Source: a virus. From it: a stretch of DNA of 64,000 nt. The stretch lies in IMG/VR virus record IMGVR_UViG_3300021197_001769; one strand, 5' to 3'. Positions within the stretch are counted from its first letter, which is position 1. Every line of letters begins with the position of its first letter. The position numbers and the translations under genes were made by a program. The notes under the pieces were generated by a model. It was not told the origin of the DNA and did no database searches. It worked only from the letters and a program-made list of their open reading frames with translations. Of the stretch, positions 1-64,000 are shown piece by piece.

Positions 1-1122
1 TACGTTCTTATTATTGTTTAGGTTATTAAGATAGGCTTTATTAGAGTTTATATCAGCAGCTAGTTTAGATTTATCTGATCTTATATCAGTAACTTTTTCT
101 TTAACTGCGTTTATAGCTCTTACATTATCTTGTATATTACTTATAGCAGTTTCAGCAGTACCTATAATACTACTATACTTTGTCTTCTTAGCAGCATGTA
201 AACTAATTTTATTATTCTTATGCTCTTCAGTAAGAGGCTGATCACATTCAGGACATATAGAATTATTTTGATAGAAGCTTAATTTTTTATCATGACTAGT
301 TAGTTCAGTCTTAACTTTGAATAACTGGTACTCACCTTCTTTTAGTTTATTCTTTAACTTATCTTCTTCTGTAATCTCTAAGAGTAAACTTTCTATATCA
401 GAGTCTTTCTTAATAAGCTGTTCTTCCAACAACTTTATTTCGGCATTGACTCTTAACTCTTCTTCTTCAATCTTATCTACAGACTCTCTAGAACGAGCAG
501 TAATATTATCAATCAAACCATTCTGAGCAGATATTTTAGTCTTGTTTAAGTCTTTATTGTAATCAGTATCTTTTATATCTAATTCTAGATTATTATCTCT
601 CGTTTTAAGTATAGCATTCATTCTAGAAAAAACAGTTATGTCTAATATTTCTTCTATGATACCTCTACGTTCCCAGTTAGCTAAGTCCATAAACGATTGA
701 TATCTAGCTGTACCTAAAATAACAATCTGAGTAAATGACTTGTAATTTAAACCTATAATATCTTCTAGCTTTTGCTGATAGTCTCTTAAAGAAGCATCTT
801 GAGTTAAAAGATTATCCTCTTTATAGATTTCAAATATATTAGGTTTAACACCTCTAATTATTTTATATGGTATACCTTTCACTCTTAACTTAAGAGTTAC
901 TTCTAAACCTTTTTCGTTAACAGAGTTTACTAACTGAGTCTTAGATATAGCTCTATAAGGTTTATTGAATACAGCAAAACATAAAGCATCTAACATAGTA
1001 GACTTACCTGAACCATTAGGTCCAGTTATAAGTGCTGAGGGAGTTCTACTTAGAAATAATGTCTGGCCTGTATTGCCTGTAGATAGGAAATTTTTATATG
1101 TAATCTCATCAAACTGTATCAA
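1..1122 (-). CDS. gp46: Recombination endonuclease subunit gp46 (Rad50/SbcC-like), 3'-truncated by window edge
   Basis: Not in the ORF track. Manual reading from a TTG at 1122 gives xIQFDEITYKNFLSTGN, then Walker A ITGPNGSGKSTMLD and a zinc-hook ICPEC (~245-260). Overlaps the gp47 stop, as in T4-like phages. Confidence 0.93.
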   Translation of the reverse strand, partial: MIQFDEITYKNFLSTGNTGQTLFLSRTPSALITGPNGSGKSTMLDALCFAVFNKPYRAISKTQLVNSVNEKGLEVTLKLRVKGIPYKIIRGVKPNIFEIYKEDNLLTQDASLRDYQQKLEDIIGLNYKSFTQIVILGTARYQSFMDLANWERRGIIEEILDITVFSRMNAILKTRDNNLELDIKDTDYNKDLNKTKISAQNGLIDNITARSRESVDKIEEEELRVNAEIKLLEEQLIKKDSDIESLLLEITEEDKLKNKLKEGEYQLFKVKTELTSHDKKLSFYQNNSICPECDQPLTEEHKNNKISLHAAKKTKYSSIIGTAETAISNIQDNVRAINAVKEKVTDIRSDKSKLAADINSNKAYLNNLNNNKNV

Positions 1123-2158
1123 ACTCTTCCGTCCTCATCGCATCTTCATATATTTCTAACATGAGTTTCTTTATCGCTTCTTTATTATTATCAGTAGCAA
1201 CGTCATCTATATACTGACCTATAAGATCAGTAGTAGCAACCATCTTAATCATATCACCTACATTATCTTCGTTATACTCTTCAAACGATTCTATAATTTT
1301 TAGGTCGAAAGGATCATGATGATTTACTTTATCGATAAACTTTTCGAATATTTCAAAGTCAGATTTCTTCTTTATTATTAATTTAACGTACGAGTTAGTT
1401 ATAGTAGATATATCATAATCGGTCCCGTCTTCCCAATAGATTCTATGAAAGAAAGTATAAGGGTTAACTATATACTCCATACTAAGATCTGTAGTATCCA
1501 TAATCCAAAAACCGTTCTTACCTTTAGCATCATTCCATGTCATCTGATATGGAGTACCTACGTAATTAATATTTGCCTTTTCTGAATGAGTATGGTAGTG
1601 TCCAGATATAACATACTTCCAATTTTTAAAGTCAGCAGGTTTAAGTTCTGCTCTAGCTTTAGCACCAGGATGCATATCCATACCATCTATTTCATAATGA
1701 CCTACTAATACTTCACCACCATTACGTATAATATCTACTGATTCCTCTTGATTATCCTTGCATAGCCAAGGCATAAGAGTAAATGTTACTCCATCTAGCT
1801 CAAGATTTGTAGTCTTATCATAATAGACCATACCTTTTTCATGGTTAAGTAATTGACCAGGTGAGTTATTTTCTAAAGAATATCGTAAAGGTATATCATG
1901 GTTACCTATTATACCATAACAAGTCATATCTCTTTTCTGGATATGATCTACGAATATTTTTTTCTGGAAAGCCATAGTCTGTATATTAATCCACTTACGA
2001 TTATCGAAATAGTCGCCAGTTTGTATTACAGTTTTAATATTATGTTCATCTATATACGGCCAGAATACATCTTTAAAAAACTTTTCTTGCCAAAGTTGTA
2101 TGATACTATTCGAGTTACGAGAACCGAAATGTGTATCACCAAGTATCGCTATCTTCAT
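1109..2158 (-). CDS. gp47: Recombination endonuclease subunit gp47 (Mre11/SbcD-like metallophosphoesterase)
   Basis: Motifs GDTHFG, GDYFDNRK, GNHD, SGHYH and YVGTPYQMTWND; adjacent to gp46 and gp55. Confidence 0.95.
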   Translation of the reverse strand: MKIAILGDTHFGSRNSNSIIQLWQEKFFKDVFWPYIDEHNIKTVIQTGDYFDNRKWINIQTMAFQKKIFVDHIQKRDMTCYGIIGNHDIPLRYSLENNSPGQLLNHEKGMVYYDKTTNLELDGVTFTLMPWLCKDNQEESVDIIRNGGEVLVGHYEIDGMDMHPGAKARAELKPADFKNWKYVISGHYHTHSEKANINYVGTPYQMTWNDAKGKNGFWIMDTTDLSMEYIVNPYTFFHRIYWEDGTDYDISTITNSYVKLIIKKKSDFEIFEKFIDKVNHHDPFDLKIIESFEEYNEDNVGDMIKMVATTDLIGQYIDDVATDNNKEAIKKLMLEIYEDAMRTEEFDTV

Positions 2159-2784
2159 TAATTATCCTTTGGTTCTGATTCTGATAATGGTGTTCCTTTG
2201 TAAGCCTCTCTATCAGCTTTTGTATAACCTGACCTTAATCTAAAGCCAGTTGCTCTTTTAGATACATGCTTCTTACTGTCTGCTATCTCACCTAGTTTTT
2301 GATCTGCTATAGCTCTAGCACCTTCCATAGCTGCAGACTGAAACTCAGGGTCATTCATATGCTGTAGTTCAGCTTTCTGAATTAGTTTTAAATTTAATTC
2401 GTATTTCTTTTTTTCTTTTTTAATAGTTTGTATCATATGTGAGAACAATATCTGAGTCACATATGCAAATCCATTATTAAATCTACTACCATCAAACAAA
2501 TGCATATAATTTACTGCTCCTAAAATAGCATCTTGTACCATCTCTTCTCTATAAGCATAGCCTCTAAAGTTAGGTGAAAGAGAAAGTCTTGACGCCATTT
2601 TTATAACGCATTCTCCTAAATATTTGTTCATAATAGGTCTAGTTTTTCCAGAAGCAAGTTTCTCTTTACAGTCTCTTGCATACTCATCTAACGCTTTAGT
2701 AAACTCTTTATTGTTTACGTAATGTTCGTTACCAGGTTTTAGTCTTGTTCTTCTTTGTGGTGTTGGTGTTTCCATAGCTGTCAT
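2158..2784 (-). CDS. gp55: Late-transcription sigma factor gp55
   Basis: HYVNNKEF...YLGEC...SPNFRGYAYREEMVQDAI...FAYVTQI...IKKEKK; synteny with gp47/gp46. Confidence 0.93.
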   Translation of the reverse strand: MTAMETPTPQRRTRLKPGNEHYVNNKEFTKALDEYARDCKEKLASGKTRPIMNKYLGECVIKMASRLSLSPNFRGYAYREEMVQDAILGAVNYMHLFDGSRFNNGFAYVTQILFSHMIQTIKKEKKKYELNLKLIQKAELQHMNDPEFQSAAMEGARAIADQKLGEIADSKKHVSKRATGFRLRSGYTKADREAYKGTPLSESEPKDN

Positions 2785-4241
2785 AATTCTATTTTAGATA
2801 TTTTAAAATCAAACGATTCGTCCACATAAAATTTAAAGCGCTCACTTGCATGTCTTAAAGCAAAGTTTTCTCTTGATCCATGCTTAAGATCATCTACAAT
2901 ATCAAACACTGTAGCTTTTACACCATTATCAGCTTTTCTTAAAACGCGACCGATCGATTGTAGGACTTTAATTTTGGATTTACTTGGATGAGCAAATACG
3001 AGGTTGTGGAGGTTACGAATATTAATCCCCGTGCTAAATACACCAAGTGATGCAACGATGATAGTATCGTTGTTCTCAGCAAGGTATCTAACAGCTTCTC
3101 TCGAATCTTTATCTGTCTCTCCAGCAACATAATGTAAGTCCTTTTCAGTTTCGATAAGATCATATATGGCTTTTCCATGAGCTATTCTACTAAAAACTAC
3201 TAACGTATTACCAGGTAAGTCTCCTGCCATACGAGCTATAATTTTATTTCTTCTCTCATGACCAATAAGATAATCTATCTCTTCTTGATATTTATATTTG
3301 CTTAAAAGCTTTCGATCTTCTGCGCCGTATTGTAAAGTTAGAATACGAACTGATAAATCTGATATTTGATTTCTATCTATTAACTCCTTTGTAGTTATTA
3401 CTTTATGTACAGGACCAAATAAACCTTTGAGTACTAACTCATGAGTCTTTGCTTCCTGCAGTGTGCCAGTTAGACCTATTCTATCTGGACAGATCAATAA
3501 TTTACCCATGATCTTTTGTATAGATTTAGCTTGAGCATGATGAACTTCATCTACTATTACAGAACCAAATTGTGCAAACCACCCAGTTGACATTTTATGA
3601 ATTGATTGCCAAGTAGATACTACACATCTCTTATCTGTCTCTTTTTCTAAACCTCCCGTTATACCGTGAGGTGCATAACTACCTCCCGAGTAATCTTTAA
3701 AGTCACCTATCATTTGAGCTACTAAAGATATAGTAGGTACTATGATAAGTATCTTTCTATCGTGTACTTGTTCCCACCACCTACATAAACTATATGCAAT
3801 TAAACTTTTACCAGAAGCAGTAGGAGATAATAATAAAGTTCTTTGTTGCCTTATAGCTATCTTAAATGCTTCTCTTTGATAGTCTCTTATTGTTATAGGT
3901 TTCTTTTTACTTAATGGCTTAAGAAAGTCTAAGTAACCATCTAACATCTGATCTGATACTGGCTGCTCTCTTCCTGGAAAGTCAAACTTAGTACCTTCAA
4001 ACTCAACTTCAACATCTAAGTCTTTACTAAACTTAATTATCTCTTGCCATAGTCCACCATATAAAGTAAAGTTACGTAAGTTAACTAAACGTATTTTACC
4101 ATCCCAGAACTTATTTCTATATTGTGGTGAGAACTCTGCACCTGGAACTTTGAATGTAAAGTAATCTGATAGCTGTTGCAGTTCATGTCTGTCGCCATCG
4201 AAAGTAAGATGAACGTCATCTTTCTTTTTAAATACTATCAT
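2781..4241 (-). CDS. uvsW: SF2 DNA helicase UvsW
   Basis: WDGKIRL, SPTASGKS, DEVH, GLTGT, STGINI and QSIGRVLR helicase motifs. Confidence 0.95.
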   Translation of the reverse strand: MIVFKKKDDVHLTFDGDRHELQQLSDYFTFKVPGAEFSPQYRNKFWDGKIRLVNLRNFTLYGGLWQEIIKFSKDLDVEVEFEGTKFDFPGREQPVSDQMLDGYLDFLKPLSKKKPITIRDYQREAFKIAIRQQRTLLLSPTASGKSLIAYSLCRWWEQVHDRKILIIVPTISLVAQMIGDFKDYSGGSYAPHGITGGLEKETDKRCVVSTWQSIHKMSTGWFAQFGSVIVDEVHHAQAKSIQKIMGKLLICPDRIGLTGTLQEAKTHELVLKGLFGPVHKVITTKELIDRNQISDLSVRILTLQYGAEDRKLLSKYKYQEEIDYLIGHERRNKIIARMAGDLPGNTLVVFSRIAHGKAIYDLIETEKDLHYVAGETDKDSREAVRYLAENNDTIIVASLGVFSTGINIRNLHNLVFAHPSKSKIKVLQSIGRVLRKADNGVKATVFDIVDDLKHGSRENFALRHASERFKFYVDESFDFKISKIEL

Positions 4242-4672
4242 AGCTCACCAGATGTAAACTTAATCCAATCTATCGCAGATCGTATAGACTGATTACGCCA
4301 CTTTATCTGATCTAAGATATGCTGTACACCTTCTAGAAGTACATCCATATATTCTATTTTCTTTAACAATCCTACTACCTCAGGGTCAGTATTTACATGC
4401 TTCTCAATACCAGACTTAGTCTTAAGTTTAAGATCGAAAGGCTTCTCTTTATAAGTATCTGAAGTTGCTTGACCTGTATAATATAATTCTTTATCTTTTC
4501 TTATTGCTTCTAGCTTATGATTGAATGCAATCTTTTTAGCTCTTAGGTCAAGATATATTTTTAGATATTTATGATGTAATTTAGGCACAGATGCAGCAGT
4601 AGTGTCGAGATTATTTTTATCAATCTCAGCATCTTTTTCCCATAAATCTAGTAACTGTTCATGCGTTATCAT
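4238..4672 (-). CDS. uvsY: Recombination mediator UvsY
   Basis: WEKDAEID...PKLHHKYL...PFDLKL...RNQSIRSAIDWIKFTSG; directly upstream of uvsW. Confidence 0.9.
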   Translation of the reverse strand: MITHEQLLDLWEKDAEIDKNNLDTTAASVPKLHHKYLKIYLDLRAKKIAFNHKLEAIRKDKELYYTGQATSDTYKEKPFDLKLKTKSGIEKHVNTDPEVVGLLKKIEYMDVLLEGVQHILDQIKWRNQSIRSAIDWIKFTSGEL

Positions 4673-4679
4673 ATAAATA
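4672..4679 (+). promoter_or_regulatory. T4-type late promoter TATAAATA facing phoH
   Basis: Exact TATAAATA at the edge of the intergenic gap upstream of phoH; gp55 is encoded in the window. Confidence 0.55.
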
Positions 4680-4722
4680 TTATAGTATGAATATTAAAAA
4701 AGTTATCATACATTTCAACAAT

Positions 4723-4756
4723 AAGCTCAACCTGGGATCAGGTCTGAGCTTTTTTT
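4723..4756 (+). terminator. Intrinsic-terminator-like hairpin in the phoH leader
   Basis: AAGCTCA-ACCTG-GGAT-CAGGT-C-TGAGCTT running into a T-tract. Confidence 0.55.
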
Positions 4757-4780
4757 CATTTATAAGACGGAGAAGTACGA

Positions 4781-5473
4781 ATGGGCAGAGCCAAGACACG
4801 CAAAAAGGATTCCTTTATGATTGATATTAAAAGCGCGGCATCCTTCCATATTCAACCAAAAAATCCTACTCAACAATACTTATTAGATTGTATCGAACAA
4901 AGTTCTATAACAGCTGTTATTGGACCTGCAGGTACAGGAAAGACATATTGTTCGGGTATGAAAGTAAGTCAACTATTCTTAAAAGGAGGTTATGATAAGA
5001 TAGTACTCTCACGAGCTAACGTACCAACGGGACGCTCTCTAGGTTTCTTTCCTGGGTCAATTAAAGATAAACTAGCGCCATGGTTAGCACCTCTAACTAA
5101 TGTGCTTAGACAAGGTTTAGGTTCCGGTCGTTACGACTTTATGGAAACTAAAAACGAAATAGAAGTACAACCTATTGAGACTATAAGAGGAAGATCATTT
5201 GAAAACTCTTTAGTGTTAGTAGATGAAGCTCAAAATTTAACAATAGAAGAAATTAAAGCTGTAACAACTAGATTAGGAGAAGGAAGTAAGTTAATTTTAC
5301 TAGGTGACCCTGCTCAATCTGATGTAGCTAACGGTGACGGTTTAGTTGATTTTGTTGAGATGTGTCAAAAATATAATATCGATATTCCAATAATTAAATT
5401 TGGTTTAAAAGACATTGTAAGATCAGATATTGTAGCACAACTAGTCAAAATGTTTTATAAGGAAAATTTATAA
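4781..5473 (+). CDS. phoH: PhoH-family ATPase
   Basis: GPAGTGKT, LGFFPG, RGRSF, DEAQN, LLGDPAQSD and DIVRS motifs. Confidence 0.95.
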   Translation: MGRAKTRKKDSFMIDIKSAASFHIQPKNPTQQYLLDCIEQSSITAVIGPAGTGKTYCSGMKVSQLFLKGGYDKIVLSRANVPTGRSLGFFPGSIKDKLAPWLAPLTNVLRQGLGSGRYDFMETKNEIEVQPIETIRGRSFENSLVLVDEAQNLTIEEIKAVTTRLGEGSKLILLGDPAQSDVANGDGLVDFVEMCQKYNIDIPIIKFGLKDIVRSDIVAQLVKMFYKENL

Positions 5474-5478
5474 AAAAA

Positions 5479-5514
5479 AGTTGAGAGGAGGGAACCTTTT
5501 CCTTCCTTTCGACT
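5479..5514 (+). terminator. 16-bp RNA hairpin between convergent phoH and hydroxylase genes
   Basis: AGTTGAGAGGAGGGAA-CCTT-TTCCTTCCTTTCGACT pairs fully on the + strand with three G-U pairs. The preceding A-run would be a U-tail for the minus strand. Confidence 0.55.
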
Positions 5515-5542
5515 ATCACTTAAAGGTAACTGTTAAGGAATC

Positions 5543-6313
5543 TTAAGCCCCGCCGACCACGTGGTAGGGGTCACTACCGATAAGTATACGATCAGGGTAG
5601 TCTCTTAAACCATTAACGTATCCTCTCCAATACATAGCATTAATTGTCTCTTGAAACAATTCAGACTGTTCTATTTTACCAATAGAAAAGTTACCATCTG
5701 TATCCCATACATCACATACAAAGTGCCATCTATCAGTATTGTTATTATTAGCTACATAATGGCGAGGGTGAACATTACACATATAAGCTGTTCCTTCTTC
5801 TAACTTATATGACTTATCATTGTATACAAAGTCAGTTCCATCTGTATGAATAGGTATATGGAACTTAAAGCCTCTTCCATCTGAATGTTCTTTTATCATC
5901 TCTCCTGGACCTAGATATGATAATCTACATCTACGAGGGTTCATATTTTTACTAATTAGCATGTCGACAATTTCTTTAAAGTAACCTGTACATGCTGAGG
6001 TAGGTTTATCAAAGTCTAACATATGATAAACTTTATTTTCTCTACACCAATTAAGATCAAATACTACATCCGGAAGCATTAATTTTTCTCCGTTGTAGTT
6101 CCACTCTCTATAATTTTGATTCTTTCTATCATATTGTATTTCTATATGATAACCAAAACCGCTTACAGAAGTACCATCAGATGATGTAACTGATACACCA
6201 TGCAAACCACCTTCTCTATTTTTATGAATATTATGTTCTAGTAGAACTCGTTTTAACTCTGACTTTAGTCTAGGTAAATCGAATTTCCATCCATTAGTGA
6301 CAACAAATGACAT
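5543..6313 (-). CDS. Aspartyl/asparaginyl beta-hydroxylase-like 2OG-Fe(II) oxygenase
   Basis: RCRLSYLGPG..EHSD..FHIPIHT...NVHPRHYVAN..RWH cupin signature. Start moved to the ATG at 6313, just after the iscA stop. Confidence 0.75.
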   Translation of the reverse strand: MSFVVTNGWKFDLPRLKSELKRVLLEHNIHKNREGGLHGVSVTSSDGTSVSGFGYHIEIQYDRKNQNYREWNYNGEKLMLPDVVFDLNWCRENKVYHMLDFDKPTSACTGYFKEIVDMLISKNMNPRRCRLSYLGPGEMIKEHSDGRGFKFHIPIHTDGTDFVYNDKSYKLEEGTAYMCNVHPRHYVANNNNTDRWHFVCDVWDTDGNFSIGKIEQSELFQETINAMYWRGYVNGLRDYPDRILIGSDPYHVVGGA

Positions 6314-6315
6314 CT

Positions 6316-6621
6316 CTATACTGCAAAACTTTCTCCGCATCCACATTGCGCTTTAGCGTTTGGATTAATAACTTTAAGATAAGAACCTCCAAACTCTTGT
6401 ACATAATCAACTGTGCATCCTATAACGAACATTTCTGCTACTTTATCTACAACAAGTATGTCTTCTATTACTTGTCCCTTTTCATTAGTATCAGTCATGT
6501 CCCATTCGTATTGAAAGCCAGAGCAACCGCCTCCTAGTACACCTAGGTAAGCATATTTTTTATTATTCTTTTTTGTTAGTGAGCCCATATATTCACGAGC
6601 TGATTCTGTTAACTTTACCAT
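6316..6621 (-). CDS. iscA: Fe-S cluster carrier, IscA/SufA/HesB family
   Basis: LTESA...GGGCSGFQY...VDY...NPNAKAQCGCGESF; likely start MVKLTE at 6621. Confidence 0.92.
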   Translation of the reverse strand: MVKLTESAREYMGSLTKKNNKKYAYLGVLGGGCSGFQYEWDMTDTNEKGQVIEDILVVDKVAEMFVIGCTVDYVQEFGGSYLKVINPNAKAQCGCGESFAV

Positions 6622-6869
6622 TATAAAACCTTTTGTGCAATCATAGTTAAAATTGAAGCTTGAGCTATAATAAGTACAGCTAGTCCCCATACTTTTATAT
6701 CGAATTTTTTAATTGCGGATTTGTGATCTTCTAATAATTCTTCTATTCTCTGATAACGAAGTGTACATTCAGCTTCATGTACTGCTAGCTGCTTAATAAG
6801 TTGATTAATATTAAGTTTAGGCTTAATAGTTTGCTCTTGTTTTACAGTTGGCTTCTGTTCTAACTTCAT
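6621..6869 (-). CDS. Hypothetical protein, coiled coil plus C-terminal TM helix
   Basis: HEAECTLRY motif and hydrophobic C-terminus; translationally coupled to neighbours. Confidence 0.6.
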   Translation of the reverse strand: MKLEQKPTVKQEQTIKPKLNINQLIKQLAVHEAECTLRYQRIEELLEDHKSAIKKFDIKVWGLAVLIIAQASILTMIAQKVL

Positions 6870-7075
6870 TTATTTTTAGCTTTCTTTTTTCCGGCTTTCA
6901 TATTAGCCATCCAATGAGCAAGTTGACCTTTTCGTCCTCCTTGCTTTGCTACTTTTCTTAAATTAGATACAGATGATTTAGTAGGTACTCCATGTCGTTT
7001 AGAGTCTCCTTTATCCTGAGGATTCTTTCCGTCTTTAAAATTTTCTTTGAATTGACTAAAGCTTAGCAGTTCCAT
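6866..7075 (-). CDS. Small basic protein, probable internal head protein
   Basis: N-terminal LSFSQFKE leader, then a K/R-rich body. Confidence 0.5.
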   Translation of the reverse strand: MELLSFSQFKENFKDGKNPQDKGDSKRHGVPTKSSVSNLRKVAKQGGRKGQLAHWMANMKAGKKKAKNK

Positions 7076-8316
7076 CTAGCTCTAGCTGCCTTTCCTCTTT
7101 CACCAGTCCAACCTGATGAACGAGCACAAAAACTTTTTCTTCTTCCTGCTGCTTTACTTCCTGCTTTTAACTTACTCGGAGGAGTTGTTACAGCTGTTTT
7201 TAAATCACCACCTGTACGTCTATTATACTTAGCAACACCTTGAGCTGTCATCCCAGCTCCACTATCTGTACTTCTTTTATCACCTGATTTTTGTGACATA
7301 CCTGACATATCTTCTTTAGTCATTTTATCTACAGCACGATCAATACCTGTTCTTCTATTTCTTATCTTAGCATGATTCTTAGCTGTACGATGGCCAGGTT
7401 GCTCATCTGTTATTCCTGCTGCGAATGAACGATCGTCAACATTTTTAACAGCTTTCTTTACATACTTACCCATAGTGTCTTTTGATAATTCAGATAATTT
7501 ATTTACATAATTATCCATATGTTCATTTTGTTTTCTAAGAACTGCTGCAACTTGAGGATGCTTATGAATGTCTTTTGATAACTTATTCATAGCATTAACA
7601 GCACCAGTCATATTACCTTGTTTATATCGAGGATCAGAAGCAATACCAATTGCTTGTTTAACATGTTTAGGATCATGCTCTTCTCCAACTGATTCTTTGC
7701 TTGGATGGTTCTTTAAATTTACAATAGTTTTTCTTTGCTTATCTAAAGGATCAGATGCTAACTTCGCGCCGCCTGGACCATCTGAAGCCGGGTCACCCTT
7801 TTTTAGCTGACCTGCTTTTGTAAAATATGTTCCTGCAGGTGCTTCTTTTGTTTCACCCATTTTTTTATTTGAAAAGTCTCCAGTCTTTCTTCGAGCTTTA
7901 ATTTTATCTTGAATTGTTAATTCTTCTGGCGGGCGTTTCTTTACTTTAAATGTTCTTTTCGGAGCTGCTTTTTTAGCAAAACCAAACAATTCGCTAATTC
8001 GATCAGCAACAGCATCAGGGGTTTCATAATGGTCTTTTATTGTACTATGAAAATGATCATGAGACTTTGCAGCTGTAGCTTGCAATTTTCTTTTTTCATG
8101 AGAGGTTTTCATACCTTGATGTTTTGATAAAAATTTAGAAGCATGAGCTCTAGACACTTGATGTGTTTTACCGTCATTAAATTTAACATGCTTTTGTCCG
8201 TTCATTGTAACAGACTTTCTAAGCTGCATTACAATATGTTGACCTTGATCTGCTTCATGTTCATCTTCAGCGGAAGGTTTTCTAATTTCATCTAAATAAT
8301 CTGTAAAACTTTTCAT
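7063..8316 (-). CDS. Modular basic protein, probable internal head (poly)protein
   Basis: MKSFTDYLDE leader; basic modules separated by xxE sites; C-terminal RRKSFCAR...RWNC module; late-promoter variant upstream. Confidence 0.55.
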   Translation of the reverse strand: MKSFTDYLDEIRKPSAEDEHEADQGQHIVMQLRKSVTMNGQKHVKFNDGKTHQVSRAHASKFLSKHQGMKTSHEKRKLQATAAKSHDHFHSTIKDHYETPDAVADRISELFGFAKKAAPKRTFKVKKRPPEELTIQDKIKARRKTGDFSNKKMGETKEAPAGTYFTKAGQLKKGDPASDGPGGAKLASDPLDKQRKTIVNLKNHPSKESVGEEHDPKHVKQAIGIASDPRYKQGNMTGAVNAMNKLSKDIHKHPQVAAVLRKQNEHMDNYVNKLSELSKDTMGKYVKKAVKNVDDRSFAAGITDEQPGHRTAKNHAKIRNRRTGIDRAVDKMTKEDMSGMSQKSGDKRSTDSGAGMTAQGVAKYNRRTGGDLKTAVTTPPSKLKAGSKAAGRRKSFCARSSGWTGERGKAARARWNC

Positions 8317-8336
8317 TTTAATACTCCTGATTATAT

Positions 8337-8344
8337 TATTTATT
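8337..8344 (-). promoter_or_regulatory. Late promoter variant AATAAATA
   Basis: Lies upstream of the AGGAG RBS and start of 7063..8316. Confidence 0.5.
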
Positions 8345-8924
8345 ATATTGAATCATTGTTAGCTTTGCCATCAGTGTATGTTTCGTGTTCGAAATACATG
8401 TATCTAAATGTCATTGTACAAGTTAATGGTTCCACGTCTATAGAACTAGAATTATATTGTGGACCTTCTAATGATATAGGAAAAGCATTTTTAAACTTCC
8501 AAGCTACAATAGGTCTGTTACCTGCATCAGTACCAAACAACTCTATGTTAGTCATTGTTTTACTAAATTCTGGACCTGAGCCTCTAATTCTTTTTGAATA
8601 CTCTGTAAATTGATCACTACTTTCCGGAACGTTAATTGCTTTCATCCATAATAAAAATTCTCTATAAGCTGTAAAATTTTTATCAATAACAACTGTTGCA
8701 TCTAAGCTTCCATAATCTATACCGTCTCCGGGTACGTACATTCTAGTAGGATTTAATGAGTTAGGTAATACAGATTCACCACCATTTATTGTTGGTATTG
8801 TAAACGACTGAACTGTAAATACAACCTTAGGTAATCTTTCACATGTCAAAAAATAATTTTGAGGTGGAGTAAAGCTTAACTCTACTTGTCTATTTGTAAT
8901 AACGTCTGTAAAATTAGTTGCCAT
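8343..8924 (-). CDS. gp3: Tail tube terminator / tail completion protein gp3
   Basis: LPKVVFTVQSFTIP...VPGDGIDYGSL...FKNAFPISLEG...MTFRY; position downstream of gp23. Confidence 0.85.
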   Translation of the reverse strand: MATNFTDVITNRQVELSFTPPQNYFLTCERLPKVVFTVQSFTIPTINGGESVLPNSLNPTRMYVPGDGIDYGSLDATVVIDKNFTAYREFLLWMKAINVPESSDQFTEYSKRIRGSGPEFSKTMTNIELFGTDAGNRPIVAWKFKNAFPISLEGPQYNSSSIDVEPLTCTMTFRYMYFEHETYTDGKANNDSI

Positions 8925-9717
8925 TTATTACCTCTGTTTTAAATTTAATTAATAAACCCATTTTATTATTCCAAGTTAACGATTTTAAATAATTGTAATC
9001 GTCTTTAAATTCTTTTCTTTTATTTAAACTACTGCAATGTACTTGTATAGCATCTAACTCTATTATACTTCCAGGTATCCAATCAAATACGTTTTCAATA
9101 GTTAAACCTTCTAGTCTTTCATAATCTAAATGGTAAAGATAATTATCATAAAAGTTTTGATCAAAAGGTTTTAAATTTTTTTCTTTTTTTATTTCTTTAC
9201 CGTTGTTATGATAAAATTGCAAATCACTATAATCTGTATAACCTTTATATTGTGAACCAGTTTTATTATAATCGCCTTTGTAACCTTTAACAAAATCAGC
9301 TGAATAATCTATTAATCTTTGATTAAATAATACCATCTTACCTGCTGAGTTTCTATAATTATCTTTATGCTTACCAATCCATAAAGGAATAACTACGTTT
9401 CTATATACGGTATTATTTTTATCATCGATAAAATCTATCTCTTTAAAACTGTCTGTATGTATACCATAAGGGGAAGTAGTTATAAAGAAGTTGCCACCTA
9501 AGAACTCTCCACTTATACTTAATTTCTTTTTAATTAATTCATAAGCTTCTTTAACAGACTGTCCTTGAATAAAGACATTACCATAACGATTATACCTAGC
9601 ACCTCCATACTTAAAAGCTAAATCAAACAAAGTGTTTAATTCATACTCTGAAAAAACTTTAGTGTGACATTTTGCCGGAGCAACATTCTGTAAAAGTGTT
9701 CGCTTATCTAATATCAT
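8914..9717 (-). CDS. Hypothetical protein, probable 2OG-Fe(II) oxygenase fold
   Basis: YGIHTD...VVIPL...WIPGSIIELDAIQVHCS (HxD...H). Start set at ATG 9717 because a late promoter covers the GTG start region. Confidence 0.55.
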   Translation of the reverse strand: MILDKRTLLQNVAPAKCHTKVFSEYELNTLFDLAFKYGGARYNRYGNVFIQGQSVKEAYELIKKKLSISGEFLGGNFFITTSPYGIHTDSFKEIDFIDDKNNTVYRNVVIPLWIGKHKDNYRNSAGKMVLFNQRLIDYSADFVKGYKGDYNKTGSQYKGYTDYSDLQFYHNNGKEIKKEKNLKPFDQNFYDNYLYHLDYERLEGLTIENVFDWIPGSIIELDAIQVHCSSLNKRKEFKDDYNYLKSLTWNNKMGLLIKFKTEVINGN

Positions 9718-9724
9718 TACATTA

Positions 9725-9732
9725 TATTTATA
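9725..9732 (-). promoter_or_regulatory. T4-type late promoter TATAAATA
   Basis: Exact match immediately after the gp23 terminator, 7 nt upstream of the ATG. Confidence 0.7.
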
Positions 9733-9735
9733 CAC

Positions 9736-9764
9736 AAAAAAAGGGAGACCGAAGCCTCCCTTTT
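9736..9764 (-). terminator. Rho-independent terminator after gp23
   Basis: Minus strand reads GGGAGGC-TTCG-GTCTCCC-TTTTTTT; cUUCGg tetraloop typical of T4-like phages. Confidence 0.9.
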
Positions 9765-9783
9765 GCGTTTTTCGTATAAGCTA

Positions 9784-11268
9784 TTACACGTTATCTACTG
9801 CGAACTTTCTGTAGTAGACGTTTGAGTGAGGTGCAACTAATCCTTTAGATTGAATTGCAGAAGCTCCACCAGCAAATGGATTACTTACCATACCGTATCT
9901 AGTTTTAAAACCGATTTTAGGTTGGAAAGTCTCTTGAGCAACAGCTCTGACCATTTGTAGAGGTACATAAGGACAATAGAACATACCAGCGTCCATATTG
10001 TTTGTACCTTTATAACCAACAACGATGTAGTCACCTGATGTTGCATAAGGGTCAATATAAACTCTTGTTCTACCATTTAAAGTACCTGCGAATACACCTG
10101 ATGTAACATCTACATCTAGGTTATCCTGGATATTTGAGCTATAGTCTAGCAAGCCAGCCATAGTCAAACCTGAAGCTACGTTAGCAGAACATAACATAAA
10201 GTTACCTTTACCTCTTCTAGTTTCGAATGCAATGTTATTGCTTTCTTTTTCTATCTGAAGCATAAGACCTTTTTGTCTTTCTACTGACCATCTACCTTGA
10301 CCATCAGCAATAAGATCAAATCTTCCTGCTGTTGTTAGGCCTGTAGCACCTCTTTTAGCTTGAGAAATAATAGTGTATACTACTTCTCTATTGATCTCAG
10401 CTAAGATTTCTGTAGACAGAATATTTGATAATTCTGCTTCAGCATCTAGACCGTGAACAGCTCTAAGATCTTGGACTAACTCCATAGTGTATTCACTTTT
10501 AAGAGCACGTGTCTTTGCTTCGACAGCTGTTCTCTCAATTGTGAATGACATTTCTCTGAAGTTATCGCCTTCACCTTCTCTAGTAGTCATACCATATGAA
10601 GAAGTACCTTCTGCACTGATTTTAGCAGAACCACCAGCTAGTGCTGGGTTAGCTCCGGTAGCAGTACCGAATGGGTTATTCACAGGTGTTACTGAGTTAT
10701 CAGTATACGCATCTGACTCTGCAGATGTTGAACCACTGTTAGAAGCTCTTGAAGGATCAAATGGGTTACCTGAAGTAGACTCATTTGCACCATCAGCATG
10801 AGTGCCTGGAGCACCAGTATTGAAGGCTGTACCAGAAAAGTTCGGGAACACTTCGTTGTAGAAAGCCTCTAAGCCCTCTTCACCAAGTCCATCGACTTCA
10901 TTTCTGTTATTATATCTTGCACGTAGTGCGAAGATTAAACCTGTTGGCGCTGACATAGCTTGCACACCACAAAGATCGAAAGCCATCATTTGAGGCATCG
11001 CTCTTCTTACTAGTGATATGATAATTGGATCGTAACCTGCACGACCAGTTGCATTAATAGTGGCGTTATCTCCGGCTCCGGAAAACGCTCCACCAAAGGC
11101 TGCACCAGATACACTTGATTCCTGAATTTGAGACTCTTCTTGCAATGCTTTCTCTGTGTTCTCTAGAACTTGAGCTACAACTGCTTTCTTTTCTCTTTCT
11201 TTAATTTCAGGCAAATCATCGTGGTTAATTACTGGGGCCCATTTTTCAGTGAGAACATCAAAGGACAT
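9784..11268 (-). CDS. gp23: Major capsid protein gp23
   Basis: KWAPV, LVRRAMP, GVQAMSAPTGLIFALR, RALKSEYTMELVQDLRAVHGLDAEAELSNILSTEI, FYCPYVPLQMV, FQPKIGFKTRYG. Confidence 0.98.
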   Translation of the reverse strand: MSFDVLTEKWAPVINHDDLPEIKEREKKAVVAQVLENTEKALQEESQIQESSVSGAAFGGAFSGAGDNATINATGRAGYDPIIISLVRRAMPQMMAFDLCGVQAMSAPTGLIFALRARYNNRNEVDGLGEEGLEAFYNEVFPNFSGTAFNTGAPGTHADGANESTSGNPFDPSRASNSGSTSAESDAYTDNSVTPVNNPFGTATGANPALAGGSAKISAEGTSSYGMTTREGEGDNFREMSFTIERTAVEAKTRALKSEYTMELVQDLRAVHGLDAEAELSNILSTEILAEINREVVYTIISQAKRGATGLTTAGRFDLIADGQGRWSVERQKGLMLQIEKESNNIAFETRRGKGNFMLCSANVASGLTMAGLLDYSSNIQDNLDVDVTSGVFAGTLNGRTRVYIDPYATSGDYIVVGYKGTNNMDAGMFYCPYVPLQMVRAVAQETFQPKIGFKTRYGMVSNPFAGGASAIQSKGLVAPHSNVYYRKFAVDNV

Positions 11269-11327
11269 TACTCTATCTCCCTATTAAAAACGTTGATATA
11301 ATTTTTCTTAATCATTATTAATTTTTC

Positions 11328-13346
11328 TTATTTACTTATAGTTTTTGATAAGAACTGCGCGTATGCACTTACTGTAGAGTCGTTATGATCTTCTGTAATT
11401 ACTTCGTCAGTACCAATCACTTCTTCACTCAATGAGGTTAGAAGCTTTGAGTTTTCTTCGCTTTGATTAAAGTAAGCCTCTTTGAGGTCACTTAACTTGG
11501 CTTGGAACTCTTCAGTATCTTTAGCATCTACTGACTCAGCTAATTTTTCTAATCTAATTTTCTGTGTCTGTGTTAGCTCTGATGATACCTCTTCTACAAT
11601 TGAAGCCTTTTTATAATCAAGGACTTCTTTTTGTAAATTTTCTGCAAGAGTCTGAGACTCTTCTACTTGTTCTTTGAAAGAATCTATTTGTTCAGTTAAC
11701 TCATCAACTACTGAGATATCATCTTCAGGGATATCGATATAGTTTTCTGCAAATAGTTTTCTCATTCCTGAGATAAAGTTTTCAGCTACTTCAGTTCTAA
11801 GAGAGTACTTAATTTCTAATGCATTCTCTTCTAACCATTCTTTAACTGCATAATCAACATACTCGTTAATCTTATCGCTAATAGCAGCTTTCTCTTCATT
11901 AAGTTTCTCTTCGTAGTCAGCTTGAATCTTCTCAACTACTAGATCTACTTTTTCATTTACAGCTGTTTCAAATACTACAGCAGCTTTACGTTTAAAATCT
12001 TCATCTAATTCTGCTTCTAAATCAGTTTCAGTTTCTTCTGCTGCCATTTTATTAACAATTGGATCACTTGCTTGATCATGAGCACCTTTATTAGCATCTG
12101 CTTTTACTGAAGCTTTTGCCATCTTTGTAGGTCCTGCAGGATTTGCAATAGTTGGTGTGTCATGAGGATCGTTTGCTTGATTATGTGGACCAGCGCCTAC
12201 ATCACCACCTTTTGTTTCTGCTTCACCTTTAGCTGATTTTTTATCTTGATCAGGTAAATTTTTCATATTAGCATCAGTCTGAATAGTAGTATCTTGACCT
12301 TTAGCATCACCAACTTTTTGCATTGGTTCACCTGCTGGTAAAGCTTCTTCTACTTCTTCTACTTCTTCAGTAGTTGCTTTTTCAGCTTCATCTTCGATAG
12401 GATGCTCGATAACGTTACCGTCTTCATCTTTTTCGTGATGCTCTTCTTCTACAGCTTCTTTTTCTTCTGTTTCAGCATCATATTCAGCTTCTGATTCTTC
12501 AATTGATTCAGCTAATTGAGCTAACTCATCAGCGAAGATACTTTCTTCTTCTTCAGTTAGTTCTTTCATTAACTCATACCAGTTTTCTTCTTCTAAGTTT
12601 TTAAGCTCATTCCAATCCCAGTTGGCAGTACCTTCTTCGATTGTGATTTCACCAGCATGAAGAACATACATAGCATCTTCATAAGTTACTTCTTCTTTTT
12701 TCATTGCTTTATTGATAGCATTTCTTCTTTTCTTTAGATAATCATCTGACTCATCTTCGTCGCCATCGTTATCTACGTCACCATCTTCTTGACCAACCGG
12801 ATCCATCTTAGCTTTTTCATCAACAGTTTCAGCTTCTTCTTCTGATTCTGTCTCTTCGCTCATTCCTGGATCGTCACATTGGTTATGAGGTCCTTTGTTA
12901 GCTTCTGCTTCTGCAGATGCTTGAGAAGGTTTAGCGCTTATACCATCTATTGAATTAGTATCGCCTGCGTTATCGGTAGACTGATCATGTGGACCTTTAT
13001 CAGCCTCGACCGTTGCAGATGCATCACTAGCAATCTTCCCTTTATTCATATCACCTTCATCACCAGCATTTTCACCTGCTTGGTTATGGGGTCCTTTGTC
13101 AGCTGCTACTTCAGGAGACTGTTTACCGCTTCCTGGTTTAATTGTAGCCATATCAGCTGTCTTACCATCGCTAGTTAAATTCTTAGCGTTGTCGGCATTT
13201 TGATCAGCTTCTGCTATGTTATCTTCTTTCATAGGCTTTTTTTCCTGAGGGTTGGTAATCATATCCTTTTTGGTCATATGCTCACCACTCTTAGGTGCCT
13301 TCTCTTCAAGAAGATCTTCTATTACGTTTATCAAATCTTTAGACAT
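11328..13346 (-). CDS. gp22: Prohead core scaffold gp22 with long repetitive acidic N-terminal extension
   Basis: C-terminal EDFKRKAAVVFETAV...EWLEEN...ENFISGMRKLFAENYIDIP; lies between gp21 and gp23. Start set at ATG 13346 after AAGGAG. Confidence 0.9.
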   Translation of the reverse strand: MSKDLINVIEDLLEEKAPKSGEHMTKKDMITNPQEKKPMKEDNIAEADQNADNAKNLTSDGKTADMATIKPGSGKQSPEVAADKGPHNQAGENAGDEGDMNKGKIASDASATVEADKGPHDQSTDNAGDTNSIDGISAKPSQASAEAEANKGPHNQCDDPGMSEETESEEEAETVDEKAKMDPVGQEDGDVDNDGDEDESDDYLKKRRNAINKAMKKEEVTYEDAMYVLHAGEITIEEGTANWDWNELKNLEEENWYELMKELTEEEESIFADELAQLAESIEESEAEYDAETEEKEAVEEEHHEKDEDGNVIEHPIEDEAEKATTEEVEEVEEALPAGEPMQKVGDAKGQDTTIQTDANMKNLPDQDKKSAKGEAETKGGDVGAGPHNQANDPHDTPTIANPAGPTKMAKASVKADANKGAHDQASDPIVNKMAAEETETDLEAELDEDFKRKAAVVFETAVNEKVDLVVEKIQADYEEKLNEEKAAISDKINEYVDYAVKEWLEENALEIKYSLRTEVAENFISGMRKLFAENYIDIPEDDISVVDELTEQIDSFKEQVEESQTLAENLQKEVLDYKKASIVEEVSSELTQTQKIRLEKLAESVDAKDTEEFQAKLSDLKEAYFNQSEENSKLLTSLSEEVIGTDEVITEDHNDSTVSAYAQFLSKTISK

Positions 13347-13370
13347 GGGGTCCACTCCTTGTTGTCCTTT

Positions 13371-13378
13371 TATTTATT
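13371..13378 (-). promoter_or_regulatory. Late promoter variant AATAAATA upstream of gp22
   Basis: In the gp21-gp22 gap, upstream of the RBS. Confidence 0.55.
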
Positions 13379-13380
13379 AA

Positions 13381-14034
13381 TTAAAGATCTCTTAAGAACT
13401 TGTTAAACATATTAAGCTTAACTTCGTTTAATTCAGATTTCTTTGCTAGCATTAAATTTTTTCGCTCTATATCAAGATCTACTCTAGAGAATACCCCTGA
13501 CTCATATATCCATTCAGCTTGTTCATAAACACCTTCAACGAATGAAGATTGAGCTGAAGGATCAAATACGATATCGGCTGCAGTTGTTAGTACAAAATCA
13601 CTCTGTACTTCATTATGTCCCATTCTAGTTGGCTTAAGAGAACCTAAACCTCTAGAACTAACACCTACAGTCACTCCATCATCTAATAAATTTTCTACTA
13701 TCTTACCCATAGGTGTAGATAATACCTTTGCTTTTCCTTTATAATATATTCCATCTTGTTCTAAAGACTCAGTAAGAATAGCTGCTCTCTCTGGATTCAC
13801 AACAGGTTCAGCTGGATGGTTTAATTCACCTAGCGCTCTTTTTTTATCAATGTACTCTTCTTTGTACTTTGATACTGCTCCGTCCATTACTGATTGAGGG
13901 TATATTCTACCATTTCTGTTTTCTTTTTCAGCTTGTAAAAAAGGACCTGATATGAATAGTTTTTTATTGCTACCTTTACCTTCAGATATTACTTTCACGT
14001 TTTCAAATAATGTTGGTTCTGCTATAAGTTTCAT
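13381..14034 (-). CDS. gp21: Prohead protease gp21
   Basis: NRNGRIYP, ALGELNHP, TPMGKI, GVSSRGLGSL, DIVFDPSA. Confidence 0.97.
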   Translation of the reverse strand: MKLIAEPTLFENVKVISEGKGSNKKLFISGPFLQAEKENRNGRIYPQSVMDGAVSKYKEEYIDKKRALGELNHPAEPVVNPERAAILTESLEQDGIYYKGKAKVLSTPMGKIVENLLDDGVTVGVSSRGLGSLKPTRMGHNEVQSDFVLTTAADIVFDPSAQSSFVEGVYEQAEWIYESGVFSRVDLDIERKNLMLAKKSELNEVKLNMFNKFLRDL

Positions 14035-14048
14035 TGTTCTATCCTATC

Positions 14049-14393
14049 TTAATTAGCTACTATAAAGCCTCTTAATTCAATTATTGCATTAGGGCTAGTA
14101 CCTACTACAGTAAGAGATCCACCTCCTGCTGATCCAGTAAAAGGTAAACCTCCAAATTGAGATAGTAACCAGTTACCAGTTTCGAATACTTTACCGTCTA
14201 ATGTAACATCATTAGGTCCCATATTAATAACTGTCTCGATTCTATTAGGTTGGAATCTTTTAGTTTCACCAGTTTCTAATGTAAACAATAATGCATCTGA
14301 ATCGAATGCTGAAGCAGAATCAATATGCAATGTTACCCTTGCAGAGTTTTGATCTCTTGCTGTAATTCTTTTTGCTATTATAGTGTTAGCCAT
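14049..14393 (-). CDS. Hypothetical protein in head module, possibly virion
   Basis: Intact ORF with RBS; beta-rich; one DSD. Confidence 0.6.
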   Translation of the reverse strand: MANTIIAKRITARDQNSARVTLHIDSASAFDSDALLFTLETGETKRFQPNRIETVINMGPNDVTLDGKVFETGNWLLSQFGGLPFTGSAGGGSLTVVGTSPNAIIELRGFIVAN

Positions 14394-14402
14394 TTATATC
14401 TC

Positions 14403-15143
14403 CTAGTTTGATAAAGAAGCTAGTGATCTTGTACGACCTTTAATTCTTTTCTTTGTTATTTTAGCAATACGAGCTGCTTTCTTTTTCTTAGCAGCACCCA
14501 TAGCCTTTTTAGCTCTTTTAAGTTTAATTCCTAATCTTTTCATTTTAGCTTTTTGAGTACCGGTTTGAGGTAAGCATCTTCTACCTGCTAATCTCATACC
14601 TGGCATACACTTTTTCTTCTTAGTAATTGTGCCTTTAGATCTTTTAAAGATTACTCTAGCCATTTTTTCGTCAATTACAACTGTACCGTCTTCTTGCATT
14701 ACCTCTACATCATGAACTTCATAATCTTCTGCAAATAAAGCATCTTTAATTTTAAGATAATTTTCTATAGCATCATCATAGTAAGTTCTATCTTCGATAG
14801 CAAATTCTAAATCATACTCTTCCCCATCTTCCATAGGAACGAAGTCTAAATAAGTTTTAGGACATTGACACTCATCATCTGCTTCATGAGGATGACAACC
14901 ACAGTCATCATCATCTTCTTCATGTAAGTTAAGAGCAGCTTCTGCTTCGTCAAAGTCGTCAATGTCACCTTCTACTATTTCTTCATAGTCTAAGATAACA
15001 ACTTCTTCTTTAAACTCTTCAATTTGCTCAGGTGTAAAAATAGTCTCTTCTATTTCTACTCCTTGTCTTATCGAATCTAAGACGAGTTGTTTTTTCTCTT
15101 CGTAGATTCTACTCTTTAGGTTCTTCAGATTCATTTTTACCAT
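14403..15143 (-). CDS. Prohead core protein, gp68-like
   Basis: Acidic N-half and very basic C-half with C..G......C; gp68 position. Confidence 0.6.
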   Translation of the reverse strand: MVKMNLKNLKSRIYEEKKQLVLDSIRQGVEIEETIFTPEQIEEFKEEVVILDYEEIVEGDIDDFDEAEAALNLHEEDDDDCGCHPHEADDECQCPKTYLDFVPMEDGEEYDLEFAIEDRTYYDDAIENYLKIKDALFAEDYEVHDVEVMQEDGTVVIDEKMARVIFKRSKGTITKKKKCMPGMRLAGRRCLPQTGTQKAKMKRLGIKLKRAKKAMGAAKKKKAARIAKITKKRIKGRTRSLASLSN

Positions 15144-15282
15144 CTTCTATAAATTTAGAGGCCAACTCCTGCTTCATTTGCTGGAGATGTCCAATTACTT
15201 TAGTATCTATATGGGATTTTACATCTTTAACAAATGTATCTTGATCTCCCATATTCGTTGTAAAATCAAATTTATTTTCCAT
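15109..15282 (-). CDS. Small prohead core protein, gp67-like
   Basis: Size and position; KVIGHLQQMKQELASKF; start MENKF just after a late-promoter variant at 15285-15292. Confidence 0.5.
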   Translation of the reverse strand: MENKFDFTTNMGDQDTFVKDVKSHIDTKVIGHLQQMKQELASKFIEDGKNESEEPKE

Positions 15283-15290
15283 AATATTTA

Positions 15291-16289
15291 TTAACCCCAC
15301 ATTATAGAGTCTAGCTCTAATTGGTTATTGTTTTTAAGTTCATCTCTAAGAGATGTCTCTTCTTCGCGTCCTTCGTTATACAACGTTTGGCCATCTAATT
15401 GAACACCACCTGGTAGTTCAGTATTTTGATATTTCTTAAGATTAGCACCCCATTGCATTTTAGCTAAAGCAACAGCGTATGTTTTTAACCAACTGTCTTG
15501 ATATACTTGTCCGTATATTTCTGGGTCAGTTACTACATAACATTCAGCTAACATATAATGAGTCTTCTTACCACCATTAGCAGCAGTCTTCAATCTATTC
15601 ATATCTGTATCGAAATACAATCTATTTTTATGTTTATTAAATCTTATGGCAGGAGATGTATTCAATAAGAACTCTATATGTTCTACAAAAGTCTTTTGAA
15701 TATAATAAGAAGTTAATCCTCCTGCTCCCATACCACCATAAAAGAAATCAAAATTATTTAAAAAGTATTGGTACTCGTAATTATACATTCCCGCTTGACT
15801 AAAAGAGTCTACTTTAGCTATTCTAGTAACCGAAATTATATCATTAGGTACTTTAACTCCTATTTGACCAGCACTAGTAAGAATTATATTTTGATCTTCT
15901 AGTACTTGCTCTTCTAAAGTGAAGTATCTTCTAAATCCATCATGCGCAGAATCTGAATCAGTCTTTATATAAACTCTTTGACCTGTAACGTTATTCAGTT
16001 TTTTCATTACTCTAGAACCTAATCTATAGGTACTATATTTGTCAGAGTCAAAATCTTCTGCTCCTAAGTCTTGGTGTCTTCTATTATTTCTTTTAATAAA
16101 GTTACTATCAATCTTTATAACTCTATAAGTTCTTTCAGCGCCATCGTAATGGTACTCTTGATACAGCTGAACAGCATCATCAATACAATCTTCTAATTGT
16201 ACATCAGCAATCTCTACGTTAATGACAGGTGCACCCAGTCTACGTAAAATATAATCTGCTAGTTCTTGTTTACTGTTCGGTAACGGCAT
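15291..16289 (-). CDS. gp13: Neck protein gp13, relocated downstream of the portal gene
   Basis: ELADYILRRLGAPVINVEI...YHYDGAE...WLKTYAVALAKMQWGANLKKY...LPGGVQLDG. Confidence 0.93.
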   Translation of the reverse strand: MPLPNSKQELADYILRRLGAPVINVEIADVQLEDCIDDAVQLYQEYHYDGAERTYRVIKIDSNFIKRNNRRHQDLGAEDFDSDKYSTYRLGSRVMKKLNNVTGQRVYIKTDSDSAHDGFRRYFTLEEQVLEDQNIILTSAGQIGVKVPNDIISVTRIAKVDSFSQAGMYNYEYQYFLNNFDFFYGGMGAGGLTSYYIQKTFVEHIEFLLNTSPAIRFNKHKNRLYFDTDMNRLKTAANGGKKTHYMLAECYVVTDPEIYGQVYQDSWLKTYAVALAKMQWGANLKKYQNTELPGGVQLDGQTLYNEGREEETSLRDELKNNNQLELDSIMWG

Positions 16290-17889
16290 CAGAGTCCTCT
16301 ATAGCTTCTATATTTATGTCTAAATCAGAACTATCTTCTGTAAGTTTAAGCTTTGGAGATCGCTTATATTCATCGTACATATTGACATAATCATTATTAG
16401 CTACATCATTAGGAGCATCTATATCTGTAATTTGCTCTTTCTCCATCTCATCCATAATCTGCTGATCAATTCTAGCAATGTCTTCTTCTGTTTGACCTAG
16501 AACTTCTTTTCTAATATATTCAATAGAGAAGTACTTACCAACATATTCTGAAGCATCTCTCAATACATTTAATTGATCACCTAGTATTTCTATTCTTTTT
16601 AAATTTTCAAAGTGTGTATCAGAGATATAATCATAAGTGATATACTGTCTCATCTCTTCGAACTCACCTGTAGTACAAACACCCTTTAGTACTAACTGAA
16701 CTCTTAACACTTCGTTAAATAATTCTGCAAACTGTTTTCTTATTCTATGAATAAACTTAGTAAACTTTAATTCATCTCTACTAATATCTGAAGCTCTTCC
16801 TAACTGAAAATTATTATCTTGATTAATTCTACTAATAGGAACGTTTAATGCTTGATACAATTTACCTTTAAAATATTCTACATCACCTAAGTCACCTAAA
16901 TTAGCTCCACCAGGTAGAGTTGTAATTTCAGTTCCTTTAGATCCGTCTCTTCTAGGTAACCAAAAGTCTTCTAACATAGACATAAACTTACGACTATCTC
17001 TAACTAAACCTGTAGATGGATCATAGTCAATTTTATTTCTATATCTATTCATCATATCTTTAATGTATTGTTCAGCTTTAATTTTAGGTAACTGACCTAC
17101 ATCAACATAAAATATTCTTCTTTCAGGAGCTCTAGCTATTCTATAAACAATAAGAGCATCTTCCATAGATCTTAGATTGTTAAAAGGCTTAATAGCTTTA
17201 TCTAAGTAACCTATGATCATTCCTCTATTTCTATCTACTAAACCAGAAGAACAAAATACTACTGAGTCTTTAGATAATTTAGCTGAAGCTTGTAAATTTT
17301 TATCAGGAGCAAACTCAAACCATTCTTTTACTTCTGTAAGAATTGGTACACCAGTCGACTTATCTTTTTCATAGTTAGGTTTAACTACTCTTTTTATTTT
17401 CAAAGCATCTATAGCTCTTAATTCTCTAATACCTTCTTTAGGTTGTTTTTTATCAATAATAACTTGAAAGTATAACCTACCATCTACATACCATTGTCTA
17501 AAATGATCGTATGATTTTTTTTGAAATTTTAATAAATGAAGAACGTTTTTAAATTCATCTCTGATATTCTTTTTAATTCTATCATCGATATTAAGAGTAT
17601 CTAATCTAATTGATACAGGAGCTCTCTCATGCTCAACTACAAATGCTTCGTTAACGATATCATCTATAGCGGCATCAGCTTCTGGAAAAAAGCTGATGTC
17701 TCTATATTGTTTAATTAGTTGATGTTCGTTACGATACTTTGCGTCTTGTTCATAAGTGTAGCCGATTCTTCCGCCGACAGGCAACTCAGTACCGTCATCC
17801 ATTTCCATGGGTATTGGACTTGGTTGCTTTTTTTCTTTCTCTGGAGTTACTAATTCAAATCCAAAGAGATCTATTCTTTTGTCTGCCAT
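16270..17889 (-). CDS. gp20: Portal protein gp20
   Basis: LFGF, AIDDIVNEA, WYVDGRLY, YRIARAPERRIFYVDVGQLPK, LEDFWLPRRDGSKGTEITTLPG. Confidence 0.98.
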   Translation of the reverse strand: MADKRIDLFGFELVTPEKEKKQPSPIPMEMDDGTELPVGGRIGYTYEQDAKYRNEHQLIKQYRDISFFPEADAAIDDIVNEAFVVEHERAPVSIRLDTLNIDDRIKKNIRDEFKNVLHLLKFQKKSYDHFRQWYVDGRLYFQVIIDKKQPKEGIRELRAIDALKIKRVVKPNYEKDKSTGVPILTEVKEWFEFAPDKNLQASAKLSKDSVVFCSSGLVDRNRGMIIGYLDKAIKPFNNLRSMEDALIVYRIARAPERRIFYVDVGQLPKIKAEQYIKDMMNRYRNKIDYDPSTGLVRDSRKFMSMLEDFWLPRRDGSKGTEITTLPGGANLGDLGDVEYFKGKLYQALNVPISRINQDNNFQLGRASDISRDELKFTKFIHRIRKQFAELFNEVLRVQLVLKGVCTTGEFEEMRQYITYDYISDTHFENLKRIEILGDQLNVLRDASEYVGKYFSIEYIRKEVLGQTEEDIARIDQQIMDEMEKEQITDIDAPNDVANNDYVNMYDEYKRSPKLKLTEDSSDLDINIEAIEDSDAVTEQ

Positions 17890-17935
17890 TCTGCTTCCTC
17901 ATAATATACTAGTCTAATAATACTGTTATAGTCGA

Positions 17936-18496
17936 TTATCCGACATTGTCTGTAGTATTACTAGTCCAGTATTGATATGCTATAGTTGCGCTGAACTCTT
18001 CGATAGTGTCTGTTGCATCGAAAGACATATCGATTGGGTCAACCTGAACTGGGAAACAGCCTCTAAAAGTGTAAGTCTTTTGAACGTCGTTATTTTTATC
18101 TAACTGCTCAACTCTCCAATCTTGAATGTACGCCTGAACGTTAGTACCTAATTCTGTTGTACCATTTACATGTTGATTGATTTGATTCATCCAAGACTCA
18201 AATGCATTACGAATAGCAAAGTTATTGTCATTCATAATAGTAATTGTCCAGTCTTCGAAGATTCTATCTCCAGCAACTTTTAATTGTCTACCTCTAAACG
18301 GTACAGGTATTTCACCAATCGTTGATGGAGGTAATTGAGCACCTTTGATAAGAAAAGAACCTAACTGTACTAGACCAAGACCAGTATTATCTGTATTAGT
18401 GACTGTTCCAGGAAAACCTGGAAACACTCTAAAATAATTTGGTCTTGCTCCACCACCTATAAGGGCTGCTTTAAAGTCATCTATTCTTAAAGTCAT
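17936..18496 (-). CDS. gp19: Tail tube protein gp19
   Basis: GGARPNYF, PFRGRQLKVAGDRIFEDWTITIMND, IEEFSATIAYQYW. Confidence 0.97.
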   Translation of the reverse strand: MTLRIDDFKAALIGGGARPNYFRVFPGFPGTVTNTDNTGLGLVQLGSFLIKGAQLPPSTIGEIPVPFRGRQLKVAGDRIFEDWTITIMNDNNFAIRNAFESWMNQINQHVNGTTELGTNVQAYIQDWRVEQLDKNNDVQKTYTFRGCFPVQVDPIDMSFDATDTIEEFSATIAYQYWTSNTTDNVG

Positions 18497-18497
18497 G

Positions 18498-20696
18498 TTA
18501 CGCTCCTGCTACTTCTTCAAAACTAACGCCGGTTCTAACTGCGACGAAGTTAAGAGTTATAAAGTTAATTGAACGATTAGGTTTGATATAGATGTCAGCT
18601 ACGAATCTATTACCATCAATAACCGCCGGTGTATTATTTGAAGTATCACAAACTACTTTAAAGTCTTGGCATCCTCTTCTTGCTTTTATATCTTGTAAGA
18701 AAGGCTCTACTGCTGCTACAAAATTAGCTCTTGTAAAGTCGTCGTTGAATTCAAAGAGTTGAAACTTGGCTGCAGTTGCAATTGCTTTTTCTAATACAAT
18801 GAATAATCTTCTTACATTAATACGATCAAAAGCTGAAGGTTTACTTAGTGCAGTTTTATCACCAAATAGTAATGTACCTTGACCTCTTTGAGTAACCATA
18901 GGGTTGACTCTTTCTCTATACAGAACATCTCTGTCTGCTTGTTGAGGATTGAAAGATAATTTAACTACATTGGATACAAAACCTCTATTGAAACCTGCTG
19001 GTGACCACCAAGCATCATTAGTGAATTCTGACCTTGCGGTGATACCTGCTGTATCACCTGCCATCGCTGACCAGAAAAATTGATCATTATATCTGTCATA
19101 CATTCTCTTCCAAGCAGAATCGAACATTGCATACGATGTAGAGTTAAAGTCAGAAAAATAAGTAGTAACTTTAGCTGCAGTTGGATTAACTACTGCTGCA
19201 TCATAAGATGGTGAGCAAAATACTACACAATCTTTTCTTACATTTGCAATATTATCTATTGCATACTTTTGTACTACTTTTTGTTTTGTCGCGTTTGAAG
19301 AACCGCTACCGAAACTATTACCTAAAATTAATGAGATATCAATTTCTTCCGGATCTTTAAACTTATCAAGACCTGCTGTATAATCACCTGCATCAACATC
19401 ATCTCCAGAAGAACCACCATTAAGTGTGTATCTTCTTACACCTGTTAGAGACATGTTAGTAACAAATCTTACGAAGTCTTTTTCATTTGCTTTGTAAATA
19501 TCAATACCTATTGCAGTTACTTGTTCAGAATTTGATACTGCTGCGGTAGAATTACCGTTAGCTAGATCTTCTGTAAGTACGTAAATCCACTGTGATGTAT
19601 TATTAATTATATTTTTATAATAATTTTGACCACCATCAGCTGTTTTACCGTTACCTGCTTTAGATAAACCTTCAAATGTTTCAAGTACTTCATATGCAGA
19701 TCCTGTGATAGTAGTATCAGAGGTGTATACAATAACATGTACTTCATCTTGAACATCTGAGTCAAAGTTGTCTACAGACCATTGTGACCTACCTGGTCTC
19801 TTTTCAAACAATGTAGCTGCTTTAATTGCAGCTGAACCAGAGCCAACAATAGGTGTATTGTTAAAGTCTGAATCGTTCATGCCAGCATCAATAAGAGCTA
19901 CTCCTATACCGTTACCTCTATGACCAGGGAACCTAGCATAGACTGAACCATTGATAAGAGTACTTTCTTCAGCATTAAAGTCATCTAAATTATTAAGAAC
20001 TGCTGCTGTAGCAAAACCAGAACCTTGTTCAGCTTCTTGATAAGGAGTAAACGTTAGTCCTACTGTAGTTACAGCTGAAGGAGCAGTTGCAGCGGCTGGT
20101 GTTGTAAAAGTAATTGCTGTATCACCTGCCAATGCTGCGGCACCGTCGGAGTCTATCGCGGCGTCTGTGGCATTAGCTTCAGTATTGATAGCATTCTTTA
20201 AGATGTTTGCAACGTCACCAATGGATGAAATATCGTCGGAATCAGTAACTGTAAATTGAAATGCAGATGCGCTTGTAACTGCTCCAATGGTTACTGTCTG
20301 AGTTTTATGTCCCTCACCATCTGAATCGGGAAAAGTAAAAGCTGGGGTACCAGTAATACTAATTGTTGTCTTTCCTGACTCTAATGTAACGAACTCTGAT
20401 GCAGCGTTTCTAGCGCCATCAGTTAAAATTCTTACTATTTGAATTGCATTTGCGTATGATAAAAAGTTCGCAGCTGTGTACCAATCGCTTCTAGTACTTT
20501 CACCTGCTACTGTTGATACTTTTGGGTTACCAAACTTTGCTATTAACTGTTCTTCACTTGAAATAAGTGTAGGTTCTAGACAAGGTCCCCATTCAAAATT
20601 TCCAGCAAATGCACCTGTTGTAGTTGCTACAGCAGGTATAATATTGGTAAGGTCTTTTTCTTTTACCTGTACACCTGGACTAACTTGGAAGGCCAT
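18498..20696 (-). CDS. gp18: Tail sheath protein gp18
   Basis: SPGVQVKEKDLT, WWSPAGFNRG, FGDKT, FDRINVRRLF, FEFNDDFTR, KPNRSINFITLNF. Confidence 0.98.
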   Translation of the reverse strand: MAFQVSPGVQVKEKDLTNIIPAVATTTGAFAGNFEWGPCLEPTLISSEEQLIAKFGNPKVSTVAGESTRSDWYTAANFLSYANAIQIVRILTDGARNAASEFVTLESGKTTISITGTPAFTFPDSDGEGHKTQTVTIGAVTSASAFQFTVTDSDDISSIGDVANILKNAINTEANATDAAIDSDGAAALAGDTAITFTTPAAATAPSAVTTVGLTFTPYQEAEQGSGFATAAVLNNLDDFNAEESTLINGSVYARFPGHRGNGIGVALIDAGMNDSDFNNTPIVGSGSAAIKAATLFEKRPGRSQWSVDNFDSDVQDEVHVIVYTSDTTITGSAYEVLETFEGLSKAGNGKTADGGQNYYKNIINNTSQWIYVLTEDLANGNSTAAVSNSEQVTAIGIDIYKANEKDFVRFVTNMSLTGVRRYTLNGGSSGDDVDAGDYTAGLDKFKDPEEIDISLILGNSFGSGSSNATKQKVVQKYAIDNIANVRKDCVVFCSPSYDAAVVNPTAAKVTTYFSDFNSTSYAMFDSAWKRMYDRYNDQFFWSAMAGDTAGITARSEFTNDAWWSPAGFNRGFVSNVVKLSFNPQQADRDVLYRERVNPMVTQRGQGTLLFGDKTALSKPSAFDRINVRRLFIVLEKAIATAAKFQLFEFNDDFTRANFVAAVEPFLQDIKARRGCQDFKVVCDTSNNTPAVIDGNRFVADIYIKPNRSINFITLNFVAVRTGVSFEEVAGA

Positions 20697-20728
20697 TTTT
20701 TGACTCCTTTATTTGTAAATTTACAATA

Positions 20729-20736
20729 TATTTATA
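20729..20736 (-). promoter_or_regulatory. T4-type late promoter TATAAATA upstream of gp18
   Basis: Exact intergenic match, followed by an AAGGAG RBS. Confidence 0.8.
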
Positions 20737-20746
20737 ATCTATAGAT

Positions 20747-22609
20747 CTACGAACCTGTCGGTAACGTATTAGTAAATCGAGGATTATCCCCGCCATGACT
20801 ATTTATTGTAAACGTTAATTTATATTCAGCTAAGCTGAACTTATCTTTGAATGCATATTCAATAACATTCGAATCTCTATACAATAATGTATTAAAGAAA
20901 CCTTTAGCTACAGGATGTGATTCTAGGTTGTAAGCTAGCACCCTTAATATATTTGCATCTGATGAACCTTTAGCAAATATCATAGTATTAGAAGACACTG
21001 TAGATCCGTCTCCGGATACAACTCTCCAAGTAACACTCATTTGAGCTTCTAATATCTGATCACTATCAGTTGAGAACGTAACTGTCGCTAAGTTTTCAGA
21101 ATCAGTTGGTACAGGAGTTGCAGGTGTTGAGCTTGAAGTAACTCCTATTAAAGTATTCAATTTAGCTATATCACCTTGCATAGTACCTATTAATGTACCC
21201 AATGCTTGAATAGCTATTTCATCTGAATCTCTATCAGATCTTAATAAATTTATTTTATTGGTAAGTACATTTATATCTGAATCGCTAGCGCCGCCTGATG
21301 AACCTACTTTACTAGTAAAATGTACAAAATCTGAATCCATATCTGATTTTATTCTACCAGCTAAAGACTGAATATATGTCATTCTAGTAGTTTCACTATC
21401 AATGTCAGCTCTTAATCCATCTACTTCATTTCTCAATGTAGCAGCTACTGCAAGATCAGAGTCACCAATACCTACAATACTTCTTATCTTATCTTGAAAT
21501 AAATTATGATCACTATCTAATCTAGCTCTTACTTGAGACTGCAATAAACTTAACTTAGTACCTTCAGAGTCTAATCTTAATCTCATTTGAGATTGAAGTA
21601 CTGATACTTTAGCTGCCTCTGAATCTAATCTTAATCTTATGTCAGATACTCTACTATCTAAAGCAGCTCTATCTGAATCTATTCTAGTATGAATTATATC
21701 TTGAGCAGTTTTTAATGCTTGTACTACTAATGAATCTGAATCTAGTCTACTGGTTAAATTAGTTTTTAACAACTGTACTTTAGTTGACTCAGAATCTAAT
21801 CTTACGTGAGCAGCATCAGCTCTTGCTTGTGCAGCTGCAGTCGAAGTACTTAGTGCTTGTAATGCTGCATCGTCTGAATCTAATCTTGATTTTACTTGAG
21901 TAGCTAACGCTTGTATAAAACTTGAATCTGAATCTAATCTAGCAGTAATAGTATTGACATTATTAGATAGATCAGCTACAACTTTTAAGTCAGAGTCGGA
22001 AGGTATTTCTAATACTCTTAAACCGTTCTCTCTTATTATTTCTATAACTTGATCACTATCAAATCCGGCAGAACCTACACCTAGTATACCAATATATTGA
22101 CCACCACTAATGTATATGCTTTTGTCTGTAAAGTCTTTACCATTAGGTAAGTTTTCACCCATAAAGTGTAACACACCAGACTGATAATCAAAAAACCATT
22201 CATCGTCATTACCAGAACCAGCAGCAAATAGCTGATTAGATATTCCAGCTGCATTATCACTGTCACCTGAATCGTGTAGATATACTTTTACTTGATATGT
22301 TGAACCAAATTCAGGTGGTATCCAATCTGTGACACCAGTAATCCAAGTTCTATTAGCACTCGCTGTACCATCTGCTACAGCTTCAACTAAATTGCTTGAA
22401 CTATATACTTCTACAACTCCTGTAGTACTTGCAGGTAAAGTAGCTGGTATAAGATTAGCTTGTACTAGAGTTTTATCACCTCTGTTTAATAATGGAGATG
22501 CAATAGATTCGTTAGTTGGACCTTTTAATGAATCAGAGTCAGTTCTAGCAACACCGAAACCTAATTTCTTAAAAAGAAAGTCTACCTTTGCTGTTAAACT
22601 AATTGCCAT
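20747..22609 (-). CDS. Virion fibre/whisker-like protein with RLDSD coiled-coil repeats
   Basis: N-terminal globular domain (WFFDYQSGVLHF); central helical repeats; about 14 DSD plus several DSE. Confidence 0.7.
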   Translation of the reverse strand: MAISLTAKVDFLFKKLGFGVARTDSDSLKGPTNESIASPLLNRGDKTLVQANLIPATLPASTTGVVEVYSSSNLVEAVADGTASANRTWITGVTDWIPPEFGSTYQVKVYLHDSGDSDNAAGISNQLFAAGSGNDDEWFFDYQSGVLHFMGENLPNGKDFTDKSIYISGGQYIGILGVGSAGFDSDQVIEIIRENGLRVLEIPSDSDLKVVADLSNNVNTITARLDSDSSFIQALATQVKSRLDSDDAALQALSTSTAAAQARADAAHVRLDSESTKVQLLKTNLTSRLDSDSLVVQALKTAQDIIHTRIDSDRAALDSRVSDIRLRLDSEAAKVSVLQSQMRLRLDSEGTKLSLLQSQVRARLDSDHNLFQDKIRSIVGIGDSDLAVAATLRNEVDGLRADIDSETTRMTYIQSLAGRIKSDMDSDFVHFTSKVGSSGGASDSDINVLTNKINLLRSDRDSDEIAIQALGTLIGTMQGDIAKLNTLIGVTSSSTPATPVPTDSENLATVTFSTDSDQILEAQMSVTWRVVSGDGSTVSSNTMIFAKGSSDANILRVLAYNLESHPVAKGFFNTLLYRDSNVIEYAFKDKFSLAEYKLTFTINSHGGDNPRFTNTLPTGS

Positions 22610-25600
22610 TAACTTATACTCAAACTAGTTACTGAATCACCTGATGCTAATCCTATTCTTAAAAGAATATTATTATTAGTAGCATTGGTTGCGTTTTCTG
22701 TACCGAGCGTGAAAGTAAAAGAGCCATTCAGCGCTCCTGTACCTACAATATCACCTCCAGTAGATGCACATCCATTAGAACCGTTTCCTCCTGATCCTGT
22801 GTTAGCGCCTGGTACACCAGCACCTGCATATTGACCTCCACAATCTAACCATCCATTTAATGAGGATGATGAATCAATTACTGTGCCTGGTGCTGCTATA
22901 AACATACCTTCTATACCAGAAGACGAAACAATATTAACTGTAAAGTTAGCCATTGCTGTTCTTCTAAACGCCATTGTAAAATATTGAGTTCCTGTATCAC
23001 CTGATCTGTTTGGTCCAGGAGGAACATATGTACTGTAGTTAGTAGTATCGTGTTTTAATACCCCTAATCTAATTGTAGCTTCTTTAGTGCCTTGAACTCC
23101 ACTATCTGAATCTTCTACGAATATATCTGTATTGTAATAATTATATGAACCACCTCTCAACGCAGGGGTATCAGTAGTAGCTGATTTTAAAGCTCCTGAT
23201 CTAACTCCGTTGTCGGTAAAACCTGAACCTAATCCACCAGCTACACTTATAGCAGTTTCGTTTATTCCAGATTGAGAAGCTGTATGCACGTTTATATTAG
23301 TTGTATTTTCTACATAAGAACTAGTACCGTTAGTATTACTTGCTCTCACTTTAATTCTATCTACTGTTCTAACTGATGAAGATGTAATAGCAACACTTAA
23401 GGTAGCTAATGTATAAGCAGAACTAACACCTGTATTAGCAATAGGTATGCCTCCGGATAACATTGTTGATGAACCATCTACATTAGCGTAAGTATAATTT
23501 GTATTAACTGTACCAGCAGAACTAGTACTTTCTTGATTAGTTCCAGAATCTATTTCAACAGGAGAGGATGTATCATTATAAGCTTGTCCTACAAAATTTG
23601 ATATTTGAATACCTGCAACGTTTATTGTAGGGCTTCCAGAATTAAAATAAGGCACTCCTGAAATGTATCTATAGGTTCCTGAATTATTAACTGATACAGT
23701 ACCTGTACTTGATACTGTCGGAGCCGCTGAAACTGTATCGTCTCTTAATATGTGAACAGTAGATGTTGAACCTGTCTGCGAATGTTTTATTAATTGTGCA
23801 TTAAGTCCTAAAGTATAACCTGATAAAGATCTAGCTATTTTAGCATCAAATGTCTGATAAAAATTGGATGGATATGTAGAAGAACTAATAGTATCATGAG
23901 CATCAGCTTGTTGAGTAACTTGAAGTGAACCAGCAGCTCCAGTTTCTCCTGATGTTGTAGTAAATGATATAGTACCGTCACTATCACCATTTCTTATACA
24001 TGTTACTTCACCTGCAGCTCCATTATAAGCATTATTAATTGTATTAGTATCTATAATTCCAGTAGTATATCTTCTTGCAGTTGTACTATTAAGAGATGTT
24101 CCTGCTGCTAATGTAGACATAGTACCTGTATTATCAGTGAAACCTGAAGCTAATTTAGGATTAGTACCGTGAGCTGAATCTGATAAAGTTAAAGTAAAAG
24201 TAGATAAGTTACTAGGAGCAGCTGGTACTGCGTTAATTGTAAATGTGACACTTTCTTTATCTGATTGAGCTACACTTCCAGGTGAACCAGAAGCAAATAA
24301 TTGAGAAGCATAACTACCAGTTGACTCTCCAGTATAGTCATGATCAATAGTAGCTCCTAATGAACCTGGAGATGATCCATCTTCAGTTAATGAATCTGAA
24401 TCTCCATCGGCCCAACTATAAGTTAAATTAGTTGCATTTTGTGATGTGTTAGTAGCTCTTACTAATGCTCTATTTGCACCGTTTAAGTCTACAAAGTCAT
24501 ATATGTCTCTACTATTATCTCCTGATCTATCAGAAACAGTTACTGCAGTTGCAGCATAGTTGACTCTTAAATCAGGTCTAACTGTAATTTCAAAAGGATC
24601 TGATTCGAAAGGAGATGAATCATGATTAGAAGTTATTTGTAATTTACCAGTAAAAGTAACTGTATGTCCATTAGCTTGATCTGAATCAGGTAATGCATAA
24701 GTATGAGAAACTGCACTAGCTCCTCTATCACCTGATGAACCTGTTCCTGCATTTACTGTTGTATTAGATGTACCGTCACCCCATACATAAACATATCTAC
24801 TACCAAATGTTGCAAAGTTACCAACACCTGAACCTGAATTGTTAGTTGCTTGTATAACATGACCTGATGTAGCTTCTTCATTTACACCATCACTATCATT
24901 TATACTTACAGATGGTGTATGTGTATCTAAAACATTAAAGAAATTATCTGAGTCAGCTGCAGGTATATCAGTTGGGTTAGCTGTAGTGTGTGAATTTAAT
25001 GTGAGAGAAATATTAAATCTTCTATCTTCTTCAACTACTGTATCAAATGTATAAGGTAATCTACTACCGCCGTTATTAATAGAACCACCAGGTAATCTAT
25101 CAGAATCTATAGCATGCATTAAATCGCTATCACCAAAATTAAAAACATAACCTGCGATTGCATTTGAAGTATTAGTAGTATTATTTTGTAAATAAATTGT
25201 ATCGCCATCATCCCATTGTGTAATAGGAGAACCACCAGACGATGCAGCATATATTGCGAATGAAACAGCTGGTGTAGCTGTAAAAACTGTTACGTAGTTA
25301 CTTCTTTCTTTAACTGAAAATGAACCAGCACCTTCTCCAGAAGAGTTTCTAGCTATTACTCTTACAGTAAAAGGAGAACCTACGTTTGAATTGTATGTAT
25401 GAGATGGTGTACTATCAGAACTGTCTGAATCTATGTTACCGTCACCCCAATGAATATCATATCTATTAGGGTTACCATCTGCACTTGTTGTTAATGTAGT
25501 AGTGAAACCAGCACCACCGATTAAGTTGTCACCAGTAAAATCTAAATTAGAAACAGCAGTATTTCTAATTACGTTTCTAGTAGCTTCATTTAATTTATCG

Positions 25601-26112
25601 ATAGCGTCAGTAACTGTTTCAGTTGTTTCTAATGCTATAGCACCAGTTTCACTTGATAAGGAACCATCTTGTAAGGGAGCACCGAGTGTGATTTGATTGC
25701 CTACTGTATTTTGTCCAGCATGCTCTTGAATCATATTAACGATTGCATCTGAGTCGTGACCAGCATTAGCGGCTAAGTTACTAATAGCAGCAGTATCTGA
25801 GTCTAACCTTGCAGTTAAATCAGTCTTAATTGCTTGTAATCTACTCTCATCAGAGTCTAGTCGAGATACTGCAGTTTCAGCTCTTCTTAAAAGAGTCTGG
25901 ACGCGTGTTGTCTCTGAGTCAAGATCTGATCTAAGAGCTGCAACGGCTGTGCCAGCATGCTCAAAGACCATATTCTTAACAACATCTGAGTCAGTAGTAG
26001 AGGATATAGTGTAAACACCTTCACCTTCGGAGTTTACAACAAACCCTACACCTACATTAGTACCTGCCTCTAGTCTAGTAACGAGAGGGATATCATCTGA
26101 ATCGTACGCCAT
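22609..26112 (-). CDS. Large virion structural/fibre protein with PKD-like domains
   Basis: Repeated WGDG/FGD...HTY PKD-type motifs; S/T/G/N-rich; N-terminal RLDSD coil; about 14 DSD. Confidence 0.75.
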   Translation of the reverse strand: MAYDSDDIPLVTRLEAGTNVGVGFVVNSEGEGVYTISSTTDSDVVKNMVFEHAGTAVAALRSDLDSETTRVQTLLRRAETAVSRLDSDESRLQAIKTDLTARLDSDTAAISNLAANAGHDSDAIVNMIQEHAGQNTVGNQITLGAPLQDGSLSSETGAIALETTETVTDAIDKLNEATRNVIRNTAVSNLDFTGDNLIGGAGFTTTLTTSADGNPNRYDIHWGDGNIDSDSSDSTPSHTYNSNVGSPFTVRVIARNSSGEGAGSFSVKERSNYVTVFTATPAVSFAIYAASSGGSPITQWDDGDTIYLQNNTTNTSNAIAGYVFNFGDSDLMHAIDSDRLPGGSINNGGSRLPYTFDTVVEEDRRFNISLTLNSHTTANPTDIPAADSDNFFNVLDTHTPSVSINDSDGVNEEATSGHVIQATNNSGSGVGNFATFGSRYVYVWGDGTSNTTVNAGTGSSGDRGASAVSHTYALPDSDQANGHTVTFTGKLQITSNHDSSPFESDPFEITVRPDLRVNYAATAVTVSDRSGDNSRDIYDFVDLNGANRALVRATNTSQNATNLTYSWADGDSDSLTEDGSSPGSLGATIDHDYTGESTGSYASQLFASGSPGSVAQSDKESVTFTINAVPAAPSNLSTFTLTLSDSAHGTNPKLASGFTDNTGTMSTLAAGTSLNSTTARRYTTGIIDTNTINNAYNGAAGEVTCIRNGDSDGTISFTTTSGETGAAGSLQVTQQADAHDTISSSTYPSNFYQTFDAKIARSLSGYTLGLNAQLIKHSQTGSTSTVHILRDDTVSAAPTVSSTGTVSVNNSGTYRYISGVPYFNSGSPTINVAGIQISNFVGQAYNDTSSPVEIDSGTNQESTSSAGTVNTNYTYANVDGSSTMLSGGIPIANTGVSSAYTLATLSVAITSSSVRTVDRIKVRASNTNGTSSYVENTTNINVHTASQSGINETAISVAGGLGSGFTDNGVRSGALKSATTDTPALRGGSYNYYNTDIFVEDSDSGVQGTKEATIRLGVLKHDTTNYSTYVPPGPNRSGDTGTQYFTMAFRRTAMANFTVNIVSSSGIEGMFIAAPGTVIDSSSSLNGWLDCGGQYAGAGVPGANTGSGGNGSNGCASTGGDIVGTGALNGSFTFTLGTENATNATNNNILLRIGLASGDSVTSLSIS

Positions 26113-26138
26113 TCACCCTCACCTTTTATTCCCAGTTA

Positions 26139-26729
26139 CTAGTTGCCTGAGTTATCGTCTGTATCTAGTACATATCCTCCGAATACAACACTATTAGAAG
26201 TATTTCTAATTTCTAATTTGTGTGCGTCTGTAAAAGCATTACCATCAAAGTTAAATGCTTGACCTGCTGTAATAGTAATACCACCTGGGAATGTGTATCC
26301 ACTATTCAATGCTGTCTTAACAGCTGAAACTGCTACTGTATCAGAGTCTAATCTAGCTATGATTTCTGTTATTTTTGGATTCAATTGAGCCATAATGAAA
26401 TCAGAGTCAGCTACTTGATTAAGTTTTGATATAATCAAACCGTGCTCTGAGTCTCTATCTGCTCTTAAGTTATTAACAGCTGCTGATAAGTTACTTAACT
26501 TAACTGTATCAGAATCTAATCTAGCAATAAGTCCTGGATTAGTACCTGTGTCAATAATAACAGCCCATTTAGTAGCATCTGATCCAGGGGTTACACCTGA
26601 GAAGCCACCTGATACTGCTGAGTATGCAATACCTTCGTGATGTACTGTATCTAATTTTTGGTATGTTGTACCGGCGTTATAAGCGCCTTTAAAAACGAGT
26701 CTTACTCGTCCTAATATCTGAGTTGCCAT
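26139..26729 (-). CDS. Short fibre-associated virion protein
   Basis: N-terminal FKGAYNAGTTY..LDTV...W repeat seen in phage fibres; RLDSD coil; C-terminal LEIRN module. Confidence 0.65.
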   Translation of the reverse strand: MATQILGRVRLVFKGAYNAGTTYQKLDTVHHEGIAYSAVSGGFSGVTPGSDATKWAVIIDTGTNPGLIARLDSDTVKLSNLSAAVNNLRADRDSEHGLIISKLNQVADSDFIMAQLNPKITEIIARLDSDTVAVSAVKTALNSGYTFPGGITITAGQAFNFDGNAFTDAHKLEIRNTSNSVVFGGYVLDTDDNSGN

Positions 26730-26805
26730 TTTCCTTTACCCCTTTTGTTCTGGTTGGAAGCCCTGCCACTTTCGTGGTTCTAGCTCAGTAGCATTAATGC
26801 TGTTT

Positions 26806-26813
26806 TATTTATA
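26806..26813 (-). promoter_or_regulatory. T4-type late promoter TATAAATA
   Basis: Exact intergenic match about 75 nt upstream of 26729. Confidence 0.7.
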
Positions 26814-26823
26814 ATTATGCACT

Positions 26824-27081
26824 CTAGTCGTCATCAGCTAAATGTGCAGCATAAGCAGTTTTAATTTCATCTGTCCAAACACCGTTTGCTATATTTTGCA
26901 CTTCTGTGCTTTCATTAGATAAGCCATCTGCACTTATGTTTGGTGAAACTATGTGTCTTGAAAAAACTCGACTTATTTCTGTACCATCTCTTTTAATGAC
27001 TGTTGCAGTTCTAACTTGTATAAATTTATACGGCCCTACCACTTCAATTTTATCTTGTATTGTTTCTTCTGTTAATGCCAC
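26824..27081 (-). CDS. Small protein following the DDYEEG-type fibre tip, probable fibre assembly partner
   Basis: QDKIEVV...QVRTATVIKRDGTEISR.F.RH...W; from recollection, this type is found next to DDYEEG fibres in marine phages. Confidence 0.6.
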   Translation of the reverse strand: MALTEETIQDKIEVVGPYKFIQVRTATVIKRDGTEISRVFSRHIVSPNISADGLSNESTEVQNIANGVWTDEIKTAYAAHLADDD

Positions 27082-27099
27082 TTTCTACTCCTATAATTA

Positions 27100-28638
27100 T
27101 TAGAACGTCATGTATGTTATACCTATGGTAAACCTATCATTGGTTGCCATATGAGAGTTGTTAAGAGTTCCTGCCGATGTATTATTCTCAGATGACCTAA
27201 ATGATCCAACAGATGCATCAGTTGAAACATAAAAATTAACAAAATTACCAGAATTATGATCCGGACCTTGTGCACCAACTCCATCAAAAGCAACTGAACC
27301 AACAGACCTATCACTTAAATCTGCGCCATTACCTGTTGCAAATGGTAAACTTATATCTATAACTCCGTTTGGACTACTTTCACCAGTTATATGTAATTGA
27401 CCTTGCAAGTGAACCATTCTACCAATTTTTACATATGACAATTTTGTAGCACTATCTCCAAGAGTATAGCTACCACTTGTCCTACCTGTGACTGTAGGGG
27501 TATATATACCTTCTTCATAATCATCAAGCAGTTCACCGGTCATACCAGTAGCATCACTTGTGGCACTAAAATCTATACCATGACCATTTGCTACTATAAC
27601 GTTGCCATCAGTTAGAGTTAATCCATTGCCTACAGTTACTGTACCATCAACTTCTAATCCTGTACCATTAATTAATTGAAGTGTGTCGCTATTAAATCTT
27701 GCACTAATATTATTTGAGCCAGCTTTCTTATGAGTTATTTCAATAATACCATCTTCAGTTCCGTCACTAGCGTCTTGTATTTTTCCTGTAATTTTTGCAT
27801 ATACTATTTCTTGGTTAGCATCATTTTCACCTTTGAACTTTATTTGACCTAAGTAATCTGCGTCGGCTACACTAGAACTATTACGTTTAAGTGTAATCAC
27901 TGGACCTGCATTATTAGAATCTTCAGTTGTAGTAACTAATATACTATCATCTGTAGTTGTGTTATTAACAGTTAAAGTTTGGAATGTGTGATCTGAATCT
28001 ATACCACCTAAACCAGCTATGTTAGCTGTATTAGTATTTGTAGCTGCTTTTAATGATTGTATTATTATACTATCACTGTCTAGATCTGCTCTCGTCTTAG
28101 TTGCTAATGATTGAATAGCTGCGCTGTCTGAATCTAGCCTGTTTGTAATTTCACTTATTTTTGATATCTTTATCGAATCTGAATCTCTATCAGCTCTAAG
28201 AGATAATATAGCACCACCAACTGAGTCTAATGTATCGTTACCAGTTAAGAATAATATCTGTCCATCAGAGTCAATAGTCAAAGTACCTGAATTTGCTACA
28301 TCATCATTTGTGTTTAATAATATTTGACCATCACTGTCGACTACTAAAGTACCTATTTGTCTATCAGCATCATCAGAATCTAATCTGTTTATTAAACCGT
28401 CTACTTTGTTTTGTAAATTTGCGACTTTAGTTAAGTCACTATCTTCTATTTCGGCAACAGATGCGAAGGCAAGTGAACCAGAGACAACCTTTAAAATTTG
28501 ATTGTCAGAACCAATAGTTGAGGGAATACTAACGTTACCTACAGTAAGTCCTTTAACGGTTGTACCGCCTGAAGTAACGAAAAGGTCAGAGTCTCCTACA
28601 CGAAGACCGTTTTTTATCATAAAATTTTTTTGTGCCAT
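27100..28638 (-). CDS. Tail fibre protein, DSD-rich N-half with DDYEEG-type C-terminal domain
   Basis: MAQKNFMIKNGL start; GIDFSAT...LLDDYEEGIYTP...YVKIGRMVH...ISLPF tip domain. Confidence 0.75.
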   Translation of the reverse strand: MAQKNFMIKNGLRVGDSDLFVTSGGTTVKGLTVGNVSIPSTIGSDNQILKVVSGSLAFASVAEIEDSDLTKVANLQNKVDGLINRLDSDDADRQIGTLVVDSDGQILLNTNDDVANSGTLTIDSDGQILFLTGNDTLDSVGGAILSLRADRDSDSIKISKISEITNRLDSDSAAIQSLATKTRADLDSDSIIIQSLKAATNTNTANIAGLGGIDSDHTFQTLTVNNTTTDDSILVTTTEDSNNAGPVITLKRNSSSVADADYLGQIKFKGENDANQEIVYAKITGKIQDASDGTEDGIIEITHKKAGSNNISARFNSDTLQLINGTGLEVDGTVTVGNGLTLTDGNVIVANGHGIDFSATSDATGMTGELLDDYEEGIYTPTVTGRTSGSYTLGDSATKLSYVKIGRMVHLQGQLHITGESSPNGVIDISLPFATGNGADLSDRSVGSVAFDGVGAQGPDHNSGNFVNFYVSTDASVGSFRSSENNTSAGTLNNSHMATNDRFTIGITYMTF

Positions 28639-28669
28639 CTCGGTTCACTATCCCCAGAGTCATATTATA

Positions 28670-28691
28670 GAGGAGAGATTTCTCTCTCCTC
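28670..28691 (-). promoter_or_regulatory. Perfect 9-bp leader hairpin with GAAA loop
   Basis: Minus strand reads GAGGAGAGA-GAAA-TCTCTCCTC, just downstream of a late promoter; no U-tail. Confidence 0.55.
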
Positions 28692-28702
28692 GTATATTAT
28701 TA

Positions 28703-28710
28703 TATTTATA
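28703..28710 (-). promoter_or_regulatory. T4-type late promoter TATAAATA
   Basis: Exact match overlapping the stop codon of 28706..30298. Confidence 0.7.
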
Positions 28711-30298
28711 ACGTTATTTGCTCTATGATTTTATAAGTAGTAGATTGAGCAGACGCAGAAGTGATTCTTAGTCTTACATTTCCACCATTTATATCAGCAC
28801 TTATAGCAGTAACCGGAATTGATCCAGTGTATACTATACCGTACTCAACAAAAGCGACGTTAGTACCATCATGAGTAAGAAGTACTTCTGATACTTGATT
28901 CTCACCTGATACTGTGTTAGCAGCAGTTACTAGTACTTTCATTCCTTTAAAGGAGTTTGAAGCACGTGTAGTAACTGTTGTTGCATCAGTACTAGTAGTA
29001 GTTATTGTAGCTGGAGCCACAACCGCTATACCACCAGTATTAGCTGCATTAACACCTAACGTAATATCATTATTAAATTTAGATTTCAGAGAATCTTCTG
29101 AATCTTGATCGCCTCTTAACGCATCAACTACTCTCTGTAATGCAGATATCTTTACAGTATCTGAGTCGAGTCTAGCTAAGGCATCATTTACTCTTGTATT
29201 AACAAGTTGTACTTGCGTCTGGTCAGAGTCTAATCTGGCCTTTTGTAAGTTACTTGATAACACCAAAGAAGAGATAACAGCTTGATCAGAATCTAATCTT
29301 GAGATAAATTCTTTTCTAAGAGCTGCGATTCTAGGATCTTCAGAGTCTAATCTTGCAATAATATCACTTTGCTTACCTTGCAATAATTGTAACTTAGTCG
29401 AATCAGAATCACGATCTGTTCTTAATGTAGTAATAGCGTTACCAACAGAGTCAATTGTATCTGATCCTGTTAATACCATCAATTCACCTTCTGAGTCAAC
29501 AGCAAAGACACCGTTCTCAGTAAAGTGTAATCTACTATTAATAAAGTCAGAGTCAATCATATTTGAGATTGAGTCAGAATCTATTATCTTCGCTCTTGTA
29601 TTCAAATCATCTAAAGCAATTTGAATAGCTTGTATTTTAGTACTATCAGAGTCTAAGTCTGCTCTTAATGCTGCTGTGTCAGCTGACGTACCAGCACCTA
29701 AAGCTTGAATCCTTGCGCTATCTGAATCAAGTCTTTGTCTTGTTTGCGAAGCAAACGTTTGAAAGGCTGAATGATCAGAATCTAATCTAGGATAAACTTG
29801 TGATCTAATAGTCTGTTGAACAATAGAATCAGAATCTAATCTGCCGATAAGAGCAGCAACTTTTTGGTCTAATTGAAATGTTAACAGGTCTGAGTCAGCA
29901 AGGTTTAATAAACCAGCTGCTATTTTAGCTTGAAATAAGTCATGATCAGAATCCATTCTTGTATGGATAACATCTACTTGACCTCGAATAGTCTGAACTC
30001 TAGTTGAGTCAGAGTCTACTCTCGCAGCTAATTGGTCTTGCTTAGTCTTTAAAGCTTGTATAACGGTACTATCAGATTCATTATCTGCTATAATCTGGTT
30101 AACGTTACTTGCTGTAAGATATCCTGCGTTATTAGTTAAAAGCGAATTATTATCACCAGCTTTGATAACAGCGTTATCGCCAATGGTAATTGTACTTCCG
30201 GTTTTTAACTTTAAACTAGTATCTCCTACAAGACTAAAATGCAGGTCGGAATCACCGACCAATAATCCTTGACGGATTCTAAAGTCTCTATTTGCCAT
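28706..30298 (-). CDS. Fibre protein with RLDSD coiled-coil repeats
   Basis: MANRDFRIRQGL start; about 14 DSD; C-terminal KVLV...QVSEVLLTHDGT....EYG domain. Confidence 0.75.
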   Translation of the reverse strand: MANRDFRIRQGLLVGDSDLHFSLVGDTSLKLKTGSTITIGDNAVIKAGDNNSLLTNNAGYLTASNVNQIIADNESDSTVIQALKTKQDQLAARVDSDSTRVQTIRGQVDVIHTRMDSDHDLFQAKIAAGLLNLADSDLLTFQLDQKVAALIGRLDSDSIVQQTIRSQVYPRLDSDHSAFQTFASQTRQRLDSDSARIQALGAGTSADTAALRADLDSDSTKIQAIQIALDDLNTRAKIIDSDSISNMIDSDFINSRLHFTENGVFAVDSEGELMVLTGSDTIDSVGNAITTLRTDRDSDSTKLQLLQGKQSDIIARLDSEDPRIAALRKEFISRLDSDQAVISSLVLSSNLQKARLDSDQTQVQLVNTRVNDALARLDSDTVKISALQRVVDALRGDQDSEDSLKSKFNNDITLGVNAANTGGIAVVAPATITTTSTDATTVTTRASNSFKGMKVLVTAANTVSGENQVSEVLLTHDGTNVAFVEYGIVYTGSIPVTAISADINGGNVRLRITSASAQSTTYKIIEQITL

Positions 30299-30333
30299 TT
30301 TCCTCTCCCTCTTGAAGTTCTAGGCGGACAAAA

Positions 30334-30756
30334 TTAATTACGTATTAGTGTAAGATTAATCTTGAACTCGGTTTGGTTAGCACTAGTGGTTTGTGATCTA
30401 AGTTCACATAAACTTCCATTTATTACAGAACTAAAATCTACAAAGCGACTACTACTTGAAAATAATGTAGCATACTCTGTAATATCAACTGAATCACTAT
30501 CGCAAAATAACAAGACTTCAGTCACCATCTTGTCATCAGTGATTTTATCCGTGGCTTGTATCACGAACTTAGCGGAACCATAGCTTAACTTACTAAACTC
30601 TGCTATCTTTCTAACGGATGAAGTAGCCGTTGCCGTAGCTCCGGAAGCGTAAGTAAAGACAGCGATGTCACTGTCTTGGAAATCTATTTTATCTACAAGC
30701 ATGTTTTCAATAGTTAAAACACGGTTATTTAGATTGTACTTTAGCTGGCGCGCCAT
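30334..30756 (-). CDS. Small virion protein paralogous to the C-terminal domain of 28706..30298
   Basis: YGSAKFVIQATD...VTEVLL....ITEYA; two DSD; late-promoter variant at 30786-30793. Confidence 0.65.
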   Translation of the reverse strand: MARQLKYNLNNRVLTIENMLVDKIDFQDSDIAVFTYASGATATATSSVRKIAEFSKLSYGSAKFVIQATDKITDDKMVTEVLLFCDSDSVDITEYATLFSSSSRFVDFSSVINGSLCELRSQTTSANQTEFKINLTLIRN

Positions 30757-30804
30757 TTTATAATTCTACCTCTGATCAGATGATTTATTTATTAAATCTA
30801 ACAA

Positions 30805-32640
30805 TTAAAAATTTCCTCTGTAGACATCGTTATACCATTCAGGTACAACAGCTTCATCTACAGAAGTCCAAACGTCTCCTTGACTATCAATTGTTGTCTC
30901 TAACATATTATCATAAGGTAAAAATCCGATTGGCATAACTTCATCTTCAATTTCGTCTAATTTTTGTTTGTACATATGCTGCTTAGCATTAGTATCGGTT
31001 AATTCTTTCCAGTATTCTGTACCTGCAGCCCATGCAAATAAAACTAAACACATAACTAGATCGTCATTACAGCCTGGTTCAGCTTCAAATGAGCCTGCTG
31101 TTGATTCACTTTTTCTAACAAACGTTGTTAATTCAACGTATACATCATAATCTTCTACTATTAATTTGTCTGCTTCAATTAAAGACTTTAAATTAGAACA
31201 ACCATTTGTCTTAACTGAATGCGATGTTGTAACTCCTAACTTAGCTCCTGGACCTGATCCTAACTGAAAACCAGCTCTGCCTTTAGAAACAGTAGATAAT
31301 ATATTTTCGTATTCAAATTCTTGTTGTACACCTACAGCTACTTGTTGACCCACATCGTTAACTTCAATAAGTACCCATGCTTGATTATAATATCTCCCTA
31401 AGTTAACTATAAAGTTTGGAAAAATCATAGGTGATACTTCATTTGATCTAAACTTAGCAACTACTTTATAAGGTACAGCTGTTATATCTACTATTACAAA
31501 TGCACTATAATCTAATCTAATTCCTCTAGCAGAATCAACACACATAATATAATTATGACCTGGTTTAGGATCTTCATAATAGTCTATAGACTCTTGATTA
31601 CGTATAGGTGCTATGTAAGCCATTTGACCTAATTTACCAGGCGCTATGAGAGTATTGCTTGAACCTATAAACTGACATTCAAACTCTTGTCTAAATTGAT
31701 CTTCAGATGTATTAGATATTTGTTCGTATTTCCAGTCTTCATCTCTACCTGGAACGTCCCACCAGTTTATTTCTATAGGAACAAATTTAGATCTATTCTC
31801 AGTAGACTCCATCCACATCTTATAAAAATGATTCATACCTTTAGGAGTAGATACTACTATCATTTTAGTATCAGTACCTGATGAAATAGTAGGGTAAACA
31901 GATCTAAAAAAATCTTCAGCATCGTTAGGAGGCACGAACGCAAATTCATCTAAGAATAATAACGAGAATGACATACCTCGAGCAGCTGATCCAGAAGACG
32001 CTGTAGCAATGACTTTACTACCATTTTCTAATTCTATAGATCTTTTATTATAAGTTACACAACCTTGTTGTAACCAGAAAGGTAATGACTCATATGCTGT
32101 AGCTAGTCTACCTAACATCTCTTGAGCTAATTCACCTTTGTTAGCTAATATTCCAACTGTCTTACCTTGATTGAATAACAAGTACCATAAAATATAAGCA
32201 ACAGATGTAGTTGATTTACCAGACTGTCTAGGTAATTTACATATGTTAAATCTATTCTCGTTAAATGTTTCTACCATTTTTCTTTGAAAGTCGTATAATG
32301 TAAATGGTATTAATCCAAAATCAACAGACATAATTCTAATATAAGTCTCTGTAAAGTAAACAGGATCTTTAGCACATTTTTGAAACTCTAATAGTTGTTC
32401 TTTTGTATAATCTAAGTTAACATGAGCAGCTTTAATATTAGGATTGCCCATATAGTGACTAACACCAGTAGGGTTCTTTTCAAATAACTTTGCGTTTGTA
32501 TTTTGGGTAGGAGCTTTTTTATTGTATCTTTGTTCTGAAAGATAAGTAATTAATGCTGTTTTATTTTTAACATACACATCACCGAATTTTTTATATCTTT
32601 TATGTTCAGATGGATTATATAAATCTTTTTTAACTATCAC
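30805..32640 (-). CDS. gp17: Terminase large subunit gp17
   Basis: YMGNPNIK, LPRQSGKST, LFLDEFAF, VSTPKG, FRQEFEC, DYSA, DDLVM. Confidence 0.97.
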   Translation of the reverse strand: MIVKKDLYNPSEHKRYKKFGDVYVKNKTALITYLSEQRYNKKAPTQNTNAKLFEKNPTGVSHYMGNPNIKAAHVNLDYTKEQLLEFQKCAKDPVYFTETYIRIMSVDFGLIPFTLYDFQRKMVETFNENRFNICKLPRQSGKSTTSVAYILWYLLFNQGKTVGILANKGELAQEMLGRLATAYESLPFWLQQGCVTYNKRSIELENGSKVIATASSGSAARGMSFSLLFLDEFAFVPPNDAEDFFRSVYPTISSGTDTKMIVVSTPKGMNHFYKMWMESTENRSKFVPIEINWWDVPGRDEDWKYEQISNTSEDQFRQEFECQFIGSSNTLIAPGKLGQMAYIAPIRNQESIDYYEDPKPGHNYIMCVDSARGIRLDYSAFVIVDITAVPYKVVAKFRSNEVSPMIFPNFIVNLGRYYNQAWVLIEVNDVGQQVAVGVQQEFEYENILSTVSKGRAGFQLGSGPGAKLGVTTSHSVKTNGCSNLKSLIEADKLIVEDYDVYVELTTFVRKSESTAGSFEAEPGCNDDLVMCLVLFAWAAGTEYWKELTDTNAKQHMYKQKLDEIEDEVMPIGFLPYDNMLETTIDSQGDVWTSVDEAVVPEWYNDVYRGNF

Positions 32641-33001
32641 GTTGTAAAAGCTCCAATAAATCTTTTGTATTCATTTTTACATTTAAATTATTATTCGTGA
32701 CCTGGTTTTTCTCTCCAGTAGGGTTGTTTAATTTTTCTGTCTTTAAATGATGGTCCATCATTTTTGCTGCTGTGTCACCCAATGCTTTAGCTGCTTCAGT
32801 TGCTACTTCAATAGCTCTTGGATGTTCAGATTCTCTAGCTAGATTAACAGCTGCATCTAAAATATCTTGAATTTTTTCTGAGGATTGGTATAGAATTTCT
32901 CTAGCATATTCATAATCATCTGATCTATTTCTAGCAAGTTTAGCTAATTTTTTATTCTCTTCGCTAAGATCAGTTTGCACTGATTGTAATTCATCTTTCA
33001 T
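32630..33001 (-). CDS. gp16: Terminase small subunit gp16
   Basis: DYEYAR...ARESEHPRAIEV...TNNNL...T.DL; directly upstream of gp17. Confidence 0.9.
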   Translation of the reverse strand: MKDELQSVQTDLSEENKKLAKLARNRSDDYEYAREILYQSSEKIQDILDAAVNLARESEHPRAIEVATEAAKALGDTAAKMMDHHLKTEKLNNPTGEKNQVTNNNLNVKMNTKDLLELLQRDS

Positions 33002-33034
33002 AAGTAAACTCCTATCCTTATTATTTAATACGAC

Positions 33035-33042
33035 TATAAATA
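33035..33042 (+). promoter_or_regulatory. T4-type late promoter TATAAATA driving the desaturase/oxygenase operon
   Basis: Exact match ending 4 nt before the ATG at 33047. Confidence 0.75.
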
Positions 33043-33046
33043 GTAC

Positions 33047-33769
33047 ATGAGCAATACTACTAAGTTACTAATAAATCATATGTTTTGTCACTTAATGATT
33101 ATACCAGGAGCCATTTATGGTCAATGGTGGATGTTTCTTGCTGCGTTAGCATGGTGGTACGTTGTCGCTATCGTATCTATATCTGGCGGTTATCATAGAT
33201 TTTATTCTCATAGTTCATTTGAAGGTAATAAGTTCTTTGAAGTATGTGTAAATATATTAGGTATCTTTTCAGGAGCAGGTCCTGCATTAACATGGGCTGC
33301 TACTCATAGACAGCATCATGCTTATTCAGATACAGATTTAGATCCTCATAGTCATATTAAAAAAGGCAAGTGGTCTGTTTATGTAAATACTTGGGGGTAT
33401 GATTTTCAAATTAAAAGAAGATTTATAAAAAAGTATCTTAGAAATCCTATACTAGTACATTTTTATAAAAACTATTTTATGTACAATCTTTTTATTATGG
33501 TAGCATTCTTTTTAGTAGATCCTTTATTGTTAGTTTTCGGATATTGTATGCCAGTTGTTTTTGCATTTCATGGTTATGGGTTGCTTAATGTATTAGGGCA
33601 TTCGAATGGTAAACCTACTAACAGTTGGTTTGCTAATCTTCTTACTGCTGGTGAAGGCTGGCATGAAGAGCATCATAAGAAAGCTGCACATTATAGGATT
33701 GGACGAGAAAAAGGTCAATGGGACCCTACTGCGTGGTTTATAGAATATGTTATGGGCAAAAAAGTATAA
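33047..33769 (+). CDS. Membrane fatty acid desaturase, delta-9-like
   Basis: His boxes HRFYSH, HRQHH..SD...DPH and GEGWHEEHH; TM helices. Confidence 0.9.
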   Translation: MSNTTKLLINHMFCHLMIIPGAIYGQWWMFLAALAWWYVVAIVSISGGYHRFYSHSSFEGNKFFEVCVNILGIFSGAGPALTWAATHRQHHAYSDTDLDPHSHIKKGKWSVYVNTWGYDFQIKRRFIKKYLRNPILVHFYKNYFMYNLFIMVAFFLVDPLLLVFGYCMPVVFAFHGYGLLNVLGHSNGKPTNSWFANLLTAGEGWHEEHHKKAAHYRIGREKGQWDPTAWFIEYVMGKKV

Positions 33770-34355
33770 GTTACTTTCATTAAAAAATTACGAAGATCAA
33801 TTTCTATATTACATTAATAGGTTTAGTAAAGAGCTAACTAGACATGATGATATAAAATGGTTTGATACTAGTACTAATTGGTGTCTTCAAAAGACATATA
33901 AAAATTATCTAGATTGGTCTTTTGTAGTTACAGATGATGATGAAGAAGAGTTGATAGCATTTGCTGCAGTACAAGACTTTGGTAATGATGTTGCTAGAAT
34001 ATTGACTAGATTATATTACAATCCAAAATACAGAAGAAAAAATATTAGATATGAATCTAATGAATTAACTCCTGGTAATGTAATTGCTAAACATCAAGTA
34101 GATAATTTCAATAATAAAAACCATTTATTTTTTTCTGTAGAATATATTTACAGAAGACCTACTATAATAAAATTAGGAAAGAAGTTAAATAAATTTTATG
34201 GTCATGAATGGAACACACAACCAGGTTTATACAAAACTTATAATAAAGATGAAAAAGGAGCTTGGCAATCTGTGATAGCTTACAGTTTTGTAAAAGAAAA
34301 ATTTCCTTTAGATCATATGACTTTATTAGATTGGAAAGACAAATATGGCGGATAA
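33747..34355 (+). CDS. Putative GNAT-fold acyltransferase
   Basis: LIAFAAVQ...ARILTRLYYNPKYRRK resembles GNAT motif A. Confidence 0.5.
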   Translation: MLWAKKYKLLSLKNYEDQFLYYINRFSKELTRHDDIKWFDTSTNWCLQKTYKNYLDWSFVVTDDDEEELIAFAAVQDFGNDVARILTRLYYNPKYRRKNIRYESNELTPGNVIAKHQVDNFNNKNHLFFSVEYIYRRPTIIKLGKKLNKFYGHEWNTQPGLYKTYNKDEKGAWQSVIAYSFVKEKFPLDHMTLLDWKDKYGG

Positions 34356-35019
34356 AGAATACAAGCAATATGGTTTTAGTAATGCTAGAATAAGAGCAAA
34401 AGGTGATAGAGGACCTACTAGACACAAACTTACTTCGTTTAAACATATTACCAAAGCACCTGAAAATGTAATGGACGAGATTAAACGTATTATAACTGAG
34501 ATTAAAGAAGATGATTTAGGTACAGATAAGTATCAGATATCTAATAGCTATGATCTTAAAAATAGTTTTAATGCTACTGGTGGTTATAGACAAATACTAT
34601 TACAGAGAAATACTATACAAGGTTCTGATATAAACGAAGAAACTAATTACAATGACTGGCGTAATGATACTGATGTAAGTGTAATTAAAAACTGGTTAGA
34701 AGAAACATTTGGTGAAGTTTTTAGAGCTAGAATATCTGTAATGCCTCCAGGGCATGAATTGTTCTGGCATATTGATACTGATACTTCTGTATTATGTAGG
34801 ATGCAACTAGCAGTTGATACAGTAGGTTCAGAGTTTCAGTTTAGAAATAGAATAGAAGGTTATAGGGCTCTTACTATGGAAGACGGACATGCTTATTTTG
34901 TAAATACAGGATGGTCTCATAGAGTTGTTAATAATGATAAGTGGAGAGTAGTTCTTATATTTGGTATTGAGTATAAGAATATACCTGATAAGGAGGCGTT
35001 ATGGATAGGAAACCATTAA
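34345..35019 (+). CDS. Aspartyl/asparaginyl beta-hydroxylase-like oxygenase
   Basis: RARISVMPPG...WHID...AYFVNTGWSHRVVN...R. Confidence 0.8.
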   Translation: MADKEYKQYGFSNARIRAKGDRGPTRHKLTSFKHITKAPENVMDEIKRIITEIKEDDLGTDKYQISNSYDLKNSFNATGGYRQILLQRNTIQGSDINEETNYNDWRNDTDVSVIKNWLEETFGEVFRARISVMPPGHELFWHIDTDTSVLCRMQLAVDTVGSEFQFRNRIEGYRALTMEDGHAYFVNTGWSHRVVNNDKWRVVLIFGIEYKNIPDKEALWIGNH

Positions 35020-35864
35020 AGAACATTGGGTACGAATATGATATAGATTTTAATTCTATGTCTGATGAAGATATAAAATATTTTGGAAGACAAATAGTAA
35101 AAGATAATGTCATACTAGTACGTAATCAAACTATTAATGAAGAAAGACTTTTATATATTTTAGAACAAATAGGTAATGTACTTAAACCTAATCAGTTTTT
35201 TATGCATCCAGATTATCCAGGATTGTTTAGAGTTACTAACGAAAGAAAAGAAGGCGAAAAGATTGGTATATTCGCTGACAAAGAACTAGATTGGCATAGT
35301 AATGGTAATGGAAGAAAGAGTGGCACTGAAGCATGTGTTATGCTATACTGTCTAAAACCAGGTGAAAATTCTGTAACATCTTTCTGTGATACTAGACAAG
35401 CATATAATGATCTATCAAAAGAAGATAGACATTATTACGATAATATAGATTGTAATTTCAAGTTTGAGAATAATACCTTTTATAAATTAGAAGAAGATGA
35501 TAAAGAACTAGCTATGTTTCAAGGAGGTGCTAGAGCGTTTAAGTATGGTGTAACTAAACCATTAGTATATACTCACCCTTATACAAAAGAAAAAGGTTTG
35601 TATTTTACTTTTCATTATATTAGAGATATGTGGAAAAGAATAGAAGATGGTGATGAAGATCATGAACTTGTAAATATGGAAGAGCATATGGTCAAGTTAA
35701 AGAAACATGTATTTCAAGATAAATATATGTACCATCACGACGATTGGAGACCAGGTGATCTAATATTCATGGATCAGTTTCATAGTATACATAAGCGAAA
35801 TGCTGTCGAAGGTGATAGGTTTTTATATAGAGCTAGTTTTGGGTACGAGAATTGTCAACTGTAG
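35001..35864 (+). CDS. TauD/TfdA-family 2OG-Fe(II) dioxygenase with an HxN variant
   Basis: VILVRNQ, WHSN, TSFCD..AY..L, PLVYTHPYT, WRPGDLIFMDQ...HKR, RFLYR. Confidence 0.85.
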   Translation: MDRKPLKNIGYEYDIDFNSMSDEDIKYFGRQIVKDNVILVRNQTINEERLLYILEQIGNVLKPNQFFMHPDYPGLFRVTNERKEGEKIGIFADKELDWHSNGNGRKSGTEACVMLYCLKPGENSVTSFCDTRQAYNDLSKEDRHYYDNIDCNFKFENNTFYKLEEDDKELAMFQGGARAFKYGVTKPLVYTHPYTKEKGLYFTFHYIRDMWKRIEDGDEDHELVNMEEHMVKLKKHVFQDKYMYHHDDWRPGDLIFMDQFHSIHKRNAVEGDRFLYRASFGYENCQL

Positions 35865-36499
35865 AACCATTACAAAAAATACAATTAGGTAAAGTAACTC
35901 TCTGGGAAAGAAAAGACCCTGATATTAATAATGATATGAAAAGAGAAGACTTAGTTACTGAATGTAAATTCGATTGGTTAGATATTGAAGCTCTTAAATT
36001 AGAATTCGATCAAACTGAGATGAAACCTTTTGAGCATCCTCTCAAAGAGAAATGTAAAGCTGAAAATAGCTGGTTTGAATATACACCTAATTGGCATACA
36101 TATAAATTTACAAATGATATGTCTCAGTATACAGATACAAATCCTGAAACTGTTAAGTGTACTATGATACTTAGATATATTTTAGATAACAAAAGAGTAG
36201 TACCAAAATATTTTAAACAAATAGCAGGCAGTGACTTACCTTGGCATTCTGATCCTTTAGGTTCATGTGCGATAAATGTAGCTTTAGAAGACGATACAGC
36301 TAACTTAGAATACTTAGGAAACATGGCTGGTGATCCTGATGTTCACTTTAACTATAGAATAGGATTACTTAATACAGTTCCAAGACATAGAGTGCAGCCC
36401 TTTCATCAAGATAGAAGAACTGCTAAGTTCCAAGTATTTGATATGGACTATAATATAGTTAGAGAAAAGTTAATAGAGAACAATGCAGTTTTATCTTAA
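35852..36499 (+). CDS. 2OG-Fe(II) cupin oxygenase-like protein
   Basis: LPWHSD...AINV...LLNTVPRHRV....R. Confidence 0.65.
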   Translation: MSTVEPLQKIQLGKVTLWERKDPDINNDMKREDLVTECKFDWLDIEALKLEFDQTEMKPFEHPLKEKCKAENSWFEYTPNWHTYKFTNDMSQYTDTNPETVKCTMILRYILDNKRVVPKYFKQIAGSDLPWHSDPLGSCAINVALEDDTANLEYLGNMAGDPDVHFNYRIGLLNTVPRHRVQPFHQDRRTAKFQVFDMDYNIVREKLIENNAVLS

Positions 36500-37523
36500 A
36501 GACATACCCGAAGACGAAATAATACATTATTATATTAAAAAGCATTCAGGCTTTTATGATGCTATTCGTAAGTTTGATAAGTATGATTATTCTAAACCTT
36601 GTATAAAAGAACTTGATAATAAAGTTATAGATAATTTATGGACTGCTTGTAAAGAAGCATATGCTGAATATGGTTGGTATGGTTTTTTTAAAGGTAATAT
36701 TATAGAAGGTAATCAAGAAAGAGCTAAGAACTATGGTGGGTTATCTTTAACTTATAATCCTAACCATTGGCAAGCTGATAACTTACCTGTTAATGCTCAA
36801 ACTTTAGGTGAGGTAAGGTACAACTTAGGTACTCTTTTCGAAGATGAAAGAGGTAAAAAGATATGGGATGATCTAGTCCATGCAAATAAAAGAACTACAT
36901 TTTATGAGATAATAGGCAAGTATACTTTAGATGCAGGTTTATTATATCTAAAAGAAGAAGGTTTTGTCAATCAATTAGAATATAAAGAACTTTGTAAAAG
37001 ACATTTTGATCATAAGAACAACCCTATAGCAGCTAAGCAACAAGGTCGCAACACTTACAGTGATACATTCGCTTACTGTAAAAGAACTCCCGCGTCTATG
37101 CACGGCTATCTAGGTACATTTATAGACTCTACACCATTTTCTATAGTTCGTAGTAGAATGGTTACATTAAAATATCCAGGTTATGTTCATTGGCATGATG
37201 ATGAAAACATCTTTATTAACACTAGAATTAATATTCCTATCAATGCAGATATAAAATGCAAGTTACATATTAATACAGAAGAAAATACTTTCCATAATGA
37301 TCCAGGTTATATGTATTGTTGGAATACAGAGAATCCTCATAAGGTAAGTATAAGCGAAGGTACAGGACAAAGAACTGCTATAGTATTAGGATTAGCTCCT
37401 TGGTTTGAATTCAACGAAGAAGAGCAATGTTGGTTTACTAACGAGTACTTTGGTAAGGTACATCCATTTGAATTATTTGAAGAAGGCGTTTTCTTAGATG
37501 AAAAATCTTATACCATTAGTTAA
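36483..37523 (+). CDS. Asp/Asn beta-hydroxylase-like oxygenase with N-terminal extension
   Basis: RSRMV...WHDDE...RINIPI...YCWNTENPHKV....R..IVLG. Confidence 0.7.
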   Translation: MQFYLKDIPEDEIIHYYIKKHSGFYDAIRKFDKYDYSKPCIKELDNKVIDNLWTACKEAYAEYGWYGFFKGNIIEGNQERAKNYGGLSLTYNPNHWQADNLPVNAQTLGEVRYNLGTLFEDERGKKIWDDLVHANKRTTFYEIIGKYTLDAGLLYLKEEGFVNQLEYKELCKRHFDHKNNPIAAKQQGRNTYSDTFAYCKRTPASMHGYLGTFIDSTPFSIVRSRMVTLKYPGYVHWHDDENIFINTRINIPINADIKCKLHINTEENTFHNDPGYMYCWNTENPHKVSISEGTGQRTAIVLGLAPWFEFNEEEQCWFTNEYFGKVHPFELFEEGVFLDEKSYTIS

Positions 37524-37986
37524 ATTTTTAAGTGATAAAGATATAGATACATTATTAAATTATTCTAAAACTGCTAAGTGGAAAGAACATTATAGTACAA
37601 AGACAGGTGTTAAAACACCTTTAGAGTTCACTCCAGTCACACAAGAAGTTTTAGATATATTAGAAGATAGTCCTATAGATAATTTAAAGAAAAATAAAAA
37701 TATAAAGATGATGTTAAGTAGATTACAACCTGATAGTATACAGGATTGGCATACAGATGGCAAGCAAAATAAAAGATCTAGTGTTGTTATTCATCCGTTA
37801 ACTAAAAATTATGCTCCTTTATATACTAGAAATAATATGAGTGATGGTCCTGTAATTTTAAATACTTTAGAAGAACATAAAATAGTTAATAACGATAATT
37901 TAAGAATTAACTTTCAGATATGTTACGACGAAGATATTGAAGAGGTAAAAAGTAAATGGATAGGTTATCAAAAATCTATGATGTAG
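37498..37986 (+). CDS. 2OG-Fe(II) cupin oxygenase-like protein
   Basis: DWHTD...VIHPL...ILNTLEEHKIVN...RINFQ. Confidence 0.65.
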   Translation: MKNLIPLVKFLSDKDIDTLLNYSKTAKWKEHYSTKTGVKTPLEFTPVTQEVLDILEDSPIDNLKKNKNIKMMLSRLQPDSIQDWHTDGKQNKRSSVVIHPLTKNYAPLYTRNNMSDGPVILNTLEEHKIVNNDNLRINFQICYDEDIEEVKSKWIGYQKSMM

Positions 37987-38423
37987 AAAGAATAAAAGCT
38001 GAATTACATCAAGTAGTAACTCAACATGGTTGGTTTGAAGGTAATCAAATTAGTTTACAATCTCCTACAGACGATTGGCATTATGGCTGCGGTTGGGTAG
38101 CTGATAAACCTGATAGTTATTTCAATGCTATTAATACAGATGATAGTTGGGAAATAACAAGATTCATAAAAGATTATAACTTAGTTAGAACTAGAGTTAT
38201 GTTAATGCACCCTAAGACTTGTTATACGTATCATAAAGATAGAACACCTAGAGTTCATTTAGCTGTAAATACTCATGAACATTGTTTTCATGTAACTGGT
38301 GATAAAGCAGAACATGTACCTGCTAATGGTCATGCATATAGGTTAGATACTACTGTAGGACATACAGCTATGAATTGTACTAAAAATGTTAAACGTATTC
38401 ACTTGGTTGGTTGCCAAGAGTAG
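37956..38423 (+). CDS. Asp/Asn beta-hydroxylase-like oxygenase
   Basis: RTRVMLMHPKTCYTYHKD..RVHL...DTTVGHTAMN...RIHLV. Confidence 0.75.
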   Translation: MDRLSKIYDVERIKAELHQVVTQHGWFEGNQISLQSPTDDWHYGCGWVADKPDSYFNAINTDDSWEITRFIKDYNLVRTRVMLMHPKTCYTYHKDRTPRVHLAVNTHEHCFHVTGDKAEHVPANGHAYRLDTTVGHTAMNCTKNVKRIHLVGCQE

Positions 38424-38968
38424 TGTACTAATTTTACTTCACCGTCTTGAATAAATGTGTCTTGTACCGCTCGTTGAACCCAGGCTTCTGAAACTGTGAT
38501 AACTTTGAGGCGACGTCTTGCTGAGTCTTCGACAAAGTATTGTTCTCCGTTGACGGGTCCAACTGTCGTCTTATTTCTAATATATTTTGTCGAATAATAC
38601 TCAGGTTTAGATCTGTATTTTTCGACGATGTATTTGCAGTCTCTAGGGTAGTATTTATAGAAACCACCATTGATTTTATATCTTTCATTGTGTGTATCTC
38701 TCCACCAGGCTGGTATACTTAAAAATTCTCCTCTATTGATAGGGTAATTAAATAACTCCATATAATCATTATGTAATTCAATATCAACATCTATTACGCA
38801 TATAGGTTCGTTTATGTCTAATTCCATAAACCTTAATTTATTCCATTGCAGAATAAAAGGATGTTCTTCTTTATTTAGAAATTCAATGCTTGGTAATTTA
38901 TTTTTTAAATAGGTTTCATATTCAGGACCGTACTTGGTACCTACCCTAACTGCATATACTTTGACCAT
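38399..38968 (-). CDS. Glycosyltransferase-like protein (GT-A, DxD)
   Basis: VRVGTKYGPEY, WNKL, IDVDI, INGG, GEQYFV. Confidence 0.65.
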   Translation of the reverse strand: MVKVYAVRVGTKYGPEYETYLKNKLPSIEFLNKEEHPFILQWNKLRFMELDINEPICVIDVDIELHNDYMELFNYPINRGEFLSIPAWWRDTHNERYKINGGFYKYYPRDCKYIVEKYRSKPEYYSTKYIRNKTTVGPVNGEQYFVEDSARRRLKVITVSEAWVQRAVQDTFIQDGEVKLVHYSWQPTK

Positions 38969-39504
38969 GGACCATCCTCTAACATTTTTTCGCCAGCTTG
39001 ATTAAAAATTATAACAGGCCACTTTTCATCAAAACCATGCCAGTTGTAACTTGTACAGACAGGATCATAAGTTTCATACACCATATCTAATTCGTAAATA
39101 TATTGATCTATGCCTTTATAATTTAACATATAATAATCTGAGTTAGCTGCAAATGTGTTATAATAAAAACTATAGTCACCTTTCCAAGACATTATAGATG
39201 AATTTAATGGAGTATGATGAGCAGTTCTCCACCAAGCATGTAGTAAAGTAAAGTTATCTCTTACCAAGTGTTCGACATTATCTTTTATACAAACATCTAA
39301 ATCGAAATATAAGTAAGGACCGTTTTTAAAGTCTCTAAATAATTGAAGTTTATTCCACACGCCATCATATTGCTCATCTCTTATTATGTGTATTTTATCA
39401 TACCTAGTACCAGTATTAGATAACATATAAACTATATTATCAACATATTTTTCTGAATATTTGTTTCCAGTATTAACTAATAATATGTCTAGTAAGGTTC
39501 CCAA
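38941..39504 (-). CDS. Glycosyltransferase-like protein (GT-A, GT8-like)
   Basis: GNKYSEKYV, WNKLQLF, YFDLDV, LNSSIMSW, GIDQYI. Confidence 0.75.
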   Translation of the reverse strand: MGTLLDILLVNTGNKYSEKYVDNIVYMLSNTGTRYDKIHIIRDEQYDGVWNKLQLFRDFKNGPYLYFDLDVCIKDNVEHLVRDNFTLLHAWWRTAHHTPLNSSIMSWKGDYSFYYNTFAANSDYYMLNYKGIDQYIYELDMVYETYDPVCTSYNWHGFDEKWPVIIFNQAGEKMLEDGPWSKYMQLG

Positions 39505-39824
39505 TTATCCGTCTCATCATCATGCCACCCCATTGCTAATTTTACATCATCGCTTACTCTTGACATATCAAATGGAGGATCAAAAGTAGTAATAACTTCA
39601 CAATCTTTTACACCAGGAGAGTTAATTACTGCTTTCTTTATTTCTTTTATTATCCAATCGGCTGCAGGACAAAAAGCAGAAGTTAATGTATGTGTTAGAG
39701 TCACAAAGGGTAATTTTTCTAAATTGATATCGTATATTAAACCTAAGTCATATATGTTAATAGATATTTCAGGGTCGTAAACTTCTTTTAGTCTACTTAT
39801 TATTTGTTCTTTAATTACTTCCAT
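39489..39824 (-). CDS. Fe-S maturation factor, DUF59/SufT/PaaD family
   Basis: LKEVYDPEISINIYDLGLIYDI...TLTSAFCPAA...FDPP. Confidence 0.9.
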   Translation of the reverse strand: MEVIKEQIISRLKEVYDPEISINIYDLGLIYDINLEKLPFVTLTHTLTSAFCPAADWIIKEIKKAVINSPGVKDCEVITTFDPPFDMSRVSDDVKLAMGWHDDETDNWEPY

Positions 39825-40441
39825 TTTCCTACCACTATAAATCTTCTATAATCTTCGAACCATATTCTATCACCATGTAGCATATGAATATCATTATCTT
39901 TAGCTAACTGAACAGCACTCTCTTTACAATTAATATGATCTGGTTCATCTACTTTATCATTACTAGTAATCATAAGTAGAGTTCTTTCTGGTGCTATGAA
40001 TACTTTTTTCATATTACCAAAGTCGTCCATATGCTCACAACTAGTATTAATAATTATATGAGCTCTTCTTTCGTTTGTATCTTCAAACCAATCTTGATTG
40101 AATATATTAATTTCAAAAGCTGGTTTAAATATATCTATATACTTTCTTAGTACAGTGCAAGCGAAATCATCTAATTCATAAAAATTAATTTTTCTTATTG
40201 GTATATCTAAAAACTTAACTAACATACCTATAAGAGGCCAACCAAACCAGCCTCCTACTATCTCTATAGTTACTTCACCATTCTCATCTGTAGGTATAAC
40301 TATATTTTTATCTTTAAGACCATAAAATAATTGTTGTTTAGATTTCTGTTGATTCTCAGATACTGATTGAACGAATCTATCTATCTTATCCGGATGATTA
40401 TAATAGAACCACTTAAGCATATTAGCGTATTCAATTTGCAT
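39815..40441 (-). CDS. Class I SAM-dependent methyltransferase-like protein
   Basis: IVGGWFG motif I, YELD, IINTSCEHM, DHINC, RFIVVG. Confidence 0.7.
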   Translation of the reverse strand: MQIEYANMLKWFYYNHPDKIDRFVQSVSENQQKSKQQLFYGLKDKNIVIPTDENGEVTIEIVGGWFGWPLIGMLVKFLDIPIRKINFYELDDFACTVLRKYIDIFKPAFEINIFNQDWFEDTNERRAHIIINTSCEHMDDFGNMKKVFIAPERTLLMITSNDKVDEPDHINCKESAVQLAKDNDIHMLHGDRIWFEDYRRFIVVGKWK

Positions 40442-40847
40442 TACTACCCTTTACTATGTACCACTTATCTATATTATAGTTAAAATCTACTTTAGTTATT
40501 TCGTTATCGAGAATAATTTGATCACAACTAGTTGTAGGGTTACAATCGCCATTATGCTGATCGTTATCTCCTATAACAATCATATCACCTTTATATACTT
40601 TACCTATAGGATAGTGCTTTTCAGTATTAAAATCAACTACTAATTCGTTAAAGGTTATATTATCGAATATAGCATCTCTTGGATTCTCAAACTTAGGATC
40701 ATAATCTACAACGTCTAGATCTATTCCTAATCCTTTGACTTCTCTTATTAATCGTGGTCTCTCATTACTAGCTATAAAAGTTACTGATTCATAACCTCCA
40801 TCTATAATAGCATTTAGTAATAACTTTTCCACATCTCTTCTGCCCAT
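40431..40847 (-). CDS. Hypothetical protein, possibly a reduced methyltransferase-fold paralog
   Basis: DYDP, VVDFNTEKH, GDCNP and WYIVKG loosely parallel the motifs of 39815..40441. Confidence 0.45.
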   Translation of the reverse strand: MGRRDVEKLLLNAIIDGGYESVTFIASNERPRLIREVKGLGIDLDVVDYDPKFENPRDAIFDNITFNELVVDFNTEKHYPIGKVYKGDMIVIGDNDQHNGDCNPTTSCDQIILDNEITKVDFNYNIDKWYIVKGSNAN

Positions 40848-41539
40848 CCTTTTGCCTCATCTAATTCAAATGCTTGCTCTGTTATACCTTTGTTATAAAG
40901 TATATGTGAAGTATTGAATATACTCATCCTACCTTTTTTCTGAAACCACTCTCTATTGTAGTTACTTACTATACCTTCATCCCAGAAATCCATCAACCCT
41001 TTTCTATGAGCTTGATAAAATAAAAACTTATCTAAAGACTTATAAGTGAAGAAAGCTTTTTCTTCGTTATCTTTAAGTAAGTTGTATAAGTATCTACCTT
41101 TATCACCTTCCCACATAACGAAAGAAGAATTGACATGACATGATACACCTTTACCATACCATCTTTCAGATCTCTCTTTATAATTGTTCCAGTAGTTCCA
41201 TATAAATTTAGGTCTAGGAAAATCTAAATCTAATAAATCATCTATATTTGAATGTATAAGTATATCTAAATCTAACCAACAATTTTTACCTTCTACGAAT
41301 TTGTCGAATAAGACGAGTTTTTCTCTTGTAAAGATTTGATTTTTTGGATGAGGAAAAGGATCGAAGCTGGTATAATCGATACAATTGATACTAGAATCAA
41401 TCCCGTGAAAATTATCAGAAATAAGATTAAGTACGAAAGACTTACTACAGTGGTGCCGTAAAGAACCGTAAAGTCTGTTGACGTATTCCGGGCCATATTT
41501 TTCTCCCCATTTAAATGTATAGAAGTTTATTTCGGCCAT
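40814..41539 (-). CDS. Glycosyltransferase-like protein (GT-A, DxD)
   Basis: FKWGEKYGPEYVNRLY, EKLVLF, LDLDI, VNSSFVMW. Confidence 0.75.
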   Translation of the reverse strand: MAEINFYTFKWGEKYGPEYVNRLYGSLRHHCSKSFVLNLISDNFHGIDSSINCIDYTSFDPFPHPKNQIFTREKLVLFDKFVEGKNCWLDLDILIHSNIDDLLDLDFPRPKFIWNYWNNYKERSERWYGKGVSCHVNSSFVMWEGDKGRYLYNLLKDNEEKAFFTYKSLDKFLFYQAHRKGLMDFWDEGIVSNYNREWFQKKGRMSIFNTSHILYNKGITEQAFELDEAKGWAEEMWKSYY

Positions 41540-42582
41540 AGTGCATGACCAGTACCTAATTTACGTTTAGGTATTTTACTATCTGCAGATGATACACAAG
41601 TATCTGTAGAACATATTTTAGGGCCGTCAAACAATTTAAATCCTTTATGAATATAACCTAAAGGTTTATCATTACAACTATAGCTTCTTTTTACGCTACC
41701 GTCTGGCTCTCTAATAATTATAGATCTATAACCTGATGAACATTCCCAACCTTTAAATCTATTAAAGTTAAAAGCATTAAATCTCTCAGCTTGATCCATC
41801 CACCATTCTTTTCCTTTACTGTCTTTCATGACAACTTGAAAAATTTGTTTACCGTCTATATTCTGAGGCATACCGTTATGAAGCAACTCTAACATTTCAT
41901 CAGTGTAACCATCCACAACAAATGAAGCAGTAGGGTCTGATTGAGGTTTAAGTGTAACGTTAATATCTTTTTCAGCAAAGTATTGAGCATCTTCCCAACA
42001 TTGCCAGAATGTATCAACTAACATAACTTGATTAATAGTTAATTTAACTCCATTGTCTTGTAAATAAACTAACTTGTCTCTAAACTCTTCTAACTTAGCT
42101 TCAGTGTTAACATGCTCTCTATGACAAGAAGCTGTAATAGAAGCTCTTTGAAATTTATTAGCTGATTTAAGATATCTATCCCACCAAGGTCCTTTCCTTG
42201 ATAAGTTAGTTGTCATATGTATTGAAGTATAATTGCAATTATCAGCGTCATCAGCAAGATGCTCGAGTATTTCCAAATACCCTGGATGAAAAGTAGGTTC
42301 ACCGCCACTAAGTGAAAAATGAAATGAATTAAACCCATTGTCCCTCGCTTGTCTTTTTATTTCGTCTATAGTCATTAAACATAATTCAGTATCTCTATGA
42401 TCTTTAGTTCTACTTGAAGCATAAGGCCAGCAATATGAACATGAATAATTACAAAATCTTCCTAGTAGCCATGATACAGTAAACAGGTCTTTAACTACCA
42501 TACTATGCTGACCTACCATTTCTATATCTTCAAATGGTATAGCATTAAAATCATAATCACTGAGAGTTGAAATAGAATTCAT
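41527..42582 (-). CDS. Radical SAM protein with C-terminal auxiliary-cluster domain
   Basis: CNYSCSYC, SGGEPT, TTN; C-terminal C..G...SC...C....C. Confidence 0.92.
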   Translation of the reverse strand: MNSISTLSDYDFNAIPFEDIEMVGQHSMVVKDLFTVSWLLGRFCNYSCSYCWPYASSRTKDHRDTELCLMTIDEIKRQARDNGFNSFHFSLSGGEPTFHPGYLEILEHLADDADNCNYTSIHMTTNLSRKGPWWDRYLKSANKFQRASITASCHREHVNTEAKLEEFRDKLVYLQDNGVKLTINQVMLVDTFWQCWEDAQYFAEKDINVTLKPQSDPTASFVVDGYTDEMLELLHNGMPQNIDGKQIFQVVMKDSKGKEWWMDQAERFNAFNFNRFKGWECSSGYRSIIIREPDGSVKRSYSCNDKPLGYIHKGFKLFDGPKICSTDTCVSSADSKIPKRKLGTGHALWPK

Positions 42583-43327
42583 ATTGCTGCTCTCCTATTG
42601 TATTTTTTATTACATCTTTATTAATAGTATTCTTAATTTTGCTTTCAATTATTTTATATTCTTTTTCAGCATTTTCTGCTCTAAATGACATTCTATCTAA
42701 TTTTTCTTTATAGTCAATATCGTATTCCATTTCTTTTAACTTTTGATGTACTCTAGCTAACATTTTAGATACTCTTCCATAAGGAGGGGATTGTAGATAA
42801 GCAAAAGGGTCTCTATTAATTCTTAAAGCATCAAGACCTACTACCCATAATTTACCTTTTTTATCTATCAAAGCTCTTTCGTCAAAGTAATCATTTAATC
42901 CCATATACATCATACCTTGATGAGGATTAGTCGATCCTTTATCTTTATACATTTCTTTAATATAAGGAGCTCCAACAGTGTAAATCATATAAGGTACAAA
43001 ATTAAAAGCCCAAAAATAATATTCAACAACTTGACTTACTGATGTATTAATAATAGGGTGTTTATATTCTGTACCAAAGTAATGACTAGCTTGCATAGCG
43101 TTAGGTATAAATTTATAAGCAACTTGAGCAGTTGAACCTTGTCTTTCCCATGCAAGTAATTTAGGAAAAAAATCTAACTTATCAATATACTCTTTCATAA
43201 ATTCTTTTTGCATATCAAATTTACGTATTTGATTATCGGTATGTAATTGGTATCGTTTAGCACAGTAACCTTTTTTCTCATTTATTTCTAATAAGTTTAA
43301 TTTAATTTCATTCCATTTGTCTGGCAT
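42557..43327 (-). CDS. Hypothetical protein, possibly a degenerate kinase-like fold
   Basis: AKRY...FPKLL...YKFI...ND....LID..GKLWVVGLD weakly resembles APH/protein-kinase subdomains. Confidence 0.4.
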   Translation of the reverse strand: MPDKWNEIKLNLLEINEKKGYCAKRYQLHTDNQIRKFDMQKEFMKEYIDKLDFFPKLLAWERQGSTAQVAYKFIPNAMQASHYFGTEYKHPIINTSVSQVVEYYFWAFNFVPYMIYTVGAPYIKEMYKDKGSTNPHQGMMYMGLNDYFDERALIDKKGKLWVVGLDALRINRDPFAYLQSPPYGRVSKMLARVHQKLKEMEYDIDYKEKLDRMSFRAENAEKEYKIIESKIKNTINKDVIKNTIGEQQYEFYFNSQ

Positions 43328-43328
43328 A

Positions 43329-44351
43329 TTAACTCCACTGCGCTGTAAAAGGGTCGAATACCTTATTACATTTTATAGCGCATACTTCTAATTTGTTTTC
43401 ACCTTGCCAAGCTCTTTCAATAGATTCTAAAAAACCTGATTCCATAACTTCTTTAGTAGAAGTTTCTAATGCTGATATATTATACTTCTTTATATGGTCC
43501 CATATTTGTGTAGACTCTTTAGGTAAATACCACTTATACATTTGACCTGCTGTCCAACAACAAGGTAAAATAAAACCTTCAGCACTTATATACAGTTCTT
43601 TTTTTTCTACACACTTAGGACAAACTTTTTCTTCTTTAATTATTTTTTTAATATCAAAATCTTTTTGTAGCTCTTTATTTCTCCACTTAGGATTTGTAGG
43701 TTCAGATAATAAAGAACTTAAACCTTTTCTAAAAACTGCTTGATGTTTAGTTTTTCTTTCTTGATTAGCTGTAATATATCTACCTGACTTCTTAGGTATA
43801 AATTTATTAACACCTAATAACTTAGAATACTTTTCTGCTTCTTCTACTTGGTGTTCATTGTAATTAAAAACTAAAAAAGTCCAATCAGCTTTGCCTCCTG
43901 CAGAAGTAAATGCATCTAAGTTCTCTTCTACATGCTGCCATTTTACTCCTTGTCTATAATGATGATTAGTATCTTCTAAACCATCTATAGAAAAATTAAC
44001 ATGTACATCGTATTGAGCTAATTCTTCCCACCATTCAACTTTTCTAGCTCCACCGTTAGTAGTCATACCTAGTTTAAGATAAGGATTGCATTCTCTTAGA
44101 TACTTAAACATTTCTAAACATTCAGGAGCAAAGATAGGATCACCATGATTACCACACATGTATAATGTATTGAGTTGCTGTACAAATTCTTTAGGTAGTA
44201 TGTGCTTAACTTGATCTGCTGTAAGAGACTTATTTTTTAAGAACTGGTTTACATCACCTCCGTTTTTATTTCTATCACACATAGGGCAAGATGCTTGACA
44301 GAGTTGAGTAGGCTCTAAGTGTATTTGTCTTATATCTTCATACTTATACAT
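43329..44351 (-). CDS. Radical SAM/SPASM-like protein
   Basis: CQASCPMC, GNHGDP, TNGG, FSIDG, PCC, C...C. Confidence 0.92.
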   Translation of the reverse strand: MYKYEDIRQIHLEPTQLCQASCPMCDRNKNGGDVNQFLKNKSLTADQVKHILPKEFVQQLNTLYMCGNHGDPIFAPECLEMFKYLRECNPYLKLGMTTNGGARKVEWWEELAQYDVHVNFSIDGLEDTNHHYRQGVKWQHVEENLDAFTSAGGKADWTFLVFNYNEHQVEEAEKYSKLLGVNKFIPKKSGRYITANQERKTKHQAVFRKGLSSLLSEPTNPKWRNKELQKDFDIKKIIKEEKVCPKCVEKKELYISAEGFILPCCWTAGQMYKWYLPKESTQIWDHIKKYNISALETSTKEVMESGFLESIERAWQGENKLEVCAIKCNKVFDPFTAQWS

Positions 44352-44886
44352 ACATTAACCTTGTACTAAATCTCATTTGATTCATAATAAAATTATTCAA
44401 ATCAAGTCTTGCATGCCTAAAAAAGCCATCTGGTTCAATTAGTCTTAAGTTTAATAATTCTTTTTTAGTTCCTTTTGTTGAAACTGTAGACGGGTAAACA
44501 TCTCTAGTTTGTAATAGCATATTAGTAGGGTTCATATCTCCATGAACAAAGTAGTGGCCATATTCATTATAATATGTTAGACTACCTCTCATTAATTCGT
44601 AATAGTATAATAGTACTGCATTTAATTCTTTCTTAGTACAAGTTCTAAAATGAACCGATTCACCTTTTACATACTCCATTACAATTCTATTAGATGTTAC
44701 TTCATAAACTTCACATATAGAAGGAACTATTTCTCTGTATCTTTTATATCTCTCAAACCAAATATCACCTAATTGATTATTGTATAAAGCATGACCATGA
44801 ATATCTTTTGCACCTTTAAAAGTTTTAATAACAATATCGTTATCTAATTCTACTTTCTGTATATCGTTTTCAGATAATAACATCAT
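44344..44886 (-). CDS. Kinase-like protein (APH/protein kinase fold)
   Basis: VIK, IVMEYVKG, catalytic HGDMNPTNML, LIEPD. Confidence 0.65.
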   Translation of the reverse strand: MMLLSENDIQKVELDNDIVIKTFKGAKDIHGHALYNNQLGDIWFERYKRYREIVPSICEVYEVTSNRIVMEYVKGESVHFRTCTKKELNAVLLYYYELMRGSLTYYNEYGHYFVHGDMNPTNMLLQTRDVYPSTVSTKGTKKELLNLRLIEPDGFFRHARLDLNNFIMNQMRFSTRLMYV

Positions 44887-45614
44887 TGAGGTTTGCTACA
44901 TTTCAATTCGGGGTTACCATATTCAAGCATTTCAAAGCCCCATTCTCTCTCAAAGCACCAAAAACATTTACCACAATGATGACCAGTAAAGTTATCTGGT
45001 TCTTCACAAGACCAAGTTAAAGGATATAGTTCTTCAAATACACCATAATCTCTATAAGTTTGAGCTACACCTTTCTTATCAGTTTCATGAAACTGATCAT
45101 TATATGAGAAGTCTTTTTTACCATTATGCCATTTAACTAAATCTTTATTGTATCCACTATTGACATCTCTATTAGGATCTCTTCTACATTCTCCTACTTG
45201 CTCATCATACCACTTATTAAACTCATCAGGAGGATTAGTAGTAGTTGCAGATACTAATGATTGAATTTTACTAGCGTCTTTTAACTCTGTTACTATATCT
45301 CTTTGTCCTTGAATATAACCTTTGGCTCTACTATAACCAGTTTCTGGGTCGTAAGTTAAAGAGCCATCTACATATCTTACAATATGTTCTACTGGCCACA
45401 CACCTAACTTATTGCCTGTATATTCAATAACTTGTTGTGCATAATAATTGTATAGTCTTTTACTAGTAGTAATAACTGTAACAGCATATAAGTCTATGTT
45501 CTTATCTTTTATAAAATCACATAAAGCATAATACATTATAGATGAGTCTGCGCCTCCTGATATTTTACACGCAACTCCTTTAGTTCCTTCTGGGAAGGTG
45601 AAACTAAGAGACAT
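44883..45614 (-). CDS. QueC-like PP-loop ATP pyrophosphatase
   Basis: ISGGADS PP-loop; TWSCE...HCGKCFWCFER zinc site. Confidence 0.8.
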   Translation of the reverse strand: MSLSFTFPEGTKGVACKISGGADSSIMYYALCDFIKDKNIDLYAVTVITTSKRLYNYYAQQVIEYTGNKLGVWPVEHIVRYVDGSLTYDPETGYSRAKGYIQGQRDIVTELKDASKIQSLVSATTTNPPDEFNKWYDEQVGECRRDPNRDVNSGYNKDLVKWHNGKKDFSYNDQFHETDKKGVAQTYRDYGVFEELYPLTWSCEEPDNFTGHHCGKCFWCFEREWGFEMLEYGNPELKCSKPQ

Positions 45615-46773
45615 ATTTAAATTCCTCCACTAGGTTGTATAATGACTCGTCTCTAGATTTATCTAGAGTGTCGGTATAGTTTTTAAATTTAGGAAGTAGA
45701 TGAGACCAATCTTCTTTATACATGTAGTCCGCGATGCTATCTTTCTTTCTAATAACTATATCATAATTTTTTTCTAAGTACAAAGCAGCTCTATCTTTGA
45801 GCTCTTCTGGTAATACTCTTATATTTAACTGTTCGGGATGGTTAAGTATATTCAAGTAAACAGGTATACCTAAAGGATTAAGATAATCAAACAGTTCATG
45901 CAATCTAAGAATATTATAAATTTGAACAGTACAATGAACTTCTAATCTAACATTTTTCATATTTCTAAAACGTTTTAGATTCTCATCTATCTTCTTCCAT
46001 GAACTAGGATATCTAATATACCTATCTAATTCACCAAACGCATCAACTGAAGCATTAAGTTTTACTTGCTTAAAGTGTTTCCAGTAGTCAACTAACTTAT
46101 CAGGTATGTTAGTTAAATTAGTATTATACTTTAATTTTATATTATGTGCAAGTCCTTTTTCAATTAAACTATCATATAGTTGATATTGTTGTTTAATTAA
46201 TGTAGGCTCACCCCCTGTAAGATATATTTCTTCTATATCTAATCTATGCTTATCTATTTGGTCCCATAAGAAAGGTTCATCTGGCCAAGTCATATTCTTT
46301 AGATACTTAAGTCTATCTTCAGGTAGCTTTTTATCTTCATCTGCTATTAGATTCCATTCTTTAGTCCACATACTTGACGCGTAAGGGTTACACATTCTAC
46401 ATTTCAGGTTACATAAATTACCTAATCTTAAATCTAAATATTTTACTTTAATAGGTGGTTTAGTACTCTTTTTAAAGTCAAACATATATCTATTATTAGC
46501 AGACTGTCTAGCTGATTCTACACCAGCTTGTTCTTCTCTGTAACATCTTTTACATATTCTAGATTTTTTCCCTCTTAGCATTTTATCTCTAAGATTAATC
46601 ATATATTCAGAGTACCACATTTCTTCAATAGTATCTTCTACTACATTGTAATGTGTACCATCAGGTTTAGTTATAGTAGTACCTTGAGCAATATTACAAC
46701 AAGGTCTATATTTACCTGTTGAAGTTGTAGCAATATGCATCCACGGTAATATACAGAACGATTTATTCTTCAT
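45604..46773 (-). CDS. Radical SAM protein with N-terminal Twitch/SPASM-like domain
   Basis: CILPW...PCC...CKRC, then CNLKCRMC and TGGEP. Confidence 0.92.
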   Translation of the reverse strand: MKNKSFCILPWMHIATTSTGKYRPCCNIAQGTTITKPDGTHYNVVEDTIEEMWYSEYMINLRDKMLRGKKSRICKRCYREEQAGVESARQSANNRYMFDFKKSTKPPIKVKYLDLRLGNLCNLKCRMCNPYASSMWTKEWNLIADEDKKLPEDRLKYLKNMTWPDEPFLWDQIDKHRLDIEEIYLTGGEPTLIKQQYQLYDSLIEKGLAHNIKLKYNTNLTNIPDKLVDYWKHFKQVKLNASVDAFGELDRYIRYPSSWKKIDENLKRFRNMKNVRLEVHCTVQIYNILRLHELFDYLNPLGIPVYLNILNHPEQLNIRVLPEELKDRAALYLEKNYDIVIRKKDSIADYMYKEDWSHLLPKFKNYTDTLDKSRDESLYNLVEEFKYVS

Positions 46774-47464
46774 AGACAAGCCTTTGTTTTCTTAGTTTAA
46801 GTGCAGTAGCAATAAAGTTAAACTTTTTACCTTTTACAAATTTACCTAGATCTCTTTTTCTATCTAGCTCTTTAAATATATCTTCTGTTAGTTTACATTT
46901 AACTAACTTTATGTTATTCTTTAACTCTGAATTAGTAAATCTAATATACATTAAAGGATCACCTCTTTCTACTTTAAGTATATCATTAGTTCTATTAAAC
47001 TGAAAGCCCCAAGATACATTTCTAACCCAACTGTGTATATTGAAACTACCTCCTATGATTTGACCGGGGTACGAGTGGTTAAACGGGGGCATTATATCCA
47101 TTAGAGTAGGTTGATCAGCTATAAACAAATATTTGAAAGCCATTTGAAAGAAAGGTTTGTCTCTATCATGCATATCATTAGATGAATGATAACTAACTAT
47201 TCTATTCATTTCATGATCATCTACTTGATTTGATTCTACTTTTACTTCACCTTTACTACTAGTAGCAGTAAATTGTATAGGAGATTTTATTACGTAAGTA
47301 TTAGAAAAAAAGTTTTGATAAGAAGGACAATGCATATAACCTTGCTTATTATAACCTCTCCAAGCATTATAATTATCTACATATCTTTCTGGTGGATAGA
47401 TAATATAATCATGTAGATTATTATCTGGATAACACCAACCTATCTGTTCTTTACTACTTCCCAT
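46763..47464 (-). CDS. Hypothetical protein
   Basis: CP......YVIKSP...PPF...G.FNI.SW.R...GDPLMY; overlaps both neighbours in the operon. Confidence 0.6.
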   Translation of the reverse strand: MGSSKEQIGWCYPDNNLHDYIIYPPERYVDNYNAWRGYNKQGYMHCPSYQNFFSNTYVIKSPIQFTATSSKGEVKVESNQVDDHEMNRIVSYHSSNDMHDRDKPFFQMAFKYLFIADQPTLMDIMPPFNHSYPGQIIGGSFNIHSWVRNVSWGFQFNRTNDILKVERGDPLMYIRFTNSELKNNIKLVKCKLTEDIFKELDRKRDLGKFVKGKKFNFIATALKLRKQRLVYEE

Positions 47465-48510
47465 TGTTCTTCTCCGTTCCTTAATAATGTTATAGCGCTA
47501 TCTCTATTTCCTGCTCCAGTACATTTTCTTGCACATATAGGATTAGGTTTATCTGATTCCCAACTTTCCATTAAACCTGTTAAAAAAGGACTAGTATCAA
47601 AAAATTCTTCTGCAGAAATATTATGTAAGTTATCTAAAGGATCTATTGTTCTATGTTGGAAACCAAAATAGCAACACGGTTGTGCAAATCCATCATGGTT
47701 AACGAATAACCACCCTTTTCTGCCATCTAGTCTTTTTAACGCTTTACAATGAATTTTAGGTTTAGATCCATCATTAAGTGTCTTTTTAGGTTGACCCGGA
47801 GGTGCTTTAACCGAACCAAATGCTTTAGAGTTAATAGGCTTCTTGCCTTTTATTAACTTAGGTACAAAGTTCATTCCTAATTTTTCTGTAGATTTTCTAG
47901 CTGAAGCTATATAAGTAAATCTATGAAAACCCATTTCAACAGCCATCTTATTAGCTTCTTTAACTTGATTATAATTATGGTTAAACATAATAAACTTCCA
48001 TGAAGCTAATCCTCCAGCTGCTATAAATGCTTTAGCGTTTCTCATAAGTTTATTCCAATCAGCTCCTACTCTATAGATATGATTAGTATCTTCTAGACCA
48101 TCAATAGCAAACTCAACATCTAATCTTTTATCACCATTAGGTCTTTTATACTTGTTAGATATCTCCCCTATCCTAGTAAAGAACTTCTCATTTCTAGTAG
48201 CACCATTAGTACTAATTGAAATTCTTGTACTAGGAAATTCTTCTATTAAGTATTCAATAATTTTATCTGCTTCAGGATGTATTAATGGTTCGTCAATCTG
48301 ACCTGAAAAACTAATTATTGCAAGCTTTGGTAAAGTTTCAATAGTAAACCATTTCTTAATATCTTCTAAATGCATATAATTAGTATTAAGGAATGGAAGA
48401 GCAGCTGGATTAGCTAGTCTTTCGCATCCAGGGCAAGCTAAATTACAATAAGAAGTTAACTCTAATTGTAGTTTTTCAGTTTCTTTTGCTCCTATTGGCC
48501 ACTTAAGCAT
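47440..48510 (-). CDS. Radical SAM/SPASM-like protein
   Basis: CNLACPGC, STNG, FAIDGLEDTNHIYR, PCC, CARKC; paralog of 43329..44351. Confidence 0.92.
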   Translation of the reverse strand: MLKWPIGAKETEKLQLELTSYCNLACPGCERLANPAALPFLNTNYMHLEDIKKWFTIETLPKLAIISFSGQIDEPLIHPEADKIIEYLIEEFPSTRISISTNGATRNEKFFTRIGEISNKYKRPNGDKRLDVEFAIDGLEDTNHIYRVGADWNKLMRNAKAFIAAGGLASWKFIMFNHNYNQVKEANKMAVEMGFHRFTYIASARKSTEKLGMNFVPKLIKGKKPINSKAFGSVKAPPGQPKKTLNDGSKPKIHCKALKRLDGRKGWLFVNHDGFAQPCCYFGFQHRTIDPLDNLHNISAEEFFDTSPFLTGLMESWESDKPNPICARKCTGAGNRDSAITLLRNGEEQWEVVKNR

Positions 48511-49801
48511 TTTTTAAAACCTCATATTCATCTTTTAGTTCTTTCCAATACTTTATACAAGAAGGATTCTGTTTTCTAATCTCGCACATAGTTTCAATAT
48601 ATTCAATAAACTTTATAAATTTAGGTATTCTTTCCTCTTCGTCCCATACAGTTAACATCTTATTAAAATTTTTAACTGCATTATGGTGACTTCTTCTAAA
48701 TATCTCTCTAGCTTCATCAATATACCATCTAGGTAAAACTCTATAATCTAGATAAGTAGGATTAACAACTAATGTAGGTATACTTCCTACACCGCCATTT
48801 TTATAATTCTTATCTGTCTTTTCTATAAAGTTAAAAATATTATCAATGTCTAATAAGTTACAAGCCATAGCAGTTACAGACCAATTAATTCTTAACTGAG
48901 GTTCAATTATTGTTCTATTATCTTTTAGAGGTTCTATTTTTTCTTTTAACCAACAATCGTGTTTATTTTTTTTCATTTCATGAAAGGTATCTATATACCA
49001 ATTTACATTATCACTTATAGTTTTAGTAGTAGCAGTTTTATGTCCTCTAATAAGATTATACAACTCTCCTGTACCTTCAATACTTATTATAAGTCTTATT
49101 CTATGAAAGTTAGACCACATAGTAAGAAGCTTTTTATCTCTATAAGTCATATTTGTAATATATTTTAACGTTATATTTTTTGATACTCCATGATTAATAA
49201 ACACATCTAATAGATCATATCTTTCATCTTGATATAAAGGTTCTCCACCTTTAACTTCTATCATTCTAACGTTTTGTGTAAGACTAGGAAACTCTAATAG
49301 ATCAGATATAGTGTTATGTTTAACTCTAATCATACCTGGTCTAGATTCTCTATTGAACTTATTATTTTCAATCTTGACTAATTTTTCTTCTTCTTTTAAC
49401 CAACCAGTTGAACTATGAACTCCACAATGTAAACATTTCAAATTACATTTATTACTTAGATCTAAATCCATCATAAGTATTTTAGGTTTAGTCATTTCAT
49501 CAGTAATATAAGGTTCTAAGTTTCTTCTATAATCATCTGCTCTAGTTTTACCTGCTTGACCTCTTAACTTACATACATTACAATTAGAAGGATACTTACC
49601 TTCATTAATATCTTTTCTTAACCAATCCCAACTTCTAAATTTATTTCTAATATTATTACCTACATTAGTATCTAAATTTTTATCCCAAGCATCATGATCA
49701 CCTTTCATATTGTATACACAACAAGGTACCACTTGACCCGTAGAGTCAACGTTCACAGAAGTAAAAGGAGCTACGCAAGGTTTATCTAGCAACGAACGCA
49801 T
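48503..49801 (-). CDS. Radical SAM protein with N-terminal Twitch/SPASM-like domain
   Basis: CVAPF...PCC...CNVC, CNLKCLHC, GGEP; start moved to MRSLLDK at 49801. Confidence 0.9.
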   Translation of the reverse strand: MRSLLDKPCVAPFTSVNVDSTGQVVPCCVYNMKGDHDAWDKNLDTNVGNNIRNKFRSWDWLRKDINEGKYPSNCNVCKLRGQAGKTRADDYRRNLEPYITDEMTKPKILMMDLDLSNKCNLKCLHCGVHSSTGWLKEEEKLVKIENNKFNRESRPGMIRVKHNTISDLLEFPSLTQNVRMIEVKGGEPLYQDERYDLLDVFINHGVSKNITLKYITNMTYRDKKLLTMWSNFHRIRLIISIEGTGELYNLIRGHKTATTKTISDNVNWYIDTFHEMKKNKHDCWLKEKIEPLKDNRTIIEPQLRINWSVTAMACNLLDIDNIFNFIEKTDKNYKNGGVGSIPTLVVNPTYLDYRVLPRWYIDEAREIFRRSHHNAVKNFNKMLTVWDEEERIPKFIKFIEYIETMCEIRKQNPSCIKYWKELKDEYEVLKNA

Positions 49802-51020
49802 CCATTTCTTCTGCCATATCAGGTAACAGATCTCTCCAAGATATATCAACTTGTTGTTTAACATCTAAGGTATCTGAAAATTCTATAAACTTAGGAATAA
49901 GTTCAGTCATGTCTCCATCTAATGTATTAATAGCATCCATAAAATGAGGATTATTTGCAAACTTAGAAGTTCTTAATTTATTTTTTATTTGTTGTTTAAA
50001 CTTAGGAGGTATAACTCTACAATCTAAGAACGTAGGATAATTGACTCTATGAGTGTGTAATTCTATACCCATATCTTCAAAGTCTTTAGCTATCTCTGGC
50101 ATAAACCATATGTTGTAAACTTGTAAAGTCAATGCACCAGCTATCTTATAAAGTTTAGGATGATCAATTACCTTTAAAATGTTTTCTTGTACTACTTTAT
50201 AATCACCTAACTGTCTAATATAATTATAGATATCCCCTGTACCGTCAATACTAATATTAATATGAACTCTTTTAAAACTATTCCACATTTCTAAGACATT
50301 GTCTTTCTTATAATTTAACTTAGTCATATTAGTAGCATATCTTAATGATACTTTATCTGCTTCTCCGTACTCCATAATATAATGTAAGACTTTATAATGT
50401 AAAGGATCAGTTAGAGGCTCACCTCCTGCAAAATATATCTCTCTAAAGTATGGACATAATGCTTTAAACTCATCCCAGAACTCTTCAGTGTGCCATTTAC
50501 TAACATAAGGTTTTCTTTCTATGTTAAACTGCTCTACTTTTTCATAAGTACTCTTATTATGCTTTTGCATTAATCCTTTTATTGCACCCCAGTCTTGAGC
50601 CCAAGAAGTACTATCTACTGGATGACACATTCTACACTTTAAGTTACAAAGATTAGATAACTTAGCTTCAAAGGTAGGTATCTTGAAAGGCATAAAACCA
50701 TCTTCATCCATCTCTTCCCATACAGGTCCGAAAGTCTTAATATGATTCTTTACTGTCCTTTGTCTCATAGATCTTATACCTTGATCTTCATGCTTCCAAC
50801 AAGCATTACACTCAGGAGACTTTATACCAGATAATAATTCTTTTCTAATAGCTCTCATTCTTGGGTTGTTCCAAGCTTCTTCTAAGCTCTCGTCTTGTAT
50901 ATTACTAGTTGGTCTAGCTCTACAACAAGGTTTTATTTCACCTGCGGTTTTTGTAGCTATATGTACAAAAGGAAATGTACAAAAAACGTCGTCATTTACT
51001 GTTGCTCTTTTAAAGTTCAT
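49782..51020 (-). CDS. Radical SAM protein with N-terminal Twitch/SPASM-like domain
   Basis: CTFPF...PCC...CNAC, CNLKCRMC, AGGEP, SIDG. Confidence 0.92.
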   Translation of the reverse strand: MNFKRATVNDDVFCTFPFVHIATKTAGEIKPCCRARPTSNIQDESLEEAWNNPRMRAIRKELLSGIKSPECNACWKHEDQGIRSMRQRTVKNHIKTFGPVWEEMDEDGFMPFKIPTFEAKLSNLCNLKCRMCHPVDSTSWAQDWGAIKGLMQKHNKSTYEKVEQFNIERKPYVSKWHTEEFWDEFKALCPYFREIYFAGGEPLTDPLHYKVLHYIMEYGEADKVSLRYATNMTKLNYKKDNVLEMWNSFKRVHINISIDGTGDIYNYIRQLGDYKVVQENILKVIDHPKLYKIAGALTLQVYNIWFMPEIAKDFEDMGIELHTHRVNYPTFLDCRVIPPKFKQQIKNKLRTSKFANNPHFMDAINTLDGDMTELIPKFIEFSDTLDVKQQVDISWRDLLPDMAEEMDAFVAR

Positions 51021-52083
51021 GTCCTACCCTTACTAGATCCCCGTATATAAGATCTTTTACTTTTGTTGTATTAAGATCAGCAGCGCATGCGCACCAATTT
51101 CTTATACAAGGTTCTGGTTTACTAATCATAGTAAACTCTTTAAAAATGTTCCCTAGTTTTTTAGTTCTACAAGTAGCATTCCATACATCACCGCTAGGTT
51201 CTATTCTTAGACTTTGTATACCAGCCCAACAATACCAACCTAGATATTGATTATTTTTAGCTACTGTAAACTCATTTACGTTAGTCTCTCTATTACTTAC
51301 TTCATAGTTATCGTTTACTTCATGTGCAATAACATTTTTAAAATCTGATACTGGAATATTTTTAAGATAGTTTAGTTCTTCATCAGTATAATAGCCTTTA
51401 TCGCCGCTATAATCTGGTCTACCATCTGAACCAGTTAAATTTATTGACGCTATTTGTTTATCATTATCAAAAGGTAATCTCATTTCTTTATTATCTTCTC
51501 TATAAGCAGGTCTTATTCTTCTTATTGAAACTGCTATACCTTTTTTTCTAAACTCATCTATTTGCTTAGCTGCTTTATCAAATACTGTAGGTAGCATCAT
51601 CATGTGAACATGTAAGTGTTGAAGGTTACCTGCTTCATGAACTGCATAGACACTATCAGGTATCTTTTCAACGTCATGATATTCCATATGATAAGAAAAT
51701 ATCATAGAGTTCACATACTGTGATAACTCTACATAATACTTTGTAGTTCTAGAACCATTAGTAGTAATACTAAACTGATTAATTCTATCACCGTATTTTT
51801 CTTTACCATATTTACAAAAGTCAAATAAGTGTTTACATATAGTAGGTTCACCACCAGTAAAAGAAAGTCTAATCTTTTTATCAGTAGTATTCATTATCTT
51901 ATCTAATGTAGCTTTCATTGTATCTAAGTCAGGGAAACCTGAACTATGATCATGCGTATGCTTATCACAATAAGAACAGTGAAAGTTACATCTCTTAGAA
52001 ATGAACCATTCTATCTTTACTAAATTATCTGAATTTTTATTGTTATGCTCTACAGCTACTTTTTTAGATAACATTTTAGCCAA
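51010..52083 (-). CDS. Radical SAM protein with C-terminal auxiliary-cluster domain
   Basis: CNFHCSYC, TGGEPT, TTNG, C.AG...TC...C...CAC; paralog of 41527..42582. Confidence 0.92.
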   Translation of the reverse strand: MAKMLSKKVAVEHNNKNSDNLVKIEWFISKRCNFHCSYCDKHTHDHSSGFPDLDTMKATLDKIMNTTDKKIRLSFTGGEPTICKHLFDFCKYGKEKYGDRINQFSITTNGSRTTKYYVELSQYVNSMIFSYHMEYHDVEKIPDSVYAVHEAGNLQHLHVHMMMLPTVFDKAAKQIDEFRKKGIAVSIRRIRPAYREDNKEMRLPFDNDKQIASINLTGSDGRPDYSGDKGYYTDEELNYLKNIPVSDFKNVIAHEVNDNYEVSNRETNVNEFTVAKNNQYLGWYCWAGIQSLRIEPSGDVWNATCRTKKLGNIFKEFTMISKPEPCIRNWCACAADLNTTKVKDLIYGDLVRVGHEL

Positions 52084-53477
52084 TCCATATCTGGGTATAT
52101 TTTATCAAAATCTTGACCTCTAGTTTCTGCTACAGTATAACACCACTCAGCAGTCTCAGGTAATCTTTCTGACCAATCTTCAGCATCCATAAAGTTTAAA
52201 AGACCTTCTAATCTTTTAATACCATATTCACTATTACGCCATTGTTCATAAGATACATTGTGCTCTTTAACACCTGTACATTTTTGCCAATTTTGTTCTA
52301 GCCAAGGATACAAATCTTGTTCCCATTTAAGTCTGACTTCTTCTTTAAAAAAAGTAGGTAAAGCTTTAACGTTCAACTGAGGGGGCCAATAAGCTAAGTG
52401 ACAACTAAATATACCTGCACCAGAAGGCCACTGATTAAGTAGTTTAAACTCACTGTTTATTTTCCACTTAATAAATTCTGGTACGTAAAAATAATTAATT
52501 GCCATTCCTGTAAAAGCAGTAGTAAGCATTAAATTACCATGAGGGTAATTATCTAATACATGCATCTGCTTTTCTAAATGTTTAAACTCTGCAGGGTATC
52601 TAACAAAGTTTAATCTGTCTTCAATATCATCTATACTAAAATGATATATTACTTTCTTGAAATGTTTCCATAAATCGAATAGATCATCTCTCCATTCTAA
52701 ACCATTAGAGTTATATCTTACTTCCATTTGAGAAGCATAACCTTCTCTTATACATTTTTCTAATAGTTCATAATGCTCATCATGTATTAGAGGTTCACCA
52801 CCTGCCCAATACAATTGTTTAATATGAGGTATTTGAGTATATAATTCTGGAAAAAAATCTTTATTCTTTTTATGCCAGTTATATGAACCACCGGACCAAG
52901 CTAACTTACCTGACTCTTTTTCCCAAGCCATAGTACTTTTAAGTTTTTTGTTTTTTAAATTAGACCATATTTTTTTATGGTCAGGTACCCAGTTAGATGA
53001 ATCATGCGGTGAGCACATAACACATGCTAATTGACATTTAGATCCTAATCTTAAGTCTACGTATCTGACTTGAGCAGGTACTTCACCAGTTTCAGTATCG
53101 TAACCTTGTAGTATAGATTCAATACCTTCATCTCTAATCCACTTATCAGTTTCCCATTGTCTTTTAGATCTATGTCCAGCTTCTTCTTCCTTATAACATT
53201 TAAGACATGATGCTGGTTTTTCACCTCTCATCATAGTCTTTCTAGTTTCTTTCATATAGGTATTATTCCAAGCTTCAAGTAAACCAGTAGTTGCTAGGTT
53301 AGCAGGTTTACCGTCTTCTCTTCTTAATACACCTACTTCTGAAGCTGTTTTATTTGTACTATCTGCATTCTGTACTCCAGATGCATTAGCAGTACAACAG
53401 ACACGCATATGTCCATTAGGTCTAGTACTTACATGCATCCATGGAAGTGCACAAAACGTTTCTGAAGGATAAGCCAT
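52056..53477 (-). CDS. Radical SAM protein with N-terminal Twitch/SPASM-like domain
   Basis: CALPW...VCC...CLKC, CQLACVMC, AGGEP. Confidence 0.92.
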   Translation of the reverse strand: MAYPSETFCALPWMHVSTRPNGHMRVCCTANASGVQNADSTNKTASEVGVLRREDGKPANLATTGLLEAWNNTYMKETRKTMMRGEKPASCLKCYKEEEAGHRSKRQWETDKWIRDEGIESILQGYDTETGEVPAQVRYVDLRLGSKCQLACVMCSPHDSSNWVPDHKKIWSNLKNKKLKSTMAWEKESGKLAWSGGSYNWHKKNKDFFPELYTQIPHIKQLYWAGGEPLIHDEHYELLEKCIREGYASQMEVRYNSNGLEWRDDLFDLWKHFKKVIYHFSIDDIEDRLNFVRYPAEFKHLEKQMHVLDNYPHGNLMLTTAFTGMAINYFYVPEFIKWKINSEFKLLNQWPSGAGIFSCHLAYWPPQLNVKALPTFFKEEVRLKWEQDLYPWLEQNWQKCTGVKEHNVSYEQWRNSEYGIKRLEGLLNFMDAEDWSERLPETAEWCYTVAETRGQDFDKIYPDMDWLKCYLKK

Positions 53478-54040
53478 TAGGCTGTTTCCGGAGGCGTCTC
53501 TTCAGTTTGTTTAGCAGGATTGTCTAAAATAGTTGCTGCGGTCATAGCTACTATTTCCATAAGGTTACCAGCTTTTCTAATCTTAGCTTTAAGTTCTCTA
53601 TTCTTAGAACTCTTTACTTCATCGATTTCGAAAGCTTGTAATTTTAATTTAAAAAGATCATCTTGAGTCAACTCTGTAAGGTTAGTAGCTGCAGGGGCTG
53701 CAGTTTCACCTTGCTTAGACAACTGTTTTCCGATATCACTCATTACCTCTGCGGTAATTTCGTTACGTAACTCGTTGTGCTCGCTGATTAATCTTTCGTG
53801 GAACTTGGTAGTATTTTCTTCAACAACTGTTAAAGGAACTTGCTTAACAAACTCTTCGAAGATTGGATTGGGTCCAACTGACACCGTCCTCAAAAATTTG
53901 CTAACTCTTTCAGGCGCTTGCCCGTCATAGCCTTCTACGTGAAAGTGCTCTTCAACGTTGACGTTGATAGTAGTTTTATCATCGTCAACGAAGTAAGCAG
54001 TTTCCGGCGTATAGACTGTATTCATAATTTCCGTTTTCAT
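53477..54040 (-). CDS. Hypothetical protein heading the radical SAM operon
   Basis: Intact ORF with GGAG RBS; C-terminal LFKLKLQAFE...KAKIRKA helix bundle. Confidence 0.65.
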   Translation of the reverse strand: MKTEIMNTVYTPETAYFVDDDKTTINVNVEEHFHVEGYDGQAPERVSKFLRTVSVGPNPIFEEFVKQVPLTVVEENTTKFHERLISEHNELRNEITAEVMSDIGKQLSKQGETAAPAATNLTELTQDDLFKLKLQAFEIDEVKSSKNRELKAKIRKAGNLMEIVAMTAATILDNPAKQTEETPPETA

Positions 54041-54064
54041 AATATATTTTTCTCCGCTTTGCTA

Positions 54065-54997
54065 TTATGTATTAGCTAGTCTTAGATAATGGTTAGTAGT
54101 ACTTAAACTATTAACATCTCTATAGTATGTATGGCCTGATATTACCTGGCCAGATGATGCATTTGTAGAGCCATCATAATGTGTTTCTACAAAACCACCT
54201 GCATCAATACCTGATGTAGATGTACTGAAAGTATAGACTAATTTACTACTTTCATTTATTCTGTTATACAAGAAAGGAGTAAAAAAGCTCTGAATTTCTG
54301 CATCTGACATTTCAATAAATCCTGCATTAGTAGAATTATATCTTACAGGTCTTGAAGTAGTCGGGGCTGACTCTGAAGTCTTCTTGTATAGTGTATAAGT
54401 TGTTGTACTTGGTCCACCTGTATTACCAGCTGTAACTTGTCTATTAGCCATTGTCATACCTGTAGAAGCATATGTACCGTCAGGTGCAGAAGTTGCTAAA
54501 TGAAACTTACCAACGCCTCCTCCTTCAACATCTTGAATGATAGGATCAATAACTGTATCATACATATCAGCTAATGTCTTAGTAGCACCTACATAACCTA
54601 ATGGTTGTAGGTTATCATAGTCAGCATCTACAGCAACTAATGCTCCAGCATTCCAAGTTGTACTATTAGGTTCGTCAGTACTGTTATTATAATTTTGATA
54701 CATTGTATAGGTAGTTGCTCCTGATGAACCAGGGGCATTAACGTTTGAGTTGGAAGGTCCTACTCCCCATACGTTACCAATATCAGTAGTTCTTCTACCT
54801 TGTGATCTTGATTCATCTGTTACTGCTCCGATAGAACTATAACCGGATGGATTTGAATTAATTGTTAAGTGCCCTGGATCATTAGTTCTACCAGCCCAGT
54901 ATACTCTTACTACGTATGATACGTAATCTAAATCTGCATCTGACATTTCAATAAGGCCAGATGTTCCGTTAATTTTTAGGGGTCTTCTTACAGTCAT
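54065..54997 (-). CDS. Probable virion structural protein with internal duplication
   Basis: RPLKINGTSGLIEMSDAD and RPVRYNSTNAGFIEMSDAE repeats; S/T/G-rich; late-promoter variant at 55032-55039. Confidence 0.6.
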   Translation of the reverse strand: MTVRRPLKINGTSGLIEMSDADLDYVSYVVRVYWAGRTNDPGHLTINSNPSGYSSIGAVTDESRSQGRRTTDIGNVWGVGPSNSNVNAPGSSGATTYTMYQNYNNSTDEPNSTTWNAGALVAVDADYDNLQPLGYVGATKTLADMYDTVIDPIIQDVEGGGVGKFHLATSAPDGTYASTGMTMANRQVTAGNTGGPSTTTYTLYKKTSESAPTTSRPVRYNSTNAGFIEMSDAEIQSFFTPFLYNRINESSKLVYTFSTSTSGIDAGGFVETHYDGSTNASSGQVISGHTYYRDVNSLSTTNHYLRLANT

Positions 54998-55041
54998 TTG
55001 TCTATTCCTCTTTAAACTGTTATAGTTAGTTTATTTATTTT

Positions 55042-56352
55042 TTACCCGTCTGAGTCAAATCCTACCATAGAAAATACAGTGCTTCCACTTACATTTTTTA
55101 TTCTTAATCGTTTAGTTTTAGTAAACATATCGTTTTGGAACTCAAATCGAGAACCAGCTTTTAGTACACCATTACTAACGTCAAGTGTTCCTTTCATAGT
55201 ATGAATTGAATCAGAATCGAAAGTTTTTGTTTCAGATACAGTACCAAAGTTTTGAGTTATAAGAAAACTACCAGAAGTAACTTGTCTCCATTCAGCAAAG
55301 GTAGATCCGCCAGATCCATCTGAATCAATTAAGACAACTCCTTGAGAGATTCTATCTGAATCTGACATGGCTCTAGCTTTAGCTTGAGCGGCAGTAGAGT
55401 TCACTACTGACATATCTAGCCAATATAAATGACTAGGCTCTGAATCATTTTCAGCACCTGGAGGCTGTATCCACAAATCACCATTTAACCCGGGCTTAGA
55501 CGAGGTTGCTGCAACTGCAGGAGGGGTGTTGGATGTTGTAGGTATTCTAGCTGTTAAATCTAGAATAGAGGGATTATTTTGATCTATAGAAACTCTAAAT
55601 TGATCTGTCCCTTCGTTTATTCCACCTGTCGCTAATGTTAAATTAGTAACGAAGTATGAATTCTCTGAACCAGAAACGAACTTACGTAATGGTACTGACG
55701 TTGAGGTTATTGATTTAACTGAACCTGCCGTCTTATATGTTTTTATAAAACTTGTTGGTGTTATTGTACCTTGTTTTGCGAAAATATCGTTGTCTGAATC
55801 TGATGATTGTATCAATCTTGATACTGTTGTTCTTGTATGATCTATGTATCTGACAAAATCAGAATCTAAATCATAACTTAATGCTTGATCTGAGTCATCT
55901 GTAAAAACTAATACTTGACTAGTTTTACCAAACTCTCCTAATGCTGTACCGTTGATAACACTAGTAGATGGGTGGTTAGCAGCAACGTGAGTTACAAAAT
56001 CATTAACCCAATTACCCACTGTAGTATCATCACTGTCTATAAAAATAAAAGACTTAGTACCATTATTAAAATTAATACCCACTTTTTGTCCTATGTAAGC
56101 AGAACTTATAGGAGAAAAATCTAATAAAATACCCGCATTTTGCTGAAACGTTTCTATTTTATCTGTATAGTCTATATCTTGAAAAGTATTCTTTTTTGTA
56201 TATAATTTACTTGTAGAAAGGTTTATTGCTATTTCACCTTCTAGCAAATCAGTAGCTAGAGGAGCTCCGTCACCGTTCACAGTAGCACTATAAGTCCTTC
56301 TATGTTGGTAAAAACCTCTACTAAAATCTGAATCTACATTAGGGTTAGCCAT
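55042..56352 (-). CDS. Tail-fibre-like virion protein, DSD-rich
   Basis: P...LLEGEIAINL...LYTK fibre N-terminal motif; NGDLW; C-terminal LRIKN module; about 9 DSD. Confidence 0.7.
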   Translation of the reverse strand: MANPNVDSDFSRGFYQHRRTYSATVNGDGAPLATDLLEGEIAINLSTSKLYTKKNTFQDIDYTDKIETFQQNAGILLDFSPISSAYIGQKVGINFNNGTKSFIFIDSDDTTVGNWVNDFVTHVAANHPSTSVINGTALGEFGKTSQVLVFTDDSDQALSYDLDSDFVRYIDHTRTTVSRLIQSSDSDNDIFAKQGTITPTSFIKTYKTAGSVKSITSTSVPLRKFVSGSENSYFVTNLTLATGGINEGTDQFRVSIDQNNPSILDLTARIPTTSNTPPAVAATSSKPGLNGDLWIQPPGAENDSEPSHLYWLDMSVVNSTAAQAKARAMSDSDRISQGVVLIDSDGSGGSTFAEWRQVTSGSFLITQNFGTVSETKTFDSDSIHTMKGTLDVSNGVLKAGSRFEFQNDMFTKTKRLRIKNVSGSTVFSMVGFDSDG

Positions 56353-57776
56353 TAACCTACACTTCCTTTAACAAATAATTCTATCCTACCTGAAAATGGG
56401 TAGTTAGAAATTAATATCAATATTCCATCTTTAGTTACTATTGATGGTATATTTATTTCATTGTACCAATTGCCTATGCTTTGACTAACACCAACAGGGT
56501 ATGTTGCGTTACCAGCCGCTATTTGAGCTCTTCTATACTTTCTAGCCATAATAGTATCTGAGTCTCCTACATTGACAGTAACAACGTTATCATCACCATC
56601 ACCTGTAATATTTTCATTGTTGTTAGTTACATAACCACTAAAAAAATCTTGCAATTTATTTCCAAATTCATCTGAATCATAACCTATTTCTTGGAATACT
56701 TTGAATACAGGAGCGCCATCTGTAAGAGTTATTCTTTGACCGTTAGATGACATTATAGGTAACAAGTATTGGTTTTGTAATATAACTGAATCTGATTCAT
56801 TTAAATCAGCTTTATTCCATTGAAACCAATCTCTTGAATGAAACTTATCGTGAGTCTGTTTTATATTAGTATCACCAGAGTCAGTAATAGTAGTTTGTTT
56901 ATACACCCATCCAGTATTTGCACCTAGATATGTACACTCAACTTCAATATGTTTTGTATTAAACGTAATTGGTGATACTGGAATATTACTTCTATAACCT
57001 GTTGTACCTGCAAATGGTATTTTTTCATAACCGGTAATTCCAACTATATCTGAATTAGTAATCTGTGTTTGTCTTAATGAAGCATTAGTACCTGATGCAG
57101 CTCCTGGAACTGTTATTCTACTATGGTTAACAGATGGGAAGCTATCAGAGTCAGCAGCTAGTCCTGCTTCAGGTGTATTAGTAATCCATTCATTTATTTG
57201 AGATACACTATTCCATTCATAAGGTGTAGCCCATAATGACATAGGAGTTGATTCAGATATATGACCTAAACTATCTCTTATGATTACTCTATCACCAGCT
57301 TTAGCTAGTGGTAATACTATATGAAAATAATCTGAATCTAATTGAGTTAAGTCAGGAGTTATTTGCTCTCCTCTTGACATGAAATACCATTCTTTACTTA
57401 AGTATATAGATGGTATAGTTGAACTTGAAGGTGAATAAATTACACCGTCTGAATCTTTTACAAAATAACCTTCACCATTATGGAAAAAATCATATGAACC
57501 ATCTGCTCTTTCAGTAGCACCATCTGAATCTTGCTTAAATGAAACTCTCTTAAATTTAGTAGCTGGATGTAACTCACCTACTTTATATTCACCTTCTGAA
57601 TAGGCTTTTCTATATCCATAGTTCTTTCCATCAGGATCATTACCAATTGGGTTGTCACCGTAGTTAGCATAGATGTCAGCGAAAAGATTATTAATCTTCA
57701 TACCGCCTTTTCTAGCTGTATCTCCTGTCCCCGAATCTGGGGCTGTTCCTAAATTTATTAAATCTTTACTTGACAT
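56352..57776 (-). CDS. Baseplate gp9/gp10-like virion protein
   Basis: INLGTAPDSGTGDTARKGGMKINNLFADIY N-terminal motif typical of T4 gp9/gp10; LP...GD.V.I.D; about 6 DSD. Confidence 0.7.
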   Translation of the reverse strand: MSSKDLINLGTAPDSGTGDTARKGGMKINNLFADIYANYGDNPIGNDPDGKNYGYRKAYSEGEYKVGELHPATKFKRVSFKQDSDGATERADGSYDFFHNGEGYFVKDSDGVIYSPSSSTIPSIYLSKEWYFMSRGEQITPDLTQLDSDYFHIVLPLAKAGDRVIIRDSLGHISESTPMSLWATPYEWNSVSQINEWITNTPEAGLAADSDSFPSVNHSRITVPGAASGTNASLRQTQITNSDIVGITGYEKIPFAGTTGYRSNIPVSPITFNTKHIEVECTYLGANTGWVYKQTTITDSGDTNIKQTHDKFHSRDWFQWNKADLNESDSVILQNQYLLPIMSSNGQRITLTDGAPVFKVFQEIGYDSDEFGNKLQDFFSGYVTNNNENITGDGDDNVVTVNVGDSDTIMARKYRRAQIAAGNATYPVGVSQSIGNWYNEINIPSIVTKDGILILISNYPFSGRIELFVKGSVG

Positions 57777-57788
57777 ATCTTATTTATT

Positions 57789-58781
57789 CTAATTCTCTGG
57801 CAAGTTTCTAACGATCTTTATGATGTTACCATCGCTATCACTTAAGTTTAATATTGTCGGACTTCTATCAGAATCATTACTATATCTAACATCTGAATCG
57901 TTTACTACATTTCTTCTTTTTCTAAGCTTCTTTGTAGCACCATCAGAATCAAAATCAAGATCTGAATCATAAAGTCTAAACGTTACTCCATCTGAGTCTA
58001 ATACATAAGGTCCTTTTGAGTCAGAATCATAGCCTCTGCTATCACCTGATAGAACTGCGTAACCAACTTCAGTACCTGCTTGAGTAGAAGCTCGAGACAT
58101 CTTATTTATTGGCACTCCAGTTGGTGGTACTGAGACAATAGCTCTAGAATCAACAATTACTGATGTTGCTGCTACTGGTCCGTGTAACCATATCTTTGTT
58201 TGGAATTCCATTGTCCATTCTATAACTCTTCTATCACCTATTTCACCTGTATAATCATCAGCCCAAGTAGTAGATAACAACGTAAAAGTCTGATCATATG
58301 AATTAGTTGGTGTAGGAGTCAATGCACTTGCATCTTGAGGAAAATGTCTTACCTTTACTGTATAAGCAGGAGTAAAGAATGGTAGTATTTGTTCGATTAT
58401 TTGCCAACCATCATTAAGAGTTTTTGTAGCACAGTATAAAGTAAAATCTAAATTGTAAGGAGTAGGTACATTTATTCTTTGTCTAGGGTCTGTTAAACCA
58501 TCAGGTTCTCTTAACATAGTTTGTCTGTTAGTTAATTTTCTAGATTGATCATAATTCATAGCTACTATTTCATATGACATTCTAGGTAATAACTTTTCAA
58601 ACATTTCTTCAGAAGGCTGAAATTGTTTTTGAGCATCTAGCCATTTTTGACGAGGACCATAGCTAATAGGTACTGGTAAGAGTTTACCATCTCTTCTTTT
58701 AATTACTAAGTTGTTAAAAAGACTACCGAATACTGCTACTGAAGTTTTAATAGTCTCATTGTAAAAATGTGTACCTATCAT
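57789..58781 (-). CDS. gp15: Tail sheath terminator gp15 with DSD-rich C-terminal extension
   Basis: HFYNETI...FGSLFNN...VPISYGPRQKW...LPRMSYE...QIIEQILPFF.P. Confidence 0.93.
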   Translation of the reverse strand: MIGTHFYNETIKTSVAVFGSLFNNLVIKRRDGKLLPVPISYGPRQKWLDAQKQFQPSEEMFEKLLPRMSYEIVAMNYDQSRKLTNRQTMLREPDGLTDPRQRINVPTPYNLDFTLYCATKTLNDGWQIIEQILPFFTPAYTVKVRHFPQDASALTPTPTNSYDQTFTLLSTTWADDYTGEIGDRRVIEWTMEFQTKIWLHGPVAATSVIVDSRAIVSVPPTGVPINKMSRASTQAGTEVGYAVLSGDSRGYDSDSKGPYVLDSDGVTFRLYDSDLDFDSDGATKKLRKRRNVVNDSDVRYSNDSDRSPTILNLSDSDGNIIKIVRNLPEN

Positions 58782-59815
58782 ATATCATCTAAATCTAAAT
58801 TATTAATTATACCTGGACTATGATGAGCTGATTTACCATAGTCTTCTACAATAACATCACTCTTCTCGGTTGCATTACCATCGTCATCATAGATAACTCT
58901 TTGCTGAGCTCTCTGTTCTATCTCTCTATTCCTACCATAAGAATCAGTTATTGAATCTGAATCTCTTACTATATTAAGTGCTTTAGTATCACTGTCTATA
59001 AAATTAACACCTGCTGAAGCTCTTTGTATCTTTTCATTAGTAGTAGTCTGTTCTTTACCAGTAACTGTATTGTATGTAATAGCAGTTGGTGAAAATCCAA
59101 GATCCTCTCCAGAAAGTTCGAATAGTTTACATCTTAATTTATATTGATAGTTATCACCTACTTGGAAGAAAGCACCATCATGGAATGTAGTTACTCGAGT
59201 TATTTCAAATATTTTAGGAACGTATTGATTTTTATTCTGAGCTGATCTACCAAAAGGAATAACAACTAAGTCACCCTCTAAAGGTCTTTGTCTATTATAA
59301 AACGCTGAGTCACTATCAGATAGATCACTGTCATAATCTTTATGTTTATTATTAAAGTTATTAATAGCAACAGTCATAATAACTTCTTCTCTAAATTCAA
59401 CTCCGTAAGTAGTCATTACATCGCCTTCACCTTCGAAGCCGGCTGCTGCTAATAACATCATATCTATTTGGTAACCTGCATGAAACTTAGATTCAGGTCT
59501 TTCGTTGAATACTGAATCAGTATACTTAGAATGTCTAGGCATATATCTAACAGTTATACCATTAGTATTAATTGACTCTCTTACTAAATTTTGTACTAGT
59601 CTTTGTTCATTTGTTGAAAAGTTTGCTGATGAACCGAATTGGTTAATATAACCATCAATAAAAGTATTTTGAATAGCTGCTTTGTAGTTGTAATTTTCGT
59701 TTATAGTTCTTATATTTCTATTTTGACTAGCGCCAAAATCAGAATCATTATCTGTTTTTGTCAACTCTGTAGTAGTTGCAATTGTAAATCCTAGATAATT
59801 GTTTACTATAGCCAT
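58778..59815 (-). CDS. gp14: Neck protein gp14
   Basis: EQRLVQNLVRESI..G..V.Y.PR...GFEGEGDVMT.YG...RPLEGDL...FEI...FFQVG...Y.L.C.LF. Confidence 0.9.
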   Translation of the reverse strand: MAIVNNYLGFTIATTTELTKTDNDSDFGASQNRNIRTINENYNYKAAIQNTFIDGYINQFGSSANFSTNEQRLVQNLVRESINTNGITVRYMPRHSKYTDSVFNERPESKFHAGYQIDMMLLAAAGFEGEGDVMTTYGVEFREEVIMTVAINNFNNKHKDYDSDLSDSDSAFYNRQRPLEGDLVVIPFGRSAQNKNQYVPKIFEITRVTTFHDGAFFQVGDNYQYKLRCKLFELSGEDLGFSPTAITYNTVTGKEQTTTNEKIQRASAGVNFIDSDTKALNIVRDSDSITDSYGRNREIEQRAQQRVIYDDDGNATEKSDVIVEDYGKSAHHSPGIINNLDLDDI

Positions 59816-60546
59816 TACGCATAATACCCTGCGTCTCTTCCAGAAGTACTTTGTCTAACTGTTAGTTCTACTATTGCATCTTCAACAGTTTGAGCTTGTA
59901 TTCTTACGCTATTAGCCGCTCCCTGATTTAATTTTAAATATTCTGCATACATTTCTAATTGTTCAGCTCCAGTTTTCTCTGAAGAAGCAGTACCAGTTGA
60001 TAGTCTTGATAGTGCACTATCAAAATCAAATGTAATATTTTTAGCACTATTACTGTGCTCTAATGCAAACTTACTACCGTTATATTTTAGTAATGAACCT
60101 GCAGATATACTATAAACACCATTTGTTAAATTAAAGCTTGCACTTGTTATTTTATTAGTGTATACTGGAGTAGCATCAGGATTAAGTGTTAAAATACTCT
60201 CTGATAAAATAACTGTATCATTACTATTAGGGCTCAAAGCAGTAATTTCTGTATAAGTTTTTGCACCTAAAAATGTACCAGCAGATGATAAAGATGTTAT
60301 ATCTGCATTAACGTTAACATTAGTTCTATATGAAGCTTCAATAAAGTTATTAAGTTTTTGAAAAGCTGTTCTTAGAGGATCACCATCATTAGAGTTGGGA
60401 GACGTACCTGTGTTAACTCTTGTATTGGTATTTACAGTATAATCAGTTAATGGTATAACAGAATTACTATTAGCTGGATCAACAAGCGATGGCTTATTAA
60501 CAGAACTATTTTTACTTAGATAATCTGATAAGAGTGTATTAGCCAT
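59815..60546 (-). CDS. Virion protein with gp9/gp10-type GDPLR motif
   Basis: VNTGTSPNSNDGDPLRTAFQKLNN. Confidence 0.6.
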   Translation of the reverse strand: MANTLLSDYLSKNSSVNKPSLVDPANSNSVIPLTDYTVNTNTRVNTGTSPNSNDGDPLRTAFQKLNNFIEASYRTNVNVNADITSLSSAGTFLGAKTYTEITALSPNSNDTVILSESILTLNPDATPVYTNKITSASFNLTNGVYSISAGSLLKYNGSKFALEHSNSAKNITFDFDSALSRLSTGTASSEKTGAEQLEMYAEYLKLNQGAANSVRIQAQTVEDAIVELTVRQSTSGRDAGYYA

Positions 60547-60724
60547 TTTTCTCTAGTATCCTTTCTAACAAGTTTTCTATTCTATTTAATCTATATTCTA
60601 AATCGTTCAATCTTTTTTGTTCTTTACGTCTTTTATTAATAGTTGCTTTAAGAGACGGATCAGTATTAATAATAGCACCGCCTCTCTTTTCAAGATACGG
60701 ATGACCTTGTATATTTTTATGCAA
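60539..60724 (-). CDS. Small hypothetical protein
   Basis: GHPYL...GAIINTD followed by a coiled coil; from recollection, this type follows the large VrlC-like gene in T4-like phages. Confidence 0.65.
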   Translation of the reverse strand: MHKNIQGHPYLEKRGGAIINTDPSLKATINKRRKEQKRLNDLEYRLNRIENLLERILEKNG

Positions 60725-62570
60725 CTGCTAATATCCTTAAATTTTTAAGTCTAGGCACATATGCTTCGTTTTTAGTTTTCATTCTAACTCTAACTCTAAA
60801 CTCTTGAAAATCTTCTCCTACTGCATGTTCTGCTGAATATTCTTTAAAGTCTTCAGCACTATTAAACGCACCGTAATTTTTTTCACTTATAAATGTATTA
60901 AGTTTAAAATCTTCCCAATCTTGAGCATCTATATCTGCAGTATCACCTATACGTTTCACTTTAAATGCAATTTCAATTTCATTAGTAGGATTCATATCAG
61001 CTAAAAATTTAACTATTAAAGTATCAGCAGGTGTAGCTAATTCTGTAATCTTAGTAATGTAGTCTGCATGATCTTGTTTAGCTGCTGTAAGTGACGCAAT
61101 ATAAGAAGCTAACTTAGCTTGTATATTTGCATTGTCAGAATCTCCTTCTTCTAAAAAGTCAGAGTCATTAGCTCTTTTTGATTCAAAAATTGGATACTTA
61201 TTCTGTAGATCTGAATCATCAGGCTGCATTCCAGCTCTATTTCTTAGTAACTTAATTTTATTTACAACCCCTTGTGATGGAGATTCAACTGGTATTACAG
61301 GTGAGTATCTTTCATCAGCTGTGTTAAGTTCTAGTTGCATTTCAAATGATCTATTAGTAGAATTAACAGTAGATAAAATTGATTTAGGATTAGTAAAAGT
61401 TGTTACTTTATCTGTTTCAACATATGCATAAGCTTCATCTATACTACCTACAGCTTGATAACTTTCAGCTGAAGTATCTAAACCTAGTAGTTGACTTGAT
61501 ATAACGTTATCAATAGTACTACCAGTTGTAGTTTTAATCTTAGCATCCACTTTAGTAAAGAGATTGTTTATAGGATTAAGATTAGTGTATAGATAATCGT
61601 ACTGTAAGTTAGAACTCACTTTCATATTATAACCACCTGCATCTAAAGTTTCTCTTGCATTAGAAGCTACTTTTATAAAATAAGTATCTTGTGTAGCATA
61701 CAATACATCATGTGTATCTACAAAAGAACTTGATGCGGCGTCAGCTTGCGTATTAATATCAGTAACCGGAATACCTGCTATTTCAGATGCTCCGTTTGGT
61801 CCCTCAACTCCTGATACTACGACTTTTTGTCCTGATCCATACATTCCATGATTAGGATGCTTTATTAAAATATATGGTGAATGCTTAAAAGTTCTTATTG
61901 GTGTGCCGTTATTCACAGTACCAATATTAACTGCTAGTTTACTTAACTTAGATCTTAACTGTGCTGTAGCTACTCCAGTATTAAAACTAGCTCTATATAA
62001 TTTAAACTTTAAATCTTTATTAGGGTCCGGTATATAAACTCCACCATTTTCTGATGTAAAGAACGAACCACCTGAACCTCCTATACTAGGCGGCGAAGAT
62101 ATTAATCCACCTAATCCAGAAGTCAAGTCTGGCTTACCTATTTCAGCTGTCCATAAACTTGTAAGAGAAGATTGGGTTCTTACTACTATACAATATTCCT
62201 GAGCAGAAATCAACTTAACAGGTGAATTAAATCTAAAATTAGTTGGTGTCGATGCTACTGCTCTACCTGAACCGGTACCATCTGAATCAGATAAAAATTT
62301 GGAAGCGTATCCAACTACTATTTGTCCTGGTCTACCTTGTACTGTATTTCTAATTTCAACTCTAACTTGATTTTGGTTTGAGGATAAATCTACTACGTCA
62401 AAAAACAAATCAATAGCAGTGACAAAAGCTCCTTCTTTTATCTTAACATCGTTTTCGTAATCCTCACCACCAGAAGTATCAACTGGTCTACCGTCACCAT
62501 CAACACTAATTAATTTTTTTATGATAGCTGGTAACGTGAACGTTTGTGCTATTGCGCCTTTAACTGCCAT
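60717..62570 (-). CDS. Large virion structural protein (VrlC/DUF4815-like C-terminal part)
   Basis: AQTF...GAFVTAIDLFF...VEIR...G.P...F.F.SPV...EYCIVV...DLKFKLYRASF...YITK...VPRLKNLRILA. Confidence 0.75.
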   Translation of the reverse strand: MAVKGAIAQTFTLPAIIKKLISVDGDGRPVDTSGGEDYENDVKIKEGAFVTAIDLFFDVVDLSSNQNQVRVEIRNTVQGRPGQIVVGYASKFLSDSDGTGSGRAVASTPTNFRFNSPVKLISAQEYCIVVRTQSSLTSLWTAEIGKPDLTSGLGGLISSPPSIGGSGGSFFTSENGGVYIPDPNKDLKFKLYRASFNTGVATAQLRSKLSKLAVNIGTVNNGTPIRTFKHSPYILIKHPNHGMYGSGQKVVVSGVEGPNGASEIAGIPVTDINTQADAASSSFVDTHDVLYATQDTYFIKVASNARETLDAGGYNMKVSSNLQYDYLYTNLNPINNLFTKVDAKIKTTTGSTIDNVISSQLLGLDTSAESYQAVGSIDEAYAYVETDKVTTFTNPKSILSTVNSTNRSFEMQLELNTADERYSPVIPVESPSQGVVNKIKLLRNRAGMQPDDSDLQNKYPIFESKRANDSDFLEEGDSDNANIQAKLASYIASLTAAKQDHADYITKITELATPADTLIVKFLADMNPTNEIEIAFKVKRIGDTADIDAQDWEDFKLNTFISEKNYGAFNSAEDFKEYSAEHAVGEDFQEFRVRVRMKTKNEAYVPRLKNLRILAVA

Positions 62571-63377
62571 TTACCATTTCTCCCCTTGTATTGCTAACTT
62601 AGATGATAATAAAAATTTTATCATAGAACCAGTTATATCTATTTCATACCATGCTCTGCTAAAATTCCAATCCCAGGGTTCAGCATGATGATTATTATGC
62701 CACCCTTCACCGAATGTTAACAGTGCTACCCACCACACATTTGAACTATCGTTATCTTGTTTATATCTTTTATAACCAAGTTCGGAGTGTGCGAACGTAT
62801 TATTTATTATACTTGTAGTGATTCCTATTACAGATGGTAAAATGAATCCCCAATATAATCCATACATACCAAAAATACTAAACATTACAGCTGCATGAAT
62901 TAAAATTATTAGAAAATAATATTGATGTAAAAGTACTTGAAACTTATCTTTTATAATATGTCTATACTCTAATAAGTTAAACTTAAACGAATCATACTTA
63001 TCATTCTTTAAAAAAACTAATCCTTTATCTGGTGAATGAGGATCTTTTTCCGTATCAGCATGCTTATGATGCTCCCAGTGAACTATAACCCAAGTTAAAG
63101 GACTACCTGTACCTTGAATAGCTCCTAGGTATGAACCTAATCTTTCCATCCATTTGTACTTGAACTCAAATGATTGATGTGTAAGACATCTATGTAAAGT
63201 CATAGTTATTCCTATGCATCCAGTTAAGAAGTATACAAATAATGATATTGAAAAACCTAGTAAATCAATAGGAAAACTAAAAGTAAAAGGTAAAGTTAAT
63301 GCTAATAGTATAAGTAAGTAATGTAGTAACTTTATTTTTCTACCAGTTGGACTGAATACGTTTAATCGATCTAACAT
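62571..63377 (-). CDS. Second membrane fatty acid desaturase, delta-9-like
   Basis: His boxes HRCLTH, HWEHH..AD...DPHSP and GEGWHNNHH. Confidence 0.9.
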   Translation of the reverse strand: MLDRLNVFSPTGRKIKLLHYLLILLALTLPFTFSFPIDLLGFSISLFVYFLTGCIGITMTLHRCLTHQSFEFKYKWMERLGSYLGAIQGTGSPLTWVIVHWEHHKHADTEKDPHSPDKGLVFLKNDKYDSFKFNLLEYRHIIKDKFQVLLHQYYFLIILIHAAVMFSIFGMYGLYWGFILPSVIGITTSIINNTFAHSELGYKRYKQDNDSSNVWWVALLTFGEGWHNNHHAEPWDWNFSRAWYEIDITGSMIKFLLSSKLAIQGEKW

Positions 63378-64000
63378 TTGCTTTCTTTAGATATCCTTTC
63401 TGAACTAATTTACCAGTAAACCAAACTATAGGTCTAAACAATCTTAAGACTAAACTATTAAATGTAAAATAGTTACCCTTCATTTCTTCTTGTAGACCAT
63501 GAGTTCTAGTTTTTGCAAACCATTCTAGAGCAGTTCTTATATAAGTATTTGTAGGCATCTTCTTTACAAAGTATAAGAACAGTTTATGATATCCTAATTC
63601 ATAAGCATCATCAAGTTTCTTAAATTTATTATATCTCATCCATACTCTATTAGAATACATTGGCATATTGTACATTTTATTCATCATAGTACATACAATT
63701 TTACCACCGCCGCCTCCGCCGCCTTCGGAACTGCTTCCATCGTCATGACTTCCGTGACCAAAGTCACCATAATTCATATCCATATAACTAGGATTATAAG
63801 ATGGTGGACTATCACCCCAAGAGTCACCGCCTCCTCCGCCACCGCCGTAATTTAAGTACTCAGTAGAAGATGAAGTAACAGTTTGCTCTTCTGTTCTAAT
63901 TATAACGTCTTCAACTCCATCAGTTCTAAACTTAGATAAAAATCCTACTTCATACTTAGAAGCGACAATATAGATAGCTGATGCTATAGTAGTTTTAGTT
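63340..64000 (-). CDS. C-terminus of a larger protein (5'-truncated) ending in poly-Gly and a KIVCT domain
   Basis: The frame of ORF 63340..63783 stays open to the window edge (…TIASAIYIVASK…YGGGGGGGDSW…GGGGGGGGKIVCTMM…). Confidence 0.7.
   Translation of the reverse strand, partial: TKTTIASAIYIVASKYEVGFLSKFRTDGVEDVIIRTEEQTVTSSSTEYLNYGGGGGGGDSWGDSPPSYNPSYMDMNYGDFGHGSHDDGSSSEGGGGGGGKIVCTMMNKMYNMPMYSNRVWMRYNKFKKLDDAYELGYHKLFLYFVKKMPTNTYIRTALEWFAKTRTHGLQEEMKGNYFTFNSLVLRLFRPIVWFTGKLVQKGYLKKANVRSIKRIQSNW

Follow-up and report, generated by a model that had tools for sequence, protein, structure and literature searches.

The tripeptide Asp-Ser-Asp (DSD) is a motif of the tail exterior in the T4-like marine phage studied here. 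The window, which is the entire stretch of 64,000 nucleotides analysed, contains 97 in-frame copies where per-protein composition predicts 8.5 (z = 30); DSD is thereby the top outlier among all tripeptides, with the runner-up at z = 12. Tail, neck, baseplate and fibre proteins hold 95 of the 97, and the portal carries one copy at its C-terminal end. An earlier note on this DNA had termed the motif virion-wide, a description that must be given up since the major capsid protein, scaffold, prohead protease and tail tube of the window have none. Its per-gene counts (14, 14, 14, 9, 9, 7, 6, 5, 5, 4, 3, 2, 2, 1, 1) were reproduced exactly, and its statement that enzymes and head proteins lack DSD stands apart from a single copy in the enzyme-like ORF 1-1122, which was missing from its list and with which the total is 97.

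In our interpretation, D-S-[D/E] is a sequon on which an enzyme acts in trans, most likely by O-glycosylation of serine, and we assign this reading a probability of roughly 0.4. The motif would be a short linear recognition tag that one marine T4-like lineage has spread over exposed tail parts, namely the sheath insertion domains, neck proteins, the C-terminal tail of gp15, baseplate proteins and fibre shafts. A trans-acting enzyme would modify the central Ser on newly made tail proteins, with O-glycosylation as the favoured chemistry, leaving the tail exterior densely modified and the capsid, tail tube and phage enzymes untagged. We infer the existence of the reader, its enzymatic nature and the addition of a sugar alike.

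As had been argued earlier, composition does not explain the enrichment; in composition-preserving shuffles, 2000 for each protein, 12 proteins reached p ≤ 0.0005. Fibre proteins contain 54 DSD against 2.85 expected, and the non-fibre tail, neck and baseplate proteins 42 against 2.12 (20-fold), so the enrichment is more than a fibre-repeat effect. About 20 of the 97 sites belong to a repeated R-L-D-S-D coiled-coil unit and are therefore not independent origins, which limits the earlier proposal of repeated origin. At the DNA level, the pattern GAY(TCN or AGY)GAY has 97 in-frame matches, and the other frames of the coding strand add just two. The Ser and Asp codons at the motif match the background of the same proteins, both Ser codon families being used in near-background proportions, and this mirroring indicates selection at the protein level, as the first inspection had supposed. 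A by-product of composition, of fibre-repeat expansion or of a DNA signal such as the alphaproteobacterial CcrM site GANTC has nevertheless to be weighed. Every GAY-TCN codon pair creates GANTC, which is 2.5-fold enriched in tail genes (102 vs 40 expected), and one repeat family supplies about 20 sites. Such a by-product is refuted by the shuffles, by the non-fibre enrichment, by AGY Ser codons, which produce no GANTC and occur at a near-background rate (19% vs 26%), by Glu-Ser-Asp, which also makes GANTC yet is unenriched, and by the confinement of the 9-mer to a single reading frame; we give it almost no credence.

The motif-bearing proteins of the window are as follows.

14049..16289, minus strand: neck-side genes, comprising a 114-aa protein (1 DSD), a 246-aa protein (0) and a gp13-like protein
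15291-16289, minus strand: the gp13-like neck-side protein, 2 DSD
18498..20696, minus strand: tail sheath, gp18-like, 5 DSD at residues 124-312
20747..22609, minus strand: fibre protein, 14 DSD and 5 DSE, mostly in R-L-D-S-D coiled-coil repeats with 18-21-residue spacing
22609..26112, minus strand: large fibre or baseplate-associated protein of 1167 aa, 14 DSD
26139..26729, minus strand: small fibre protein, 3 DSD
27100..28638, minus strand: fibre protein, 9 DSD, all within residues 1-215, the distal part having none
28706..30298, minus strand: fibre protein, 14 DSD
30334..30756, minus strand: 140-aa protein adjoining the large terminase subunit, 2 DSD
55042..57776, minus strand: two baseplate proteins, one of 436 aa (9 DSD) and one gp9/gp10-like (6 DSD)
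57789..59815, minus strand: gp15 tail-sheath stabiliser and gp14-like neck protein (Pfam PF16724 and PF11649)
60717..62570, minus strand: baseplate protein, gp6/VrlC-related, 4 DSD

The sheath has Pfam sheath domains at residues 27-90 and 434-718, and every DSD is situated in the insertion between them, an example of the variable or inserted segments that hold the motif; two of these sites are conserved in the DSD-rich phages G002 and G003. All 7 DSD of gp15 lie within its C-terminal 80 residues, the gp14-like protein carries 5, and the alignments of both reveal conserved sites as well as lineage-specific ones. The gp9/gp10-like protein matches Pfam T4_gp9_10_N. In 22609..26112, DSD is found at the coiled-coil N-terminus and also where PKD matches weakly, below the cut-off; 20747..22609 shows weak similarity to the reovirus sigma-1 coiled coil. 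Orthologues of the 140-aa protein in G005 and L231 also have 2 DSD.

The enrichment extends to relatives, where 354 DSD against 19.2 expected (pooled over three) amount to about 18 times chance. Among D-x-D tripeptides in the pooled tail proteins, only Ser is enriched (18.5-fold), Thr and all other middle residues not meaningfully so. Asp alone is enriched at the first position of x-S-D, Glu-Ser-Asp being unenriched, and the third position of D-S-x is enriched for Asp (18.5-fold) and Glu (9.8-fold) only, consistent with the DSE that had been noticed alongside DSD. The motif is D-S-[D/E], and its residue specificity is of the kind that enzymes impose. A cytoplasmic enzyme as reader predicts DSD avoidance in non-tail proteins; the counts there, 10 where 16-19 are expected and, at further loci, 11 where the expectation is about 13.6, show such avoidance weakly at most, which counts against the enzyme reading.

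The SdgB enzyme of S. aureus, which O-GlcNAcylates Ser in a minimal DSD peptide (PMC8561734), sets a precedent for the proposed chemistry. Staphylococcal SdgB/SdgA modification and the phage motif share a Ser flanked by Asp on both sides and surface-displayed targets. The staphylococcal targets, however, form one protein family with long tandem SD repeats, whereas the phage tripeptides are isolated (DSDSD 0 and SDSD 7 among the 97 sites, with no long tandem Ser-Asp repeats) and scattered over about 15 unrelated tail proteins. Moreover, SdgB adopts a GT-B fold with an insertion domain while the phage candidates are small GT-A proteins, and the island proteins of the window gave no family hit to an SdgB-type GT-B (GT4) glycosyltransferase. 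The general O-glycosylation sequon of Bacteroidota is D-(S/T)-(A/I/L/V/M/T) and acts in the periplasm. It likewise comprises three residues with Asp first and a hydroxyl residue in the centre, and is spread over many unrelated proteins. The analogy that had been drawn with it fails at the third residue, which is small or hydrophobic there and Asp or Glu here, and Thr is rejected by the phage motif (DTD is not enriched). Phage tails assemble in the cytoplasm, in contrast to the periplasmic location of the Bacteroidota system.

DSD occurs in at least two incompatible local structures, long coiled-coil helices on the one hand and turn-like strand-DSDG-strand contexts and loops on the other, in agreement with the unrelated folds described earlier. 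Such diversity is easier to reconcile with a tag recognised on unfolded chains than with a common three-dimensional site. Roughly one site in three belongs to a helical coiled coil and has its second Asp at what reads as core position 'd', and 11 of the 14 sites of 28706..30298 fall within long helices of its AF2 model (monomer, pLDDT 57). The core Asp and the match of the preceding residues to an R-x-D salt bridge suggest a structural role for those sites. A serious rival is that DSD is an intrinsic, unmodified cation-binding or structural element, which we hold to be rather unlikely overall. Its Ser hydroxyl and paired carboxylates would hold seawater Ca2+, Mg2+ or Fe3+, and this would rigidify the fibre coiled coils by way of polar core layers and put charge on exposed tail turns, with effects on stability or adsorption.

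RxD interchain salt bridges and polar core layers are described in the trimeric coiled coils of trimeric autotransporter adhesins (PMC13580157). The fibre repeats may similarly be read as R-x-D, with L(-1) at 'a' and the polar second Asp at 'd' in the heptad reading and a polar layer recurring every 18-21 residues in predicted continuous helices; 20 of the 97 sites have Arg at -2. In the alignment of 11 orthologues of 28706..30298, the DSD columns of the coil are mostly invariant. Coiled-coil layers explain at most roughly 20-30 coil-type sites, however, and leave the obligatory Ser and the loop sites of sheath, neck and baseplate unexplained; the known ion-holding layers of trimeric coiled coils use Asn and hold anions, unlike DSD. 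The 14 DSDG sites, located between strand-like hydrophobic stretches, are reminiscent of DxDxDG calcium loops with their acidic D-x-D often followed by Gly, but the full pattern fits only 1 of 97 sites and the middle residue, free in those loops, is fixed as Ser here. Metal sites usually tolerate several middle residues and accept Glu or Asn as ligands, whereas in this motif Ser is obligatory and Glu is excluded at position 1. Side chains i and i+2 diverge in a helix but share one face of a strand, which makes a single coordination geometry for all sites unlikely. Cations of seawater are within reach of every marine phage, yet DSD is not enriched in nine further marine T4-like genomes or contigs (Pelagibacter phage Mosig, G006-G011, G013 and G014).

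All strongly DSD-positive contigs group in a single TerL clade, which excludes 28 of the 29 scorable negatives. By this phylogeny, the trait marks one clade of uncultured pelagimyophage-like marine T4-like phages, whose hosts are probably SAR11-like alphaproteobacteria. G002 contains 139 DSD against 14.1 expected, and the DSD-poor G010 has 21 against 12.8. Of 33 sites aligned between the window and G002, 18 stay DS[DE], whereas background tripeptides show 18% identity; 24 of 58 G002 sites fall in indels, so that sites turn over, as sequons do. The alignments show partial conservation, in which sites are kept above background with turnover. A one-time origin of a trans-acting reader would account for the gain of the motif by many unrelated proteins of a single clade. 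One reader, many unrelated targets and one clade would equally be expected if the tag were read by a non-enzymatic partner, such as a tail-assembly chaperone, a decoration protein that covers the tail or a surface on which retracted fibres dock. The confinement of the motif to the tail assembly pathway and its absence from head proteins suit such a partner, and it would need no modifying enzyme, consistent with none co-varying. We regard it as improbable, because no candidate binder was identified, copies in coiled-coil cores would be inaccessible once assembled, and demanding Ser strictly, with an acidic residue after it, is more in the manner of an enzyme active site.

The candidate enzyme genes of the window are listed below.

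38399..41539, minus strand: GT-A/methyltransferase cassette with three GT-A-like paralogues, a methyltransferase-like gene, an FeS-assembly gene and a 138-aa ORF
38399-38968, 38941-39504 and 40814-41539, minus strand: the GT-A-like glycosyltransferase paralogues
39815-40441, minus strand: the methyltransferase-like gene, an atlas lead
41527..53477, minus strand: radical-SAM island neighbouring the motif-bearing genes, with kinase-like and QueC-like genes and eight radical SAM genes, of which five have a SPASM hit at the N-terminus, from Pfam
5543-6346, 34345-35019 and 37956-38423: three PF05118 Asp/Asn hydroxylase proteins

The presence of phage-encoded, cytoplasmic GT-A-like proteins within the morphogenesis module is counted in favour of glycosylation. 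ORF 40814-41539 is predicted to adopt a GT-A Rossmann-like fold (AF2 pLDDT 91.8), with Foldseek probability 1.00 to LgtC, glycogenin, GlyE and UGGT (TM 0.54-0.63), and its DxD motif D90-L91-D92 is invariant in 42 sequences; the model supports it as a candidate retaining GT-A glycosyltransferase of GT8-like type. The island of G002 contains a short-chain dehydrogenase/epimerase gene together with its GT-A genes. That the cassette is the DSD writer is possible but unproven, and gene comparison shows that it is not specific to DSD phages: it is present in seven DSD-negative contigs (G007-G010, G011, G013 and G014). The window GT-A shares 42-52% identity with the GT-A of DSD-negative phages vs 22% with that of DSD-positive G002 and G003, a closeness that counts against the enzyme reading.

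The radical-SAM island was rejected as the writer, being missing from DSD-rich G002 and G003 and represented in DSD-poor G010 by homologues at 50-69% identity; G007-G010 carry radical-SAM homologues besides the cassette. RiPP-like radical SAM/SPASM modification of DSD proteins was likewise rejected because the maturase genes do not co-occur with the motif. The earlier ties of DSD to the adjacent enzyme cluster, whose gene families occur in phages without the enrichment, and to the island are not supported, and the location of the island amid morphogenesis genes needs an explanation other than DSD.

The flanking Asp rather than Ser might be the modified residue, through beta-hydroxylation or through O-methylation leading to aspartimide/isoaspartate at the Asp-Ser bond, carried out by the Asp/Asn hydroxylase paralogues or the methyltransferase-like protein; siderophore-like alpha-hydroxy-carboxylate iron chelators could be created in this way. 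PF05118 proteins, three in the window, have homologues in G002 and G003, and protein-isoaspartate methyltransferase-like clusters appear, with a low score, among the atlas neighbours of 39815-40441. We consider Asp modification a long shot nonetheless. The methyltransferase gene is present in DSD-negative G007, G008 and G010, and Asp-hydroxylase (PF05118) and desaturase genes were rejected as trait-linked writers because both occur in DSD-negative Mosig. None of the 97 sites matches the EGF-type Asp/Asn beta-hydroxylation consensus C-x-D/N-x4-F/Y-x-C-x-C; Cys is found within 10 residues at only 2 of them, and five DSD-rich proteins have no Cys at all. The obligatory Ser is also left unexplained. 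No enzyme family among the radical-SAM, GT-A, methyltransferase, Asp hydroxylase and desaturase families compared across phages tracks the trait, which counts against the enzyme reading and favours a cation-binding or structural element.

Virus-encoded glycosylation of virion proteins is established in chloroviruses, where it targets the capsid, and in mycobacteriophages, where capsid and tail tube are targeted. Viral glycosyltransferase genes would similarly decorate structural proteins in the O-glycosylation reading preferred here, with the difference that the head is untouched; we know of no defined tripeptide sequon at this density in those systems. Cells are well known to flag many unrelated proteins for one reader by short linear motifs, namely glycosylation sequons and kinase sites. 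To our knowledge, no such multi-protein tag has been described for phage virions, and full-text literature searches returned no mention of a DSD motif in phages.

DSD provides a simple sequence marker that separates tail-exterior from other proteins in the otherwise unannotated genomes of the clade. We tentatively entertain the further idea that this whole clade of abundant ocean phages writes a dense post-translational code on the tail exterior only, by a not-yet-recognised phage or host writer. The T4 virion contains about 138 sheath subunits; at T4 copy numbers, each virion would then bear around a thousand modified D-S-[D/E] Ser. No earlier sequon has been defined for the modification of bacteriophage structural proteins, so that D-S-[D/E] would be the first, restricted to the tail with the head spared. 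Should the tag indeed be modified, this widespread group of marine phages would have a tail surface chemically unlike what their genes suggest, with consequences for adsorption, host range, stability and interactions with seawater metals and organic matter.

The tripeptide Asp-Ser-Asp (DSD) occurs 97 times in the proteins of the window, against 8.5 expected from the composition of each protein, so the observation of the earlier note stands, and all of its per-gene counts were reproduced. With 2000 composition-preserving shuffles, 12 proteins reach p <= 0.0005, and a scan of all tripeptides places DSD as the top outlier (z = 30), with PCC as the runner-up (z = 12); composition or chance is thereby ruled out. 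The enrichment is equally strong when the five fibre proteins are left out (42 against 2.12 expected), which excludes an artefact of fibre repeats. On the coding strand, the DNA pattern encoding DSD has 97 in-frame occurrences and two in other frames, and the Ser and Asp codons inside the motif mirror usage elsewhere in the same proteins (TCN accounts for 81% of the serines in DSD and 74% of those in the background, three contigs pooled). A DNA-level signal, whether GANTC/CcrM or a 9-bp element, is ruled out by the use of AGY codons, the absence of ESD enrichment, the frame specificity and the diversity of the 9-mers. That the pattern is an artefact is hardly conceivable. We also note that GANTC, the CcrM-type site, is 2-2.5-fold up in tail genes (102 against 40 at 18498-30756; 49 against 26 at 54065-62570), which follows from the Asp-Ser(TCN) codon pairs, and ~2-fold down in the enzyme island at 33047-54040 (32 against 60).

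The window corresponds to the morphogenesis region of a T4-like marine myophage whose G+C content is ~33%. Nearly all genes are carried on the minus strand, in the following order.

First in order: gp46/47-like genes
9784-11268: MCP (head gene)
11328-13355: scaffold (head gene)
13381-14034: protease (head gene)
Between head genes and sheath: gp13-like, portal and tube genes, in that order
18498-20696: sheath
20747-30756: six fibre genes
30805-32640: TerL
After TerL: TerS
33047-54040: enzyme island, 21 kb
After the island: baseplate genes, gp15, gp14 and a gp6/VrlC-like gene

The motif had been described as virion-wide. This holds for the tail and not for the virion, since tail, neck, baseplate and fibre proteins hold 95 of the 97 sites, and none is found in the capsid protein, scaffold, protease or tube of the window; its reported absence from enzymes is borne out by the terminase and all island enzymes, which have none. 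Among named phages, Pelagibacter phage Mosig and Prochlorococcus phage P-SSM2 come closest, matching at ~74-75% nucleotide identity and only within the portal gene. The phage collection contained no isolate with a TerL more than 60% identical to that of the window, and tblastn with a fibre protein gave no match in it.

The comparison with related genomes proposed in the earlier note was made on 80 IMG/VR loci found with TerL. Loci with TerL of at least 66% identity are DSD-enriched (for example 107 against 6, 42 against 2.6 and 31 against 2.3), and those at 50-57% identity show no enrichment. Over whole contigs, the four DSD-positive relatives G002, G003, G004 and G005 have 139 against 14.1, 59 against 6.9, 124 against 7.6 and 31 against 3.0, respectively, and the control contig G006 has 20 against 14.2. 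In a fragment of a 186,872-bp TARA scaffold, 7 tail proteins together hold 48 DSD, and 13 enzymes have none. The strongly positive loci form one clade of the TerL tree, outside which the sole weak positive is the locus L076 (5 against 1.1). Among the scorable negatives, 28 of 29 lie outside the clade, and the one inside has flanks that hold enzymes only. Mosig has 4 DSD where 10.0 are expected (100 kb scanned), and the DS dipeptide is unenriched in other marine T4-like genomes.

Other tripeptides were encountered during the survey. In the DSD-negative contig G010, fibre/baseplate proteins (79826-83116 and neighbours) show a milder Asp-Ser-Ala/Ser enrichment (DSA 36 against 11.2), and phages like it are weakly enriched for DSD in gp15 and in their large fibre and baseplate proteins. 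Asn-Ser-Thr is mildly enriched in fibre/baseplate proteins of G009 (66052-96994; 51 against 19.8) and of the locus L180 (30 against 5.7). Two marine phage contigs, L168 (5798-6892) and L176 (635-1759), each encode a single protein of 365-375 aa with 15-17 Tyr-Thr-Gly against less than 1 expected, near homologues of the GT-A gene described below; these copies may represent a different repeat or tag system. The positive relative G002 (IMGVR_UViG_3300020409_001194) carries at 14546-20243 CsgF and CsgG curli-secretion genes, which are reported to be widespread in pelagimyophages (PMC7029224), together with a FecR-domain protein and a CHASE2-adenylate/guanylate cyclase.

Residue specificity was examined in the pooled tail proteins of the window, G002 and G004, which contain 354 DSD against 19.2 expected. 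Asp alone is enriched at position 1 and Ser alone at position 2; position 3 is enriched for Asp (18.5x) and for Glu (9.8x). The motif does not tolerate Thr, Glu as its first residue, or a small or hydrophobic third residue. When orthologues from the window and G002 (34-64% identical) are aligned, DS[DE] is present in both at 18 of 33 DSD sites, compared with 18% identity for other tripeptides; of the 58 sites in G002, 24 fall in segments that the window lacks. All five sheath sites are located between conserved Pfam domains, and all seven gp15 sites in a C-terminal extension. Most DSD columns of the fibre protein 28706-30298 are invariant among 11 orthologues at 52-81% identity. DSD ends before the C-terminal part of the fibre proteins, with none past residue 215 in 27100-28638 and none past 380 in 28706-30298; this part, beta-rich in the model of the latter, is the presumed distal, receptor-binding end of both.

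An intrinsic cation-binding or structural role for DSD is a serious rival reading, less probable than the one favoured below, and for the coil-type sites a purely structural reading is credible. In the monomer AF2 model of 28706-30298 (pLDDT 57), 11 of 14 sites fall within long helices, which in this low-confidence model rules out a helix N-cap motif at the coil sites. In the heptad reading of the fibre, L(-1) occupies position 'a' and the second Asp position 'd'. Arg is found at -2 in 20 of the 97 window sites, and R-x-D is an interchain salt-bridge motif in trimeric coiled coils (PMC13580157). Non-coil sites are typically of the form strand-DSDG-strand or lie in loops. Among the 97 window sites one fits DxDxDG and none forms a DSDSD run.

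The earlier note had linked DSD to the neighbouring enzyme cluster, for which Pfam matches and structure prediction give the following content.

33047-33769: desaturase-like gene (second copy, outside the island, at 62571-63377)
38399-38968 and 38941-39504: short paralogues of 40814-41539 (common KYGPEY and DxD motifs)
39815-40441: looks methyltransferase-like, from language-model neighbours only
40814-41539: no Pfam match; predicted GT-A fold
Within the island: eight radical SAM genes, five with an N-terminal SPASM match
Within the island: two PF05118 Asp/Asn hydroxylase-like genes (third copy, outside, at 5543-6346)
Within the island: TauD gene, FeS-assembly protein, RIO-like mini-kinase and QueC-like gene

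The model of 40814-41539 has a pLDDT of 91.8 and Foldseek matches to LgtC, glycogenin, GlyE and UGGT (probability 1.00), and its DLD motif is invariant in 42 homologues. In the five SPASM-bearing proteins (45604-53477), the match precedes the radical SAM core, the reverse of the usual order. Further phage contigs that have homologues of the island genes are, like the window (5 against 0.16), strongly enriched for PCC; G012, with 13 against 0.3, is one example. The island shares its radical-SAM/GT/methyltransferase set with G010 (IMGVR_UViG_3300017748_000002; 52967-79407) at 41-69% protein identity, where TerL is only 44% identical. Since it is common to this distant contig and its radical-SAM part is missing in the closer G002 and G003, it seems to have undergone horizontal exchange between divergent lineages of T4-like phages. 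A pelagimyophage survey noted a core Asp/Asn hydroxylase as well as radical-SAM cassettes, and no DSD motif (PMC7029224); full-text literature searches found no mention of the motif in phages.

None of the island candidates tracks DSD in the relatives, and the proposed link fails. G002 and G003 are rich in DSD without a radical-SAM island at the syntenic site, and DSD-poor G010 (21 against 12.8) has homologues of the radical-SAM (53-69% identity), GT-A (52%) and methyltransferase (46%) proteins; the radical-SAM island is thereby ruled out as the writer. The GT-A/methyltransferase cassette is not supported as a DSD-specific writer, as it occurs in seven DSD-negative contigs, among them G007, G008, G009, G011, G013 and G014. 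KpsS/KpsC-like Kdo transferases were discarded because the family was not found in G002-G005 and was found in DSD-negative G006. Chemistry on the Asp residues of the motif is improbable. The Asp hydroxylase (scored in relatives by local tblastn) and desaturase-like genes seemed clade-specific at first, and both occur in DSD-negative Mosig.

We think that a trans-acting reader recognising D-S-[D/E] explains the pattern best, because the residue specificity is strict and asymmetric, the same tripeptide stands in incompatible local structures, it is found in ~15 proteins that share an assembly pathway and are otherwise unrelated, the trait is confined to one clade, and the sites are conserved in part and turn over in part. 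The most economical choice of reader would be an enzyme that acts on the serine, and a non-enzymatic binding partner is of similarly low probability to Asp chemistry. A cytoplasmic enzyme would predict a DSD deficit in non-tail proteins, and the deficit seen there is too weak to count for or against one. SdgB, which modifies a minimal DSD peptide (PMC8561734), provides a direct precedent for this exact tripeptide, and it is plausible that machinery for O-glycosylation is present in the morphogenesis module. From sequence, we give modification of the DSD serine by an enzyme, with O-glycosylation as the favoured chemistry, a probability of about 0.4, and no higher because no writer co-varies with the motif and the coil-type sites can credibly be read as structural. 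DSD is a real, statistically overwhelming and clade-specific sequence feature.

Follow-up and report, generated by a model that had tools for sequence, protein, structure and literature searches.

Periodic polar core layers are known from bacterial adhesin fibres, and single ion sites from phage needles. In the stalks of trimeric autotransporter adhesins (TAAs), polar layers with Asn at position d and Thr at position e bind anions (Hartmann et al. 2009, as cited in PMC13580157), and R(g)-x-D(b) is an interchain salt-bridge motif of trimeric coiled coils (PMC13580157). In the tail needle gp26 of phage P22 (PDB 2POH/3C9I), a Ca ion is bound within a polar core layer of the NxxQD type, as outlined in PMC13580157. 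In staphylococci, the stalks of the Ser-Asp repeat adhesins are O-GlcNAcylated by SdgB, for which DSD is the minimal peptide (PMC8561734, PMC3794999). In the host-recognition clusters of pelagimyophages, hypervariable fibre genes lie beside radical SAM and sugar-related cassettes (PMC7029224). Here we analysed a fibre-like protein of a marine T4-like myovirus, the stalk of which may be a segmented, probably trimeric coiled coil with periodic acidic core layers neutralised by cations; we assign this reading a probability of about 0.45.

The window, i.e. the whole 64,000-nt stretch of DNA analysed (IMG/VR record IMGVR_UViG_3300021197_001769), was recognised by ORF calls and Pfam/PHROG matches as T4-like myovirus DNA from the structural region. 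Reading along the minus strand, the large terminase gene (30805–32640) is followed by five fibre-like ORFs (140, 530, 512, 196 and 1167 aa), the 620-aa ORF studied here (20747–22609, minus strand) and the genes for tail sheath, tail tube and portal. The position of the 620-aa ORF directly upstream of the sheath gene is kept in relatives. Judged by the sheath protein, the nearest cultured phages are the Pelagibacter phages HTVC008M and Mosig and the Methylophilales phage Melnitz (46–48% identity), with HTVC008M (46%) as the closest cultured relative; no HTVC008M match to the 620-aa protein was found in a search of the phage collection. Like the pelagimyophages, the present phage is a marine T4-like phage of streamlined heterotrophs, with a hypervariable fibre cluster adjoining radical SAM and sugar-related cassettes.

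The gene preceding the 620-aa ORF (22609–26112, minus strand) encodes a 1167-aa partner protein, in which an RLDSD helical segment (residues 60–125) is followed by beta domains. Its TAA stop codon overlaps the ATG of the 620-aa gene (TAATG), and both the pair and the overlap are kept in the related genomes L003, L006 and L007; the gene preceding a 620-aa-type gene always codes for a protein of 1100–1700 aa, with overlapping stop and start codons. The helical DSD module of the 620-aa stalk, in the form h-D-S-[DE]-x-x-x-h-Q-x-h (h, hydrophobic), is found not only in this partner but also in the three fibre-like ORFs of 196, 512 and 530 aa (26139–30298, minus strand).

The 620-aa protein was divided into an N-terminal anchor domain, a helical stalk and a C-terminal knob, with the ORF, synteny and a match to PHROG 9417 (unknown function; residues 1–189) marking it as a structural protein. 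Residues 1–180 (22070–22609, minus strand) are predicted by AlphaFold2 (AF2) to form a flexible arm (residues 1–43) and a beta-rich domain (pLDDT 64). In the AF2 monomer built on an alignment of 19 sequences, the stalk, which carries the DS[DE] array described below (residues 184–486; 21152–22060, minus strand), contains three predicted helices: 1) a continuous helix of residues 208–378 (21476–21988), with pLDDT 77–91 over residues 230–370, which holds motifs 226 to 365 and has motif 205–207 at its N-terminus; 2) a segment of residues 385–438 (21296–21457), beginning at a DSD after a Gly-Ile-Gly break (residues 379–384, ahead of DSD 383); and 3) a segment of residues 444–486 (21152–21280), beginning at a DSD after a Gly/Ser-rich break (residues 439–443, ahead of DSD 443), all on the minus strand. 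A Pro/Thr linker then leads to the C-terminal knob (residues 506–620; 20750–21094, minus strand), modelled as an alpha/beta domain over residues 508–615 (pLDDT 75–84). A fully helical stalk would measure about 41 nm and space its motifs at 2.7 or 3.1 nm; the net charge of the stalk is -9 per chain.

Searches for known relatives of this protein gave little. The Pfam scan returned no family, a profile search of PDB sequences returned only generic coiled coils (E above 0.02), and no clear PDB match was obtained for the fold of the N-terminal domain (Foldseek E of at least 0.06; VIA Z of at most 4.2). The whole-model fold search gave nothing significant, with weak matches of about 110–120 residues to sheath and flagellin chains; these, which involve the outer domains of both kinds of protein, we take to be matches of the C-terminal knob. 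The N-terminal domain recurs at 64–69% identity in hundreds of marine phage proteins with differing distal parts, some of which continue as a domain of the T7 tail fibre type (Phage_T7_tail) or as the Pfam domain PTL_trimer, and it is also present at 36–38% identity in phiCbK-like Caulobacter phages. The 620-aa protein is a modular fibre, in which the anchor is conserved and the stalk, between anchor and tip, can be exchanged. In its T4-like phage origin, N-terminal anchor, segmented coiled coil with short breaks and small C-terminal domain it resembles T4 fibritin (wac). However, there is no sequence or Pfam match to fibritin, including the C-terminal foldon, the C-terminal domain is an alpha/beta fold of about 115 residues instead of the 27-residue foldon, and the gene is part of a fibre cluster flanked by the terminase and sheath genes. 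We know of no description of a DSD motif in fibritin.

A preliminary description of this DNA, made from the letters alone, had noted RLDSD repeats at 21200–22060, mostly 18 and sometimes 21 residues apart; this region encodes residues 184–470 of the 620-aa protein on the minus strand. The motif and its regular spacing were confirmed. DS[DE] begins at residues 184, 205, 226, 244, 272, 290, 311, 329, 347, 365, 383, 404, 425, 443 and 461, giving successive gaps of 21, 21, 18, 28, 18, 21, 18, 18, 18, 18, 21, 21, 18 and 18 residues. The whole protein contains 19 DS[DE] tripeptides, whereas 20,000 shuffles gave 0.93 on average (Poisson P ~9e-19), and all 13 gaps between residues 205 and 461 are 18, 21 or 28, a result in which every gap falls in the coiled-coil-compatible set and which was obtained in none of 64,605 random placements. 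The description of the motif itself needed revision: Arg precedes it (position -2) in only 8 of 14 stalk motifs (seven RLDS[DE] and one RIDSD; residues 224–367, 21509–21940, minus strand), and the invariant element is D-S-[DE] instead of RLDSD.

Such an array could in principle lack a function and stem from composition or a recent tandem duplication alone, and the protein is indeed rich in Asp (9.7%) and Ser (12.3%). This explanation, which we consider hardly credible, is already contradicted by the data, as i) there are 19 motifs where 0.93 would be expected, ii) no DNA tandem repeat was found in the array region, and the repeat units are only 17% identical outside the motif (44% at the DNA level), iii) a second clade and orthologues as distant as 40% identity retain both motif and spacing, and iv) the Ser codons vary. 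The Ser codons of the DS[DE] motifs are a mixture of TCA, TCT and AGT, the Asp codons are varied too, and at 7 of 19 aligned sites, of which site 117 is a well-aligned one, some orthologues use TCN and others AGY for the Ser. The mixed codons and the switching therefore indicate selection on the protein. A repeat or signal at the DNA level was likewise ruled out by the lack of a tandem repeat and by the varied Ser and Asp codons. The pattern is real, old and maintained at the protein level.

Full-length orthologues (40–58% identity) keep the motifs, with gaps almost only of 18 and 21; a gap of 21 is as common in them as one of 18. In a sister clade (P0019–P0023 and P0027) the gaps are mainly 14 and 21. 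When the stalk alone was searched against 1.84 billion cluster representatives, just 52 clusters matched at E ≤0.001, and the family is therefore small. In 48 of these clusters the gaps peak at 14, 18, 21, 25, 28, 32, 35 and 39, i.e. the series 7n and 7n+4. The orthologues also contain a second type of 18-residue unit, DSD-[YFH]-x-[LY]-F-Q-x-K-I, which ends in G-x-G; this unit probably ends in a break, so that the orthologue stalks would be more segmented than that of the 620-aa protein. A weakly matching protein with ten perfect 21-residue repeats carrying DTD (P0177) represents a different repeat and was excluded as evidence.

The periodicity of the stalk is that expected of a coiled coil with a and d positions. 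The Fourier spectrum of hydrophobicity over residues 208–486 has its peak at 2.28 residues, within the 7/3 to 18/8 harmonic, which was exceeded in 0 of 300 shuffles, and the motif phases are coherent (R = 0.87) at 3.556 residues per turn, equivalent to 256 residues over 72 turns. With units aligned on DS[DE], the core positions fall at -1, +2, +6, +9, +13 and +16/17 relative to the motif. The strongly hydrophobic ones are -1, +6, +9, +13 and +16 (and +20) in the 21-residue units, and -1, +6, +9, +13 and +17 in the 18-residue units of the RLDS[DE] type; a core position is thus required between -1 and +6, and the second acid, at +2, is the sole residue able to fill it. Helical wheels gave the same placement for the wider family (281 unique units free of Gly and Pro, with gaps of 14, 18, 21, 25 or 28): the hydrophobic moment is consistent across the five classes, the second acid lies 2–34 degrees off the centre of the hydrophobic face, and the first Asp (+120 to +152 degrees) and the Ser (-105 to -137 degrees) are exposed. 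On these models, h-D-S-[DE] occupies a-b-c-d in every gap class throughout the family, with the second acid (d) in the core. Family-wide, the consensus reads [R/D](g)-[L/A](a)-D(b)-S(c)-[D/E](d)-[L/S/T](e)-x-x-[I/V/L](a)-[Q/A](b)-x-L(d)-[R/K](e), with Asp at b in 100% of units, Asp (86%) or Glu (14%) at d, and Arg at g in 24%.

The proposal that the motif is displayed in register along a helical coiled-coil stalk was therefore borne out by the predicted helices, by the a/d-type hydrophobic periodicity and by the single register modelled for the whole family, in which the Ser and Asp residues have consistent positions. The suggestion of recurring polar core layers fits the second acid, at d; the Ser and the first Asp are exposed.

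From the motif, its spacing and conservation, the predicted helix and the register, we infer the following structure, in which the trimer, the bound cation and the setting of register are the inferred parts. The stalk would be an alpha-helical coiled coil built of segments and, like other phage fibres, probably a parallel trimer; along it, the module [R/D]-h-D-S-[D/E]-x-x-x-h-Q-x-L returns after a whole number of helical turns: 18 residues would make five turns (a heptad and a hendecad, with one stutter), 21 would make six and 28 would make eight. The second acid, at d, would place one ring of carboxylates in the core per module, giving a polar core layer every 2.7–3.1 nm, and in the RLDSD units, half of the total, the acidic layer would be bracketed by the interchain salt-bridge motif R(g)-x-D(b). 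Since three carboxylates would be buried in each layer, a counter-ion would be needed, and by analogy with the N@d and P22 NxxQD layers a cation from sea water (Ca or Mg) may neutralise them. The acidic layers may help to set the oligomeric state and the register of a long repetitive fibre, and the irregular order of gaps of 18 and 21 would penalise out-of-register association. The outward-facing Ser and first Asp belong to a D-S-D tag found on the tail proteins of the whole lineage (see below), the role of which a coiled coil alone does not explain.

Such a stalk would resemble those of the TAAs in that polar residues recur at d along an extended fibre, the layer is flanked by Arg (g) and Asp (b) and frequently followed by Ser or Thr at e, and heptads are mixed with longer periodicities. 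RLDS[DE][ST] matches the TAA pattern R(g)-x-D/N@d residue for residue, except that Asp or Glu replaces Asn at d; unlike the Asn layers, the phage layers are thus expected to hold a cation rather than an anion. The phage stalk also differs in the invariant Ser at c, and the fibre has no autotransporter domains (no Pfam match). In the P22 gp26 fibre, a trimeric coiled-coil tail fibre such as the present one probably is, the cation is in a polar core layer on the axis, where the putative cation of the present stalk would sit. However, gp26 has N at a, Q at d and D at e, whereas the present stalk has L/A, D/E and L/S/T at these positions, and the single site of gp26 contrasts with an array of about 14; no sequence relation between gp26 and the 620-aa stalk was detectable.

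Several observations on the stalk are not accounted for by core layers. Positions b and c of a coiled coil normally vary freely. A core layer explains the second acid only, and the first Asp and the Ser are invariant at the exposed positions b and c. Arg is present at g in just about one quarter of the units family-wide. Four of the stalk motifs lie at helix starts in the AF2 model and not inside a continuous helix.

The last of these observations suggests another function, in which D-S-D would mainly be an N-cap signal that starts a helix, so that the array would mark flexible joints between short coiled-coil segments, as in T4 fibritin, rather than sites. Asp and Ser are favoured N-cap residues, the predicted helices begin at or just after DSD 184, 205, 383 and 443, the last two of these follow Gly-rich breaks, and many of the 18-residue units of the orthologues end in G-x-G just ahead of the next DSD. 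However, motifs 226 to 365 lie within a single helix, predicted with high confidence to run unbroken for 171 residues, and have neither Gly nor Pro around them, capping needs no invariant tripeptide, and the DSD sites in beta-turns and loops would be left unexplained; we consider this function improbable as the main role of the motif.

D-S-D is not confined to the stalk. Thirteen ORFs of the window encode tail, neck or fibre proteins, and in them DSD occurs 94 times against 4.5 expected (about 20-fold enrichment), and DSE 11 times against 2.0 expected. Other tripeptides of similar form are rare in the same ORFs (DTD 2, DGD 4, DAD 2 and ESD 3); as no other middle residue is enriched, a plain metal-binding DxD is not indicated. 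Almost no DSD occurs in about 45 non-structural ORFs or in the capsid, tube and portal core. Its non-helical sites are in turns (h-h-D-S-D-G-x-h-h), loops and disordered tails, including the appended tail of gp15, places that have no three-fold axis. Because the tripeptide is about 20-fold enriched in the loops, turns and tails of other proteins, the stalk is one setting of DSD only, and an explanation by coiled coils alone is incomplete. The preliminary description treated the motif as a property of the stalk, and its interpretation as a whole is partly supported.

Relatives with few DSD motifs show what replaces them. In the N-terminal domain of the 620-aa protein, DSD is found at residues 24 and 116, where DSD-poor homologues have DTN and DA[ASG]. 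In the 1167-aa partner, the DSD-poor orthologue from L006 (56% identity) has TTT, DSQ, SSD, NDT, SGD, STND or SDS in place of DSD, and no DSD was found in about 6,000 residues of L006. Most DSD sites of the partner are common to the two DSD-rich clades, with a few gained, lost or shifted. HTVC008M shows no DSD enrichment either, unlike the lineage of the window. No description of a DSD motif in a phage protein turned up in literature searches.

The invariant, exposed Asp(b) and Ser(c), the preference for Ser alone and the independence of fold point to a tripeptide that is read as a linear element. An obvious candidate for the reader is a modifying enzyme; a precedent is SdgB, for which DSD is the minimal peptide to be O-GlcNAcylated (PMC8561734). 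D-S-D may then be a linear sequon in tail, neck and fibre proteins, with a phage or host enzyme attaching a sugar, a phosphate or another group to the Ser hydroxyl, probably ahead of assembly; the stalk would serve as a scaffold for about 14 rings, each of three modified serines, with a fixed register that reflects only where the tripeptide fits in a coiled coil. This possibility, which we rate as rather unlikely, agrees with the strictness of the tripeptide in helices, turns, loops and tails, with its restriction to tail-side proteins, and with the exposure of the Ser and its retention through switches of codon family. The replacement of DSD at orthologous sites (56–69% identity) also agrees with it, as the substituting residues are rich in Ser and Thr and apparently lie in loops. 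The likeness to the SdgB substrates lies in the same tripeptide on a stalk-like region of a surface protein, the Ser of which is the acceptor in the adhesins. However, the adhesins have contiguous SD dipeptides in disordered regions, whereas the phage has isolated tripeptides 14–28 residues apart in folded helices as well as loops. The register itself also tells against modification as the sole function, since no acid would be buried in an e-f-g register, and the motif nevertheless sits at b-c-d everywhere.

A search for an enzyme that would modify D-S-D found no writer. No SdgB-like enzyme was found in the window, nor was any glycosyltransferase Pfam family among the ORFs scanned in these 64 kb of a genome of about 180 kb. 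A neighbouring island of radical SAM and oxygenase genes at 33047–54040 was considered as a partner of DSD and rejected: a related island is present at the same place in the second DSD-rich clade (G002), but DSD-rich L007 has none at the syntenic place, and the island therefore does not track the motif. A RIO-like kinase is without a match in DSD-rich G002. A 189-aa 'glycosyltransferase-like' ORF, which lacks Pfam support, has a homologue in G002 and none in 19 incomplete DSD-poor fragments; we list it as a lead only.

In its most specific form, this line of argument would make D-S-D the fold-independent sequon of a new O-linked modification system that acts only in this uncultured lineage and only on its tail, neck and fibre proteins, with about 42 modified serines arranged on the stalk as three-fold rings every 2.7–3.1 nm and the flanking acid doubling as a core layer. 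We regard this form as slightly more doubtful than the general one. A role of the second acid in core layers and a modification of the Ser are not mutually exclusive, and Ser modification is a live rival to acidic core layers as the function of the motif, in that it would account for the distribution of DSD over the virion.

If our preferred reading of a trimeric coiled coil with acidic core layers is correct, the stalk would be a phage counterpart (D@d) of the N@d layer, with an invariant acid at every fifth or sixth turn throughout a family, and would offer a compact model for metal-dependent folding and control of register in long repetitive fibres. The tripeptide marks nearly all the tail-side proteins of an uncultured lineage and not those of its closest cultured relative; the stalk is therefore its most regular and most easily expressed carrier for deciding between a cation site and a modification site. 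Whichever it is, the answer would inform how the host-recognition apparatus of abundant marine phages is stabilised or disguised.

The Asp-Ser-Asp (DSD) motifs of the sheath protein (window 18498–20696), five in all, are confined to residues 124–314, upstream of the C-terminal sheath domains matched by Pfam (residues 434–718), and the tube protein contains none. The gp15 protein (window 57789–58781) carries seven DSD motifs in its final 80 residues, and this end lies outside the part covered by the Pfam gp15 model.

The structural module also harbors an enzyme island without DSD motifs (window 33047–54040). It encodes eight radical SAM proteins (in four of these, a SPASM-like Cys domain sits on the N-terminal side of the core), as well as an Fe-S assembly protein, a QueC-like protein, a RIO-like kinase, TauD, two cupins with weak likeness to Asp/Asn-hydroxylases and a fatty-acid-desaturase-like protein. 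A related 13-kb island occupies the same position in the IMG/VR record G002, and none was found at the matching position in L007, another DSD-rich relative.

In the close relative L003, two DSD-free ORFs of 379 and 382 aa (L003:3166–5463) replace the 512-aa fibre of the window; the 379-aa ORF weakly matches the ALK/LTK glycine-rich domain, and the two together look like a tip module that was imported and did not gain the motif. The fibre cluster is much enlarged in the DSD-rich relative G004 (L094/L095), where the partner-fibre pair is preceded by eight consecutive fibre-like ORFs (553–734 aa; 236–15780), each with 3–9 DSD motifs. In P0177, a weakly related protein of 981 aa, residues 315–530 comprise ten perfect 21-residue tandem repeats (DIDSNDTDISALQxATGVLRG), which look like a recently expanded, heptad-based stalk with DTD in place of DSD.

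A 99-aa ORF on the plus strand (window 22329–22628), which overlaps the beginning of the 620-aa fibre-like gene in antisense orientation, is most likely spurious. The N-terminal anchor domain of the 620-aa protein (window 22070–22609) shares 36–38% identity with proteins of phiCbK-like siphoviruses (Caulobacter/Brevundimonas phages), annotated as hypothetical or 'putative tail'. This similarity suggests that the domain serves in fibre attachment and has been exchanged widely.

Follow-up and report, generated by a model that had tools for sequence, protein, structure and literature searches.

A layered island of tailoring enzymes with a mobile cassette in a pelagimyophage-like T4-type phage, possibly acting on sugars

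The window analysed here is 64,000 nucleotides of viral DNA (IMG/VR record IMGVR_UViG_3300021197_001769). At positions 33047-54040 it carries 27 abutting tailoring-enzyme genes, an island of 21 kb that lies inside the virion-assembly genes of a marine T4-like phage and is layered, one of its layers being a mobile cassette. We favour, with about even confidence, the explanation that the island builds and edits a sugar-type decoration and arose as a mosaic of nested layers where recombination is frequent in the morphogenesis module of this pelagimyophage-like T4-type phage.

Layout and expression of the island

ORF tiling divides the island into a plus-strand operon of eight genes (33047-38423) and a minus-strand operon of 19 genes (54040-38399), which converge and overlap by 25 nt. 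This agrees with the original prediction of two convergent, overlapping operons, bordered by gp16 and by structural genes on the gp15 side. The borders and flanks are listed below, in which G numbers denote contigs of the same clade (TerL at least 66% identical).

30805-32640, minus strand: gp17, terminase large subunit (PHROG terminase family, E 4e-68)
32630-33001, minus strand: gp16, terminase small subunit (PHROG terminase family, E 2e-20)
33035-33042, plus strand: T4-type late promoter TATAAATA, a perfect match 5 nt ahead of the first ORF of the plus operon
53477-54040, minus strand: acidic 187-aa protein, the island's conserved first gene (same-position homologues in G003, G004 and G010)
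54065-54997, minus strand: 310-aa Ser/Thr/Gly-rich border gene (internal duplicated motif; 0 DSD; homologues in G003 and G010)
57789-58781, minus strand: gp15 homologue, tail sheath stabiliser (36% identity to HTVC008M gp075)
58778-59815, minus strand: gp14 homologue (27% identity to HTVC008M gp074)

No family match was returned for 53477 by the Pfam/NCBIfam search, and 54065 had no Pfam or PHROG match. The motif TATAAATA is rarer than chance in the window (8 copies vs 15.8 expected), and the majority of its copies stand immediately upstream of genes. On the basis of the copy at 33035 and of the minus operon, which continues gap-free from the fibre genes, the island is predicted to be transcribed late, in operon with virion genes.

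Tiling of the island left no free intergenic space for a precursor ORF, since every ORF of at least 25 aa is nested in a bigger gene. Pfam, NCBIfam and PHROG searches of the 27 proteins identified no RRE/PqqD-like domain and no leader protease, and the same searches combined with a membrane-segment check identified no exporter. Only the desaturase encoded at 33047 is a membrane protein, the other 26 being without transmembrane segments. Because transmembrane segments are confined to the desaturase and an exporter is absent, the enzymes are likely to work in the cytoplasm.

Enzymes encoded in the island

The inventory given earlier (eight radical SAM enzymes, TauD, QueC-like, kinase, desaturase and SufT proteins) was reproduced by profile searches. 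The glycosyltransferase (GT) module at the downstream end of the minus operon comprises the following genes.

38399-38968, minus strand: retaining GT-A glycosyltransferase paralogue (paralogy; invariant DxD)
38941-39504, minus strand: retaining GT-A glycosyltransferase paralogue (paralogy; invariant DxD)
39489-39824, minus strand: SufT/DUF59-like Fe-S assembly protein (Pfam FeS_assembly_P, E 3.3e-15)
39815-40441, minus strand: class I methyltransferase-like protein (GxG-type and acidic motifs in the alignment; weak spermidine synthase matches)
40431-40847, minus strand: 138-aa protein (homologue in G004 only)
40814-41539, minus strand: third retaining GT-A glycosyltransferase paralogue (AlphaFold model of moderate quality, pLDDT 71; Foldseek)

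The pair at 38399 and 38941 matches phrog_1962, a glycosyltransferase family (E 0.0012), and is kept in G003, G004, G005, G007, G008 and G010. When the model of 40814 was searched with Foldseek, the top 50 matches were all GT-A (TM 0.5-0.6, E about 1e-7), and its structural neighbours include GT6 BoGT6a, UGGT, alpha3GalT, LgtC and PBCV-1 A64R (PDB 2p73), the last of which acts in capsid glycosylation. D90xD92 is invariant across 11 sequences. The model and alignment indicate that these three proteins, previously described as GT-like, are paralogues with a retaining GT-A fold and a DxD motif. The SufT-like protein, which is missing from G004, probably helps load the clusters of the radical SAM enzymes. 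Atlas features of 39815 lead to Methyltransf_31/PCMT clusters, and a similar gene occurs in 26/80 viral loci of the N_Twi family described below, kept alongside the GT trio and N_Twi cassettes; a methyltransferase function is a lead for this protein. The 138-aa protein had no family match in Pfam/NCBIfam or PHROG.

Within this conserved module a radical SAM cassette is inserted.

41527-53477, minus strand: 12-kb radical SAM cassette, between 53477 and GT 40814
45604, 48503, 49782 and 52056, minus strand: type A N_Twi radical SAM genes (NF033640 members)
43329 and 47440, minus strand: type B radical SAM genes (subtype by paralogy comparison)
41527 and 51010, minus strand: type C radical SAM genes (subtype by paralogy comparison)
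44344, minus strand: RIO-like kinase (Pfam RIO1-like, E 8e-6)
44883, minus strand: QueC-like PP-loop enzyme (E 9e-6; SGGxDS PP-loop motif)
42557 and 46763, minus strand: two further cassette genes (by position within the cassette)

Pfam/NCBIfam searches found a Radical_SAM domain in eight island proteins of three subtypes. With membership of NF033640 (N_Twi_rSAM) set at the curated cut-off, a whole-protein score above 170 bits, 45604 (398.8 bits), 48503 (193.3), 49782 (346.6) and 52056 (359.4) are members and the remaining four (33-60 bits) are not. In the N_Twi proteins Pfam SPASM (residues 9-95) precedes Radical_SAM (119-292), which puts the Cys-rich twitch N-terminal to the CX3CX2C core, and C9, C27, C28, C76, C79 and C123/C127/C130 are invariant in 45 sequences. 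The structure model is of high quality (pLDDT 93.6) and its fold matches are generic (TM at most 0.41), covering the peptide maturases CteB, SkfB and SuiB as well as BlsE, viperin and MoaA. A literature search yielded no characterised member of NF033640 and no paper on it, and a structure search no solved relative.

The QueC-like enzyme and the weak viperin/MoaA-like matches of the type C enzymes would suit hypermodification of DNA or nucleotides. We find this hardly credible, as the Pfam/NCBIfam searches returned no DpdA/TGT, no hydroxymethylase or other hmdU/hmdC-forming enzyme and no DNA glycosyl, aminoacyl or other DNA-acting transferase among the island proteins, and as the homologous bacterial loci carry GT2 and carbamoyltransferase genes. 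On precursor, exporter and DNA-modification transferase, the tiling and family searches bear out the absences that had been noted from the sequence.

The plus operon encodes oxygenases and the desaturase.

33047-33769, plus strand: SCD/DesC-type fatty-acid desaturase-like membrane protein (Pfam FA_desaturase, E 1.1e-11)
33747-34355, plus strand: putative GNAT-like protein (Pfam Acetyltransf_7, E 0.075 only; weak phrog_11918 match)
34345-35019, plus strand: AspH/LpxO-family cupin Fe(II)/2OG oxygenase (Pfam Asp_Arg_Hydrox, E 9.3e-6, above cut-off)
35001-35864, plus strand: TauD/TfdA-family Fe(II)/2OG dioxygenase (Pfam TauD, E 6.9e-31)
35852-36499, plus strand: cupin-related gene (joins the AspH-like family by jackhmmer)
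36483-37523, plus strand: cupin-related gene (joins the AspH-like family by jackhmmer)
37498-37986, plus strand: cupin-related gene (phmmer match to 34345, E 2.4e-4)
37956-38423, plus strand: cupin-related gene (Pfam Asp_Arg_Hydrox, E 4e-4)

Cupin/AspH-like oxygenases number five to six in the island. The desaturase has three His boxes (HRFYSH, HRQHH and HEEHH), two hydrophobic segments and homologues in most clade relatives; its gene could be a lipid auxiliary with no connection to the rest of the island. Several of these proteins have analogues in LPS and lipid pathways, namely the GT8/LgtC-like GT-A proteins, the LpxO/OlsC-type Asp_Arg_Hydrox proteins, the small kinase (Kdo/WaaP clan) and the SCD-type desaturase. 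They raise the alternative that the enzymes, working at the cytoplasmic face, alter lipid A, membrane lipids or the LPS core in a SAR11-type host. This could, for instance, hide receptors from superinfecting phages or keep progeny from becoming trapped on debris, and modification of the host O-chain has been proposed for pelagimyophage GTs (Zaragoza-Solas et al. 2020, PMC7029224). We consider such envelope remodelling unlikely because the phage is lytic and expression late, because a flippase, a polymerase and an initiating phosphoglycosyl transferase are absent and the desaturase is the lone membrane anchor, and because the same cassette occurs in phages with very different hosts.

Relatives, layering and the DSD motif

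Within the clade, the radical SAM cassette is present in the window and G004 only; six clade contigs of 21-109 kb (G002, G003, G005, G007, G008 and G010) are without it. The GT trio, a 39815-like gene, 53477 and 54065 all recur in G003 and G010 and partly in G004, and the trio is also found in G005, G007 and G008. The corresponding site is occupied by an unrelated cassette of radical SAM genes in locus L095 and lacks an island in G002, and island content at this one site varies among the window, G004, G003, G010, L095 and G002. G004 carries other genes where the plus operon stands. The site beside the fibre genes may merely be permissive for insertion. Outside the clade, the cassette core recurs in viral loci (80/80, 64/80 and 55/80) and in Bdellovibrionota, N_Twi relatives are encoded by at least 425 viral and at least 154 bacterial stretches, type C orthologues are 57-66% identical among phages and Bdellovibrionales, and the cassette is found in phages of very different hosts. 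The island therefore has three layers: a clade-conserved one (54065, 53477, the GT-A trio and the methyltransferase-like protein); the mobile 12-kb radical SAM cassette with the adjoining SufT-like helper, whose core circulates in Bdellovibrionota and in phages, aquatic and jumbo; and, beside gp16, an exchangeable operon with a late promoter, encoding Fe(II)/2OG oxygenases and the lipid desaturase.

Bacterial homologous loci additionally hold GT2, a NodU/TobZ-type carbamoyltransferase and AspH cupins, and relatives' islands hold SDR, NAD epimerase/dehydratase, AMP-binding, carbamoyltransferase, AurF and NMO enzymes. A conserved 73-aa ORF lies beside the cassettes in L002, L042 and L061. Together with an island made up entirely of tailoring enzymes, and with ScoE, an isonitrile synthase, as the closest solved relative of the TauD protein (E 1.8e-7), the AMP-binding, AurF and NMO enzymes and the 73-aa ORF could speak for a free secondary metabolite or RiPP formed during infection from a precursor or scaffold encoded elsewhere. 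We regard this as very improbable, since precursor, RRE, scaffold synthase, protease and exporter are all absent from the island, and the 73-aa ORF is missing from the window and overly conserved for a RiPP core.

The central claim of the original prediction was that the island writes a DSD (Asp-Ser-Asp) code on the virion, with radical SAM enzymes, oxygenases, kinase and GTs acting on tagged virion proteins as on a RiPP precursor. The window has 97 DSD vs 7.8 expected, with strong enrichment in proteins of the tail, neck and fibres and 0 in the island enzymes; this distribution, the location in a late structural operon and the lack of a precursor ORF all suit the claim, as does the chemistry of AspH-type cupins (PF05118), which hydroxylate Asp/Asn in other systems. 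Co-occurrence across relatives opposes it. G003 (109 kb) has 139 DSD vs 12.9 expected and G010 (56 kb) 104 vs 8.4, and counts made for most of the six cassette-free clade contigs gave an excess of 5- to 12-fold or greater. Conversely, there is no excess in 80 viral N_Twi loci (70 DSD vs 119 expected), in 80 mostly bacterial ones (68 vs 77) or in L158, which has GT, MTase and N_Twi genes and no DSD. G004 has its plus operon swapped and its fibres are DSD-rich regardless. DSD enrichment is a trait of the whole clade, and the cassette is independent of it. Since motif and cassette dissociate in both directions, the cassette is not supported as the DSD writer, and orthologues at 50-60% identity in Bdellovibrionota, bacteria without such virion proteins, point to a generic small substrate rather than phage-specific proteins. 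With the RRE domain also absent, the co-occurrence test largely refutes the whole-island claim, to which we attach very little weight.

Taken by part, the comparison of enzymes with DSD was negative for the radical SAM cassette and for most of the island, and positive for the GT-A trio, which co-occurs with the DSD clade. The trio is the sole part of the island that remains a possible DSD writer: with the methyltransferase-like protein it might O-glycosylate the Ser of DSD, the variable cassettes diversifying the sugar only. The trio is present in 7/7 clade contigs reaching the region, and all those checked are DSD-rich; A64R and UGGT are among its structural neighbours; and sheath DSD sites lie in variable surface loops with turnover between relatives, in a sequon-like manner. 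We nevertheless judge this narrower version improbable. G002, the DSD-richest contig (18% complete), has no GT in 31 kb across the same junction, a GT-like homologue occurs in L158 although that locus has no DSD, co-occurrence could equal plain common ancestry, and numerous DSD copies belong to a fibrous RLDSD repeat of 18-21 residues whose role may be structural alone.

Sugar tailoring and comparison with known systems

In the sugar-tailoring explanation that we favour, soluble, late-expressed enzymes would act in the cytoplasm, where nucleotide sugars would be joined into a short glycan by the GT trio. Its sugars would be rewritten by the twitch-type radical SAM enzymes, the hydroxylases, the methyltransferase, the kinase and the amidating PP-loop enzyme, through epimerisation, deoxygenation, C-C or C-methyl formation, hydroxylation, amidation and phosphorylation. 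The acceptor would be, as first choice, proteins of the fibre, neck or sheath of the phage itself and, as second, the host envelope; decoration of the virion, as predicted originally, is still a live option given three true glycosyltransferases. The sugar or small-molecule flavour comes from the single-cluster twitch domain and the absence of an RRE/PqqD-like domain, from GT2, carbamoyltransferase and AspH cupins at the bacterial loci and SDR, NAD epimerase/dehydratase and carbamoyltransferase in relatives, and from the relatives' AMP-binding and AurF enzymes and the closeness of TauD 35001 to ScoE. Nucleotide-sugar synthesis genes (nucleotidyltransferase, 4,6-dehydratase) were not found in the window's island. 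As counterpoints, the generic N_Twi fold matches include peptide maturases, and AspH/JmjC-type cupins and RIO-type kinases may use proteins as substrates.

Radical SAM/SPASM RiPP clusters (sactipeptides, PQQ, proteusins) likewise combine multiple auxiliary Fe-S radical SAM enzymes with Fe/2OG hydroxylases; the island differs in having no precursor, RRE/PqqD, protease or exporter, and its auxiliary domain is one twitch in a permuted, N-terminal position. The twitch-type tailoring enzymes BtrN, DesII, BlsE and MoaA likewise carry a single auxiliary cluster and act on small molecules. BlsE gave the best TM score to the N_Twi model (0.41/0.48) and DesII and MoaA were also matched, a likeness at the fold level only (13-18% identity, other domain order). 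Compared with NF033640 itself, the island has four paralogues plus two other radical SAM subtypes.

Virus-encoded virion glycosylation likewise involves soluble GT-A glycosyltransferases beside structural genes, although the mycobacteriophage and PBCV-1 systems lack a radical SAM/oxygenase tailoring set. Mycobacteriophage GTs are one such case (Freeman et al. 2023, cited in PMC12801897).

GTs and 'radical SAM cassettes' have been noted in hypervariable islands of pelagimyophages, and the host recognition cluster placed between VrlC and gp14 (PMC7029224); the anatomy of the cassettes is not given there. In the window, a VrlC-like gene (60717-62570), gp14 and gp15 all lie upstream of the island, which instead sits between 54065 and gp16, with fibre-like genes on the gp15 side. 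In HTVC008M, 2OG-oxygenase arrays lie beside gp13 and between gp16/gp17; that phage has neither the island proteins nor DSD enrichment. Apart from the site, the island resembles the host recognition clusters of pelagimyophages and cyanomyophages, which are likewise large, non-syntenic structural-module islands beside fibre genes in marine T4-like phages, and it shares their combination of hypervariability, fibres, GTs and variable cassettes.

Layout and enzymes of the island

The source of the window is a marine T4-like myovirus whose TerL (30805-32640, minus strand) is ~55% identical to cyanomyophage TerL and 49% identical to that of the Pelagibacter phage HTVC008M. The island consists of 27 genes that tile 33047-54040 without gaps, between gp16 and the run of fibre-like genes that follows gp14/gp15. 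As originally predicted, two convergent operons lie between the gp15-linked structural genes and gp16; 8 plus-strand genes (33047-38423) and 19 minus-strand genes (54040-38399) overlap by 25 nt. A perfect T4-type late promoter, TATAAATA, is found at 33035-33042 ahead of the plus operon, and elsewhere in the window this motif is depleted, its copies lying mostly just 5' of genes. The minus operon is a direct continuation of the upstream fibre-like genes. The G+C content of the island is 0.29-0.32 versus 0.35-0.36 in the flanks. Nucleotide searches of the island and flank against cultured phages returned no match, and the nearest record (G001) did not match the island.

Main genes of the island and its flanks (positions in the window; single numbers are gene starts)
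32630-33001: gp16 small terminase, flanking the island
33047, plus: SCD-type membrane desaturase, three His boxes
34345 and 37956 (Pfam), 36483, 37498 and 35852 (phmmer/jackhmmer), plus: five AspH/LpxO-family cupin-related genes
35001, plus: TauD (Pfam)
38399, 38941 and 40814, minus: GT-A paralogues (GT trio), invariant DxD
39489, minus: SufT/DUF59-like Fe-S assembly protein
39815, minus: class I methyltransferase-like protein, lead-level evidence
41527 and 51010: radical SAM type C (pairwise comparison)
43329 and 47440: radical SAM type B (pairwise comparison)
44344, minus: RIO-like minimal kinase
44883, minus: QueC-like PP-loop protein, SGGxDS and C-terminal CxxCxxC
45604, 48503, 49782 and 52056: radical SAM type A, above the curated NF033640 (N_Twi) cut-off, with the Cys-rich twitch/SPASM-like domain permuted to the N-terminus
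57789-58781: gp15, then fibre-like genes, on the flank opposite gp16
58778-59815: gp14, then fibre-like genes, on the flank opposite gp16

ORF tiling, Pfam and NCBIfam matches and fold comparison bore out the predicted enzyme content almost item by item. Pfam and NCBIfam count eight radical SAM proteins, which fall into three subtypes by pairwise comparison; the five cupin oxygenases, TauD, the desaturase, SufT and the kinase- and QueC-like proteins were likewise recovered. By gene content, the plus operon is in essence one of oxygenases. For the GT trio, a model built on an 11-sequence alignment (pLDDT 71) has structural neighbours that are all retaining GT-A enzymes, including LgtC, UGGT and A64R of PBCV-1, which is capsid-glycosylating. 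The methyltransferase-like call for 39815 stands only as a lead, since the profile of its family gave insignificant matches against the PDB, and a GNAT assignment for 33747 was rejected because family support was insufficient. The only hydrophobic segments in the island belong to the desaturase. Consistent with the prediction, no precursor ORF, exporter, flippase, RRE domain or DNA-acting transferase was found among the island proteins.

Two observations concern the surroundings of the island. The gp13-like head-tail adaptor (15291-16289) adjoins the portal gene, ~40 kb from gp14/gp15 (57789-59815); the gp13-gp14-gp15-gp16 order is usual in HTVC008M and in L158, a more distant locus, and is broken up in the window's clade. 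At the island border, 54065-54997 encodes a 310-aa Ser/Thr/Gly/Asn-rich protein in which one motif occurs twice (RPLKINGTSGLIEMSDAD... and RPVRYNSTNAGFIEMSDAE...). It has no family match and no DSD, is kept at the border in the related contigs G003 and G010, and may be an assembly factor or acceptor.

The DSD motif and the radical SAM cassette

The original prediction made the whole cluster the writer of a DSD code on virion proteins. DSD is indeed enriched in the window (97 copies versus 7.8 expected from composition), with none in the island; tail, neck, sheath and fibre proteins hold all the copies but one, which is in the portal, and many copies lie within an 18-21-residue RLDSD(S/H)xxxQ fibrous repeat. 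A comparison of 9784-11268, 16270-17889 and 17936-18496 with 20747-30756 and 55042-59815 found no DSD in the major capsid protein and tube and one in the portal, so DSD labels the particle on its tail side. The first 160 residues of the DSD-rich fibre protein 20747-22609 are 36-39% identical to tail proteins of Caulobacter/Brevundimonas jumbo phages, which have alphaproteobacterial hosts. A tblastn search with the DSD-rich fibre protein was dropped as a DSD test because it matched only the N-terminal domain in these phages.

Observed and expected DSD counts were scored in those of 80 TerL-anchored viral loci that carry structural genes. Every such locus whose TerL shares 66% identity or more with that of the window was enriched (for example 31 versus 1.9 in L084, 42 versus 2.1 in L087 and 106 versus 5.3 in L103), whereas none at 57% or below was, nor was HTVC008M (6 versus 10.6). 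DSD is therefore a clade trait. In the sheath (18498-20696; homologues L085:11931-13757, L088:11927-13720 and L101:5235-7337), DSD occurs in lineage-specific loop insertions and at positions that hold unrelated residues in the outgroups L158 and HTVC008M, and the positions partly differ between clade members. The turnover suggests selection acting on the motif itself, not on a fixed structural position.

The proposed profiling of relatives separated DSD from the cassette in both directions. Within the DSD clade, the window's cassette was found only in the window and G004 (TerL 85%). G003 (109 kb) has 139 DSD versus 12.9 expected and lacks the cassette; its one radical SAM gene is unrelated and lies elsewhere. 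G010 (56 kb) has 104 versus 8.4 and no radical SAM gene, and there is none in G005 (51 kb), G007, G008 or G002. G002 is the DSD-richest contig (124 DSD in 10,155 aa), and in it the gp15-side genes abut gp16 and the island is absent. Conversely, at least 425 viral N_Twi loci were found; the best 80, which carry a median of 7 radical-SAM-motif ORFs, hold 70 DSD versus 119 expected, and 0/80 are enriched; 80 mostly bacterial N_Twi loci together with L001 hold 68 versus 77. In L158 (TerL 54%), GT-like, methyltransferase-like and N_Twi genes adjoin DSD-free structural proteins. The motif thus does not need the radical SAM enzymes and, by the criterion set with the original prediction, the cluster as a whole is not its writer; clade-conserved genes such as the GT trio are left as the place to look for one. 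A language-model feature search placed 39815-40441 near protein-L-isoaspartate O-methyltransferase clusters (a fairly high score, taken as a lead only); as Asp-Ser is a known hot-spot for isoaspartate formation, a link between 39815 and DSD is conceivable.

Relatives of the cassette and a layered locus

Because a profile of 8 N_Twi proteins was too divergent, N_Twi relatives were scanned with a 4-sequence profile. This recovered 154 bacterial genome stretches, overwhelmingly from Bdellovibrionota, usually with several N_Twi genes together and as many as 12 radical SAM genes within 20 kb. Between phages and Bdellovibrionales, identity is 57-66% for type C 41527 and ~50% for 52056; since these organisms have no virion proteins in common, conservation at this level speaks for a shared small substrate. 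Among the best 80 of at least 425 viral N_Twi loci, the partners are type B (64/80), type C (55/80), QueC-like (27/80) and methyltransferase-like (26/80) proteins; in bacterial loci they are AspH-type cupins, GT2, NodU/TobZ-type carbamoyltransferases and HTTM proteins. These last are membrane proteins with a vitamin K carboxylase-like domain and lie beside N_Twi cassettes in six predatory-bacterium loci, including L076:3281-4621, L079 and other Bacteriovoracaceae. The N_Twi model (pLDDT 93.6) matched only generic radical SAM enzymes (CteB, SkfB, BlsE, viperin and MoaA; TM at most 0.41), a set compatible with either a peptide or a sugar substrate. No solved relative of the N_Twi and type C proteins was found by sequence, no solved counterpart of the permuted architecture was found, and a literature search on NF033640 returned nothing. 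A conserved 71-73-aa protein (L002:114-335, L042:5123-5338 and L061:6467-6688; 59-76% identical) adjoins the methyltransferase-like gene in multi-radical-SAM cassettes of a Crocinitomicaceae-binned contig, a Neisseriaceae MAG and a Rickettsiales-binned contig; it was rejected as a precursor, being absent from the window and too conserved.

Comparison of the window with G004, G003 and G010 resolves three layers. The conserved first layer comprises 54065, 53477, the three GT-A genes and the methyltransferase-like gene, in kept order beside the last fibre-like gene; 7/7 clade contigs that reach the region carry the GT trio, which is absent from the 31 kb available of G002. The second is the 12-kb cassette (41527-53477), which only the window and G004 have, inserted between 53477 and GT 40814. 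The third is the oxygenase operon beside gp16, replaced in G004 by seven unrelated genes and in other relatives by SDRs, NAD epimerase/dehydratases, AMP-binding enzymes, a carbamoyltransferase, AurF-like and NMO enzymes. The clade member L095 (239-9057; TerL 69%) has, at this site upstream of gp16, a set of five radical SAM genes that bear no detectable resemblance to those of the window, which points to independent cassette acquisition at one hot-spot. One site offers a natural series: no island (G002), GT module only (G003 and G010), GT module plus cassette (window and G004) and a different cassette (L095). These close relatives share virion genes and the DSD motif, which makes the layers separable and guides the choice of genes to co-express.

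Proposed function and comparison with known systems

The best-supported reading is that the island encodes a cytoplasmic, late-expressed pathway that probably acts on a sugar. The GT-A trio would assemble a short glycan, whose sugars would then be rewritten by the methyltransferase, kinase, PP-loop amidating enzyme, hydroxylases and twitch-type radical SAM enzymes. Virion proteins, namely those of the phage's own fibres, neck and sheath, are favoured as the acceptor by the operon context, the late promoter, the solubility of the enzymes and the lack of export machinery. The host envelope ranks second, since LPS analogues exist for the GT8, LpxO and Kdo-kinase-like families. We consider it unlikely that DSD itself is the sequon at which the GT trio and methyltransferase-like protein O-glycosylate tail, neck, sheath and fibre proteins, with swappable radical SAM sets and oxygenase operons at the same locus rewriting the sugar. 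The trio tracks the DSD clade and the sheath sites lie in variable loops that turn over between relatives, but this co-occurrence could reflect shared ancestry, and DSD-rich G002 lacks the trio in its available 31 kb. If true, close phage relatives would wear different virion glycan coats, made by a phage-encoded, sequon-directed and modularly diversifiable glycosylation system.

Hundreds of aquatic phage contigs, as well as predatory bacteria, carry multi-radical-SAM N_Twi islands; to our knowledge, the family is uncharacterised. In HTVC008M, arrays of oxygenase genes lie beside gp13 as well as between gp16 and gp17. The present analysis newly adds the layered anatomy, a presence/absence series in close relatives and the negative DSD result.
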